From: Chiloscyllium plagiosum
Taxonomy: Eukaryota
NCBI RefSeq assembly: GCF_004010195.1
Contig: NC_057719.1
Span: 16,697,532-16,761,531 of the forward strand
Length of the DNA: 64,000 nt
Reading direction: 5' to 3'
Part shown: piece by piece, positions 1 to 64,000 of the stretch
Layout: every line of letters begins with the position of its first letter
How positions within the stretch are numbered: position 1 is the stretch's first letter
Notes under the pieces: model-generated
Database searches by the model: none
What the model was told of the DNA's origin: nothing
Seen by the model: only the letters and a program-made list of their open reading frames with translations
Made by a program: the position numbers and the translations under genes

Positions 1-522
1 AGCAAGTTACCGCAGAGTAGGACAAGGTGACTAAATTCCAAGGTAGATAATACTGTATCTCCTACAATATAGTACCTTGGCCTAATCGGTCTGGTGACAG
101 ACTGCAGAGTTCAAGAGACTGGAGCAGAGACTCATCCCAGAAATTGTCATTCATATGTCAGTGGGTAGAGCAATTTCAAAGCTTCCAAGCTAACCATTTC
201 AGGACAATAACAGCTAGCCAATCATATCGAACGGGTGAGGCATCAGAACTGAGTTTGGGTGAATATTGATGGAGAGACAGAGCTCAATGTGTACTAGTTT
301 CTGCTAATTCATGACGTAGAAAGCAATTTTTAGCATCTGGTACAAATATAGATATTTAAATAATCAACTCATCAAAATGGCAGAGACCAAATTTAAACCC
401 ATCTGGTCCACACAAGTCAAATGTTCAAGCCTCAAAACCATTGGACTTTTGAGGTAAGCTATGCATATAGTGTTTTTCTGAACCTCCTTCAGGATAGTGC
501 CTCATGTTTTGAGCCTTATTCC

Positions 523-3011
523 AGGTGACTGCAGTGGCACAGGTTCTGGGAGTAGACCAGACCTGTGCCATATACAACAACACTGACAGTACCTCACACC
601 TGATGACCAGGTTTCTTCCCGTGATGGAGAGTGACCTTTGGTTCCCATCTGCCCAGTTTCTGCCTTGCTTTCCTGATCTGCTCCTCCCAAGACTTGGCGC
701 ATGACCCAGCCCCACCGAACCAAATACCCAGCACCTTCAGGTGGTCAGTCCAGACAATGAAGGGGATCGAGGATTGGTCGGCCCAGTTCCCTTGCTCTTG
801 CCTTGATTGACCTAGCTCCTGAGGCCCGTTCAAACTGGTCAAATATGCACATGAGTCTGCGCACGGACAGCGGATCCGAGCAGAAAACGGTGACGTCATC
901 CATGTACAGGGAGGCCTTAACCAGTAGGCCCCCGCTGCCAGGAATAGTAACCCCTCTCAGGCTCGCATCCTTCCTGATGGACTCAGCAAATGGCTCCATG
1001 CAGCACACAAACAAGGCAGGAGAGAGAGGGCAGCCCTGCCTGACTGCAGATCTGACTGGGAAGCTATCTGATTCCCACCCATTGATTGAGATGCACTGAC
1101 AATATTGGTTTAGAGCAGTCTGATCCAGTTGCAGATTCCCTCCCAAAAACCCATTTCGGAGAGAACATCCCTCATATACGTATGCTATATCCTGTCAAAA
1201 GCTTTCTCCTGGTCCAAGCTGATGAGGCAGGTGTCCAACTCCCTGTCCTGCACATAGGCAGTCGTATCCCTGAGGAGTGCGAGACTCTCAGCGTTTTTCC
1301 TGCCTGGTACAGCACAGGTTTGGTCAGGGTGAATCACCAACCACAGAGTAGACCTGACCCAGTTGGTGGTGACCTTTGATAAGATTTTGTAATCCGCGTT
1401 TAATAGTGAGATTGGTCTCCAATTTCTAATTTCCTCCCTCTCCCCCTTCCGCTTGTAGATGAGGGTGATGATGCCTTTCCTCATGGATTCGCTCATGGTA
1501 CCTGCCCGAAGCATATTACATACACCTCCAGTCATGGTACCTGCCCGAAGCATATTACATACACCTCCAGCAGGTCCTGGCCAATCAAGCCCCAGACAGT
1601 AGCATAGAGCTCGATCAGTAAGCCGTCGCTTCCAGGAGTTTTATTCTTTTCAAAGGACTCGCGGGCCTTGGTCAGCTCATCCAGAGATAACAGTTGGTCC
1701 AGCCTCTCCCGCGTTCTGTCGTCTAAGACCTCCATGATAGAGGACAGGAACGACTGGGAGGCCGCGCTGTCAGTTAGCTTTGAGTCATACAGACTGGCGT
1801 AGAAGGATTTACTGATCCTCATGATGTCAGCCTGAGATGACGTTACCGAGCCATCATCTTCCTTCAGGCTGCTAAGCACGGAGCTCTCTTTGTGCACCTT
1901 CTGGAAGAAGAAACGTGAGCACGTCTCATCCTGCTCCACGGAGCAGACCTTGGACCGGAAGATTATCTTGGAGGCCTCCGAGACAAAGAGCGAGGCTGGC
2001 TGGCCCTTCACCTCCTGGAGGTCCTTCGTGACATCGACCCCCATCGTCTGCAGCAGAAGCAGGTTCTGCATACTTTCCTGGAGCTGGGACAGTTTTCCCC
2101 GCCTCTCTCTCGCCTGCTGAACACCTTTGTGTGAACTTCTTGATGTTCCCTTTTACTGTTTCCACCAGTCTGCTGGAGACTCAAAGAGGGGCTTCACGGT
2201 TCTCCAACCTGCGTAGTCCCTCTTGAGCTCCTCAATGTTTCCCAGGGTCAACAGCTTTGTGTTCAGCTTCCACCTTCCCTTACCAGCCCGCTGCTCGTCC
2301 TGTAGGTGACAGTCGGCCAGCAGGAGGCAGTGGTCAGAGAAGAACACCGGCTTGACGGCGGTGGATCTGACCAAGAATATTCGGGACTCAAACAGGTAAT
2401 CTATCCTTGAGCGGATAGACCCATCTGCCCATGACCAGGTGTATCTACTCTGCGCTGTCTGCAGGGGTGCTGAAGATGTCGTGCAGCTTGGCATCTTTGA
2501 CCATTTCCATCAGGACTCTGGATGTGGCGTCCAGTTTACTGTCCCCCCCGCCGGATCGTCCATCTGCGTCAATGATACAGTTGAAGTCTCTGGCCAGAAT
2601 GACCGACCTGGACGTAGTCAGCAACAGTGGAAGCTGCTGCAGGACGGCCAACCGTTCACTCTTACCCACTGGGGGAGACACGTTGATTAGTCTCAGGGGA
2701 GCATTCCTGTACATGACGTCAGTGACAAGGAGGCGCCCGCCCACCACCTCCTTAACCTCGGAGATGGTGAAGTTGCCTCCTCGCAACAGGATACCCAGGC
2801 TTGAGGAGCGGTTATCATTGCCCCCCGACCAAACTGACAGCCCATGGGCCCACAAGCTCAACCATCTCCTGTAACTGCTGAGGTGTGGTATCCCACACTC
2901 CTGCAGAAACAGGACATCAGCTTTAACATTGGTGAGGAAGGCCAACGTAGAAACACATCGCATAGCAGATTTAATGCTACGCACATTAATACTTGCAATT
3001 TTTATCACCAT
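523..3011 (-). pseudogene. Frameshifted Tx1-like ORF2 N-terminal part (APE endonuclease + reverse transcriptase)
   Basis: Consecutive ORF fragments 2445-3011, 2153-2494, 1532-2071, 1185-1553, 745-1146, 594-899 and 425-715 follow L1/Tx1 ORF2 domain order. ATG at 3009-3011. Confidence 0.9.
1493..1570. repeat. Perfect 39-bp tandem duplication inside Tx1 ORF2
   Basis: TCATGGTACCTGCCCGAAGCATATTACATACACCTCCAG occurs twice (1493-1531, 1532-1570). Confidence 0.95.
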
Positions 3012-4094
3012 TTTAACAGTTTATGAGGTTACCCGTAAAAAGATCTGGGCAACTGGGGGGAAAACACACCCAATGCCACCCTCACCCTGATGGCCACCTT
3101 TGTCCCCATACGCAAACACCAAATATCACGACGTACTAAGGTTCTACCTGTCCCCGGTGTTGCGAAGGATGGGCCTGGCCTCGCTACCGCGGAACGCTCC
3201 AAGTAGTTGGACCATTCCGTATCACCTGTCCTTTGTGGAGAAATTTATGAAGAAAAACACCTTTGACCACAAGTCCATCAGGGAGTGGTCAGCACGTAGT
3301 GTCCTTGAGACCTTTCGGGAAAAGGAGAGGGTAGATTCTGTTGAGTGGCTCCCTGAGCAGACTGTCAAAGCCATTTGGCAGAATGCCTCATCGCCAGAAC
3401 TTTCCAACAAGCACCAAGACATGGTTTGGCTGGTGGTGAGAAGGGCACTGCCTGTGAGATCCTTTATGCTGGGCCCACAAGCTCAACCATCTCCTGTAAC
3501 TGCTGAGGTGTGGTATCCCACACTCCTGCAGAAACAGGACATCGGCTTTAACATTGGTGAGGAAGGCCAACGTAGAAACACATCGCATAGCAGATTTAAT
3601 GCTACGCACATTAATACTTGCAATTTTATCACCATTTTTAACAGTTTATGAGGTTACCCGTAAAAAGATCTGGGCAACTGGGGGGAAAACACGCCCAATG
3701 CCACCCTCACCTTGATGGCCACCTTTGTCCCCGTACGCAAACACCAAATATCACGATGTACTAAGGTTCTACCTGTCCCCGGTGTTGCGAAGGATGGGCC
3801 TGGCCTCGCTGCCGCGGAACGCTCCAAGTAGTTGGACCATTCCGTATCACCTGTCCTTTGTGGAGAAATTTATGAAGAAAAACACCTTTGACCACAAGTC
3901 CATCAGGGAGTGGTCAGCACGTAGTGTCCTTGAGACCTTTCGGGAAAAGGAGAGGGTAGATCCTGTTGAGTGGCTCCCTGAGCAGACTGTCAAAGCCATT
4001 TGGCAGAATGCCTCATCGCCAGAATTTTCCAACAAGCACCAAGACATGGTTTGGCTGGTGGTGAGAAGGGCTCTGCCTGTGAGATCCTTTATGC
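2845..4094. repeat. 625-bp tandem duplication (2845-3469 / 3470-4094) spanning the Tx1 inversion junction
   Basis: Both copies run from TGGGCCCACAAGCTC to GAGATCCTTTATGC. Roughly 10 substitutions plus two compensating 1-bp indels separate them. Confidence 0.93.
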
Positions 4095-4507
4095 ACACCC
4101 GGGCTCTCTGCCGCACTGCACGCTGCCCTCGAAGCGGCTGTGGAGGGGACGAGACTGTCACACACCTCCTTCTGGAATGTGCCTATGCAAAGGAAGTCTG
4201 GAGAGGAATGCAGTGGTGTTTGTCAAGGTTCGTCCTGAGCAGCGCTGTGACGCGGGACTCTGTGCTCTACGGCCTGTTCCCCGGAACGCACACCGAGACG
4301 AACATCAACTGTGCCTGGAGGATCATCAACTCGGTGAAAGACGCTCTTTGGTCTGTCCGAAACCTGTTGATCTTCCAGTTGAAGGAGTTGACCCTGAATG
4401 AGTGTTGCAGACTGACACATTCCAAGGTCCAGGACTACGTGCTGAGGGACGCGCTGAAGCTCGGGGCAGCTGCCGGCAAGGCGCAGTGGGGAAAGACCAC
4501 CGTGTAA
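3725..4507 (+). pseudogene. Tx1-like ORF2 C-terminal part with zinc-knuckle region
   Basis: 260-aa open frame with CPRSGC...ETVTHLLLEC, ending WGKTTV*, directly upstream of the 3'UTR and poly(A). No genuine start codon. Confidence 0.85.
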
Positions 4508-6263
4508 GGTCTGCCTGCCATGTAAGAACAGGGGACCACCCAGTAATTGGGCTCCGCTGACGCCTCAGCAGAATATCTAGATAGTCAATGTACAGACTTG
4601 TACATACGAATGATTAATTCCGATCTAATTTACATCTCCCATGTAAAGAAATGGAATATATATGTAGGTATGGCATCACCAATTGTATAGATATCAAAAT
4701 AATTTTATGAATAAAGTATATTTTTGAAATTAAAAAAATGTTTTGAGCTTTGTTCCTGTTCTCCTGTGTCTCAGAAGTTTCTAGACTTTGGTGAGCATGG
4801 TGGAACTGTTCAGTCGGAGGGACAATCAGAGTACACACGCGATCCGTCCTATTGCCTTTAAAGTAAACACACACACCTCCAGTCGGAGTCACTGAGTTAA
4901 TGAGAATCCTGGCCAGTGATTGGAACCTGTAATCTCGCCATTATTGAGGACTGACTACAGATTGAATCTGGCATCACCTTGTCTGTAAATGGGTCTATCT
5001 CCTCAGCCCGCCCTAGGAATGCTTATGACTTATTTTTGAAGTGCTGGTATTTCCACATCTGAAAGGTTTGTGTTGGGAACAACATGTTAGCAAGCCCTGC
5101 CTCCTTCAGAGGGCCAGCACAGGCAGGGATGGGCCAAATAGCAGCTTCCTGGGCCGTAACCATTCTATGATTCTGTGATTAGTCAGTCGCCTTTCATTTC
5201 CTCCCCACCTTCCTGCCCTGCCTTGTAAAAATCACATCCCTTGGCAATAGTCTGACTAACCTGCCAGAGTGCCGAGTTATTATTGTCAGATTGTGATTGA
5301 AAACTAGATGGAAGAATTCATAGGCACCAGCTTTTCATCATGCTAGCTGTCTCTTCAATCTTACTTGAAGTCAGACTGTCCAACAAATGGAATGACAGCA
5401 AATTAGGATTACTCATGCCTGTTATTGTTTAAAGATGCTGTGTATCTAGCCAGCCTTTGAAAGAGTGACAGTGAGTTTGGTTAATGTGTAATGTGTCAGC
5501 CAGCCTGAGCAGTGTAGAGGTAGCCTGTCAAAATCCCAATAATAGGGGGAGGGAAAAGTGCAAGCTGACCTGAATTATGTGCAGTGGGGAAGAAAGGCTG
5601 AAGAGAAGCTCTGAGCTGACTTTATTCTTTGCTCCTCAGAGGATTGATTGTTGCTGTGTAAACAGGAGCGAGATGTATCTTTGAGCTGTTCGTTGCCTTC
5701 ACTTTTGTATCTGATGAAATAAACATCAAGTATGCAGCTTGGCTGTGTCACTGCTGGCGTGAGATATGCAGCCTCCTTACCATTTAAACTTAATTTCCCA
5801 ACAGCTCCAAGGTACTGTTTCCCACTTTGCACCCCTCTGTGTTCACCCAAAAACCTGGCTGCCCTTATTCTAAATCTCAATCCCCTATCAACCCTCAATA
5901 CTAATATTAACCCCTGGCTAAGCAATGCCTCAAATTTTAAATTCCCATCACAAAATATAGGAGTAGGCCATTCAGTATCTGGGGTATTCAACTAAATCAT
6001 GATTGAGCCTGTGTTTTCAAATCTTTCTCTCCTCTTCAGCTCCTCCTAATCTCTGCACCATCACTATCCGACATGTCTGCCTTGGTGTCACCTCCGGCTC
6101 TGTTTTGAGAATCTCCAGTTTTAATCGCTTCACATTGTCCACCAAGCTGCAAGCCTTAGCTTCCATTGCAAGGCCTCTCTACCTCACCATCCTGCTGGGA
6201 CACAATCCATAAAAGCTCTTTCAAGCTTCGTCCAGGTGGTCTAATATCTCCTTGCATGGCTTG

Positions 6264-6717
6264 TCATAGAGAAGTACAGCATGGAAACAGACCCTTCGGT
6301 CCAACCCGTCCATGCTGACCAGATATCCCAACCCAATCTAGTCCCACCTGCCAGCACCCGGCCCATATCCCTCCAAACCCTTCCTATTCATATACCCATC
6401 CAAATGCCTCTTAAATGTTGCAATTGTACCATCCTCCACCACATCCTCTGGCAGCTCATTCCATACACGTACCATCCTCTGTGTGAAAAAGTTGCCCCTT
6501 ACGTCTCTTTTATATCTTTCCCCTCTCACCCTAAACCTATGCCCTCGAGTTCTGGACTCCCTGACCCCAGGGAAAAGACTTTGTCTATTTATCCTATCCA
6601 TGCCCCTCATAATTTTGTAAACCTCTATAAGGTCACCCCTCAGCCTCCGACGCTCCAGAGAAAACAGCCCCAGCCTGTTTAGCCGCTCCCTATAGCTCAG
6701 AACCTCCAACCCTGGCA
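6264..6717 (-). mobile_element. CR1-clade LINE (HER1-like) 3' end, 5'-truncated, young
   Basis: ORF 6338-6718 (LSYRERLNRLGLFSLERRRLRGDLIEVYKIM...WNELP...FKRHLD) matches the CR1 ORF2 C-terminus and is followed by the characteristic 3' tail. Confidence 0.92.
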
Positions 6718-7393
6718 CTTTTTATTAACTTTCCTGAGAAATAACCCTGGTGTGTGTTACAACATTCGAATTGTAGAATGTTACAGTAGAGGAGGCCATT
6801 TGACCCATGGAGGCATAGTAACTAAATGGAAGTTGTGGTACTTGAACCCTCAGAGATATGCCGAGGTAAGTTGAATCAGTGGAGGGAGAAGTGTTGGTTC
6901 CTTCTAGCCCTGCTGCAAGTAGCATGTAAACATTTTCAATACTTAACCCCATTCCACTTTGTCCACGTCACTGTTTTTAATGAAGGTGGGCTGGAGACGG
7001 GATCAAAGATTAGCCATTTAATGATTATATAGAGGATGGAACTTGTTGGCCTTCCAGGTTTAAATCCACCTGGCTGGAGGTTATAGGTCTCTGGGAAGTG
7101 AGAACAGCTCAAGGGAAAAGTTAAGAGATATTACACTACTGATGGTGATCCAGGAGAAACAGAGACTTTCCCTGGACCCCTCTTCACGGACATTGGACCA
7201 CTTGTTTCCATACGCTGTCAACTACAATCCTCATCCAACTCTTCCCACTTCTCCTCAACCCTCAAAAATCCAACTACCTGTCTTCCCCCATTCCTAGGGT
7301 GACAACCACCCCTTTCATGATCTACAGTTTTAAAAAAAAACAACCACCCACCCCAGGCTATTTACCTGCTCCTGTGACATTCTGCTAAGGGCT

Positions 7394-7596
7394 GAGAGTA
7401 TGATGCTGGAAAAGCACAGCAGGTCAGGCAGCATCTGAGGGACAGGAGAATCGAGAATGAGGCCTCATTCCTGATGAAGGGCATTTGCCTGAAACGTCGA
7501 TTCTTCGGCTCCTCGGACGCTGCCTGACCTGCTGCTGTGCTTTTCCAGCACCACACTCTCGACTCTGATCTCCAGCATCTGCAATCCGCATTTTCT
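7394..7596. mobile_element. Fold-back insertion of a Penelope-like terminal repeat with hammerhead motif; perfect 16-bp TSD
   Basis: Inverted arms around the palindrome GAATGAGGCCTCATTC (7455-7470). CATTCTGCTAAGGGCT at 7378-7393 and 7597-7612. The arm sequence is shared with the ends of the PLEs at 35.5 kb and 60.9 kb. Confidence 0.85.
7467..7502 (+). ncRNA. Minimal type I hammerhead ribozyme-like motif
   Basis: CTGATGA-A-GGGC-ATTT-GCCT-GAAAC-GTC: conserved core, stem II, palindromic ACGT stem III and GUC triplet. Confidence 0.7.
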
Positions 7597-8692
7597 CATT
7601 CTGCTAAGGGCTTCCTACTCAACTGGGAAGCCAAGTCTGTCAATGAGACTGGCTTCTGGTTGAAACACAGTGACAAAAGAAAGATTTGTACTGTGGAGTT
7701 AGAACTCCATTGTGCAGGGGAAGGCTGATCCCCAGTGTTTTCCTAGCCATTCACTCCTCCAATGCCATGTAACCCAGCCTGGTTTAAAGTATTTATGCTG
7801 TGACTGTGCCTGTGATTTTTACCACATTACAGCCCATGGATGATGATTACACATTATTCCTCATGCATCAAATTACGCTGAGCGTCTGATATTAGCAGGA
7901 AATTCAGATATAATCTCTCTGTTGAAATGTAGCATTCTAGATTATTTTTGTGTGCATTAAGTGTTTTCGTTCATTAATTACTGGGAATTAGATATGTTTG
8001 TAAGGCCTGGTGGAATCATATCTCAGCTCATTCCAGAACCCATTTCCCTGTTGATGTTTAGTAAGAGGCAGGTGGAGGCTCACAATGAAAACAAATATTG
8101 AAGTACTGACCACAACTGCAAACAGTCCCCTCATAATCCGGATTTGTAAAACTATCTGCCTGGTATCAAGCCTCCAGATCATCCCTGTGTGGTCTTCTCC
8201 AAATCCCCAACTTTCGCATTCATGAGCCAAGTGATCTAAAGCTTGCGGGTGCAAATTAAGTGAATGTTCCCACCATTTGCCCTGTCTGAACACTGGATAT
8301 TCAGTTGGTCCCTGAGGTCCGTAGGTTAATTTCAGTGCTAGGTGTCAACAGTAATGTAAACAATGATCCCTTTGAGAACAAACCCAGGCATGCTCCAGCA
8401 ATAGAGAGCAGCTGATGCTCTCTGGAGCATAGATGTGAAAACTAATTTCTGATCATTGTTCTTTTAATTAGTAAGATGAGTGATTTGATGGTGAAGAAAG
8501 AAAAGGGAGGATTTCCGCTTTTATAAGGAGGTGACCACTGTAGGATCCGAAGTGCATTACTTCCTGCTTGAACATTTCAATTTAGCCCCTTCCTCTTTGC
8601 CTACCCTTTGATTTTGTTATTTTTGCTCTGCCCCTGGTGATGAGGAGGAGCAGTGCTTGCAAATTGTGAACTTAATTAGTGTCATGGGTGAT

Positions 8693-8911
8693 TTGATAGT
8701 CACAGAGGCTGGTATCCGGTCCCCAAATCACCCCTTATTTACAAATGAACAGTCTTCGACTTTAATGCTGCTTCAATCTGAGTCAGCTAACAGATGACAC
8801 TCCCCTTTTTTTAACTGTCAGCCAGTGATCCCTGATTGGACCAGATTAACAGCCCCAATCAGGGAACTCATATTCTTTGAGGTCCAGCTGGCTGAACTCA
8901 TTATAATCACG
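8693..8911. mobile_element. Short solo-LTR-like interspersed repeat
   Basis: ~220-bp segment containing inverted CCAAT motifs (CCCTGATTGG...CCAATCAGGG). Recognised by overall appearance only. Confidence 0.3.
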
Positions 8912-10443
8912 ACAGATAATGGTTCAGTTTTTTTTAAAAAATGGACTGATTTCCCCCTTTAACTCCATTTTTGATTTAGCCCCTCCCTCTTTCCCTACCC
9001 TTTTTCATTTTTGCTGTTGTAATTAGTCGTTCGTTTTAATTATTAATTGGATAGTTTAGTGGTCAGTGTACAATAAAAAAGGATGATTTCCTCCAGTAAG
9101 AGGAGATGTAATGGAAGGAGAGGGAGTAGACTGGATTTACTGTTTGTTTTACTCAGTGCCTCAAAACAAGTGGTTTTATTTTAACTAATCCAGTGTTGGA
9201 GACAATTTCTGTGCATCAATCCTCTTAAATGTCTCTAAACATAAGTGCAAATCATTGACAGACATTCGAAAATGCATGTGCTTCCTCCCCAATTTCCTCC
9301 AATTATTTGTCATTGAACAGTAAAATTGCCTGTATTAACAGTTATGAAAAAATATGTAGTTGAAATCCTGTGGGGGGGAATGCGTAGTAGGAGTGTGTGA
9401 AGACTCTAGTTTGAGAATGTAAAGTTTCCAAAACATATGTATGAAATGTCACAAGATTCCATTATCAACTAAAGCTTTCACAGAACGTAGAAGCATTAAT
9501 CAACAATCAAGGATGTGCATTTATGTGGCAGCATCAGTGTGCTTCAGGACTAATTTTGAAGTGCAGTCACTGATGAAATGAGGGCTAACCTAGTTTTCCA
9601 AGGGATTAAACCTTCATTCTTTGAATAAGAGGACTAGATTTAGCAATGAGAACATCAAGCAGGTGAAGGCATGCAGGCAAGCTTAGCTCCATGGGCAGGC
9701 ATGGATTGTTCAGTCTATCCAGGTGGAGGATTAACTGGGGATTCACCTGGGCTCGTATATTTTTGGAACAGACTAAAACTGTGGTTTTTGGTAGAAAGTG
9801 CAGGTTTGTAGTGTGTATCTTGAAATAGATGCTTGATATTGGCTTGAATTGTAAATTTCATCCCTTTCTGGAATTTACCCCACAGATATGTTCACAGATT
9901 CCCCAGAATCCAAATTAATCCAAACCCAATGTAACAACTACTTTACAGTTCCGGAGTTAGCTGTAATTGTCAACTATAATTTAGTTGTAGTTTAAAATAA
10001 CTGAGATGGTGCTACTGTACCTCAAGATACTAAGCCCATTGTAAGTAATCAGTATTTCCCCGATGATCTGTGATTCAGCAGCACTATAAAGATTCTCTCA
10101 ATTAATCGTTTAACCTTCAGCTCTCACATTGACCAGTACCACAGGTTGTATAAGCAGTGGCTGTGTTTTGACCAGGCAATCAAGGCCTGTGCAATACTGG
10201 GAGGGGTGTGTAAGGAAAAGACGATCCTAAACCCACACAGGAATCACCTTCTAAATGTCAAATGATGGACAGATTTGACTGAATTTATTATTTGACTTGA
10301 TCTGGCCTAGTTTACACTCATCATTCATGGATATTTGATTGCAGGCTGTCCATAGCATATAATAATAAGTGGCATAATATCTAACACAAAAAGCTGGACA
10401 GATAAACCTGCATAGACCTGATATTCTAGTTCATCGCAACAGT

Positions 10444-10969
10444 TATAGAGCCACAGAAATTTACAGTATGGAAACAGACCCTTCGGTCCAACCTGTCCAT
10501 GCCAACTAGATATCCCAACCCAATCTAGTCCTTCCTGCCTGCACACGGCCCATATCCCTCCAAACCCTTCCTATTCATATACCCATCCAGATGCATTTTA
10601 AATGTTGTATTTGTACCAGCCTCCACCACTTCCTATTACAGCTCATTCCATACACACACCACCCTCTGCATAAAAATGTTGCCCCTTAGGTCCCTTTTGA
10701 ATTTTTCCCTTCTCACCCTAAACCTATACCCTCCAGTTCTGGACTCCCCCACCTCAGGGAAAAGATCTTGGTTATTTGCCCTATCCATGCCCTCATGATT
10801 TTATTAACCTTTCTAAAGGTCACCCTATTCATCCTTTCCCTATAGCTCAAATCCTCCAACCCTGGCAACATCCTTGTAAATCTTTTCTGAATGCTTTCAA
10901 ATTTCACAACATCCTTCCTATAGCAGAGAGACCAGAATTGCACACAGTATTCCAAAAGTGGCCTGACCA
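10444..10969 (-). mobile_element. CR1-clade LINE 3' end
   Basis: ORF 10713-10970 (VRPLLEYCVQFWS...IQKRFTRMLPGLEDLSYRER). Tail homologous to the 6264-6717 copy. Confidence 0.9.
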
Positions 10970-11644
10970 ATTGCTAATCCTTGCTGCAGCAAAACTTGCA
11001 CTCCAGTGTGATCTGATTATTTATTTGATTTCTGCCAAGTTTCAGTTACATTCTTGGCAGACTGATCAAAAACAACTGAATGAAAGGCGTACGTGACTGA
11101 TTTTGAGTTGATAGCAGAATAAGCTGATACTGTTGATATCTGAGCTCAAACATGTCATTGGTCCTGCATATCCCATCTCCTCTTAACTCACGAGTTGAAT
11201 GTTTCACTCTGCTTGGAATGTTTTTTTATTTTTGTTGCCAATTAGTGCTGAATTATTGGTGTGTTTGCAGCTCTCAACCCAAAGGGATTTGAATTAAGAT
11301 TATTTAAAAGCTCTGAAAGATTGTCTGAAAGAGAGATACTTAACTCCCACAAGCTGCATGAAAGGTATTCAAATTCAGCTCCCAGGAGTGAAACCATAAT
11401 GTTTCTGATCCAACTACCTGAACATAAACATTTGCAGATTTATTTTTCCTTCCCCTCCTCCAACCAGCATTACATTATTAAGTCAATAGTTCAATACTTA
11501 CTTAACTCTAAATTATTTGAACAGAATCTCCATTAAATGGCGGTGTTTCACCTTTTTTTCTATTAAATAAAATGGGCTAGGGCCAGCGGATACAGGACAC
11601 AGGGAATATATCCAGTGCAAGAAAATAAAGACCCAAGGTCTCTC

Positions 11645-12082
11645 CATTAGAAATAGGAACAGGAGTAAGCTATTTGGCCCTCAAGCCTGCTCCGCAATTC
11701 AATAGGATCATGGCTGATCCAACACTCCTGACCTCCACTTTCTTGCCATTTCCCCATAGCCCTTGATTTCTAGACCAAGACTTCATTTGTGTTGAATCTA
11801 GGACCTGAGGGCACAGCCTTAGAGTAAAGGGAAGACCTTTTAGAACAGAGATAAGGAGAAACGTCTTCAGCCAGAGAACGGTGAATCTATGGAATTCACT
11901 GCCGCAGAGGCCTGTGCAGGCCAGGTCATTGAGACGGAGATAGATAGGTTCTTAATTGTAAAGGGGATCAAGGTTATGGGAAGAAAGTGGGAGAATGGGG
12001 CTGAGAAACATAGGAGCCACGATTGAATGACAGAGCAGACTTGTTGGACTGAATGGCCTAATTTCTGCTCCTATGTCTTACA
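11645..12082. mobile_element. Two CR1-type 3' fragments: minus-strand tail ~11645-11770 and plus-strand ORF2 end plus tail ~11797-12082
   Basis: GGGCACAGCCTTAGAGTAAAGGG...AATCTATGGAATTCACTGCC...GAATGGCCTAATTTCTGCTCCTATGTCTTA matches the CR1 C-terminus and 3'UTR pattern. Confidence 0.7.
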
Positions 12083-13559
12083 GCGTGGAGGTACTGAGCT
12101 GTGGCTATCTGCTGTGTATCTCCAGGCAGCTTTTTGAGGTCACTCTGGTACATTTTGAAACTAAGTTGTGGCAGGCTGTCTGAAAGGAAACATTGCTTTG
12201 TTCCGCCTCTTCATGGACTTTCATTCCTTTGGGAGTGCACTGGTTAATCTCCCTGGAAGAATCACATAGTTGTTAGGCACTTTCGTAAACAAACGCCACA
12301 CAAGTATTTTTTCATTAGAGGGCACCCCTCCTGACAGTCAAGTTTCAATCACATTCCTTTGAGAGCAATTTGGCCCAGCATCCACACCGGGCTTTCGCTA
12401 TCCCCCCATCCTCAACCCCAGTTCTGGACATTTTTTTAACCTCTTTAGCTCGGATTTCCTGTGTCCACTCCTCATTATTGCTTACCTGAGGTCGGATCAG
12501 GCAGTGAAATTGAAGCTTCGTTTTTGTGTTTCTTTTTCATGTTGGTGCCAGTGATCTACATTTCACATGTATCTGCCATCTCAGCAAGTGAGTGTAGTTG
12601 TAAGTCACGTAGCACAAAAGTAAACCATTCGGTCCATCGCGCGTGTGATACTCTTTGAAAGAGCAGTCTGATTAAATTCTCCAGAGGCCGGCAGATAATG
12701 AAACTGCAAGAATATAAAGCCTGATGTTGTTGAAACATTGCTTCTCAGCTCCGGAAAGGTCCCATTTAAACAAAGAGAGAATAAAACACTTGGGTGATAC
12801 TTTAGAATTACAGTGTAATTGGGCAATGAGAAAGGAAAGAGATAATGCGGACTTAATGAGGCAATGTTACAATAAGGTGTCAAATCTGCAATGATTTTTG
12901 AACCGCGGTTCCTACAGATCTAGGGAAAGGTTCCAACTCTGAACCGCCCAGGGACTGCTAAGTTTATGAACTGTGCGAATACTTAGACTGCAGCAGGCGT
13001 GTGGGAGGTCAGTGAGTGGCATTCTCGAGGGACGAATACCTGCTCCAGATCTGAGAGTGGCTGACAGCTGCACAGATGAATGGTCCCACTGGGCCCCTTC
13101 AGGGGTTTTGGACTGAAAAGGTCCCGGCCCTAGAGCACGGAATACACTGATCTCAACTGCTGGGATTAAGAGAAGCTCGAGAGATAGATTGTGATAAAAA
13201 CCAGCTGTAGTCCCCCTACTGCAGAAAGGAAGTGGGGGGACATTCGTTGGTGGAGAGGTTGGTGATTACTTAAAGACAGCCAATTAGCTTTAGAACCCAC
13301 TCTTTCCAAAACAAACCATCATTAGAAAGCAATTTGTCAGAGGAATGAATGCAGTTGGTATTTGCCCATATGAATCTCTGGGTCAGTTCCTGCTCTTCTG
13401 TTGAGTGTTTGCGAGTTTATTCCATGGATGGAATTCGTGAAGGTTATGTGGTTATGACAGGAAGAAAGTGTAGTGGTGAAGATTTGATTACGAGAAGAAT
13501 AGGCTTTCTGTAGTGACTGTGCCATGTCATAAGGTGCGATGCGACTTGAGGAAGTAATA

Positions 13560-13692
13560 AGCCAAGGCCCCAGTGATATGGTCTAATTAATCTGTGCAGA
13601 GATGTTATGACACACCTCTGGAGTGGGCGGGATTGGAGCAGGCCATCTGGCTTAGAGTTAGGGACACTACAGCTGCACCACAAGATGCCCTT
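13560..13692 (-). mobile_element. Short tRNA-derived SINE-like repeat (second copy on + strand ~50208-50326)
   Basis: The reverse complement begins GGGCATCTTGTGGTGCAGCTGTAGTGTCCCT (A-box-like) and aligns by eye with 50208-50326. Confidence 0.5.
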
Positions 13693-15030
13693 CCAGTGGC
13701 TTATAACCACACTCACACTGTAAGGGGTGGGTGTGCTCTGCCTGATATGTCAGACAATTATCACAAAGTAATTGAGTGGATCTATGTAATAACACTGACT
13801 TGTTTTAAAAGTGATTTGTAAGAAACTATGGTTTCTGCCAAAATAGTGCAGTGGAGGGGAATTAAACCTGGCACATTGATTTGGCATTAATTCATTATTC
13901 ATTGGTATCCAATCAATGGGAATGATTCATAAATAACTTCTTTGTACCAGCTCCTCTCATACTTGTAGCGTAGCAGAAGTATTTTGCTCCTGGGTTTTCA
14001 GGTTCTATTTCACATTTATGTTGTGTGTGTTAGTGTCTGTAAACATGCTGACAGGTGTTAACTGAGGGTGTCAACTCATGCACTTTTTAAAAAATCAAGC
14101 TGAGTCTGCAGCCATTACTGGTTTAAAGAGTCACCACAACAAACATCATTCGTGATTCAACGCAGCAGCTCCCCCCTCCACTCCCATTAATAATTTATTC
14201 CATGTAGCACCACTGTATTTGCATAGCGACTAAAAGGAGATGTAGACGTTTGGGGGAGTTTGGGCCTTTCCCCTTGCACTGCCCAATAGCATCTGTTTGC
14301 TGATTTCTTCCTCGGATCACTTATGTAGACCACCAGATAGCAATGCCAATGTCATGAAGAATTGTGGTCACATTTTCTAATTGAGAACTGCTGCTTTGTG
14401 CTTAGGTCTCTTCCCTGCAATTGTCTTTCATTAATTAAGTGGGACTAGTACTGGGATAGGAGTGAGTGGATATATCCTTCAGGCTTCACCATTCAGACTG
14501 ATGGTTGTGCCACTCCAATATGTAGGGCTACGTGAGTCAGTGTGATGGTAACTGATGCCCTTAACCATTAAATGTGGAACAAGTAGCTCTGACCTTTCCA
14601 TGTTTTTAAGAATGCACAAGTCTGACTGCAGCCTTTGCAAACACCGATTTTAGCATGAATGTAACTCATTTGGATATGTTGATTCAGCTCCCTTACAAGC
14701 TCAGTGTCTCCTCTAGGCCACCATTCTTAAAGATCTCATAAGCCTTTTGAACAGAAATATTTGACACATAATGGTGACTGGGAAAAACACAGATGGTCAG
14801 AGGTGATTAACCCTCATCATTGTTACAGGCTGGTTCAGTGGGTGTTACTTCCCTTGGGTCAAATTCTGCTGCAGAAAATTAAGCACAGCATCTACCCTGC
14901 CACTTTAACACTGTATTTGGGGAGTGTTGGAATGTCCAATGTGCAGTCTTTGAGAGGGGGTGATGAGCTGAGACCTCAGCTGACGTCTCAAATGGATGTA
15001 AATTGTTCCCGTGTCACTGTTAGAAGAAGA

Positions 15031-15445
15031 GACCAAAAAACTGCAGATGCTGGAATCCAAAATAAACTGGCAGGCGGCTGGAAGAACACAGCAAGCCAAG
15101 CAGCATCATGAGGTGCACAAGTCAATGTTTCAGGTGTAACCCTTCTTCAGGACTGGGGGTTGGTGTGAGGGGAGCTACAGATAACGGGGGTGGCAGGGAC
15201 AGGGTGGTGTCCCTTCCACTGCTCCCTGCCACCAACCAGATTCATTCCTCCCATTGACCAACCAGATCATGCGCTGTACCTGTCTCCACCTATCCCCACC
15301 ACCACCCTGCCCTCCACCACTGTCTTTATCTGCAGCTCCCCCCACACCAACCCCCAGTCCTGAAGAAGGGTTACACCTGAAACATCGACTTGTGCACCTC
15401 ATGATGCTGCTTGGCTTGTTTTGTTCTTCCAGCCTGCTGCTTAAC
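15031..15445. mobile_element. Fold-back Penelope-like terminal repeat (inverted arms ~15071-15209 / ~15300-15440) with a hammerhead motif in each arm
   Basis: The arms are reverse complements over ~135 bp. The + strand motif at 15356-15390 is AGTC-CTGAAGA-A-GGGT-TAC-ACCT-GAAACATC-GACT, with a perfect 4-bp stem I. Confidence 0.85.
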
Positions 15446-16337
15446 TATTTGAAGAACAGCAGGGAAACTTTCACCAGTGTATCAACCAACATCTATCCCA
15501 TGATCAGTATTGCTCATAACAGATTATCTGGACATTGTCACGTGGCCCTTTGTGGTGATTAAGCAGTGATTAAACCTCACAGATACATAGTTGTCTGGAG
15601 AGGTCAGATTATTAAAGGTGCCAAGCAAATACAAACTTTCTTTCCTACCTTTTGGTAACTTCAAAAGCAGGATTATTGCAGAGAGTAACGTCTGTGTTAA
15701 AGGAACATCAACAACATTATCACGTTTAACAGGCAATTCCTGTCATTTTAGCGACATTATAAATCTGGTCATAACACACGAGAGCATTATGCTGCTCTGA
15801 CAAATCAGACAACACAACAAGCGAGAAGTAGTCCAATGCAGAATGAACTTGAGAGGCTGAAAGGTCTACCCCTCCTCAGATATTCCCCCACTGTATTTTC
15901 CTTTGAAATTACTAAAGACCCATTTAAAAACCCATTCAAAGACCAATATATACATTTAAAAGGTCCCATGCTTTTATTTGCCAGCTCCTGCTGCCCTTTG
16001 TCCAATCTCTATAACCAATACCTATTGGGATAGATCATGTATGCTGCCACCACAACTGCAGGGGGCACGTTCACTGCCCATCCCATCATAGTACCTGAGA
16101 TGTCTCGGTGATGCATCAGAAGCTTAGGAGCAATAACATAAGGAATTTTAAAATGTTCAAAGTGAATTCAGTGCCTGGGATCTAACTGCCCCAATCCAAA
16201 CATTGTTCCACCCTGCTCCTTCCCCATCAGTGGCACTACACATGCACATTTGGGTGGCCTGCTGTAAGTGCCCAACACTGACATCTGTGGAACCAACCTC
16301 CTCTGCCAGTAAATGGTATGAGATAATCTGATTTGTG

Positions 16338-17550
16338 CTAAGAACATAGGGATAGGAGTAGGCCATTCAGCCCATCAAAAAAGGTCTCTTTTTCCACCTT
16401 GTATTTGCTTCTTTTACATAGCACTTCAAAATCATGTCTTTTACTTCTCGATCTTTTTATGAACAGTAATAGTTTCTGATCCAATCTGTTCAGATCCTTC
16501 AAGGTTTTGAAAACTTGTATCAAATCTCCCCTCTGCCTTCACCTCTCTAAGAGACCAGTCCCAACTGCTCCAGTCTTTCCTCTCAATTGAAGTGTCTTAA
16601 CCCTGGAACTATTCTCAAATGCCTCTTCTACATTCTCTGCAATGCATTCATGTCCTTCCTAAAGTATGATGCCCAGAACTGTCCACAGCACAGCCCTGGA
16701 GTCTAACCAGTTTCTGATATAAGTTCATAACATCCGTGCTCACTTATTTTATACCCCAATGAATGAAGCCTAGCATACTGTGCGTTTTATTAATCAGACA
16801 CTCAATCTCTCCTGCTGCCTTTAATGACTTATTGTATATTTCCACCCAGTCTCTCAGCTCCTGTACCCCCTTTAGAATAGTACTCTTTATTTTATACTGT
16901 CACTCCAAATTCTTTGTGCCACAGAAGGAAAAGGCAGCGGAGTTTTGGACAGGCTTGAGCTTAGGGAGGGACGGAGAGGGTTGGGAGTCTATCAGTATGA
17001 TAGAAAAATCAAAGCTCAGGGTGATAGGGAGGCAAGTACGTGTATGGAATGAGCTGCCAGAAGAAGTGGTGGAGGCTGGTACAGTTGCAACATTTAAGAG
17101 GCATTTGGATGGGTATATGACTAGGAAGGGTTTGGAGGGATATGGGCCGGGTGCTGGCAGGTGGGACTAGATTGGGTTGGGATATCTGGTCGGCATGGAC
17201 AGGTTGGACCAAAGGGTCTGTTTCCATGCTGTATATCTCTATGACTCTATAGCATATCACCTCACATTTCTGTGTTTTGAACTTAATTGCCACCCCTATC
17301 CACCAACTCCACCAACTTGCCAATATCTGCCTGAAATGTTACACTGTCCTCCTCACAATCCTCCCAAGTTTTGTGTTGCCTGTAAACTTTGAAATTGTCC
17401 TCTGCCACTGAGACCTGGATTATTTATCAGAAAAACAAGGATCCCAAGGCTGATCCTTGGAGAACTCCACTGCCAACCTTACTCCAGCCCACAAGAATAG
17501 TTACTAATCCATTACCCTGTGTTACCTATCACTCACTCAGCCAATTTTAT
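16338..17550 (-). mobile_element. Old degenerate CR1-type LINE fragment, interrupted by younger inserts
   Basis: Minus-strand CR1-like tail at 16340-16380. ORF 16338-16523 (IQVFKTLKDLNRLD...RSKRHDF). RT-region remnants around 17440-17470. Confidence 0.6.
17036..17250 (+). mobile_element. Young CR1 (HER1-like) 3' end nested in the older LINE
   Basis: Encodes VRVWNELPEEVVEAGTVATFKRHLDGYM...GAGRWD*. Nearly identical to the reverse complement of 6264-6472. Confidence 0.9.
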
Positions 17551-17874
17551 GTGCCTAGTAGCCTGTATAGGAAGTCTATTCTATCTACTGAAGATATTCT
17601 TTTTCTCCTTACAGCAGTCAAGCACCAGTGATCTGAAAGTAGGCCGTAAGCCTTACCCAATGCAAAACAAGTCAGACTCGCAGCATTCGTCACCACTGCC
17701 ACCATCATTTCAGGAACCTACACAAAACGTGAGTAATGTTCAAATGGGGGTTGTAATTGATCTTTGCTGCAATCCCAGGTCAAATATGAAATTTACTTCC
17801 TTGTTCTGCACCAACTTCACGTTAGACCAGTGATCAGAGTCTTAACTGTATGAAAGTGTCCTTAACGCCATTAA

Positions 17875-18945
17875 GGTCTGGGACAATGTGCGCATGATCC
17901 CCACTCTGTTCTGGAACAGTGTGTATGTAATCCCCACTGTGCTCTGGGACAGTGTGCGCATGATCATCACTGTGCTCTGAAACTGTGTGCATGTGATCAC
18001 CCTGGTGCTCTTGGACAGGATACACGTGATCCCTGCTGTGCTATGGGACAGTGTGTTTGTGGTTATTTCTGTGATCTGGGCCGGTGTGCACATGATCATC
18101 ATTGCGTTTTGGTATAGTGTGCACATGATCCCCACTGTGCTCTAGGACAGTGTGTATGTGATCCCCACTGTGCTCTGGGCCAGTGTGCACATGATCACCA
18201 CTATGCTCTGGGACAGTGTATGCGTCATCCCCACTGTGCTCTGGAACAATGTATGTGTGATCACCACTGTGCACTGGGACAGTGTGTGCATGATTCCCAC
18301 TATGCTCTGGGACAGTGTGTGCATGATTTCCACTGTGCTCTGGGACAGTGTGTGCATGATTCCCACTATGCTCTGGGACAGTGTGTGTGTGATCTCCACT
18401 GTGCTCTGGGACAATGTGTGCATGATTCCCACTATGCTCTGGGATAGTGTGTGCATGATCTCCACTGTGCTCTGGTACAGTGTATGCTTGATCATCACAG
18501 TGCTATGGAACAGTGTTTGCATGATCCCCAATGTGCTCTGGAACAGTGTGTGTGTGATCATCACTGTGCTTTGGGACAGCATCTTAATGATCCCCACTGT
18601 GCTCTGGGACAGTGTGTCTGATCATAGCGGTATTCTGGGACAGTGTGTGCGTGATCCCCACTGTGCACTGGGACAGTGTGTGCGTGATTCCCACTGTGCA
18701 CTGGGACAGTGTGTGCGTGATCCCCACTGTGCTCTGGGACAATATGTGTTTGATTCTCCCACTGTGCTCTGGGCTTGTGTGCCCACAATCCCCACTGTGC
18801 TCTGTGACAGTGCGTGCACGATCCCCACTGTGCTCTATGACAATGTGTGCATGATCCCCACTGTGCTCTGGGACAGTGCATGCACGATTCCCACTGTGCT
18901 CTGGGACTGTGTGTACATGATCACTCTGGCACTTAGTGACAGTGT
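17875..18945. repeat. 33-bp minisatellite, about 32 units, consensus ATGATCCCCACTGTGCTCTGGGACAGTGTGTGC
   Basis: The unit is directly visible and produces 11-aa periodic ORFs in several frames. Confidence 0.95.
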
Positions 18946-19844
18946 ATGATAGATTGAAAAGCACTCAAAGTGTTTGGTAATTTATAGTGACAGAAAGGGG
19001 AATCTGTTAGAGCACTGGCTTAGCCAGAGTGCCCTCCAGTTGCATGCTGGCAAAAACAATCGACAAAGTTTGTATGTATTAAAAGATTATTGCAGCTAAC
19101 GAAACATGAGAAAACAATATCGAGTGAGAGCTCGATGAATCTCCAACAAAATCTTCAGCCAAGTGGATAATTTGAACAGCAGAGCTCTCGAGGCCAGGTT
19201 TTCAATTGTTTTTCCACAGGTCTGGGCTCATTAAGCTGTGTCCTTTACGCACGATTGCAATGAGAAATACATAATCCTATCAAGCACAGCATTATTCTGA
19301 ACCTAATTGCACTCATACAGACACAGTTTCATCACTAATAACCTATGTGGCTCAACAGTGGCATGAATAATGACACAAGGGTTTGTGAATCTGTGATAAC
19401 CGCAAGGTTATTTGTCTAAATTAGACCATTCATATTCATTTAAGGCTGGTATACGTGGAGTTAAGTGCGTTGCTTTTTGTATAATTGGCAGCAAAATCCA
19501 GGGTGATAGATGCCAGCTGGGATCTCGAAGCAGCAACAAACTGGATGTGCTCAGAGGGATTTAGTTGGAGTATATTGGAATTTGGAATGAGCATGTTATT
19601 TGCTTTTGTGCAGCATACTCTGAACATAGACCGTGTAAAAGGAAAAGAAAGAAAACCACTTTCAGGCTGCCCTGTTTTGCTGTTTCATATTGTTACACCG
19701 AGGACTATTAGATCATCCTGGCTGTGTTAGAGGGGATTGTAAGTTGTAACTGCTTTGATTGAAGAGCTGTTGCTACAGCCCCTCGTTCCTGAAATTGATT
19801 CCATCGTGAAATAATGAATATCGTGATTGCATTTTTTTTAAAGA

Positions 19845-20235
19845 AGGAGTTGCTTTTGTGTGGTGCCTTTCCCAAATCACAAAGCGCTTTCCCGCTAATG
19901 GATTACTTTTTTTGAAGTATATTCACTGTGGTAATGCACAAATGGCAATAGCTCATTTGTGAACAGGAAGCTCCCACAGACAGCAGTGTTGAAATACCCA
20001 GATAATCTGTTTTAATCATTTTGATCCCCGAACTGTTTAAAAATAGCGGTGTGAGGCCTTTCCCATCTACTGAGGGGGTCAAACAGGGCTTTTGTCACAT
20101 CCAAAAGACAGCACCTCCCATAGTCCTGTGCACTACTGAGGGAATGCTGCATTGTTGGACTGAAGTTTGTGTTTAACTCTCTCTGCAGTGGGTCATAAAT
20201 CTATAGCCATCTGACTCCGTATGCTACTCTGACAT
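19845..20235 (-). mobile_element. Degenerate Deu-domain SINE-like repeat
   Basis: The reverse complement resembles the 30190-30600 copy (AAAAGACAGCACCTCC; AAGCTCCCACAGACAGCAG; CAGATAATCTGTTTT). Confidence 0.55.
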
Positions 20236-20654
20236 TTACATGTGAAACCTAACACTATCTTAGCCCAACATTGCTCTCATAGGTAAGGCTTCAGTCCTGG
20301 ACTATGTTTCCTGACGCTCTGCATTTAGAGCTGATGTGGGGGCTTTCAAATGAGTTTAGTTTTCTCCAAGGATAATGAATTTCAGTAACTTCTAATTACC
20401 AGAGGCTCTGCAACAAACAAAACAGCAAGGAACAGACAAAAGCGACAAGATTAGCAAATCCGACCACACTTTCTGCTCAAGTTGTAAGCGCTGTCTTCAC
20501 TAAGATGTATATCCATATTTTAATCTTCCCAATAGCACTAACCTTTGTTGAAGAGATGCAGAGGAATGCCCTGGTGGACATAATGGTTCTTAAGTTTTTA
20601 CTCCCTCACTCTAAGTAAGCAAATGGCCTCAGCTTGAAGTCTTCCTGTTATAGC

Positions 20655-23600
20655 ATAGAACCTGGAATGGTATCGCACAGGAACAGGCTTTTCAGCTCAC
20701 CATGTCTGTACTAACCGTGATGTTATTCTAAACTAATCCCAACTGCCTGCCCATGGTTCATATTACTCTATTCCTGCCGGTTCACCTGTCTGTCTCAATA
20801 TCTTTTCAATGTTGCTAACATATCTGTTTCTACCACTTCCCCTGGCAGTTCCAGGCACTAACTACCCTAAAATAAAATACTTGCCCCACACATCTCCTTT
20901 ACACTTGACCCCTCTCACTTTAAACCGATGCCCCCTAGTATGTGACATTTTCACCCTGGGGAGAAAAGATTCTGACTATCCACACAATCCGTGCCTTCAT
21001 AATTTGATATACTTGTATCAGGTCATCCCTCATCCTCCGACTCTCGCTCTAGCAAAAACAATCAAAATCTGTCCAACCACTCCAATTCAGGCAACATCCT
21101 ATAAACCCCTTTGCACCCTCTCCAAAGCCTCCAGTTCCTTCTTGTAGTGTGGTGACCAGGATTGCCCACAGTATTCCAAATGTGGCCTAAATAAGGTATT
21201 ATACAGCTAGAACATGACTTGCCAACATTTATACTCGGTGCCTCGACTGATTATGGTAAGTGAACCATATGCCTTCTTTACCACCTTATCCACCTATGTT
21301 GCCACTTTCAGGGAGCTGTGAACTTGCACACCACGATTCCTCTGTCGATCAGTGGTCCTACGGGTCTGGCCGTTTACCATAGACTTTCTTGTTGCATTTG
21401 ACCTCTCAAAAAGCATCACCTCACTCTTGTCCAGATTAAACTTATTCTGACATTTGTCTGCCCAGTTTCCAACTGATCTGTATCCTGCTGTATCTTTTGA
21501 AACCTTCCTCACTAACCATAACTCCACCAGTTTTTAAGTTGCCTGCAAACTTACTAAACAGACCATCTATATTTTCATCAATTCTTTTATATAGGGGTCA
21601 CATCACTGATTCTTAGGGAACACAACTGTTCACAGGCCTCCAGTCAGACAAAACGCCTTCCCACAACTACCCTCTGTCTCCAAGACCAAGCCAACTTTGT
21701 ATTCAACTTACCAGCTCACCATGGATACATGTTACTTAATCTTCTGGACCAGCCTACTATGTAAAGTTCATTTAGACAATATCCATAGCCCTACACTTAT
21801 CAATCATCTTCATTACTTCCTGAAAAAGCTCAATCAAATTTATGAGACAAGACCCTTCCACAAAGCCATGCTGATTGTCCCTAACAACTCCATTCTTTTT
21901 CAAATGCGAGTAAATCCTGTCCCTAAGAATCTTCTCCAATAATGTCCCTATCAATTATGTAAAGCTCACCAGTCAATAATTTCCTGCATTATTCCCCTGT
22001 TGCCATTCTTGAACAAAGGAACACAAGCTAATTCTCAGTGTTCTGGGGCCTTGTCTGTGGCTAAAGAGGATATAAGATCCTTGTCAAGGCTCTAGAAATC
22101 TCCTGTCTTCCCTCCTTCAGTATCCTGGGATAGATCCCATCAGGCCCTGGGCACTTACCTACCTTAATGAATTTCAAGACACCCAACCTCCTTCTTCATA
22201 TCAACATTTCCTAGAATATCAATATACCCCTCTCTAATCTTACTATCATTCATGTCCTTCTCTATGGTGAATACTGAGACAAACTAGTTGTTAAGGACCT
22301 CACACACTTCCTCTCGCTCCATGCTTAAATTCCCTCCTTTGTCCTTGAGTGGACCTACCTTTTCCTGAGCTACTCTCTTGCTCCTAATATATGTATAAAA
22401 TGCTTTGGAATTCTCCTTACTCCTACTTGCCAAGGATATTTCATGGACACCTTTAGCCCTCCTAATTCCATGTCTGAGTTCTTTCCTGCTTCCTTATGTT
22501 CCTCAGGGACCTTATCTGATTTCACTTTCCAAAATCTTACATATGCTTCCATTTTTGACTAAACTTTCAATGTCTTTTGTCATCCAAAGTTCCTGGATCT
22601 TACCATCCTTACCTTTCATCCTCACAGGAACATGCTGGTCCTGAACTCTGATCAACTGGCCTTTAAAAGACTCCCACATGTCAGATGTGCATTTACCCTC
22701 AAACAGCCACGCCCAATCTAATTCTCCAGTTCCTCTCTGGTACTTGCTTCCAATTTAGCACTTTCACCCGAGGACCAATCTTCTCCTTATCCATAACTAT
22801 TTTCAATCTAGCAGAATTAAGATCTGGCAAAATGCTCCTCCATCGAACCTTTGATCACCTGGCCTAGTTCATTCTCCAGTACAAGGTTCTAGTATGGCCC
22901 CTTCCCTAGTTGTACAATCTGCAAATTGTTTCAAGAAACCCTCCTGGATGCACCTAACACATTCTGTCCCATCTAAGTCCCTGACACTGAAGGAATCCCA
23001 GTCAATATTAGGGAAGTTAAAATCACCCACGAGAGAAACCCCGGTTGTATTTAATCTTTCCATGATCTGCTTACTCTATCTCCTGCTGGCTATTGGGAAG
23101 CCTATAGCATAACCTCAAAATAGTGATTGCTCATTTCATATTTCTGAGTTCTATCTATATGGCCTCGCTGGGTGAGCCCTCCAAGATGTTTTTGCTTAGT
23201 GCGACTATGACATTCTCCTTAATCAGTCACACAACTCCCCAGCCCTTTTACACTCCTCTCTATCACACCTAAAACATCTGAACCCTGCCAGTCCTATCCA
23301 TCTCTCATTCAGAGGTTGGAGAGAATGGCTGCCACATTGAAATCCCATGTACTAATCCAGGCTCTCAGCTCATCTATCTTATCTTGCATTAAAATAAATA
23401 CACTTCAGACCATCAGTCCTGCCTGTTCTTCCTATTAGACATACTTGATTTAACCTTTACATTCTCAATCACTCTACATGCTGGCCTACTACTCTGCTTC
23501 CCACCCCTCTGCCACACTAGTTTAAACCCACCCAAGTGACCTTAGTAAACCTCCCTAACAGGGTATTGGTGCCCCTCCATTTTAAGTGCAACCTGTCCTT

Positions 23601-24200
23601 CTTGTACAGGTCCTTCCTGCCCTGGAATAGATCCCAATGGGCCAGATATCTGACGCCCACTCTCCTATGCCAGCTCTTTAGCCACACATTCAACCGTATT
23701 ATCTTACTTTTGGCCCGGGCTTTTAATGAAGGGCTTTTGCCCGAAACATAGATTTTCCTGCTCCTCGGATGCTGCCTGACCTGCTGTGCTTTACCAGCAT
23801 CACTCTGATCTAAACCCCCCTTACTTTTGGCCCCACTAGCACATGATTCGGGGAGTAATCCCGAGATTACAACCTTAAATATCCTTCTTATCTAACTCCC
23901 TTTGCAGGACCTCATCTCTCTTTCTGCTTATGCTGTTAGTACCAATATGGACCACAATCTCTGGTTGCTCGCCTTTCAGTATATCCTGTGCCCGTGCTGA
24001 GATACACTTGGCATTCCTGGAGTCTGGCTTGAGTTCCTACCACTCTCTTACGCTTTGACCCTCCCTGCTGTACAACAATGCGAGCCGTGGTGCTACTGAT
24101 CTGGATGCTGCTGATGCTTTCCCTTATGAGGCACCCCACCCCTCAACAGTATCATGCTTGAGAGGGGATAGGCCACAAGGGCACCTCTACTGTCTTCCTG
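20655..24200 (-). mobile_element. Long degenerate CR1 LINE retaining ORF1 esterase, endonuclease, RT and 3' tail remnants
   Basis: PEIVVHIGTN (SGNH-esterase-like ORF1) near 23930-23965; GDFNFPNIDW in ORF 22869-23063; LLEKILRDRIYSHL..NQHGF in ORF 21772-21954; tail at 20655-20760. Confidence 0.85.
23717..23819 (+). mobile_element. Short PLE terminal-repeat insertion inside the CR1; perfect 14-bp TSD
   Basis: CTTACTTTTGGCCC at 23703-23716 and 23820-23833. Contains ATGAAGGGCTTTTGCCCGAAAC and GATGCTGCCTGACCTGCTGTGC. Confidence 0.8.
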
Positions 24201-24734
24201 CCCACTTCTGCTTGATCCCTCATCCAGAAACTATGACCTGGAGTTTTCGACTCCCCAGTCAATGGATACAGATTCCCAGTATCCAACCTATGAAGCACAC
24301 GAAGTGTTTTATATGTTTCAATTAGATCACCTCAATGTTTCTGAAGTCCAGATAGAGTGGCAAGAGGCAGCTGCATCTCGGGAGGGCAAATTGGGCCAGG
24401 CCAATTGTTGAACCCCAGATATCCAAATCCCAGGCTTAGAGTCATTAGCATAAGGGCAAATGTTCCATTCTGCTGCAATTAAGAAGGAGGAACAGAGCCC
24501 CAGAAATGTTTGGACATACTTTGTTACTAAACAGTCATGGCTCCCATGGTGCCAGTTTGCTTCTAATGTAATAAAACATCTTAAGGAGAGATCTCCCTTC
24601 ATAGAAGTGTAATTAAATGAAATTGGATACTGACCACACAAGGAGATATTAGAAAAAGCAAATACCAAGAATGCTGAAAATCTGTAATTAAAACACAAAA
24701 GGAGTGTGCTGTGATGATGGATTCATAAGATTAA

Positions 24735-25077
24735 GGGTGCTACGGTGGCTCTGGGGCTAGCACTGTTGCCTCACAGAACCTGGATCCCGGGTTTGATTCC
24801 AGCCTTGGGTGACTGTGTGGAATTTGCACATTCTGCCCATGTCTGTGTGGGCTTCCTCCAACTACTCTAAATTCCTTTTGCAGTTCAAAGACGTACAGGA
24901 TAAAGGTGGATCGGCCATGTTAAATTGCCACATAGTATTCAGGGGGATACAGGTGGCTTCGCCATGGTAAATTTGGGATTATGGTGATAGGGGTCTGAGT
25001 GGATGCTCTTCAGAGAGTCAGTGCAGACTCGAGGGGCTGAATGGCCTCTTCCTGCATGGTAGGGATTCTATGATTCT
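24735..25077 (+). mobile_element. HE1-like tRNA-derived V-SINE, full length
   Basis: A/B-box head (GGTGGCTC...GGGTTTGATTCC), V-domain TGTGTGGAATTTGCACATTCT, and CR1-like tail GGGCTGAATGGCCTCTT...ATTCTATGATTCT. Confidence 0.85.
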
Positions 25078-25587
25078 GAATCTTGAAATACTTAGACATA
25101 ATTAATTTTTGGTCAAGATGTTTTCCTGTAAGACAAAGCCTGCAAAGCCTGGCTGCTAATGTTACTTGTAAAAGTGGAATTCAGTTATGATTGTAAGTTA
25201 CTACTGTGTGAACCCCTGGAATGCTATACCTTTTGTGTTGACAAGGCAACTTGAAAGAGAGAGATTTCAAAAGGCAAAGGTGCAAGTGTGGACCAAAGCG
25301 TTGTAAATGTCACATTGTAAATGTTGAGGATAGACACTAGGCATCCCTGCTCATCCATTGGAAAGAACAGAGACTCTCTGTCTCTGAGTGCTGAAAGCTG
25401 ATCAGCAAGGAAAGGATGCAGGCCAAAAGAATTTTAGCTTACCTGCAAAGCCAAGAATCAATGCCCAATTGTGAACATCAACATTCTTGGTATCACCCAA
25501 CATAACAGTTGTAAATGTCCACTATCTCTTCTCCAACATGCTGAAGACAGATTTGTGCACCTTTCAACTTCTGTCCTTTCCTCAGCT

Positions 25588-25692
25588 TGTGTGTGTGTGT
25601 CTCTGTCTCTGTCTGTGCGTGTGTGTGTCTATGTGTGTGTGTGTGTGTCTCTGTCTGTGTGTGTCTATGTGTGTATGTCTATGTGTGTGTGT
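25588..25692. repeat. Compound (GT)n/(GTCT)n microsatellite
   Basis: Directly visible. Confidence 0.95.
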
Positions 25693-25949
25693 TTGCGGAG
25701 GGGCATGTGGAACAGGCGGTGGAGATACAATTTGGTCTTCTTTAGTTGCCTGTGGCAACGGGATCTATCATTGGCTTTTCAGTAATTTTAACTGGGAGAT
25801 GAAATGAAGAATATATTCTCCAGAGATTTGAATAAGGGAGCGGTCTTAATTTGTGGGAAGATTGGATTGAAGGCAATATTGCTAACATGATTTTTACACA
25901 CAACATTGAACATCCCTTGTTTTAATCTACTTTCCATTTACTGGTTCGG

Positions 25950-26182
25950 TATAAAATGCAAAGAAAGTACTGTAAATGTTGAAATAAAAGCAAAGTGTAA
26001 GAGAAACCTGTCTGGTCTGGCAGGATCTGTGGAGAGAGAAACAGATAATTTTTGTAAGTACTAACTTAAAATCATAACTGATTTCACCAGAACCCAAGAC
26101 TCAAAATATTCTCTGTTTCTCTAGTCACAGATGCTGCCAGACCTGCCAAGTTTCTCCAGCACTTTTGGTTTCTATTTCAGTA
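25950..26182. mobile_element. Degenerate fold-back PLE-terminus repeat
   Basis: GGTCTGGCAGGATCTGTGGAGAGAGAAACAGA and its inverse TCTGTTTCTCT..CACAGATGCTGCCAGACCTG. Confidence 0.6.
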
Positions 26183-26984
26183 TGAACTGGGTCAGGGCTG
26201 AGCCAGACTGATGAGCTATGCTTAATGGCAGAGATGAAAATGCAACCTCCAACTACAGCCTTGTGTATGATTGCATGGGTATTGTGCACTAATTGATCAC
26301 TCAGACAGTGTGCAGAGTTACTGCTGACATGTGGCCATATGGGTAGACTAATGGCAGCTGGTGGAGGCATTGGGTGTGTTGATGCATTGGCACAGACATA
26401 TGGTGCACACCGAATCATGCTTTACTGAAATATCTTGCTGTCAAATGGGGCAATTATTTTCTTGAAGCTGTACCAACACCTTCCTTTCACTGGTCTATTC
26501 TTCAAAACTCCAAAGGGTTAGGAGTTCAGACCTAATTTACTCGACAAACCATTGTAGAGCAACTCTGTCATCCGAGAGATCAATCTGATGGACATTTACT
26601 CTACCAGCTCCTAGGAATGTATATCCCTCCTTTAAATATGGACACCGAACTGCACACAGCATCTCCTATATAAACTTACCAAAAACACTATGCAGTTATA
26701 GTATGGCTTCCTTATTGCAAACACATTGCATTATAATTGGGTGTCATGGCAATGACAGCCTCATGAGAATGAGGGTGAACAGACTACTACATGATTAAGG
26801 AGGGTGAGGATGTCTCAAAATCGTGTGCTGTTCTCACAATGCTTCCATTTCATGGCAACACTCCCAAGAATAATACTTTCTTCTGGAACTCTCCTAGAAT
26901 TTCTATCTGCTCTTTCCACTCCTCTGTCCTTTCCTCAGAGCCTGATGGTTTTTTTCAGGCAGCGCGTTTCAGGTTGCAACAAAA

Positions 26985-27143
26985 ATCTGAGCTGATCTGG
27001 CTGGAAAAGCTCAGCATCGCTGGCAGCTTCTTTGAAGAGAAATCAGAGTGAATGTTTCAGGTCCGGGTGGCCCTTCCTCAGAATTCCCTCCCCTCATCCT
27101 ACTTTCTGCATAAAACCTTTTTTTTAACGAAGGGTCACCGGGC
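26985..27143. mobile_element. PLE-terminus repeat with minus-strand hammerhead-like motif (~27050-27083)
   Basis: Reverse complement reads TTCTGAGGAAGGGCCACCCGGACCTGAAACATTCAC. Same family as the 47.2, 47.7 and 53.7 kb copies. Confidence 0.6.
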
Positions 27144-27144
27144 C

Positions 27145-27462
27145 TTACAGTATGGAAACAGGCCTTTCAGCCCAACAAGTCCACACCAACACTCCAAAGA
27201 GTAGCCCACCCAGACCCATTTCCAGACCCTTTATTTACCCCTGACTAATGCACCTAACACTATTGGCAATTTAGCATTGCCAATCCACCTGACCTGCACA
27301 TCTCTAGATTGTGGGTGGAAACCAGAGCACCCAGAGGAAACCCACACAGACACGGGGAGGATGTGCAAACTCCACACAGACAGTCACCCTAGGCGGGAAT
27401 CAAACCCAGTCCCTGGTGCTGTGAGGCAGCAGAGATAGCCACTGAGCTACTGTGCCATCCCA
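27145..27462 (-). mobile_element. HE1-like V-SINE
   Basis: Contains GGAAACCCACACAGACACGGGGAGGATGTGCAAACTCCACACAGAC; head CCCTGGTGCTGTGAGGCAGC..CACTGAGCTAC. Confidence 0.88.
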
Positions 27463-28199
27463 TGAGACAAGTGCTCCTTCCTTTGAAACATGTACACACT
27501 GGAAACCAAGCCCGCGAACTTGGAGAACAGTGAAGTGGTTTCATTCATATTGAAACCTCAAACACCACCTTGGAAAGTATTTCCAGACTGAATCTCGTCA
27601 CATTTTCTGATAAAGCTTTGTGCTAGGCTGGGAACAGTATACCAAGGGCACTCATGTGAAACAGCCCACCAGATAAAGCTGGTGAGAGGCTTGTCCATCC
27701 ACACCAGCAAGGCTGCCATCCCTCCTGAGCTTGCTTCTTGTAACCAGAGCAATGATGGCCATGGCTGTAGATGGTGGCGGGATGACGCGGATGGTGGCAT
27801 AACAACAAATCATAACCTCGGATTACTTACAGACATCTCAAACTTTTAATTTACAACATGCATTATTTAAATGAAAACACATAGCCAAAAGGTGATGGCA
27901 GATGAAAGTTCAGTCGTCAACTGCGAGGAATGTCACACCTGAAAAGGAGACCTTCAAATGTCAACCCTTAAAAATGAAAGATGCTTTTCAAAACAACCTG
28001 GATTGTTGTAAGGCCTTAAGGTGCAGCAGAAGTAGGCCATTCCGCCCATCGAGTCTACACTGCACTTCAATGACATCATGGCTGATCTCATAATCCTCAA
28101 CTCCACTTTCCTGACCTTTCCCCATAACCCTTAATTCCCTTACTAATTAAAACTCTATCTGTCTCTGGCCTTAATTTTATCAGTAATATCCAACTCTAT

Positions 28200-28578
28200 G
28201 GCCTTAATGTTCACAGAAGCTGATTACTAAATCTTTTAAACTCTTTCTGTTCAATTAACATTTTTAACCTGTGTCTGTGTCACATTATTCTCTTTAGTGG
28301 CTATTCTGTTTAGTGGCTAATAAACTCACCGTTTTGTTCATTCAAGAAAGCCTGGTTAAAGTAGATCATTTTAAAATGTAAAGTCATTTGGATTGGAAAA
28401 AGGTGTCCACGAGGTAAGGGATTTTTTAAAAAATGAACCATGTTCTGAGTAACCGAGAGAGGGCATGGATTAAGAAAGGGATTTAGTTCATCCCTCTTCA
28501 CCTGGGAGCGTAGTCTTTCATGCTGGGGTGAAGAATTCCCTCCAGAATCATAACAAATTAGGGACCCTTGTCTGGGAT
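28200..28578 (+). mobile_element. Possible LTR 3' part followed by a degenerate tRNA-Pro primer-binding site
   Basis: AATAAA near 28319. The segment ends in ...CATAACA (28555), followed by AATTAGGGACCCTTGTCTGGGAT, which resembles TGGGGGCTCGTCCGGGAT. Confidence 0.4.
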
Positions 28579-28589
28579 AGGACTTATGC

Positions 28590-28940
28590 CTGAAAGGCAC
28601 CTGCACATCCACCAATATCATTTATTGTATCCGTTGCTCCTGAAGCGGTTTCCTCTACATTGGGGAGACTTGATGCCTCCTCGCAGAGCGTGTCAAGGAA
28701 CATCTCCGGGACACCCGCACCAATCAACTCCACTGCCCTGTGGCCCAACATTTCAACTCCCCCTCCCACTCTGCCGAGGACATACAGGTCCTGGGCCACC
28801 TCCACCACCGCTGCCTCACCACCCGACGCCTGGAGGAAGAACGCCTCATCTTCCGCCTCGGAACACTTCAACCCCAGGGCATCAATGTGGACTTCACCAG
28901 TTTCCTCATTTCCCCTCCCCCCACCCAACCTCAATTCCAT
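28590..28940 (+). mobile_element. Penelope-like element GIY-YIG endonuclease fragment
   Basis: Translates as TCTSTNIIYCIRCS..LYIGET, then QHFNSPSHSAEDIQVLG...RRLEEERLIFRLGTLQPQGINVDF. Confidence 0.85.
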
Positions 28941-29391
28941 ACTGTAGGGAAACTAATCATGTCACTGAAACCCAGTGGTTTTACTTTACTGAATTTACAG
29001 GTTTGAACTGTCTTGTGCTCATCGCATTCTGCACGACTGATTAGAAAAGAGAAAAATCAATTCCTCTTCTTGACCTTCTGTGTAGGGCAAAGATCGCAAG
29101 ATTGGGTGTGGGAATTCATTAGGTTTAAGCATGAGTCAGTGACAGGGCTTGGCATCATAAGTCATTGAAGATCCTATACTATGTGCTAACATCTTCAGAG
29201 ACACGTTTCCTGTGCCAGTGCAAGAATATTATTATATTTGTGAAGAACAGTTGATCCCTGTTTGAGTATAGAAAAGAATTTTATTTCTTGACTTGTTTTG
29301 GTGGTACTTCTGAACTAGTTATTAAGAGATGTCCATTTTCAGCCACAGGTTCCAGGCTTCAGGATGGTTTCTCCCAGATTAATACTAATTC

Positions 29392-29775
29392 CAAAACCAA
29401 AAGAACTGCGGAAGCTGGAAGTCAGAAACAAAAACAGAAATTGCTAAAAAAAACAAAGCAGATCTGGTAGCATCTTTCGAGAGAAATCAGAGTTAGTGTT
29501 TTGGGTTCTTCAGAAATTTCTGAGTTTTTCCAGCATTTCATTACAGTCAGAAGTAAAGCCACAATTTTCCGAGGTTTGAGTCTGGGAGACAAAAACAGAA
29601 ATTGCTGAAAAAACTCAACCTTCTGAAGAACTCAAAACATTAACCCTGATTTCTCTCTACGGGCGCTGCCAGGCCTGCTGAGTTTTTTTCCAGCAATTTC
29701 TGTTTTTCTCTCCCAGACTCAAGCCTCGCAAATCTAATGCAATTGTAGCTTTGCTTCTGACTGTAATGAAATGCT
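29392..29775. repeat. PLE-terminus fragments plus an inverted duplication (29532-29617 / 29679-29775)
   Basis: AGCATTTCATTACAGTCAGAAG...GAGTCTGGGAGACAAAAACAGAAATTGCTG is matched by its reverse complement ending CTTCTGACTGTAATGAAATGCT. Confidence 0.75.
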
Positions 29776-29847
29776 TTTGTATTAAACAATGCCTTCACAT
29801 CTTAAGAGGAGTAAATAAATAAAATGAATGGCATTTTAAATACAGTG

Positions 29848-30605
29848 CGTCAGCTGTGACACAATTGTAGCACTCTGAGTCAGAAGATTGTGATGCAACT
29901 TGATAGGATCAATACAGGAAAACATGTGTCCTCTTGTGGTGGAGACTAGTGCCAGAGTACACAGTTGAAGAATATGTAGTCTCCCTTTTAAGAGAGATGA
30001 TGATTTTCTTTCCTTTTGGCTTCCTCAGGAAATAGTGCCTTGAACTTATTCAGTACTGAGTTAGGTAGGTTTTGAAAACCAAGGGAATCTAGCATTTTGG
30101 GGAATAGACAGGAACACAGCATTGAGACCATAACCAGGCCAGCGTTGAAAGATCAAATAGCCTACGCCTGTCCTAAGTCCTGTAAAGTATGAGTTTAATT
30201 CCTACTCCAGGATTTGAACACAGAAATCTCACCCGGCCCTTTAGTGCAGCAGTGAGGAAGTGCAACACTGTTGAAGGTGCTGTCTTTCAATCCACATGAT
30301 ATGTTAAATGGAGAGCCTCAACTTCTGTCGGATGTGGATGTAAAAACAATTCAATGGCAATATTTCAGAGAAGAGTGGGGGAGCCATCCTTGCTGTCCTG
30401 CCCAGTATTTATCCCTCCATTAACATGGCAAAACCAGATTATTTAATTGGTATCATCTTGCTGTTTGGGAGGGGTTTGCTGTTGCCAGATTGGTTGCCTC
30501 GTTCCCTAAATGGTGGCTACATTTAAAACTTACCTCACCAGTTGTAAGGTACTTGCAGACATCCAGTGATCGTGAATGGTGCCATGTGAATGCACCTTTT
30601 ATTCC
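29848..30605 (+). mobile_element. Deu-domain SINE-like element with an old CR1 3' fragment (~29900-30185) inserted in its head
   Basis: Head CAGCTGTG...CTCTGAGTCAGAAGATTGTG resumes at GAGTTTAATTCCTACTCCAG. Core GGTGCTGTCTTT...GATGTAAAA...GAAGAG...TATTTATCCCTC...CAGATTAT...TTGCTGTTTGGGAG. Confidence 0.6.
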
Positions 30606-31728
30606 TCTTCAATCTGCATATTCCCAAACTACTAGGGAGCAAGCCACAATTTACTGATAAAGCCCAAATCATGCTGTATTGAAATCTCCAGTTACTTAAA
30701 ATAAAATTTCAGGAATGCATACAGAATACATGCAGGAGTTTCCATTGCCTACTCTTGCTGGGTGAAGATTGTTATCAGCTTTGTGATGCTAGGAAGCATT
30801 ATGTTAGCTCAGGATTTCAAGCTTTAAATCTGAACTCTAACCCTGCCATCCCATGCACCCTAGTGTCGACTGGCAATATTGCATTTTCTTGTTAAAGAAC
30901 ATTTAAACATGATGCCCCTACTCCACGCTGTTGCACAGCAGTCCAAACTCCAAGGATCAAAATAGGTTCATTTAACTGGTCGCTGTGAAAAGAGCAGTGG
31001 ATTTGTTCAGGGCTAGGAAATCCCACCCCAATTAAAACCACCAAATATGAGTGATGGGCAACAATATTAGAGGGGATGTGTGTTCCGCTCAAATACTTGA
31101 TAGCTCTGAATATGACAGTAGGAGACAATTTTATATTAATCTAGTGTGTAGCTGTCAGCCCTTGTTACCCTGGTTTGTGGTGTTGACCTGCTGAGTGCAT
31201 TCAACTTGGAAAAGACAAACTCGCAATTATATAACAGGTTCCATGAGCTCAGTATGTCCTGAAGTGTTTTAGAATGGATAATGTGGTCACTAGTAATAGG
31301 AAGCGTGATAGTCAATGGACACAGCAAGGTTCCCCAGCTGCAGTGCGATCGTGACTGGTTAGTCTGTTTAAGGTGTTGGTTGAAGGGTAAATGTTGAACA
31401 GGATTCCATCCTCTGTTACCATCTCATCTGAAAGTATGATCACAATCATCTTTCTTCAGTGGAGTGTCGACCGAGAGTGGGTGCTCACACCTTCATTCTG
31501 GGTCTGACTCTGAGCAAAAGGGTTATTACTGAGCAAAAGTCAACAACTTTAGAAGTCAGCAATTTAGCAGACAGTGCAGGCCTCTTCTTTCCAGGACGTT
31601 TGTGTGGTTGACACCCAGCAACCCACAGTGATTCAGTGGGTTCATCCGGTCAGTAGCTGGTCTTGCCACAAAGTTATAATTAATTACTCTTTTAAAAATT
31701 AGCCCAATTGCCCATGTTCCAGTCAAAT

Positions 31729-32073
31729 GGGACAGCACAGTGACTCAGTGGTTTGAACTGCTGCCTCACAGTGCCAGGGACCAGGGTTCAATTCCATCCT
31801 CAGGCAACAGTCTGTGTGGAGTCTGCACATTCTTCCTCTGTCTGTTTGGATTTCCTCGGGTGCTTTGGTTTCCGCCCGCAGTCAAAAATGTGCAAGTTTG
31901 GAGGATTGGCCATGTTAAATTGCCCATAGTGTCCAGCAATGTGCAGGCTAGTAGGTGGCTTAGCCATGGGAAATGCAGGATTGCAGGGGTGAATCCCAGT
32001 GGGATGCTCTTCAGAAGGTCGTTATGGACTTGATGGGCGAAATGACCTAATTCCACATTGTAGGAATTCTATG
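31729..32073 (+). mobile_element. HE1-like V-SINE, full length
   Basis: GGGACAGCACAGTGACTCAGTGG...GGGTTCAATTCC head, GTCTGTGTGGAGTCTGCACATTCT V-domain, and tail ending ATTCTATGA. Confidence 0.88.
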
Positions 32074-33434
32074 AAATGCATTTAAAATGCAAGCAGCTGA
32101 ATTTTCATGACTTTTATTTGTAAGACAAAAAATCATTCTTCCGGAATGTGCTTAAGTTCCAAAACAAGGTGAGTGACACTCATTTAATGCATTTCCTTTA
32201 TTTAAGTGCTTGTATTCGAAAAGTTAGCAAGTGCGGTGCAAAGTTTCAGGGCAGGTTCAACACAAGGAAATAGATGTGTCCCATCTACACAACTGAGCAG
32301 GTTTCCCAACCTGCTGTTATTGGCAGGGGTTTGTTGCTTTAATGCTAATGAGCAGAATGCGTTGGAAATGTGAGAAGTGTAGGCAAATGCACTCTGGGTC
32401 ATCTGCTCCGACTGACCCATTTTATAGCCTGGGTAATAATATTTTCCTTTGCTTGATTAGAACTAGTGCTAGAGATTGAGCAGTGGCCAGTGTACACGGT
32501 GAACAAACACAGATTATTCCAGCAGGAAGCAGACACTCTCCCGACAGGAGGCTAGCTGTCCCTTTCTTCTGATTTCACAGTTAATAGGGTTGTCTCCATG
32601 TGCAGCCGCACATGAAAGTGGAATATTTTCAGATATGAAACCTGTGTCGGAGGAGGATGGGAAAGGGTTGACGGCTGAGAGAAACTGTGGGTTGGAGGAA
32701 AAGGAAAGAGGAATCTATTAATAGTGTGGTATAAAACTGGAGAACAGAAAGGTAAAAGTGTATCAGCAGAGCCGTCTTGAACTGTGCTCACATGAAGGGA
32801 ATTTTATTTGGCTTTAGATACATCTTAATTGAGAAGAGCGATTTGACCAATTTAACAGAATAGAAAAGAAAATCTAACCTTGGCTTCTGCATCTTCAGGA
32901 TACTTCAAAATGCTTCACAAACTGAAGTGCAGTCAGTTGTTTTATAGACAGCTTGTGAAATACAAAGTCCTCCAAAGACGTATGAGGCAAATAACTAATC
33001 ATTAAAAACAGAAAATGCTGGAATAGCATAGCGGCTCTGCGAGCATCACTGGCAGAAGAAACAGAGTGAGCCTTTCAGGTCATTGACCCATCCGTAACAG
33101 CTTTGAGAAATTAACAGTGTGATGGATTAGGAGCAAGTAATAAGTGGATGTGGAATGTTGGGAAGGAATGTGGAAGGAAGGTCTCTGAAAAGACAGAAAG
33201 TGGGAAAGATTAAATGACCAAAATTTCCATGATGTAAAGTACAATTAAAAAGGATGTGTAGAGGAGGTGTGAATGGCAGATGCACAGAAAGTTCTGCCGA
33301 GACAGCGTGGAAAGGAGAGGACTAAAAGAATGAGCAAAACCAGCGAAGAAGGAGGAAGCCTCAACTTCATCTAAAACTGTTGAAATTGACTCCAGAGAGC
33401 TAAAAAGTTCCCAGTGTTCCACATCTTGCATTAT

Positions 33435-35557
33435 GCTCCCTCTGCTCCAATCCCAACCTCACCATCAAACCAGCGGATAAAGGGGGTGCAGTGGTAGTCT
33501 GGCGCAGTGACCTCTACACTGCTGAAGCCAGACGCCACCTCGAAGATACCTCTTCCTACTGCCCCCTCGACCATGACCCCACCCCCCATCACCAAACCAT
33601 CATCTCACAGACTATACAGAACCTCATCACCTCAGGAGATCTCCCATCTACAGCTTCCAACCTCATAGTCCGGGAACCCCGCACTGCCCGGTTCTACCTC
33701 CTTCCCAAGATCCACAAGCCTGACCACCCCGGCCGACCCATTGTATCAGCCTGCTCCTGCCCAACCTAACTCATCTCTACCTACCTTGATACCGTTATCC
33801 TCCCAGTTCAGGAACTCCCCACATACGTTTGAGACACCATCCATGCCCTCCTCTTCCTCCAAGACTTCCATTTTCCCGGCCACCAACGCCTCATCTTCAC
33901 CATGGACATCCAATCCCTCTACACCTCCATCCGCCATAACTAGGGCCTCCATTTCTTCCTCTCCCGACGTCCCCAACAGTATCCTTCCACCGACACTCTC
34001 ATCCGTTTGGCTGAACTGGTCCTCACCCTGAACACTTTCTCCTTCAAATCCTTCCACTTCCTCCAGACCAAAGGGGTAGCCATGGCCACCCGTATGGGCC
34101 CCAGCTATGCCTGTCTCTTTGTCGGCTACGTGGAACAGTCCATCTTCCATAGTTACACCGGCACCACTCCCCACTCTTCCTCTGCTACATTGATAACTGC
34201 ACCGGCGCTACATCGTGCTCCTGCGAGGAGGTTGAGCAGTTCGTCAATTTCAACACATTCCACCCCGACCATAAATTCACCTGGACCATCTCTGACACCA
34301 CTCTCCCCTTCCTGGACCTCTCCATCTCCATTAATGATGACCGACTTGACACTAACATTTTTTACAAGCCCATCGACTCCCACAGCTACCTGGATTACAC
34401 CTCTTCCCACCCTACCTCCTGCAAAAATGCCATCCCATATTCCCAATTCCTCCGCCTCTGCCGTATCTGCTCCCAGGGGGACCAGTTCCACCATAGAACA
34501 CACCAGATGGCCTCCTTCTTTAGAGATCACAATTTCCCTTCTCACGCATCTTATCCACATCCCGCATCTCCACCCTCAAACCCCATGCCTCCAACCGTAA
34601 CAAGGACAGAACCCCCTTGGTCCTCACCTTCCACCCTACCAACCTTCGCATTAACCATATCATCCACCGACATTTCCGCCACCTCCAAACGGACCCCACC
34701 ACCAGGGATATATTTCTCTCCCCACCCCTTTCTGCCTTCCGNNNNNNNNNNNNNNNNNNNNNNNNNNNNNNNNNNNNNNNNNNNNNNNNNNNNNNNNNNN
34801 NNNNNNNNNNNNNNNNNNNNNNNNNNNNNNNNNNNNNNNNNNNNNNNNNNNNNNNNNNNNNNNNNNNNNNNNNNNNNNNNNNNNNNNNNNNNNNNNNNNN
34901 NNNNNNNNNNNNNNNNNNNNNNNNNNNNNNNNNNNNNNNNNNNNNNNNNNNNNNNNNNNNNNNNNNNNNNNNNNNNNNNNNNNNNNNNNNNNNNNNNNNN
35001 NNNNNNNNNNNNNNNNNNNNNNNNNNNNNNNNNNNNNNNNNNTTCCCTGGATGCTGCCTGACCTGCTGTGCTGTTCCAGCAATAAAGTTTCAACTTTGAT
35101 CTCCAGCATCTGCAGACCTCACTTTCGCCTGGAGGAAGAATGCCTCATCTTCCACCTCGGAACACTTGAACCCCAGGGCATCAATGTGGACGTCACCAGT
35201 TTCCTAATTTCCCTTCCCCACACCTTACCTCAGTTCCAACCTTTCAGCTCAGCACTGTCCTCATGACCTGTCCTACCTGGCAATCTCCCTTCCCACCAAT
35301 CTCCTGAACCCTCCCCTCTGACCTATCACCTCCATCCCCACTCCCATTCACCTATTGTACTCTTTGCTACCTTCTCCCAGCCACTCCCCCCCCCTCCCCC
35401 GCGCCATTTATCTATCTCTCCCCCTGGAGACTGCCTGCCTCAATTCCTGATGATGGGCTTTTGCCTGAAACATCGATTTTCCTGCTTCTCGGATGCTGCC
35501 TAACCTGCTGTGCTTTTCTAAATTCTGGTTTCCAGCATCTGCAGTCTTCACTTTTGC
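33435..35557 (+). mobile_element. Penelope-like element: degenerate RT, assembly gap, then tandem terminal repeats with GIY-YIG C-terminus and hammerhead motif
   Basis: KPADKGGAVVVW, FYLLPKIHKP..PGRPIVS, MDIQSLYT and QTKGVAM..MGPSYACLF. A terminal-repeat end at 35043-35125 is followed by a second copy at 35126-35557. CTGATGATGGGCTTTTGCCTGAAACATCG begins at 35447. Confidence 0.9.
34742..35042. other. Assembly gap
   Basis: Run of N. Confidence 1.
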
Positions 35558-35624
35558 CGAGTACAATAGGAACCCTACTGTCTTTGCTGGAGGGAAGGGA
35601 AGGGATGAGAGGAAGAGCCTGTGA

Positions 35625-35922
35625 AACAAACAGTTAATCTGCTTTGGGTTCTATGGATTGACAGAGAAATTTTGGTCAGGAGTCGAGGTGAACTCCCTTC
35701 TCTGCTTTGAGTAGTACCACGGGGTCATCTACATCCAACCGAGAAGATAGACAGTTTTAGCTTAACACATCATCTAAAAGACAGCACCCTGACAGTGCAA
35801 TGCTGTTTCAGTATTGCAGCAAAATGTTACGCAAGGTCATACGTTCAAATCTTGCAGGGGATCTTATAACTTTCAACCTTATGACTGACAGGCAAGAGCT
35901 CTACAACTGAACCAAGACTGCC
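35625..35922 (-). mobile_element. Degenerate Deu-domain SINE-like repeat
   Basis: CATCTAAAAGACAGCACCCTGACAGTGCA...CAACCTTATGACT..CAACTGAACCA is the reverse complement of the head and core of the 29848-30605 element. Confidence 0.55.
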
Positions 35923-36825
35923 ACTTATTATTATCTTGTACAGTTTCCAGCTTTAACATCCTGAAAACCACAGGCTAAATTTAAACCACTCATTAATTTG
36001 AAAAAATTGTAACAGTGTAGATCAGAGGTTGTCTTGTTCCACTCTTCTCAGTTCACTGGTCTGACAAAGTGATCCGCCAACACATTTTACGAATTGCCAC
36101 ACCCCCTTTGCTGCCCCTTTTAGATTTAGCGTATTTTTTACTACAGATCTCAGGAAACTAAAATTCTTGCTTTGACTTATTCGGTGAACATTGTTAAAGC
36201 AACAGCATCTGTGATAATAGTGTCTCAAATGTTGAAAAACTATCCACTTGGCATCACAAGAATATCGTAAGATAATTGCCGAAAGAAAGACATCCTGCAA
36301 AGCTTTCCATTTTTTACTCATCAGGGCAAATGCAAGAATGCTGAATTTCAAGCAATTCTAACTGCAGGGGAAATGGAAGCTGAATGGTTAGCAAATCGTC
36401 TGTGACTGACTGAGAAATTGCCTGTTACTTCTTCCATGGCAATCACTAGTGAGCCAAGATCCTGGATAACTCAAAACTGGTGCAAGTGTTGAACATATTC
36501 CTTTTGCCTGCAGGGAATGGATCATTGTGTATGAATTTATACCTCATCTGGCAAGCCTATGCCAGCAGAATACAAACCATATTCAAACAGCATAAAAAAC
36601 CCAGAACAAAATGACTACAATTAGTTATGATTTTACAATTGGACAACACTTTCTGAAAATACTGAGTGTGCTAATAACTACACTAAGCAATCGCTTTAAG
36701 ATAATGAGTCAAAAATCTTCAATATATGCTTTATTTTCAACGCACAGCAGGGCAGTTTAGAGGTGGTGGTAAGATGAAACTTGATGTCATTAGTGTGCAT
36801 ATGAGAACTTATGTTGAACTACACA

Positions 36826-37156
36826 GGGAAGTGATGGTCTAGAGATATTATTACTGACCAGTAATCCAGGCACCCAGGTATTGTTGTGGAGATCTGGGTT
36901 CAAATCACACCACAGTCAAACTTGAATTTAATGAAACTCTGGAATTAAGAATCTAATGATGGCCATGAAACCATTGTTGATTGGTGTGAAAAATCCATCT
37001 GATTCACTGATGTCCTTTAGGAAAGGAAACTGCCACTCTTACCTGATCTGACCTACATATGTCTCCAGACCCATAGTAATGTGGTTGACTCATAATTGCC
37101 CGTTGGGCAATAAATGCTGGCAGAGCCAATGGTGCCCACATTCTGTGAATTAATAA
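36826..37156 (+). mobile_element. tRNA-derived SINE-like repeat
   Basis: A/B-box-like GTGATGGTCTAG...CTGGGTTCAAATCAC. Its tail GGGCAATAAATGCTGGC...CCCACATTCTGTGAAT is also seen at ~59785-59870 (+) and ~43225-43290 (-). Confidence 0.6.
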
Positions 37157-39682
37157 AATACATAGTTCTGAGTGCCAAAATTTATATCTGAATTAACATC
37201 CCTGAAATAAAAGCAAGAATTCTTAATTTCAAACACATTGTAGTTTGTGGGAACTTGACATGCAGAAATGAGATGTCATGTTTCCTACACTTGAACAGTG
37301 CCTTCGTAATGAAATAGTATATTAGCTGTACAAGTGCTTTGGGGTGTTCTGATGTTATGAAGTGCAATATATAAATACAAGTTTTTATTTAGTAGAGGAA
37401 AGGAATCAGATATTTGATCAAACCTTGGAGCGGTGGGTACCATTGATTGTGGAGAGTGCAGCCCAACATTGTTTAATACACTGGTGGTGAATGGCTAAAC
37501 CAGTATATGCCAGGAAGGCCAAAGTCAAGGATGTAGAGATAGGGGCGCTGCCATAGCTGCTCACTGGGCTAAGTGGCCTACTTTGGTTCCTATGTTCCCT
37601 TGTTTGTATGCCAAAGGAATCTCGAGAATGTAGAGAGAGCAAAGGGTTTGCAGGGAGCAAGGTTATGGCACAGATCAACAGCCGTAGAAGTATTTAAGTG
37701 GATGGAAATACAAAGGTGAATCCGTTGGCAGTTTGAAATTGCAGTTGTATCTTTGATTCTAGCCTCTTTGAATTTTAGTTACTCTACCAACTTCAGCCAT
37801 ACCTTTAGCTATCTTGTACCTCAGCCCTGAAATTCCCTTCTTAAACCTCTCCTCCTCTTTACTTCCCTCTCCTCCTTTATGATGCTCTTTAAAACACAGA
37901 TTTTCCACCAAGCTTTTGGACACCTGTCTTTAAATGTATTAATATCAAATTTCATCTGATTATATCCACTTGAAGCACATTAGTGCACTTAAGCATTTTA
38001 AAGGTGCTATATAAATGCAAGTTGTTCTTGTATGTATTTTAGGAGAGAGTTGTTTCCAGAGACAGATAAGAAAGATTTGCAATTGGAAATGGGTTTCTTT
38101 TGACGAGCAGGATGTGAGTGGCTAAAGATACAAGCAAAAGGTTGAAGATGGTCTTGTCATTGGTTGAGACCATTGGATCGAATAGGCCAAATGATATGGC
38201 AAGTTTGAAGGAGTGGTGAATATGGGTAGGAGAGCTGGTATAGTGGGAGATGTTTCAGAAGGACAAGGACAAATTGAGATGGGGATTATAAAAATCAGAA
38301 TATCTTGAAGGAATTTGGGATCTGAATTGGAAGATGGAAGGAAATGTGGATTTTAAGGGGATTGGGAAGATAGTGAGGTGCTCAAAGAAGGAAAAAATGC
38401 CATTGCAGCAGGACAGAGAAACCCACTTCCTAAATACACAGTTTACGTCTGCCAAATGAGAGAGGTAAGAGTTAATTGGGACAGACAATGAGCACTTATA
38501 TGTATATGTAGCTCAGTTTGTAAGGTAACAATGGTCCAGAGAGCAACATGTAGAAACCTCATTTCTAAGCACAGGTCCTAAGATGCAGGGTAAATGGCAA
38601 CACAGTGAACTTAATGGTTAAGGCCTATTTTGGTGGTGTACCTTCTATACAGGGCTGATTTTTAACTGCAAGTGGGTGGATTTTTAATGCGTTAAAATCT
38701 CACAGTGTATTTCTCACTATATTCCGACTAATGTCCTGAATGGAGTCCTTTAATAAATAATTCTGCTGTGGTGCGTAATTCCAGCTATAGCTTCAAGACT
38801 GTTTAGACTATCTGAACTCCTGACATTTGTTTAAATCACTCTTAAAATCTGAGGCTTGAAGCTACTCACTTGGCCCGAGGGAAGATAAGAAGATATGGAC
38901 TTAATTCCTTATAGCTGTTTTAATCTATTTGGAAGTTTATTCTGTCCTACTTTGCTGGAAATGACACCTCCATTAAATTTAAAATAAGTGATGCCTGCAG
39001 GCAGGTGTAGTAAGACTGGGTTTGTTGGGAAAGTTTATGGTGGAGTCAGTAAATAGTTTCATTGTTCCACATGGAGGGTTCAATTGGTATTGATGAATGG
39101 ATGCCGGAAAAGAGATTTTATTCCAAGTGTGTGGTAGTTTTGTTGTCAGCTTGTCCACACATTAAATCCTACAAACATTCCAACACAACAAGCATTGCAG
39201 CTGTCTGTTCCTCATTCCTTTCAGCTTTAGTACAAGGGACGTCAGAGTATTTATAAAGGTTTAAGTTGCACCATCTCCTTTAAGAAGATCAGTTTCTAGA
39301 AGCAATACAATAAATTAGATGATCACATCACATCTTGCTCTGCAAATTATTTTTTTCACCACAGGATCTTATTTGCAAATTATTGCATTTTGATAGTACC
39401 TATAAGCAAGTGATAAAGGTATTGCTGTAAAGTCCAAACCTCACTGAGCTGCATTTGTTTTCACCTTTCTCACTTTCAGTACCAGGCACAATTTGCCCTT
39501 TCTTCTCACTTTCCTATTCTGCATCTCATTTTCTTCCATTCCATTCTCTCTCCTCCTGTTTTTCCATTTCACTAACTCTATGCTCTCCGTCTCCTTTTGT
39601 CTCTGTTTTCCCTTTTACCTTGTCCCCTCTCCCCACTGCTGATGTACACAATGTATTCACAGCTTTTGTGTTTTTTAAACAG

Positions 39683-39784
39683 GGTCCTCCGTGGCTGATG
39701 ACTGGGGACCCCAATGTTCCCGTGGTACCACCTGGATTCAGCCCCACTGCCCAAAAGCCAGAAGCTGTAGTGCATGCAATGAAG
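39683..39784 (+). CDS. Internal coding exon (GPPWLMTGDPNVPVVPPGFSPTAQKPEAVVHAMK) of an unidentified host gene
   Basis: Pyrimidine tract + AAACAG acceptor, AAG|GTAAAG donor, 102 bp, phase 0/0, open frame continuous with the next two exons. Confidence 0.85.
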
Positions 39785-40577
39785 GTAAAGCGCTGTAGCC
39801 TTGTCTTCCCCTCTATAAGCACATTGAAAGCAAACTGGTCCTCCACAAAGGTGCAGACTTAACAATTAATGGAAGTAACGACTAAAACAATACTGAGGCA
39901 GCTTTATTTTACTCAGTCTCTGTGAACCGGGGGACCAAAAAGCCTTTGTTCCTCATATCTAGAAAGAGATTTGAGGTCTGCAGAAACTAAACCTTGTGAT
40001 CCTTAATCTGATTAATAAAGATAATCAGTGACTACCCAGCCAGTCCCATTCCAATCACCTAAGGCTAAATAATCCTTGAAATAATGCAAAGAAATGGCAT
40101 CTTTGTTCCTCAAAATTTATTCTTGTTTTGTTCACAGTGTTGTCATTTTTCACTGTGGTGCCTAGTGCCTCTCTCTCTCTGTCTCACTTTCTCCTATCCC
40201 ATGAGTCCTTACCTGGCTCATTCTTCTCATTCTTAACTCCAGCTGGGAGAGATAGCTGATTTAAAAAGAGGCCTCTGTTATTCTCTGGATTAGTTGAAAG
40301 AAGAGCCACACCCGATCAATAGGTGTTTTGTGCACACTTACTCCCTCGTGTTCTTAAACCTATTGCTCACCAAGAACATAAATACAGGTCATCACAAACC
40401 TTTGACTGACGGATGCCTTCCCGCTTGCATTAATCGTGCACCTGCTGCTCACGTGTTGTTGCCTCCATTGTGTGGGAAAGTGATAACTTTTGTGAGATCC
40501 TTAATATTCTGTTGCCTCCCCTTCTCCTCCTCAATCTCATGGATTCCCACAGACTGAAGAGGAAATTCCTCGCATAG

Positions 40578-40598
40578 GATTTAAAGGGGCCACTATGA
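40578..40598 (+). CDS. Candidate alternative terminal coding exon (DLKGPL*)
   Basis: CATAG|GAT TTA AAG GGG CCA CTA TGA is in phase 0 with the upstream exon and reproduces the KGPL* end of the main last exon. An upstream pyrimidine tract lies at 40510-40540. Confidence 0.5.
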   Translation, partial: DLKGPL

Positions 40599-40651
40599 TA
40601 TGATGAACGAACAAATTTCATTCTATTTTTATTATGTTTTAATCTTTATAG

Positions 40652-40878
40652 AGTTAAAAATCACACAACACCAGGTTATAGTCCAACAGGTTTAATTGGA
40701 AGCACACTAGCTTTTGGAGCGTCGCTCCTTCATCAGGTGGTAGTGGAGGGTTGAGCCCTCCACTACCACCTGATGAAGGAGCGACGCTCCGAAAGCTAGT
40801 GTGCTTCCAATTAAACCTGTTGGACTATAACCTAGTATTGTGATTTTTAACTTTCTACACCCCAGCACCTCCAAATCA
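40652..40878. mobile_element. Near-perfect ~200-bp palindrome of a PLE terminal repeat with two opposed hammerhead motifs; 13-bp TSD
   Basis: Arms 40651-40750 / 40756-40853. TTAATC(T/C)TTATAG at 40639-40651 and 40879-40891. The sequence matches the 3' end of the GIY-YIG element at 57962-58090. Confidence 0.9.
40766..40802 (+). ncRNA. Minimal type I hammerhead ribozyme-like motif (best-preserved copy)
   Basis: CAC-CTGATGA-A-GGAGC-GAC-GCTCC-GAAAG-CTA^GTG: perfect 5-bp stem II, palindromic AGCT stem III and 3-bp stem I. Confidence 0.78.
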
Positions 40879-42213
40879 TTAATCCTTATAGGATTCTTGG
40901 ACTTTTTTAACGCAATGTTTTGATGCTATTTCCTTCCTCTACAGCTGGATCTTTATAGGTCAGGGTCACTATGTTCATTTACACAGAGATTTGAGGTGAA
41001 TGGCAGGGATTCAGGCACAGTTTCAGCAAACTGCTCCCCTTCCTTCATAATTCCCATTCAATAGCCCCTTTGCTGGTCACAATGCTGCATCTCTGAAGCA
41101 GCAATTCAGAAAATGGAGCTTAGAAGAGACCACAAACTGTTGCTTCATTTCCTTTCAAGGGGTTAATAAATTAGCCAGTGCTCCCTAGATCCCATTCCAC
41201 AAAAACTAGAAACCAGTGTCTTTATTGCCAAAGCCTTCACAGGTACGACATTGTTTTAAAACAAAAATGCATTCAAAATCTTCATTGCTATGAATATTGG
41301 AGCTCAAGTTAGTTGTGAGAAGGAAGGTCTTTCATTGCAAATATGTCTCTGTGAAACGGCCAGTGAAAACCTGGAACTCTCTCTCTCACCTTTTTCTCTG
41401 CTCACCACGCAAAATAGAAATGCTGTTGACCCGGGAATCTGGAGGAAAATTGGAAACTGAAGTTGTTTCAATTTTGTTAGACAAATGTGTTAAAGATTAC
41501 AGAACAAAAGCACGACTTGAAATAATGATCAACTATGATCTAATTGATTGGAAGAAAGGCTGGAGGGGCTAAATGACCTATTTCAGCTCCTGATGTGTGT
41601 TTCGCCTCATGAATATTGTCCTTTATTCCATTCCATTGACCTCAGCAGAGCACAGTGTGGATTGAGCTGTATATCAGGCAAGCAGTATCATAATCCTCTT
41701 ATGAATTTACTACCCAAACCACTGTTCCACCCTATTAATATTTTTTGGTGCTACATTCAAGTTTAAAATGTCATTTCTTTTTCAAAGTTATTTAAATCTT
41801 CATCTCCATCCTTTCCCCAAGGCATGGCTCATGCTGAGGTACTAACCCTCCTACTAACCCTCCATGCCAGTGCTCCCAAGTTATTTCTGATTGAGTGGCC
41901 ATATGGGGGATCTTGGTGAATGAATACCAGCAGACTGCTATTGGAGGTCATTGCAGTCACCTCAAATGTTCAAATGTGAGTTTCCTCTTCATGCCTGATA
42001 AATCAGTCAACACATGGTAGTGTGAGGCATTGAACCAAGGCATGTCCTATTTCACTTATTTCTTCAATGTGTGCTGCCTGAACCAACTGAATTCTCCATG
42101 GGAATAAATAGAAAGCTAGGTTTTTGTGTTCCGGGTATGAAAATCCTAACCTGATACAGTTAATATTTCCATGTAACTGGAAAGAGTTGATTTCTGGAAT
42201 ATATGTGATTTAA

Positions 42214-42375
<162 letters not shown>

Positions 42376-43721
42376 TAGCAATGTGATCTGATACCATAGC
42401 AACACAATATCAAATAACAAATCCTGTTTTCAGTGCAATGGGGATATACACAAGGAAGTTACATTGAGGAAATAAAAGAAACAAAGCTTTAGGTAAGAGT
42501 TCGGCTTTCTGCAGTAGCGTTAAGTTAATTTATAATGAATTAGCAGCTGGTTAACATCTCCTGATCTTTATTTTTGCTGATGTAGGGTGAATTGGGAAAG
42601 TTGTGAAACAAGCTGCTAATTCAGAATGGCCAGACTTGCGCTTTCACACAAAGCCACACTCTACCCCCTTATGTTTATTCTGCATTGAAACACAGCTTGT
42701 TATTAAAGTCCATACTCAACACAAGGTTTTGACGTTTTAAAAAACTGACAGTATGATTCACATGATCCGTTTTAAATCAGAAAATGCGGGGAACACTCAA
42801 CAATGTGGGCAGGATCTGTAGTGAGGAATTGAATTAATGTTTCAGGTCAAAAGCACTGACTTCAGAACATTACATGGTCGCTGTTGTGATCTGTAGCTCA
42901 ACCTGGTTACTACAGGAGCAGGTGACTTCAGATGGGATAGAGGCAAAATCACAGCAATTGGCTTTAGCATCCCTGGGCACTGTAATTTTGACCAGTATCC
43001 TCTTACATGATTGGTACCCATCAGTTACACTGGAATCATAATTGAGGATAGGATCACATTTAGCAGTGATTGTCCATATTTTTGGATAACCTGGCATCAC
43101 ACTGCATCCAGACTATTACTTGGTGAGATACCACAGGGAGCTGTATCCACTGGAAATCTGGTTCGGCAAGTAGGGAATACTTCAGAATGAGGAGAAAGAA
43201 TTTTAAAAACGTGTCATGTTTTAAGAATTTGTTCATGGGACATGAGCAACTCTGGATATGCCATGATTTATCCCCGATCCCCAATGGCTCTTGAGAAAGT
43301 AGTGTTGAGCTGTTTCATGATCTGCTGCGGTTCTTGAGATGTAGGCACACCCACAGTACTGTTAGGAAGGGAATTCCTGGTAATATAGTTCCAAGTCATG
43401 AAGATATTTGTCTTGGAAGGAAACTTGTAGGTGGTGGTGTTCCTATCTATCCTTGTCTTTCTGTCGGATAGAGTTTTTGCTATGGATACTGACAAAGGAG
43501 TTCATGAGTTTTGAAAGTGTCGTTTAAGGCATTTCAATTAACCTTAATTTCTATATCAGAAATACTATACGAAGAAGAAACTATTTACAATGGTCATAAA
43601 CAAACTGACCGACAGAACAGGCTCATGGGAATGAATGGCCTACTCCACTTCCTAAGTTCCTTCCAATAATGGTGTGTTCAAAGGATAGAAAGACAAACTG
43701 TGAAAAATTTTGGACAAGTGA

Positions 43722-43862
<141 letters not shown>

Positions 43863-46696
43863 TGCTATTGCCTGCAGCACCTGGACTTTGCAGACTTGCA
43901 ACAAGGATAGAGAGAGAGAGGGAGAGACGTCCTCATTGCACCAAGACATAAGTGGAAAGAATAGAACTTCTGAGAAGTGTAAGCCTGGCCATTTGCTCAA
44001 CATGGCCCTACCTACCATGTACATGTGAAGAAGGATGCTGACGTGTGCCTATAGTGATGGAGAGTTCACTATGTACTGACCACAAAGCAAATGTAAATTA
44101 CTTCTTATGTACAGCTGACTGTAATTGCCAGTCTGGTGAGCTGTGCTACACAGTATGCTACAGTTACATGAGCCTGTGTAGAGAGATTAATTGAAGTACT
44201 TTGGTCACTGAATAATGTCAGATAACTTTACCTCCACCCCCACCTCTGTGACTGTCCTATCCATATCAGATTGATATGACGCTATTATTAGCAAACTCAA
44301 ACATTTTTAATGTAGTTTCCTTAATATGGGGTGGACAATATTTCTGGGAGAAAATAAACAAATCCTCGTACTAGCAATGTGAAAGGGGTCATATTTCCAT
44401 GTGCAGGAATACCTGGTTCTCAGTACATATGCGTGCCACTTTCACTGAATGAGTCTGTAACCAGCTTTCTGTCATTGACCAGTGCAGTCTGAAGCCAACA
44501 GAACAGAATATCCGGAAGTATTCAAATGATGGAATTTTCAATGTTTAAAGAGTGTAGCCTATTAAGGAGAAACCATTTTCTTAAAGGGACAGTATTCTTT
44601 TCAATGACTAGGATTTCTCTCGTCAGCTTTTGCTCTGTATTGAAAACTTTGAGGAAATTATTTCTTTCAGCCTCCACTGTAAATTGTAGTTGCAGTTTAG
44701 CACCATGATTGTTTCCTATGCCTCTATTATGATGCACATTGTCACAAATTGTGTACTGTTCGGAGCATAAAATACACCTGAAACTTATGCAGTAACATTC
44801 ATCCATCACTAGCAATTTTGAAGTAAATGTGTGTAGCACAATATTTTGCTCTGTAAAATAAGTTTTATCATCCAAAATCACTCATGCTGTTTCACTGAAA
44901 TGTTTGCCCGAAATTTTTGCTACTTTATTTTTTGAAGCCCAGTTCAGTGATCAGATGGAAATTGTTTCTTTCCACAGAAGGTGACTTGGGATTAAAATGG
45001 TAACAGAGGGCAAATTACTCAATGTCACGTAGTATTATTGCAAGCTGTGGGCTCGGGAATGACACAGTACCGATTACTCTGTGTCCAACTGACTCACCTA
45101 AGAGGTGTATGAGTTCAGCACTGGTTTTTAACTGAACCTCAATTGTGTGATGCAGGTATTCAGGAATGCTATTTCCAACTGAATCAAGAATGCACATGAA
45201 AGATAGCCTATCAGCAAACTAAGAAAGTTCGATTCCATAACATAAATGAAGATTTGTTAAACTTGTGAATTTTTAGACATTAAACATTGCTTAAGAGAAG
45301 ACATAAAGTTGAAATATTTTGTCTTGCACTCATCAGAACTAGAATGCGAGAAACAGACTTGTAAAAAGCAACATTAATTTATACAGCATGAAACGTGGAT
45401 TGTTTGAGCCACAGTTGGCATTCAAATCTGACATGGGCTGTTCACTGTTAATCTTAATTCTCAGACTTGGCATGCACTCTATCTCATAATGTATAAAAAG
45501 ATGCCCCTTTCTCAAATCTGTTTCTTACATTGCTGAATAAAAAATGACTAATCTACAAGTTACTGAACCACTTTCAACCTAAACCCTCTGCAAACAATTG
45601 CTTTAATTTGTTTTAATGCAGACTATTAATGTCAGTCTTCAATGCAGGCAAAAGACAACAGATTGAACTTGTTTCTGCCTGCACCTGATTTGACTTTATC
45701 GTCACTTGACTGCCATTCCCAAGTGATGTTCAGTTGGGATTGTGTTTATTTTACTAGTTTGAACTTGCTTCCCTGTTAACTGATACATCTCCAGTGTAAT
45801 CTGATTCTGGCACTTCTGAGATGAGAATCTAAAACAAATTGTCAGAAATTAAGCATTAGTTATGCAGGCAAGGTTTGCTGGATTTTATCTTGAGTTTTTC
45901 ATAAATAGCTACTCCCCACTAGCAAAACAGCAGTTGGAATCTGAAGTTTGTGTAGTGCTGTTCACATAATGCTCAAATTGGATCTTTACTGGAAGGAGGA
46001 ATATGGTTGACCTTCAGTGTTTTGAGTGTAATTGTACCATCTGGTGTGACACTTGACCATATAAAACAAGTCTGTAGGTGTGACCTGTTGGTTATTGATT
46101 GACATAGACATTGAGGGAATTATTGTTAGCATGTGATAAACAACTGCTATGAGGAGGTGGGATATTTTTCTCAGGTTAAGGTTTCCCTTATTTTGCTGTG
46201 AACCTGCTATTGTTCCTTGGTGAGCCTTTTGTGCTGACAATAGACTGGATTAAAACTTTTGACAGAACTAGACTAAGGTGCTTAATATAATCTAAGATTC
46301 ACAAACTGGTGGAGCATTTGGAGCTTTTAAAGGCATCAGGGCTGAGGTGGCTTGGCAATATTTTGTCACTGGGCCAGTTCGAGGTAATGTCCTCTTCTGG
46401 AAAGAGCTTCCAGTCATCAAAGCAGGGAACTGTAACATTTTAATTAGAATCTGATTACTGATCAGACCAGAATTCTGAAAATCTAATTCCAAAGGCAGTT
46501 GTATATTATTTGAGCATGCTAACTGCCTTGTAACTGTACCATCCATAGCATTCTTTAAACTCATGAGCATTTTCCCTTTACCTCAGAATTTTGTAATGTA
46601 ATGTGCTATACACTGGAATATGGGTAATACCCAACTTAATTGTTTTCTAACAGTATAAATTTTTACTATGATTGCAGTATAAATTTAGTATATTCA

Positions 46697-46735
<39 letters not shown>

Positions 46736-47150
46736 CTTTTTAAAAAAATATTGTTGAAATTAATCCCAGAGGAAGTAAAGATTCAATACCACTCATTGAT
46801 TCTTGTAATTTGATTGTTGAAGTAGGTTTAAAATAAGTTTGACCATTTGCCAAGATTCTTCGTTAAAGCAGCATCACATTCAGCTATCATGCTGTCACTA
46901 CCGAAAGAAATTGGTCAAAAAATAATATAGTCCCCTTGGTCTAATAGGTGAATTCTAAAAACTTCTTCCTGACTTCACCCTCCCTTCAATTGATTTCGTT
47001 TTCACTGGTGACATACTGCAGACAATGTTTCATGGTTTATTGATGTGGATTGATTCTTCTTTGAGACACAGATCACTTTTTAACCAAATTGACCCTGTCC
47101 AGAAATAAGTAACGAACAGCATCAAGACTTGCAGTATGGCTGCTTAGCAT
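43863..47150 (+). other. Probable long 3'UTR / downstream region of the host gene (true end unknown)
   Basis: About 3.3 kb without recognisable retroelements. AATAAA near 44353 and 45536. Confidence 0.4.
46697..46735. repeat. (TG)n(TA)n microsatellite
   Basis: Directly visible. Confidence 0.95.
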
Positions 47151-47187
47151 ATTTTAATTTTAAAACAACCTCCTTTCAATGTAGAGT

Positions 47188-47612
47188 CAAAAACAGAAAT
47201 TGCTGGAAAAGCCCAGCAGGTCTGGCAGCATCTGTGGAGAAAAATCAGAGTTCATGGGATCATAGTGTGGAAGCAGGTCGTTTGGCCCAATCAAGTCCGC
47301 ACTGACCCTCTGACGAGCATGTCGCCCAAATTTCCCATGGCCAATCCACCTTGCCTGGAGGCAACCCATGCAGACATGGGGAGAATTCCACACAAGCGGA
47401 TGCCTGAGTCTGGAATTGAACCCAGATCCCTGGCACTGTGAAGCAGCAGTGCTAACCACCGACCCAGCATGCCCCCTTTTTTGAGGGAGGATCACTTGAC
47501 CTGAAATGTTAATTATGATTTCTCTGCACAAATGCTGCCAGACCTGCTGAGCTTTCCCAGCAGTTTCTGTTTTTGTCTCTGATTTACAGCATCCGCAGTT
47601 CTTTTGGTTTTT
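47188..47612. mobile_element. Fold-back PLE-terminus repeat with a minus-strand HE1-like SINE (~47258-47472) inserted at its centre
   Basis: CAAAAACAGAAATTGCTGGAAAAGCCCAGCAGGTCTGGCAGCAT versus ATGCTGCCAGACCTGCTGAGCTTTCCCAGCAGTTTCTGTTTTTG. SINE head CCCTGGCACTGTGAAGCAGC lies between the arms. Confidence 0.8.
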
Positions 47613-47657
47613 ATTTCCTTTAAATGTACTAATTTTGCTTAAAATCAATGTCATTTT

Positions 47658-47842
47658 GCAAACAGAAACTGCTGGGGAAACTCAGTAGGTCTGATAGCAT
47701 TTGTGCAGAGAAAGCAGAGTTAATGTTTCCGGTCCAGTGACCCTTCTCGAGAACTAGCTGTGAAGTAGGGTCACTAGACCTGAAATATTGATTCTGCTTT
47801 TGTTTTTGTTTCAAATTTCTAGTATCTACAGTTCTTTATTTT
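47658..47842. mobile_element. Fold-back PLE-terminus repeat with two degenerate hammerhead-like motifs
   Basis: TTTCCGGTCCAGTGACCCTTC opposed to GAAGTAGGGTCACTAGACCTGAAA. Confidence 0.65.
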
Positions 47843-49718
47843 CCAGTCACTGTTTTGACTAAATTCATTTCTGCCGACTTTATTTTTATGGCTGAAGGAT
47901 GAATGTTAGTAAAACTAGAAGAATAATAGCTCTTAAAAAGTCCAAAAGAATTTATTGTGATGCTTCTCCATTGCCCTAGTGTTGGGACAAGTTTAAAAAT
48001 GCTTGCTTTCGTACATGGTGACTCTTAAATAAAACCAGGAAGCCATAGCAGACTCATCAGCATCTGAAAAAGAAAAACATTTGAATATTAAGTGGAGATA
48101 CTCAATCAGAACTCTGATAATTTGGTTCCCCGAGTTTCTTTTTAATTGATCAGTTTGTTAATTACAACTGGTGAGCATGGGGCAAGTGTCTTTGAAAACA
48201 ATTGGAGCTTAAGTACATTAAACTGGTAGAATATAAGCAACAATCTGGTAATTAACTGACAGGGCCTGGGTGATTAATCCCCCTCCTTTAGTTCAGTTAG
48301 TTAGTTCCACAAACTGGTTCACCTGTTGTTATTGGCACTTTATTACCAAAAGGAGAAAGTGATACTTAAGTTCGTACAGGCAACGTTTTATTGTGGTTTA
48401 CATATAATACAGTGAGGAGAAGCTAAATTGATTTTTTTTAAAATGGAGGAGTCCTCATTTGAAATAATTGGGCAAATGTGGAGTTGATCTCCAAATCAGA
48501 TTTCCAAATTCCTTCTGAGGTTGTCATAAATTTGGACAGTTGGTAATTTGCTAATATGGCGACCTATTGCTTGAAAATAGCGATTTTGAGTGCAGGACTG
48601 TTAGGGTGTTTTTAAAGTTTAAGGTACCTTTTTGTCATGTATCTGGGCATGCGTTGTGTGGATTGTTTCGGGTAATGTTCCCATTTCTGAATCCTTTGAT
48701 TGCACAATACTGTAGCCGTCACACTAAAACTATTGTCAAAACTAATTAAAGATAAGTCTAATGGACACCTTAAACCCAGCTTTTTCAGTGTAAGTCTAGT
48801 TTCAGAGAAAATAGATCATCTTGTTATTCTATGACTTGAGACTGAATCTGCATCATAGTGTGGGCAAACTGTATGAGGAGTCTAGTTGCTCTGATGGTGT
48901 TAGGATCAATAAGCATCATACTGGAACTTGTTCCATCAGTGAATCTGAGCATTAATCTTTGTACCTGGCACAGTAGGGTGTTTAGATTGAGGATGATTTA
49001 TTTGAAAATATATTTGAAAGGTTCCTGGTTAATTAACTGCGACTGTTGATCTCTACAGCCCCTTTATAATTCCAATTCCCACTTTCTGTGGTTCGTCAAT
49101 AAATCATTTTGATTGGGTTTTCTTTCACCATTTACAAGAAATGATAAAAATGAGTTATCCTTACTCAAGTTGTTATTAATCATTTCCCTCAGTAGGTTGC
49201 CTAATAGGTGTCTAATGGAAATGGTTTTGCTATTGTGAGAATCTGCAGCCTGTGGATATTATTTCTGTGCAACGACGTCTGTAATAAATCTTTGAATTGT
49301 AAGTGCTTTAAAGAAGTACTTAACAGCAGTTCCCGGATGACCTGCAGAGCAAAGGTGCTCATTGTTATATCATTAACCTGCACAGATCAAAACTTTCCAG
49401 GTTTCATCTCTGAAATTCTCTCTCACAAAAGATTATGGAACCTTCAAGAGCAAGATTGACTGATGTTTGATTGTTGGGTTAGGAATATTCATCCGTTCTT
49501 AAAATGGATCAACCATGAACTAATTGAGAGCCGATTTGGCCTTTTCCTGTTCGTTTGATCTCTGTCTCGATAGGGACATGACCGGTTCACCCTGGGGTTG
49601 TTGAGATGTGGAATTCCTATTCCCAATCATGGACCAGTGACTTCTGTTGGAAATCGCAGACCACAAGGTCTTGCTGAGTTTAAATAACCCACAACATAGT
49701 TTCACAGATTGAAGAATG

Positions 49719-49882
49719 ATTTGGAGATGCCGGTGTTGGACAGGTTTAATTGGAAGCACTAGCTTTCGGTGCGCTGCTCCCTCATCAGGTGGTTGACAAC
49801 CACTGATGAAGGAGCGGCACTCCGAAAGCTAGTCCGACCAATTAGAACTGTTGGACTATAACCTGGTGTTGTGTGATTTTTA
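49719..49882. mobile_element. Palindromic PLE terminal-repeat insertion with two opposed hammerhead motifs; perfect 13-bp TSD
   Basis: AGATTGAAGAATG at 49706-49718 and 49883-49895. Centre GTGGTTG-A-CAACCAC. CTGATGAAGGAGCGGCACTCCGAAAGCTAGT on the + strand. Confidence 0.9.
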
Positions 49883-52837
49883 AGATTGAAGAATGGCAGC
49901 TTAGAGCAACCAGTTCCTGGGGGAGTAGAACCTCTCACGTGTCTGTGTCTTCAGGAGCAGAGGAGAGAGAATTTTGCAAAACAAAAATGCAGCTTGTTTT
50001 GATGACATTTTTTTACCCAACTCTCTGGTCACTAACTTTTAGTGAGGTTGAGCCAGCTCTTATCCTGACTCTTTGTTTGTAGAGCACATCAGAAGGCATT
50101 AGTATCTCCACAGGAGTTAAATCTCATTGCTCATTCTCTTCACATTTGACAGTGTTAGTTACTAGTTCACAGGTATTCTTTTGCTATTCAAGGCCTATTG
50201 ACTTTCATAGGGCTGTTGCACCACAGTGATTGTGTCTGTACCTCTGGAACAAATGGCCTGGGTTCAGGTTCCACCTGGTCTGGAGATGTGGAATATCATC
50301 TCAAACAAGATTGTTCAGAAAATATCTCAATGCCAAACCATGTTGTAGTGGAAATCTGAAAATTAGCAAATGACCAATAAGAAACACACATATTTGTATA
50401 AGTCAGAATGGTTAAGATGCCTAAAGCATTTCCTATTGGAAGGTTCTTCTGTTTGTTGTGGTTAGAAATCCTGGCTCAAATCCAGCAAGCACCTAATTAT
50501 ATCAACTCCTTACAAGTTCAGCAACCTTCCCAATGCTGAAGATGTCAATAACCTTTAGCAAAGGTGACCTGATAGAAGTGAGACTCTGTTGGCTGTTGTG
50601 AGAGGACATTCTGAATTGGTAAATATCATATCCTGCAGAGAAGCTCCTTGCATATAAACATAGGACAAGAGGAGGCAAGGAGCGACAGCCTCTGTTACTC
50701 ACCCAATCTGTTTGATCTGACGATCCTCGTCTATATTGCGAGCTTGTAGGGAGCAAAAATCCGGGGAGAGAAATAGAACCAATTGCCACTTTTTTAAAAA
50801 ATTCTGGGAAATATACCTCAAACTCCCAAAGCAATCAGGTATCTTTGATATTTATCTGTGTCATTATCACGACATACACAACCTATTCCCACACCCCTCT
50901 ATGTGTCTCAAAGCCATTGGGAAATTGAAACCTCTTTACTCATCTGGGTAGAGACAAATGTCTCAAAATTCACTTTTCTACATTATTTCATATTATTTTA
51001 GCACACTTATCTGTAAAAGAAATCTGTTAGGGTGTTGAATTTTTATTTACACATATGCATGTTACCTGCAGATTCTGAACGTTTAGTTTCACATTGAGCC
51101 TGGAATAAAAACTGAACCGAACATTAATTGTGTTTTATACCAGGACATGGAAAAACAGAGGTAGCAAGTGAAGAAAATTACCGTTGTAAACTTTACTCCC
51201 TATGTGCAATATTAGTAGGCTTGTAGCAATTGTCTGTATTTGAATAAATGCAGGTATATGGTGCAGTTAATCAATCGTGAAATTCTGCAGACTGGACTGT
51301 CTATGTTGTTAAGCTGTGTGTGAAAGGTCGCTTCTGATGAGAACTATACAGAAAAGGACAACAATCTGATTTCAAGACAAATCGCTTTTGGTTAAATAAT
51401 TGGCTCTGTATTTTTTGTTTAATCTTCCGATACTACATTGCTTTATGTATTGATGAGTTCAATTTCTGAGAAGTTTAATCTGGTTATACATTTTGATGAT
51501 GTGTTGCAGATTCTGTTAGTTGTCTGTAAAGTCAGGGGGAAATCTTTCTTTTCCCATTCCCAGATTTTTTCCTTGCTTCATGAATAGGCCACACAGATCA
51601 TAATGGGGCAGAGGGTTCAGATGGTTATGCATTAGTAGAGGCTGCAAAAAGAAAGCACTGGCTGAACATGAAACATTATTTTTCTTCCTGAGTAACAAAG
51701 ATTTTTAAAAGGTTTGCAAAGACTGAGAATACACGCTTCCAAATAATCTGGTTATACCATCGGAGCAAAATTGTGTGATGGAGGGGAATCCTGCAACCGA
51801 TCACTTCTAACTCAACCACGCCTCTTGAAGAAGCTGCATTGGGGGTAGCATAAGTGTTTCAGGGCAAGGAGTGAAACAGGAGGTAGATATTTTTTTTAAA
51901 ATTAAGAACTTTGTTTTCTGAGGGAATTATCAGTAGATAGGTACATGTATAAAGGAAAACTAGAAAAATGCAGAATAAGAGTAGATGAACTGTGAATATA
52001 AAAGATGGATATTTTGATAAGATTGTGAAGCGACCATGTTAACTACTGTACTTGAGCACAATTGCAACTGAAGGTTTGTTGTGGAACTTGTGATGAGGAA
52101 ATTCCTGCTGTTATTTTATCTGCTGTGTATGTGTGCGTGTGCTGACTCTGTAAACTATAATGAACGCTGCTGTTTTTGACTGCTCTTTCTATACATATTG
52201 AAAGCTCAATGGGCCTGGCATGGATTTGTAACCTCAATAGAACACACCATTTATTCCCCCACCCCAAAGTGTACTTTTTTAAAAAATAACAATTTTAGTC
52301 TCCGAGAGTTTAGTTAAACAATAAAAGGAAATATGTCTCATAAGAGCTGTTAGATGACTTTCAGACAAAATAAAACATACCAATTTGTTGTGCAGTGATG
52401 TGTCTTCCTTTTTGAAACATCTAAAGATAATGTATCCATAAGGGTGTGCTAACTCATCCTTTCATTGCAAACATTCCATCCCAGCTACACCTTGTCCAGT
52501 CAAGCATTTCTTTACTTCTGGTGCTGTACCCAAAAGGACCATCCCAGCTACCAATCACATGTATCTTGAAGGAGTCTTTCCTGACGCTAGTACCCAGCAT
52601 TACCAGTTCATATTAAAATCTAATTTGTCTTATGTTTGCCACTGACTTAACTTACAACCTACAACAAAAGTTTTTTTGTGTGTGAACTGTCCCACTTTTT
52701 TTTCAAAAAAAAGGTTCAGTTTATTCTTTGACTTTGGTAAAGTTGTTTTCTTGATATGAGGTTTCACATGCACTTCAGACTTCCTAAGATCTCCCATGTA
52801 AACACCCTGCACATGTTAGCCTGAACAGAGTTGGCTC

Positions 52838-53070
52838 AGTCCCAACCCTCGAACTCAGCACCACCTTCCTAACCTGCAATCTTCTTCCTGACCTCTCCGT
52901 CCCCACCCCCACTCTGGCCTANNNNNNNNNNNNNNNNNNNNNNNNNNNNNNNNNNNNNNNNNNNNNNNNNNNNNNNNNNNNNNNNNNNNNNNNNNNNNNN
53001 NNNNNNNNNNNNNNTGCTCCTTGGATGCTGCCTGACCTGCTGCGCTTTTCCAGCAACACATTTTCAGCTT
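52838..53070 (+). mobile_element. PLE terminal-repeat fragment spanning an assembly gap (N 52922-53014)
   Basis: C-rich tract, then GGATGCTGCCTGACCTGCTGCGCTTTTCCAGC. Confidence 0.7.
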
Positions 53071-53675
53071 AACTTTTACAAGAACCTTGGACAATCTTCT
53101 CACCTTGGACTAACACTCACATTGTTTAGCGCATTTATTCACTGAAGAATATGCACTTATATAGAATGATTCATGTCCTCAGGATATCTCTAGTTAACTA
53201 CTTTTTGACTTGCAATCACAGTATTAATTCACACAGCAATTGAGAAAATGAACTGAATATTATTTGTTGGATGCATTGGTTAATAAAATGTTAGCTAGGA
53301 TAGTTAGGGTTGGGGGGCATAACTTTTTAAAATGTCACAAGATATCTTTGTCGCTAATAAGAACATATGAGTTATGAGGAGGCCATTTGGCACTTTGAGC
53401 CTATTTCTTATTCAAGATGATCTAATTATGGCCACAAACTCAATCTGCCTCTCCAGCCCCCAGTATCCTTGCATTCCTTTTCTTACCAAGAATCTCTCCA
53501 TGTTCACATCCCTCTCTGAGTGAAAAGTAATCTCGGCCTTAAATTGGGTGACCTCTTACTTAAAGCTCTCCTAGATTCTCGCACAAGTGAAAAGATGCTT
53601 TTCTTTGACACATCTTTCCTAAATAACGTGATGAATACTATATACAATACTCCAGGTGAGATATCTCATCAGTAT

Positions 53676-53893
53676 AAAACAAAGAACTGCAGACACTGTA
53701 ATAAAAACAGAAATTGCTGGAGAATCTCAGCAGGTCTGTGGAGAGAGAAAAACAGAGTTACCATTTCAGTTTCAGTGACCTTTCTTCTGGACAGAACCAT
53801 TCTGAAGGGTTACCAAACTCGAAATGCCGTTATTCTCTCCGCAGATACTGCCAGACCTATTGAGTTTATCCAGCAACCTCAGATTTTGTGATC
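53676..53893. mobile_element. Degenerate fold-back PLE-terminus repeat
   Basis: AAACAGAAATTGCTGGAGAATCTCAGCAGGTCTG with inverse CAGACCTATTGAGTTTATCCAGCAA. Confidence 0.6.
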
Positions 53894-54696
53894 TCACCTC
53901 TGCCCTGAATAATTTAAGTATAACCCTTTTTTATATATATATATTCAATTTGCCCCACACAAAAAAAATTGAACAATCTATTAGCTTTCTGAATCACTTG
54001 TTGTAACTGCCTAACCATTTGTGATTATTGCCTTAAGTCTCCAAAATCCCACTTCATCTCAGTGGTCTACAATCTCTCACTGTTTTGAAAGTATGCTTTT
54101 TTCACACTGTCACACTCCCTTGCTTAACCAATCTATATCTGTTTTTAGCCTCATCATGTCCTCTTCTCAACTTATCTTCCCACCTATCTTTGTGTCATCA
54201 GCACATTTGGCAACCAGACCTTCCATCCCTTCGTCCAAATAATTTCTTTAAATTGTAAACAGTTGAAGCCCAGTTGATCCCTGTGGCAACCACTTATTAC
54301 ATCTTGCCAACTAGAAAATGACCCATTAATGCCTACTGTTTCTTGTTAGCTAGCCAATCATCCATCTATGCTCATGTGTTACCCTGACACCATGAGTGTT
54401 TTTCTTTGCAATAATCTTTAATGTGGCATCTTGTGTCTCTTTATCCACAACACCTGTTACTTCTCCAACCGTAATCAATTGATTAAATATGATTTTCCAT
54501 TCTGACTCTGCTAGATTACCTCAAACTTTTCCTGAGTATCATTAGGAAGCTTAAATAGTTTCTTACAGTTTCCTTGGGACAGCTGTTAAGCTACTGGCCT
54601 GAGGTTTGGTCTCCCTTTTTGAATAAAGGAGTTACAATTGCTACCATTAATTATAAAAGGGAATCGCCCCCAATTTGAGGGAATTTTGGAACATTT

Positions 54697-55643
54697 TGAT
54701 GTGAACATAGGAAATATGGTTAATAAGTTTGCTGATGACCCCAAATAGGTGGACGACAATGATGAAGATTAATTGATAGTGATAAAGATTATCTCAGACT
54801 ACAAGACTCTGATCCAATGGGCCAAAGGGCTAAGAAGTGGCAGATAGATTTTAATTTAGATAAATGTGTGTGTTGTATCTTGATTAGACAAACCAGGGAA
54901 GAATTTATACAGTTAATGGTAAGGTCCCGGGGAGAAGCAAACAAAGAGATCTTGGGGTGCAGTGCAAAGTTCTTTGAAAGTGGAAACTCAGGTAGACAGG
55001 GTTATGAAGAAAAGTATTTGGCATGCTTGCCTTCATTGGGTCAGTGCACTGACTATACAAGTTGGGATGTCATGTTGCGGATGTACAGGACATTGCTGTG
55101 GTCGCTTTTAGAACACTGCGTACAATTCTGGTCACCGTTCTGTAGGAAGGGTGTTGTTAAACCTGAGCGTGTGCTGAAAAGACTTACAAGGGTGTTGCTG
55201 TGAGTGGAAGGTTTGAGCTTTAGGGCGAGGCTAAATAGACTGGGGCTGTTTTCCCTGGAGCATCAGAGACTGAGAGGGACCTTACACAGGTTTATGAAAT
55301 CTTGAAGGGCATGGATAGGGTGAATAATCAAGATCTTTGTCCTTGGATGGGAAACTAGAGAGCATAGGCTTAAGGGGACAGGGGAATGATTTAAAAGGAA
55401 CCTAAGGGGTAATTTTTTTATGAAGAGGGTAGTGTGTGTATGGAACGAGCTGCCAGAGGAAGTGGTGGAGGCAGCTACAATTGCAACATTTAAAAGGCAT
55501 CTGGATGGGTATATGAATAGGAAGGGTTTAGAGAGATATGGGCCAAATGCTGGCAAATGGGACTAGATCAGATTGGGATGTCTAGTTGGCACAGACGAGT
55601 TGGACTGAAGGGTCTGTTTCTGTGCTGTATAACTCTATGACTC
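54697..55643 (+). mobile_element. CR1 (HER1-like) LINE 3' ~950 bp
   Basis: KFADD at ~54725; ORF 54817-55203 (YRTLL..LEHCVQFWSP); WNELPEEVVEA; tail ending CTCTATGACTC. Confidence 0.9.
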
Positions 55644-56934
55644 CATCTGTCTCATTCTTTTAAGACCCTGGAAGAATTGCATTAAGATCTAGGGTCTTTG
55701 CAGCCCACAGCTCCTGGTGTGGTCTCATCAGTTCCCTGCAGATTGAAGCTTAATTTGCCAAAGCTTTCTGCTTATTTCCCCTTGCAACAAATGGGAGCAT
55801 TCTATTAGTTTTCCTGATAACCCGCTGTATCTACATACTATCCTTTTCTGATTTCCCATGAGGACACCCAGATCCCTCTGCCTGCCAAAACTTTGCAACC
55901 TCCTTTCATTTAAATAATTATTTTCCTTCCTGTCAAAATGTATTACATTATGTTCCTTTGCTGTACTTTCGCTCGTTCACTTTAACTATATCTTTTCATA
56001 GCTTCTTTAAATTCTCGCCACAACTTACTATTCTTTGCGTCATCAGCAAATTTGGCAACAATAGATTCTATTCAGTCATCCAAGTCATTAATTAATATTG
56101 TCAAGCACTGTTCCTGTAGCAATACACTTGTTACAGACCCCAATCTGAAAAGACCCTTTACCACCTTCTCTGCCTCCTGTTAACCAGTCAATCCATATCA
56201 ATATACTACCCCCATACATTCAACTTCTATCTTCCAAAAAACCTTTGACCTGACAGCATCTGGAAGTCTACATACATTCACTGGTTTACTTTATGCACAG
56301 CACGTTACCTTCTCAAAGATTTCCCATAAATTGGTCAAACATTATTTCCCTTTCACAAAACTATGTTGACTCTGCCTGATCACCTTGAACTTACCTAAGT
56401 GGCCTGCTGTGACAGTTTTAATAATAACTTTGAACATTCTCCTATGACAAATGCTAAGTGAACTGGCTTATACTTTCCTGTGGTTTTTCTCCCCTTTTGA
56501 ATAAAGGAATTGCAATTGCTTTCTTCCAATCTTATGTAACTGCCCCTAACTCAAGCAGGTTTAGGTAAATTAAAATTAGTGCATCAACTACCTCACTAAC
56601 CATTTATTTTAAAATACTGTGAAGTCGTCCATCAGGACCTGGCACTTTTAAGCCCACAGCTCCAATTTACTCAGTGTTACTTCTGTGGTCAGTGTGATTT
56701 TCTTGAGACCTATCTCTTTTCCATGGCCTGAATTATAACTGCTTCTGGAATGTTACTTGTAACCTCTATGGTGAAGACCAATGTAAAATACTTGATCTCA
56801 CTTTCTCATTTCTAGTACAAATTCTCCAATCTTACTTTCTTTAGAAACAATGCTCTCTGTAAAAATGAATTTTTAAAACAAGTTTACAAACATTCATGGC
56901 TTTTTAAAAATATTTTTGGCTGGCTTTCTCTCAA

Positions 56935-59335
56935 AGAACAGTATATTACAGGAACAGGCCTTTCTGCCGACCAGGACTGCACCAACATATGGTGTATTTC
57001 TAAACTAAAACATTTTGCCTCTAAACTGTCCACATGCCTCTATCCCCTACTTATTCCTATCTGTCAAGATGCCTCTTAAATGTTGCTATTGTATCTGCCT
57101 CCACCACCTCTTCTAGCAGCGCATTCCAGGTATTTACCATGCTTTGTAGAAAAAAACTTGCCTCTCACTTTCCCCTGTTTACCTTAAACCTATGTCCCCT
57201 AGAAATTAATATTTCTACCCTGGGAAAAAGACTCCAACTATCTAGGCCAGTCATAATTTTGTAAATTTGTAATAGGTTGCCCCTTGTCCTTCGATGTTCA
57301 AGTGAAAACAAACCAGATTTATCCAATCTCTCTTCTTAATTAATACCCTCCAACCAGGCAACATTCTGGTAAACCATTTCTTTACCCTCTCCAGAGCCTC
57401 CACATCCTTCTGCCAGTGTGGCAACCAGAACTGCACACAAAGTTCTGAATGTGACCTAGCTAAAGTTATATACAGCTGGAACATGACTTGCCCACTTTGA
57501 TACTCTATGCTATGATTGACTAGGGCAAGTATGCCATATGTCTTCTTGGACCATCGTATCCACTTATGTTGCCACTTGCAGGAAAATCTTGACTCATATG
57601 TCTAGATCCCTCTATATGTTAATGTGTTTAAGAGTTCTCCTATTTTATTCTTCCCTCCTGCATTAAATCTTCCAAAATGCATCACCTTGCATTTGTCTGG
57701 AAACTCCATTTCTGCATCCAAGTCTCCAGCCTATCTACATCTTGCGGTATCCTTTAGCAATCTTCCTCACTATCCACAGCTCCCCCAATCTTTGTGTCAG
57801 CTAGAAACTTACTAATCAGGTCACCTACATTCTTCTCCAAATCATATATATTAACAAGCAACGTAGGCTGCACCATTCATCCCTGTGGGACACCAGTGGT
57901 CACAGATCTCCAGTCAGAAAAACACCCTTCCACTGCTACTCCGTCTTCTATGACTAAGCCATGATTTGGAGATGCCGGTGTTGGACTGGGGTGGACAAAG
58001 TTAAAAATCGCACAACACCAGGTTTTAGTCCAACACAATTATTTGGAAGCACTACCTTTCGGAGTGCTGCTCCTTCATCAGGTGGTTGTGGAGTAGAAGA
58101 TCGTAAGGCACAGAGCAAATGGTTACAGTGTGATGTCACTGAAATTATACATTGAAAAAGACCTGGATTGTTTTTTAAGTCTCTCATATTTTAGAATGAC
58201 CATGTTGGTTTCAGTTCTTCCATATGTCAATTGCAAAACTTTTTTTAAAGTTACATTCTCAAGTGAACTTTAACAATTGGTGTCATGTCAGCCCAGATAA
58301 TGCACTGAAGATGTGAGCTTCTCTCTGTGAGGCTGTCTGTGCCACAACGGTCAGACTGATTCTAATCTAAAAAACGGATTTACAGAATCTTACATGGATA
58401 CATGCAGTTTTTGAGCAAATTAAAATGTAATCCTGCAAGTACAAATTCACTCCACAAACTTATCTGTGTATGTGTGCATGTGGGTGTGTGTGTGTGTAGG
58501 GGGTGATGGGTGTCTGTGAGAGAGTGTGTGTACATGTGTGAGTATGAGTGCAAAGGGGTATAAGTTTCTGAGAGGGTGCATGTGAGTGTGTGCGAGTGTA
58601 TGTCTGAGCGTATGAGAGAGGATCTGCATGTGTATGGGTCAGTTGGAAGTGTGTGTGTGTGTCTGTCTGTCTCGGTCTGTGTGGTGTATAGGGCAATGGG
58701 GTCAGCTGTTGTGTGACATGAACCCAAGGTCCCGGTTGAGGCCATCGCCATGGGTACCGAATTTGGCTGTCAGCCTCTGCTCAGCCACTTTTTGTTGTTG
58801 TCTGTTCCAAAGTTTGCCTTGGATGACAGTCACCCGAAGGTCAGAGGTCGAATGTCCTGGACCACTGGTGTTCTCCGACTGGGAGGGAACACTCCTATCT
58901 GTTGATTGTTGTGCGATGCCCATTCATCCGTTGCCTCTGCTTGGGTCTTGCCAATGTACCATGCCTCAGGGTATCTTTGCCTACAGCATATGACATAGGC
59001 AACGTTGGCTGAGTTGCATGGGTACCTGCCACGTACATGATGGGAGGTGTCCCCACGTGTAATGGTGGTATCTGTGCCAACATTCGGACATGTCTTTCAA
59101 GGTTGTATGGTGTTGGCCTGAAAGCTGGGCAGTTTGCTACGAACAATGATCTGCTTGAGCTTTGGTGGCTGTTTAAAGGCGAGAAGTGGAGGTGTGGGGA
59201 AGGTCTTAGCGAGGTGGTCACCCTCATTGATAATGTGTTGTAGCCTGCGAAGAACATGGCGGAGTTTACATGGCACAGAACATGACTAAGCCAGTTTTGT
59301 ATCCATCTTACAATCTTATCCATCCGTCCATCCTC
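56935..59335 (-). mobile_element. CR1 LINE fragment split by a PLE insertion (CR1 parts ~56935-57961 and ~59282-59335)
   Basis: ORF 57251-57484 (LYITLARSHSELCVQFWLP..ALERVKKWFTRMLPG). KIVRWIQNWLSH continues across the insertion. Confidence 0.82.
57962..59281 (-). mobile_element. 5'-truncated Penelope-like element (GIY-YIG endonuclease region + 3' terminal repeat with hammerhead); perfect 12-bp TSD
   Basis: ATGACTAAGCCA at 57950-57961 and 59282-59293. SCNSANV.Y.I.C...WYIG, RMNGHR and EQRLTAKFGTHGDGLNRDLGF. Hammerhead motif at 58050-58085 (-). Confidence 0.9.
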
Positions 59336-59377
59336 TGATTTTTCTCTCTTCACTAATTTGTTGGAGTTTTTAAAAAT

Positions 59378-59571
59378 AGAATCACTACAGTGTGGAAACA
59401 GGCCCTACAGCCCAACAAGTCCATACCGACCCTCTGAAGAGTAACCCATTCAGACCCATTCCCCTACCCTATATTTACACCTGACTAATGCACTTAACCT
59501 ACACATCCATGAACACTACGGGCTATTTAGCACAGCCAATTCATTTAACATACACAGTTTTGGATTGTGGG
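59378..59571 (-). mobile_element. HE1-like SINE 3' half
   Basis: ACAGTGTGGAAACAGGCCC...CTGACTAATGCAC...TTGGATTGTGGG is homologous to 27145-27320. Confidence 0.8.
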
Positions 59572-59919
59572 ATTTTGTTTGTTTTTTTAAGCAAAATTCA
59601 GTTCTGTTGTTCGACCTAATCCTTGAGATTGTGTAATTACATGATTATGTTTTGGTTTATTACTTTCTTTAACATTTCTAGTTAACGATCAATGGTGCAG
59701 CAGTCACTTGGATTTATTCTTACCCATTGCAATACATCTCAATGTGCCAATTCACTTTAGCCAGCTGAGCTTTCATACGCTCATGTGACTGACTCTTAAC
59801 TGCCCTCTGGGCAGCTAGAGATGAGCAATAAATGTTGGCTTAGTCAGCAATGCTTCCATGCTGTGAATGGATTTTAAAAGTCCTCTTAATTACATTTTTA
59901 AAAACAGTCTCAGACCCAC

Positions 59920-60246
59920 TCATAAAATCCCTACAGTGAGGAAAGTGGCCATTCGGCCCATCAAGTCTACACTAACCCTCCAAAGAGCATCCACCCAGTC
60001 CTAGCTCTCACCATATCTCCACTTACCATGGCTAAGCCACCTCGCCTGCAGGTCCCTATGACATTACAGGGAAATTTAGCAATGGTCAACCCGCCTACCT
60101 TGGATACCTATGGGAGGAAACCAGAGCACCTGGAGGAAACCCACGCAGACACAGGAAGAATGTGCAAAATTTGCACAGTTGCGCAAGGCTGGAATCAAAC
60201 CAGGGTTCTTGACACTGAGAGACAGCATCGCTAAGCACTGAGCCAT
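59920..60246 (-). mobile_element. HE1-like V-SINE
   Basis: Contains GGGAGGAAACCAGAGCACCTGGAGGAAACCCACGCAGACACAGGAAGAATGTGCAAA. Confidence 0.82.
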
Positions 60247-60359
60247 TTGTCTCTCCCTCAAACTAAATGTAAAATGGGAATGGGAGAATCTTGATGTGGT
60301 CTATGTAGGTACAAATAAAAGAGTCTGCATCAACCTTCCAAAGAGGTTATCCTTCTGTA

Positions 60360-60810
60360 TTGTGTAGAGAGAGAAACAGAGTTAACACTGAAGCAAAAAC
60401 GGAAATTGCTGAAAAGGCTCTGCAGGACGTGGAGAGAAATCGAAATTAACGTTTCGGGTTCAGTTACCCTTCCACGGAAGTGATGATAACTAGGAATGTG
60501 TTGGTTTGTATGCAGAGGATTGAGGGTGGGAGAAAGAGAGCGTGAGAGGCATACACAATAGGTGGATATAGAACCAAAGAGAGAGAAGAATGGTTGGACA
60601 GACAAAGGAGTGCAGAACAATCAGCCTAGGAGAATGCATAACTATTAGTGAACAATTAGTGGATAATAATGGGTAGTGCATAATAGTAGACTGTGAGATA
60701 ATAAGGCCTGGCGTGTGGGGGTTGGGGTAAGCACATGTGAGGGTATCTCAAGCCCTAAAATTGTTGAACTCAATATTGAGACCTGAAGAGTTCCCAAGCA
60801 GAAAATAAGT
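60360..60810 (-). mobile_element. PLE 3' fragment (endonuclease end + terminal repeat)
   Basis: LIFCLGTLQ near 60780-60810. Motif GGAAGGGTAACTGAACCCGAAACGTT on the minus strand at ~60448-60475. Confidence 0.65.
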
Positions 60811-60812
60811 CC

Positions 60813-61650
60813 TGGAGAAAGTGAGGACTGCAGATACTGGAAATCAGAGTTGAGAGTGTGGTGCTGGAAAAGCACATCAGGTCAGGCAGCATCCAAGGAG
60901 CAGGAGAATCAATGTTTCAGGCATAAGCCCTTCATCAGCTTGTGGATTAGTTGGGAGTGGGGGCAGGGGGAGGAAAACTGAGAAATAAATGGGAAGGGAT
61001 GGGGCTGGGGAAGGGGAAGGTAGCTGGGAATGTGGATGAAGGTAGATGAAGGTGCAGGTGGATGTGATGGGTCGGAAGGTACGGTAGAGCGGATGAGTGG
61101 GAAGGAAGGAAGGAAGATGGACAGGTAGGACTAGTCAAGAGGGTGGGGCTTGGGATGGATAAGATGGAAGAAGGGGAAAATGAGGAAACTGGCGAAATCC
61201 ACACTGATCCCGTGTGGTTGCAAGGTCCCAAGGTGGAAGATGAGGCGGTCTTCCTCCAGGCATCTGGTGGTAAGGGTTAGGTAATGGAGGAGGCCCATGA
61301 GCTGCATGTCCTTGGAGTGGGGGGGGGAGGGGAGGGGAGTTAAAATGCTCAGCCTCGGGACAGAAGGGATTGGTTGGTGCAGGCGTCCCAGAGGTATTCT
61401 GAAATGATCCACAAGTTTGTGTCCTGTCTCCCCAAAGTACAGGAGACCACATTAGGTACAATGGATGCAGTAGATAACATACATGGAAATACAGGTAAAT
61501 TCTGTCAGCTGTGGAATGATCCTTTGGACAGAGGTGAGGTGTGGGCACAGGGTTTGCACTTCTTGCAGCAGCTGAGAAAGGTGCCGGGGTGGGGTGGGGT
61601 GGGGTGCATGGATCTGACGATGGAGTCACAGAGAGGATGGTCTCTGCAAG
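60813..61650 (-). mobile_element. PLE 3' fragment: GIY-YIG region + terminal repeat with hammerhead motif (~60907-60940)
   Basis: MQLMGLLH..TRCLEEDRLIFHLGTLQPHGISVDF; CTGATGAAGGGCTTATGCCTGAAACATTG. Confidence 0.85.
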
Positions 61651-61873
61651 ATTTGTGAAGGTTTGTAGCTCAGGTTGAGGTTTAGGGTGTAGGTTTGATA
61701 TCCAGACATTTCATTACCTGGCTAGGTAACATCATCAGTGGCGACCTCCAAGTGAAGCGAAGCTGTTGTCTCCTGCTTTCTATTTATATGTTTGTCCTGG
61801 ATGGGGTTCCTGGGGTTTGTGGTGATGTCATTTCCTGTTCGTTTTCTGAGGGGTTGATAGATGGTATCTAGAT

Positions 61874-62583
61874 NNNNNNNNNNNNNNNNNNNNNNNNNNN
61901 NNNNNNNNNNNNNNNNNNNNNNNNNNNNNNNNNNNNNNNNNNNNNNNNNNNNNNNNNNNNNNNNNNNNNNNNNNNNNNNNNNNNNNNNNNNNNNNNNNNN
62001 NNNNNNNNNNNNNNNNNNNNNNNNNNNNNNNNNNNNNNNNNNNNNNNNNNNNNNNNNNNNNNNNNNNNNNNNNNNNNNNNNNNNNNNNNNNNNNNNNNNN
62101 NNNNNNNNNNNNNNNNNNNNNNNNNNNNNNNNNNNNNNNNNNNNNNNNNNNNNNNNNNNNNNNNNNNNNNNNNNNNNNNNNNNNNNNNNNNNNNNNNNNN
62201 NNNNNNNNNNNNNNNNNNNNNNNNNNNNNNNNNNNNNNNNNNNNNNNNNNNNNNNNNNNNNNNNNNNNNNNNNNNNNNNNNNNNNNNNNNNNNNNNNNNN
62301 NNNNNNNNNNNNNNNNNNNNNNNNNNNNNNNNNNNNNNNNNNNNNNNNNNNNNNNNNNNNNNNNNNNNNNNNNNNNNNNNNNNNNNNNNNNNNNNNNNNN
62401 NNNNNNNNNNNNNNNNNNNNNNNNNNNNNNNNNNNNNNNNNNNNNNNNNNNNNNNNNNNNNNNNNNNNNNNNNNNNNNNNNNNNNNNNNNNNNNNNNNNN
62501 NNNNNNNNNNNNNNNNNNNNNNNNNNNNNNNNNNNNNNNNNNNNNNNNNNNNNNNNNNNNNNNNNNNNNNNNNNNNNNNNNNN
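61874..62583. other. Assembly gap
   Basis: Run of N. Confidence 1.
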
Positions 62584-62615
62584 GTTAGGGTTTCTGGCTG
62601 TGTTTGGTCTGCTTG

Positions 62616-63979
62616 TCATGGTTTGTTCTTGAGGAATCTGCGCACTGTATTTTTTGAGTATCCGTTCTTCTCGAATAAGTTGTATAGGTGGTTCTCCTCT
62701 GTTTTCCGAAGTTCGTCTGTGCTGCAGTGTGTGGTGGCTCGTTGGAATAGTGTTCTGATACAGCTTCGTTTGTGTGTGTTGGGATGGTTGCTGGTGTAGT
62801 TAAGTATTTGGTCAGTGTTTGTCGGTTTTCTGTATACGCAGTTTTGTAGTTCGCCATTGTCCATTCTTTCGACTGTGACGTCTAGGAATGCGAGTTTGTT
62901 GTCGGTTTCTTCCTCATTGGTGAACCTTATGCCTGTGAGAGTGTTGTTGATTATGTTAAATGTCTCTTCTATTTTGTTTTGTTTTGTGATGACAAAGGTG
63001 TCATCTACATAGCGGACCCAGATTTTTGGTTTGATGGTTGGTAGGGCTGTTTGTTCTGGTCTTTGCATTACTGCTTCTGCTATGAATCCTGATAGCGGAG
63101 ATCCCACGGGTGTGCCGTTGGTTTGTTTGTAGACTATGTTGTTGAAGGTGAAGTGGGTGGTGAGGCACAGGTCCACTAGCTTCATGATGTTTTCGTTGGT
63201 AATGTGATTGATGGTGGTTGGTGTGTGTGTGTGATGGTCTCTTCTAAAAGTGTGGTAAGTGTTTCCTTTGCCAGGTCGATGTTGATGGAGGTGAACAGTG
63301 CTGTTACGTCGAATGAGATCACTTCTTCGTCTTCCTCTATTTTGGTGTTTTTGATGATTTTTAGGAATTCCTGGGTGAAGTGGATGGAGTGCTGTGACTC
63401 TTCTACTAGGTACTTCAGTCTTGCGTGTAGTTCTTCGACCAGTCTGTAAGTTGGTGTTCCGGGGAGTAAGACTATAGGTCTGAGGGGGGCTCCTGGTTTA
63501 TGGATTTTTGGTAGTCCGTAGAATCGTGGGGTGTTGGTCCCGTTGGGTTTCATTTTCTGGAATTCCGTCTTGTTTAATTGTCCGGAATTGTGATATTTTC
63601 TTAGGAGATGTGTAATTTTGTTTCCTAGTTGTGGGGTCGGGTCTAGCGCCACCTGTTGGTAGGTGTTGGTGTTTGCGAGTAATGCGTTGGCTTTCTCTAT
63701 GTAGTCCCTTCTGTTCAGGATAACTGTGAGCCGACCTTTGTCTGCAGGTAATATAACGATGTTTTTGTCTTTTTTGAGGTTTTCCAAGGCTTTCTTTTCT
63801 TGTGTGTTCAGTTTGTTTCCTTCCCTCTTTTGGCTCAGAGTAGATGCAACTGTCTGTCTGATCATTTGCTGTGTTTCTTCCGTGAGTTTGTTGTCCATCA
63901 ATGTGGTTTCTAATGCCGCTAGGAAATCCTTCTTGTCAGCATCTCGGTAATTGAAATTTAATCCTTTTACTAGTACCAC
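62616..63979 (-). pseudogene. PLE reverse transcriptase, interrupted by a frameshift near 63200-63230
   Basis: Two abutting long ORFs in different frames carry consecutive RT motifs. Confidence 0.85.
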
Positions 63980-64000
63980 TTTTTGTGTGTCTGATAGGGT

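Follow-up and report, generated by a model that had tools for sequence, protein, structure and literature searches.

Minimal hammerhead motifs from the 3′ terminal repeats of three lineages of Penelope-like elements in a 64-kb window of Chiloscyllium plagiosum

Motif copies and the insertions that carry them

The window analyzed here, the whole 64,000-nucleotide stretch of C. plagiosum contig NC_057719.1, holds scattered insertions of Penelope-like elements (PLEs). The initial annotation had placed minimal hammerhead ribozyme motifs (min-HHRs) at 13 sites, which, given as the position of C3, are 7471(+), 15150(−), 15360(+), 23723(+), 27081(−), 35447(+), 40736(−), 40770(+), 49788(−), 49803(+), 58081(−), 60938(−), and 61738(−). 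A motif or its remnant lies at all 13; the positions first given for the minus-strand sites mark the low end of the motif and not C3.

Lineage A occurs as three subfamilies. A near-intact A1 min-HHR (7465..7504, plus strand) has a complete core, the palindrome ACGU, a stem II closed by G·U, a stem I of 2 bp plus 1, and a cut register after 7498; it lies in a head-to-head inverted A1 insertion (7378..7612) with 16/16 direct repeats (7378-7393 and 7597-7612), a tail on the right end only, and a minus arm that lacks the ribozyme core. The A2 motifs form the left and right arms of an inverted pair (15118..15156, minus, and 15354..15392, plus), each with the palindrome ACAU. An A1 3′ fragment cut off inside the ribozyme core (23717..23819, plus) is flanked by a 14/14 target-site duplication (23703-23716 and 23820-23833), and a decayed A3 min-HHR (27045..27087, minus) carries ACAU and a broken first stem I pair. 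A broken lineage-A reverse-transcriptase (RT) ORF (33371..34742, plus; 84-88% to Chiloscyllium proteins P0037/P0038) enters an N gap. Beyond it lies a partial tandem (35044..35558, plus), composed of an A1 tail (35044-35126) and a 5′-truncated second copy that keeps an endonuclease C-terminus, the 3′ UTR, and a min-HHR with ACAU (35441-35480). The first copy's ribozyme would fall in the N gap, so that the partial tandem at 34742-35558 could conceal a second ribozyme.

Additional decayed lineage-A copies are found outside the 13 sites. Two inverted A3 pairs (47171..47845) contain motifs at 47481(+), 47751(−), and 47760(+), the first pair with a 12/13 duplication (47171-47183 and 47616-47628). 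A further inverted A3 pair (53676..53889) has heavily decayed motifs (53789(−) and ~53800(+)), and an A3 remnant (60442..60483, minus; C3 at 60477) keeps ACGU in a broken core. The 3′ end of an A-lineage PLE (60810..61541, minus) comprises a Zn-linker plus GIY-YIG fragment (61203-61541), a 3′ UTR, a min-HHR with ACAU and a lost stem I (60905-60944, minus), and a tail. Apparently nested in this lineage's copy is the lineage-C element, a broken ORF (61845..64000, minus) consisting of RT, an N gap, and an endonuclease C-terminus; about 110 nt past the endonuclease end lies its min-HHR (61699..61744, minus), with a 7-bp stem II, the wobble palindrome AUGU, and a 3-bp stem I.

Family B includes the only fully intact copy (40764..40804, plus), with a 5-bp stem II, the palindrome AGCU, a 3-bp stem I, and a cut register after 40798. 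It sits in the right arm of an inverted insertion (40639..40891; 12/13 target-site duplication), whose left arm carries a copy with its core broken by G12A (40702..40742, minus); the arms (40664-40750 and 40756-40842) are 97% complementary, only the right end has a tail, and the predicted hairpin amounts to −178.7 kcal/mol. A second inverted B insertion (49706..49895) has a 13/13 duplication and a tail on the left end only; here stem II of 49788(−) contains an A-A mismatch, and stem I of 49803(+) is lost. A 5′-truncated family-B PLE (57950..59293, minus; 12/12 duplication, 57950-57961 and 59282-59293) contains a GIY-YIG-like fragment (58911-59255), a 3′ UTR, a min-HHR (58047-58087), and a tail, which ties family B to an endonuclease fragment within a single duplication. 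Its palindrome reads AGGU in the genomic copy and AGCU in the family form, since 977 of 1,052 RNA reads have G at 58055. The family-B poly(A) hexamer position (58043-58038) with poly(A) addition at ~58026 (58026..58043, minus) lies 27 nt past the cut register at 58053, and GU-rich sequence comes next.

Core, stems, and palindromes

We scanned both strands with a strict descriptor (CTGANGA, stem II of at least 4 bp, GAAA-NN-T-H), composed only once the finding had been read, and found 9 matches in the 64-kb window, compared with an average of 0.04 and at most 1 across 200 block-wise dinucleotide shuffles. The core is a small one with many loose matches in the window; nevertheless, the excess of strict matches over the shuffle maximum refutes a chance origin of the motifs. 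All strict matches also fall at one position of homologous repeats, and chance matching is therefore a virtually impossible account. The presence of the 13 named motifs is thus upheld.

The catalytic core (C3-U4-G5-A6-N7-G8-A9, G12-A13-A14-A15.1, U16.1-H17) is complete in 11 of the 13 sites. It is broken at 40736 (G12A) and at 23723, which lacks C3 and G5 because that copy is 5′-truncated inside the core. An extra base between A9 and 10.1 is present: in each of the nine strict matches, stem II is longest when the register allows for one base. Position 10.1 is G at every site (13/13), paired with 11.1 as G-C in 6 and, through a CpG-type change, as G·U in 7. Helix I has 3-4 contiguous pairs in 7/13 (15150, 15360, 40736, 40770, 49788, 58081, and 61738) and two pairs plus a mismatch in 7471, 35447, and 23723; it is lost in three sites. 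The stem sequences listed by the initial annotation were borne out except for A1 stem I, which is AUUC/GAUU with a U-U mismatch. It had also described stem III as a loop-less ACGT or AGCT palindrome: helix III and its loop are indeed absent in 13/13, but those palindromes occur in only five copies (ACGT 1, AGCT 4, ACAT 6, ATGT 1, AGGT 1), with a CpG-type change in seven and another change in one. It noted that some copies are degenerate; one site of 13 (40770) is fully intact, with every feature of the published min-HHR consensus.

Among the eight named A and C copies, seven have palindromes that differ from ACGT by a CpG-type transition. From this mutation pattern and the two copies at 7471 and 60477, we infer that the ancestral palindrome of lineages A and C was ACGT. 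The A2 subfamily may truly have lost it, as ACAU is common to both A2 arms.

These motifs are not canonical type-I hammerheads, which have a helix III with a loop, a 6-bp helix I with tertiary contacts, and an Rfam score: helix III is absent, and in an Rfam search of the window nothing reached the gathering score, while the 13 matches obtained at E ≤ 10 included no hammerhead family. The matches at that threshold, to miRNA families, were rejected as hairpin artefacts on inverted repeats. A covariance model, whose matches to its 16 training sites are guaranteed by construction, additionally found 47755(+) (E 0.005), 53795(−) (E 0.01), and nine weaker matches.

The architecture corresponds to that of PLE terminal-repeat (pLTR) min-HHRs (Cervera & De la Pena 2014, PMC4209133), in which helix III is missing, positions 15.2-16.2 are palindromic, G10.1 pairs with C11.1, and helix I is short; a 4-nt palindrome lacking a loop and an extra base at A9/10.1 count among the conserved features there, and both ACGU and AGCU palindromes appear in its Fig. 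S3. Further points in common are the presence of numerous families in one genome, copies that are mostly single and derive from truncated PLEs, pairs on opposite strands, and a dimer model. Accordingly, the palindrome, extra base, and dimer model of the initial annotation are correct but date from 2014 and are not a new inference. The extra base does not argue for dimer dependence, since some canonical hammerheads have it as well (PMC4209133), and a claim of function "only as dimers" omits the protein-assisted cleavage of a lizard PLE (Frangieh et al. 2024, PMC11167929). A turtle (Chrysemys) entry in Fig. S3 of PMC4209133 shares with family B the AGCU palindrome and a CCAAAUAAA run past helix I. 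The rows compared from that figure and Table S1 include no cartilaginous fish, and no CUA cut site combined with a 4-nt palindrome; CUU, CUC, and GUA are represented there. As a ribozyme finding, the present set carries small weight, because both the motif class with its architecture and the dimer model have been in print since 2014 and most copies are broken; what shark-like genomes offer for study is several abundant PLE hammerhead families.

Lineages and origin in PLE insertions

The motifs belong to three lineages, A, B, and C, and not to four or more, because ~70-90 nt of downstream sequence is homologous among the GGGC, GGGT, and 27081 types; this homology also contradicts the description of the families as otherwise dissimilar. 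With regard to cross-family covariation, the score of 0.331 exceeds that of all 500 shuffles (0.215 ± 0.028; 0/500) in a comparison of just three lineages, with a control slid by +1 at 0.238, and both sides are altered in 7 of 9 pairs, again across three lineages only. With just three lineages and the slid control at that level, the covariation that had been claimed is suggestive only.

Each lineage has at least one motif copy 3′ of RT or endonuclease fragments. Specifically, PLE RT or GIY-YIG fragments are found on the same strand as the motifs at 35447, 58081, 60938, and 61738, which are located 3′ of them. RT matches carry RVT_1, and full-length relatives carry GIY-YIG. Together with the match to the published consensus, this supports the assignment to PLE terminal-repeat minimal type I hammerheads. 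The copies at 7471, 15150/15360, 23723, and 27081 and the 40.7-kb and 49.8-kb pairs, which have no adjacent ORF, were assigned by DNA homology. The window contains no intact pLTR-ORF-pLTR unit. An endonuclease fragment at 28562-29041 was placed by tblastn with longer relatives, a homolog search with it having yielded 0 among 539 candidates, and a metagenome scan with P0005 gave just two short loci with neither terminal repeats nor a model match. Pfam applied to 248 of the 285 stop-to-stop ORFs of at least 62 aa (the other 37 lie in masked repeats) returned retroelement domains and, beyond these, just four weak matches of other kinds; host exons were not identified at this length, which short exons would escape. 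In the RT tree, shark and flatworm sequences share one unresolved fork, which neither supports nor rules out horizontal transfer.

The insertions follow the pattern of EN+ PLEs: they are 5′-truncated, inverted or tandem, with an optional one-sided tail. With boundaries picked by eye, 6 of 15 candidate insertions have target-site duplications of 12-16 bp, as opposed to nine with no convincing one; duplication scores of at least 10 were obtained for 6/15 candidates versus 7/286 random pairs. In all four duplication-flanked inverted pairs, the tail, also judged by eye, is one-sided. EN+ PLE units (Craig et al. 2021, PMC8557442) likewise show 5′ truncation, partial tandems, an adjacent inverted 5′-truncated copy, a 30-40-bp tail at one end, and, in Neptune-type elements, the Zn-finger linker; in the portions of that paper compared we see no difference of substance, with duplications clear in six of 15 insertions here.

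Most copies measure only 100-450 bp and have duplications and inverted ends, as might be expected of a separate non-autonomous family, similar to retrozymes, SINEs, or MITEs, with its own ribozyme-driven cycle. Non-LTR retrozymes, found in one chondrichthyan, contain type-I hammerheads and are derived from PLE pLTRs (Li et al. 2026, bioRxiv 10.64898/2026.07.22.740005). Retrozymes are, however, defined as tandem repeats whose every unit carries a motif, whereas none of the 41 tandem-repeat rows in the window covers a motif. Moreover, the 5′ ends of the copies vary, their 3′ ends are fixed at one of two points, and, followed upstream, these sequences run into PLE ORFs; inverted 5′-truncated copies with a one-sided tail are also normal PLE products (PMC8557442). 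A separate non-autonomous family is thus improbable. Altogether, the motifs are very probably minimal type-I hammerheads belonging to the 3′ terminal repeats of three PLE lineages; the insertions are dispersed, truncated, and in many cases inverted, and the copies here are likely inert relics.

Folding, RNA reads, and the family-B poly(A) site

Because the majority of motif copies in the window are broken, and those in the best condition are predicted to be trapped in hairpins, they are likely inert leftovers. Predicted inverted-repeat hairpins bury 40770, 7471, 49788, and 49803. For the proposed cuts after 40798 and 7498, this means that the register was right but both sites would be enclosed in long hairpins. 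Co-folding of short motifs gave stem-II cross-pairing and not a dimeric hammerhead, so that the predicted energy holds no preference for the active dimer. Dimer cleavage is reportedly the topic of a 2016 study by Lunse et al.

That some copies cut host transcripts in place might be argued from 40770, which is fully intact, and 7471, which nearly is, and from the existence of trans partners, as family copies are abundant in polyA RNA (8,858 reads on a 4-kb stretch, from one polyA single-cell RNA run with reads placed on the genomic stretch). In addition to the predicted burial of both copies, the partner 40736 is on the opposite strand and carries G12A, and no intact same-family pair is visible on one strand in the window. 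A published min-HHR showed no activity as a monomer and only weak activity as a dimer or trimer (PMC4209133), and no pile-up of read ends appears at the cut sites 58053, 60911, and 61705, a weak test in a single polyA run. In-place cutting is therefore very unlikely; the search for RNA runs listed none containing 40756-41400.

By analogy with published PLE work, an active parent element would fold its core and stem II with helix III absent; cleavage after H17 would therefore require either that the A15.1-N-N-U16.1 palindrome base-pair with another copy or that the fold be assisted by the protein of the element. Uncut RNA was the likely insertion template, because the copies keep the ribozyme and up to ~2 kb of upstream sequence and end, with or without a 30-40-nt tail, at one of two fixed 3′ points. 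The inserted copies then decayed, for the most part through CpG transitions affecting the palindrome and C11.1-G12, and in the transcript of a head-to-head pair, sense would pair with antisense and bury the motif. The Poseidon_Ac hammerhead of Anolis (PMC11167929) is similar in its location in a PLE pLTR, in two reverse-transcription starts that yield an optional tail, in the use of uncut RNA as the insertion template, and in the lack of RNA reads ending at the cut; it differs in being active and assayed, whereas the ORFs in the window are broken.

It is a serious, though less than even, prospect that the motif is real but dispensable for transposition, either as a PLE passenger or as a protein-assisted fold with another role. 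Ribozyme mutants of the lizard PAc show normal insertion in vitro, and its RNA-seq reads do not end at the cut (PMC11167929); Naiad PLEs spread without canonical hammerheads (PMC8557442); and polyadenylated family-B RNAs read through the cut site. Against this, the core and compensating stems are kept in our three lineages, and min-HHR core and stems across 40 metazoan species (PMC4209133), which implies selection on the fold. The question is one of function, and dispensability is compatible with the reading of the copies as PLE terminal-repeat hammerheads.

In the same polyA run, family-B RNAs are polyadenylated 27 nt past the cut site. The portions of PMC4209133 compared do not mention a used poly(A) site adjoining the motif, and nothing relevant on poly(A) sites in PLE pLTRs appeared in the literature searched, which covered few subscription papers. 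We tentatively suggest, as a rather doubtful proposal, that the family-B pLTR fits into ~130 nt a hammerhead, a working poly(A) site, and the two points of reverse-transcription start that lie another 30 and 65 nt beyond it, and so acts as a switch between mRNA, template, and decay, with scattered copies serving as a poly(A) source for host transcripts. The ribozyme, aided by a partner or by the element's protein, would then cut the poly(A) tail off the PLE mRNA. Since the polyadenylated RNA ends short of the 3′ ends of inserted copies, only read-through RNA would be copyable. This poly(A) site, adjoining the motif of family B, thus offers a way to ask whether cleavage removes the PLE mRNA tail, and it raises the question of whether the template must read through.

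Minimal hammerhead motifs of three lineages

The initial annotation had described a dozen minimal hammerhead ribozyme (min-HHR) motifs from several families of Penelope-like elements (PLEs). We found the motif, or a remnant of it, at all 13 sites that it named, with cut registers at 7498, 15124, 15386, 23750, 27051, 35474, 40708, 40798, 49760, 49831, 58053, 60911 and 61705. In hammerhead numbering, it runs from the 5' strand of stem I through C3-A9, a single additional base, stem II, G12-A13-A14, A15.1-N-N-U16.1 and H17 to the 3' strand of stem I. A strict descriptor, composed post hoc with the finding already known, gave 9 matches on both strands, whereas 200 dinucleotide shuffles averaged 0.04 matches and never exceeded 1. 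The Rfam search of the window did not score the motif; a model trained on 16 window sites, whose retrieval of those sites is by construction, added two decayed copies at E < 0.02.

As defined in 2014 by Cervera and De la Pena, the min-HHR lacks helix III and loop 3, has an additional base separating positions 9 and 10.1, a G10.1-C11.1 pair and palindromic positions 15.2-16.2, and comes with a dimer model (PMC4209133). The features that the annotation had inferred, and from which it argued that the motifs could work only as dimers, are present but not new, since each is already in that definition. ACGU and AGCU palindromes both occur in the 2014 alignment (PMC4209133), as they do here, and by every sequence test that we ran, the window motifs are members of this class. 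They do not qualify as retrozymes, as no tandem repeat listed for the window covers a motif. Separately, a 33-bp minisatellite (31.7 copies) at 17877-18922 is without a hammerhead.

The GGGC (A1), GGGT (A2) and 27081-type (A3) motifs have homologous downstream sequence in common and therefore constitute one lineage, A. Two further lineages stand apart from it, B with the AGCU type and C with the 61738 type. Covariation across families had also been claimed. In a 16-row alignment, 7 of the 9 named pairs changed on both sides, and the covariation score of 0.331 (versus 0.215 ± 0.028) was matched by 0 of 500 shuffles; however, just three lineages contribute, and a structure slid by +1 still scored 0.238. 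We regard this covariation as no more than suggestive. Altogether, the original observation is confirmed, and its interpretation is partly supported.

Penelope-like element context

Each lineage has at least one motif with a broken PLE ORF upstream on the same strand. Specifically, lineage-A reverse transcriptase (RT) sequence at 33371-34742, with an ORF piece at 33404 that matches a Chiloscyllium punctatum protein at 95% identity, continues across a gap into a second, truncated copy leading to motif 35447. A Zn-linker and GIY-YIG fragment (61541-61203) leads to motif 60938, a GIY-YIG-like fragment (59255-58911) leads to motif 58081 within one 12/12 target-site duplication, and an RT and endonuclease end (RT at 64000-62586) leads to motif 61738. 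Full-length relatives contain both RVT_1 and GIY-YIG. From the Zn-linker, as described in PMC8557442, we tentatively read lineage A as Neptune-type and C as Penelope/Poseidon-type, while B is probably Neptune-like.

The DNA is shark-like, judged by the piece at 33404 and by the lineage-C RT, which shares 77-78% identity with proteins of Stegostoma. At 62619-63200 (-), this RT also shows 58-60% identity to PLE proteins of trematodes (Schistosoma, Opisthorchis, Clonorchis), and the C hammerhead is akin to the Clonorchis rows of 2014 Fig. S3 (PMC4209133). The RT tree places shark and flatworm sequences in one fork without clear branching order, and a literature search on horizontal transfer found nothing.

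Duplications of 12-16 bp scoring at least 10 flank 6 of 15 candidate insertions, compared with 7 of 286 random pairs, and are absent from the other 9. Head-to-head pairs are frequent among short insertions, and the four that are flanked by a duplication have a 30-40-nt tail at a single end. Such an anatomy has been described for PLEs (PMC8557442), and the tail agrees with the two reverse-transcription start sites given for an Anolis PLE (PMC11167929).

A C element at 61650-64000 (-) is apparently inserted in an A-lineage ORF (60810-61640, -), so that hammerheads from two families stand 800 nt from each other on the same strand, with no cross-pairing of their stem I strands. An A-type GIY-YIG fragment at 28599-28886 (+) has no hammerhead downstream. 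All three assembly gaps (34742-35042, 52922-53014 and 61874-62583) lie within PLE copies. Fragments of LINE-type RT and zf-RVT, together with another dispersed repeat family, at 748-1640 (-), 3716-4504 (+), 6263-6700, 10445-10970, 17029-17250 and 55092-55646, are unrelated to the hammerheads.

State of the copies and proposed cleavage

Among the 13 named sites, 40770 is the sole fully intact copy; 7471, 49788 and 61738 are near-intact, and each of the remaining nine has lost the palindrome, stem I or a base of the core. The palindrome in the eight named A and C sites is ACGT in one, ACAT in six and ATGT in one, stem II is closed by G.U rather than G-C in 7 of 13, and the observed/expected CpG ratio of the surrounding DNA is 0.29. 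The palindrome and stem II changes are CpG-type transitions, which we read as neutral decay after insertion. Since ACAU is common to both A2 arms, the A2 parent itself may have lost the ACGU palindrome.

The cuts predicted after 40798 and 7498 match the registers, but 40770 and 7471 are predicted to be buried: 40770 would pair with its antisense twin in a hairpin of -178.7 kcal/mol, and 7471, 49788 and 49803 are predicted to be buried likewise. A twin on the opposite strand cannot act as a dimer partner. We saw no pair of intact motifs on one strand of the window, although the gap at 34742-35042 may hide one further ribozyme. Min-HHR monomers are reported as uncut, with weak cutting by dimers or trimers (PMC4209133), and a review credits Lunse et al. 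with dimer cleavage.

We are highly confident that these motifs are PLE min-HHRs and that the window copies are inert. In the parent elements, the palindrome would pair with a second copy, or protein would aid folding, and the RNA would then be cut after H17; the genomic copies, now inert, would derive from uncut read-through RNA. A real motif that transposition does not need, either as a PLE passenger or as a protein-assisted fold with another role, is a less probable alternative that still deserves weight: the Anolis ribozyme is reported to need the protein of its element for cutting, and insertion in vitro proceeds without a functional ribozyme (PMC11167929).

From the inverted arm at 7388-7465, ~26 nt are missing that coincide almost precisely with the core and stem II of the ribozyme; a perfect 16-nt palindrome remains at the junction, and the arm restarts 2 nt before the cut register. 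In inverted A3 pairs at 29396-29780 and 25960-26180, deletion or erosion has affected either stem II or the core of the ribozyme.

Polyadenylated RNA near the family-B motif

RNA reads were aligned to 57900-61870 at 85% likeness and consequently stem from all family copies; run X16 (polyA single-cell, ~2% sampled) gave 8,858 aligned reads and run X17 gave 0. None of the X16 positions listed has many read starts or ends, 58053, 60911 and 61705 included; the test is a weak one, since short cut products would escape and most copies are decayed. The reads restore the B palindrome, with G at 58055 in 977/1052.

Poly(T) loose ends before 58026 occur in 353 X16 reads (agreement 0.82), a count not collapsed per molecule and possibly from few loci. 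In element sense (window 58026-58053, -), poly(A) is thus added to family-B RNA 27 nt past the cut register and 12 nt past the hexamer position, 58038 being read as the A of AAUAAA in 669/681 reads; the hexamer is AUUAAA in three further B copies of the window. GU-rich sequence lies beyond the site, and the genomic DNA there has at most 4 consecutive A, which argues against internal priming. Several rows of 2014 Fig. S3 have AAUAAA after helix I (PMC4209133), and our literature searches found no published account of a poly(A) site by a family-B-type motif.

We consider it unlikely that this poly(A) site adjoining the ribozyme makes the family-B pseudo-LTR a switch between mRNA, template and decay. 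Inserted B copies terminate 30 and 65 nt further 3' than the site, and therefore the polyadenylated RNA could not be their template. The site is the single lead worth following. At 59386, 1,395 reads with poly(T) loose ends mark the end of another abundant repeat, which we take to be SINE-like.
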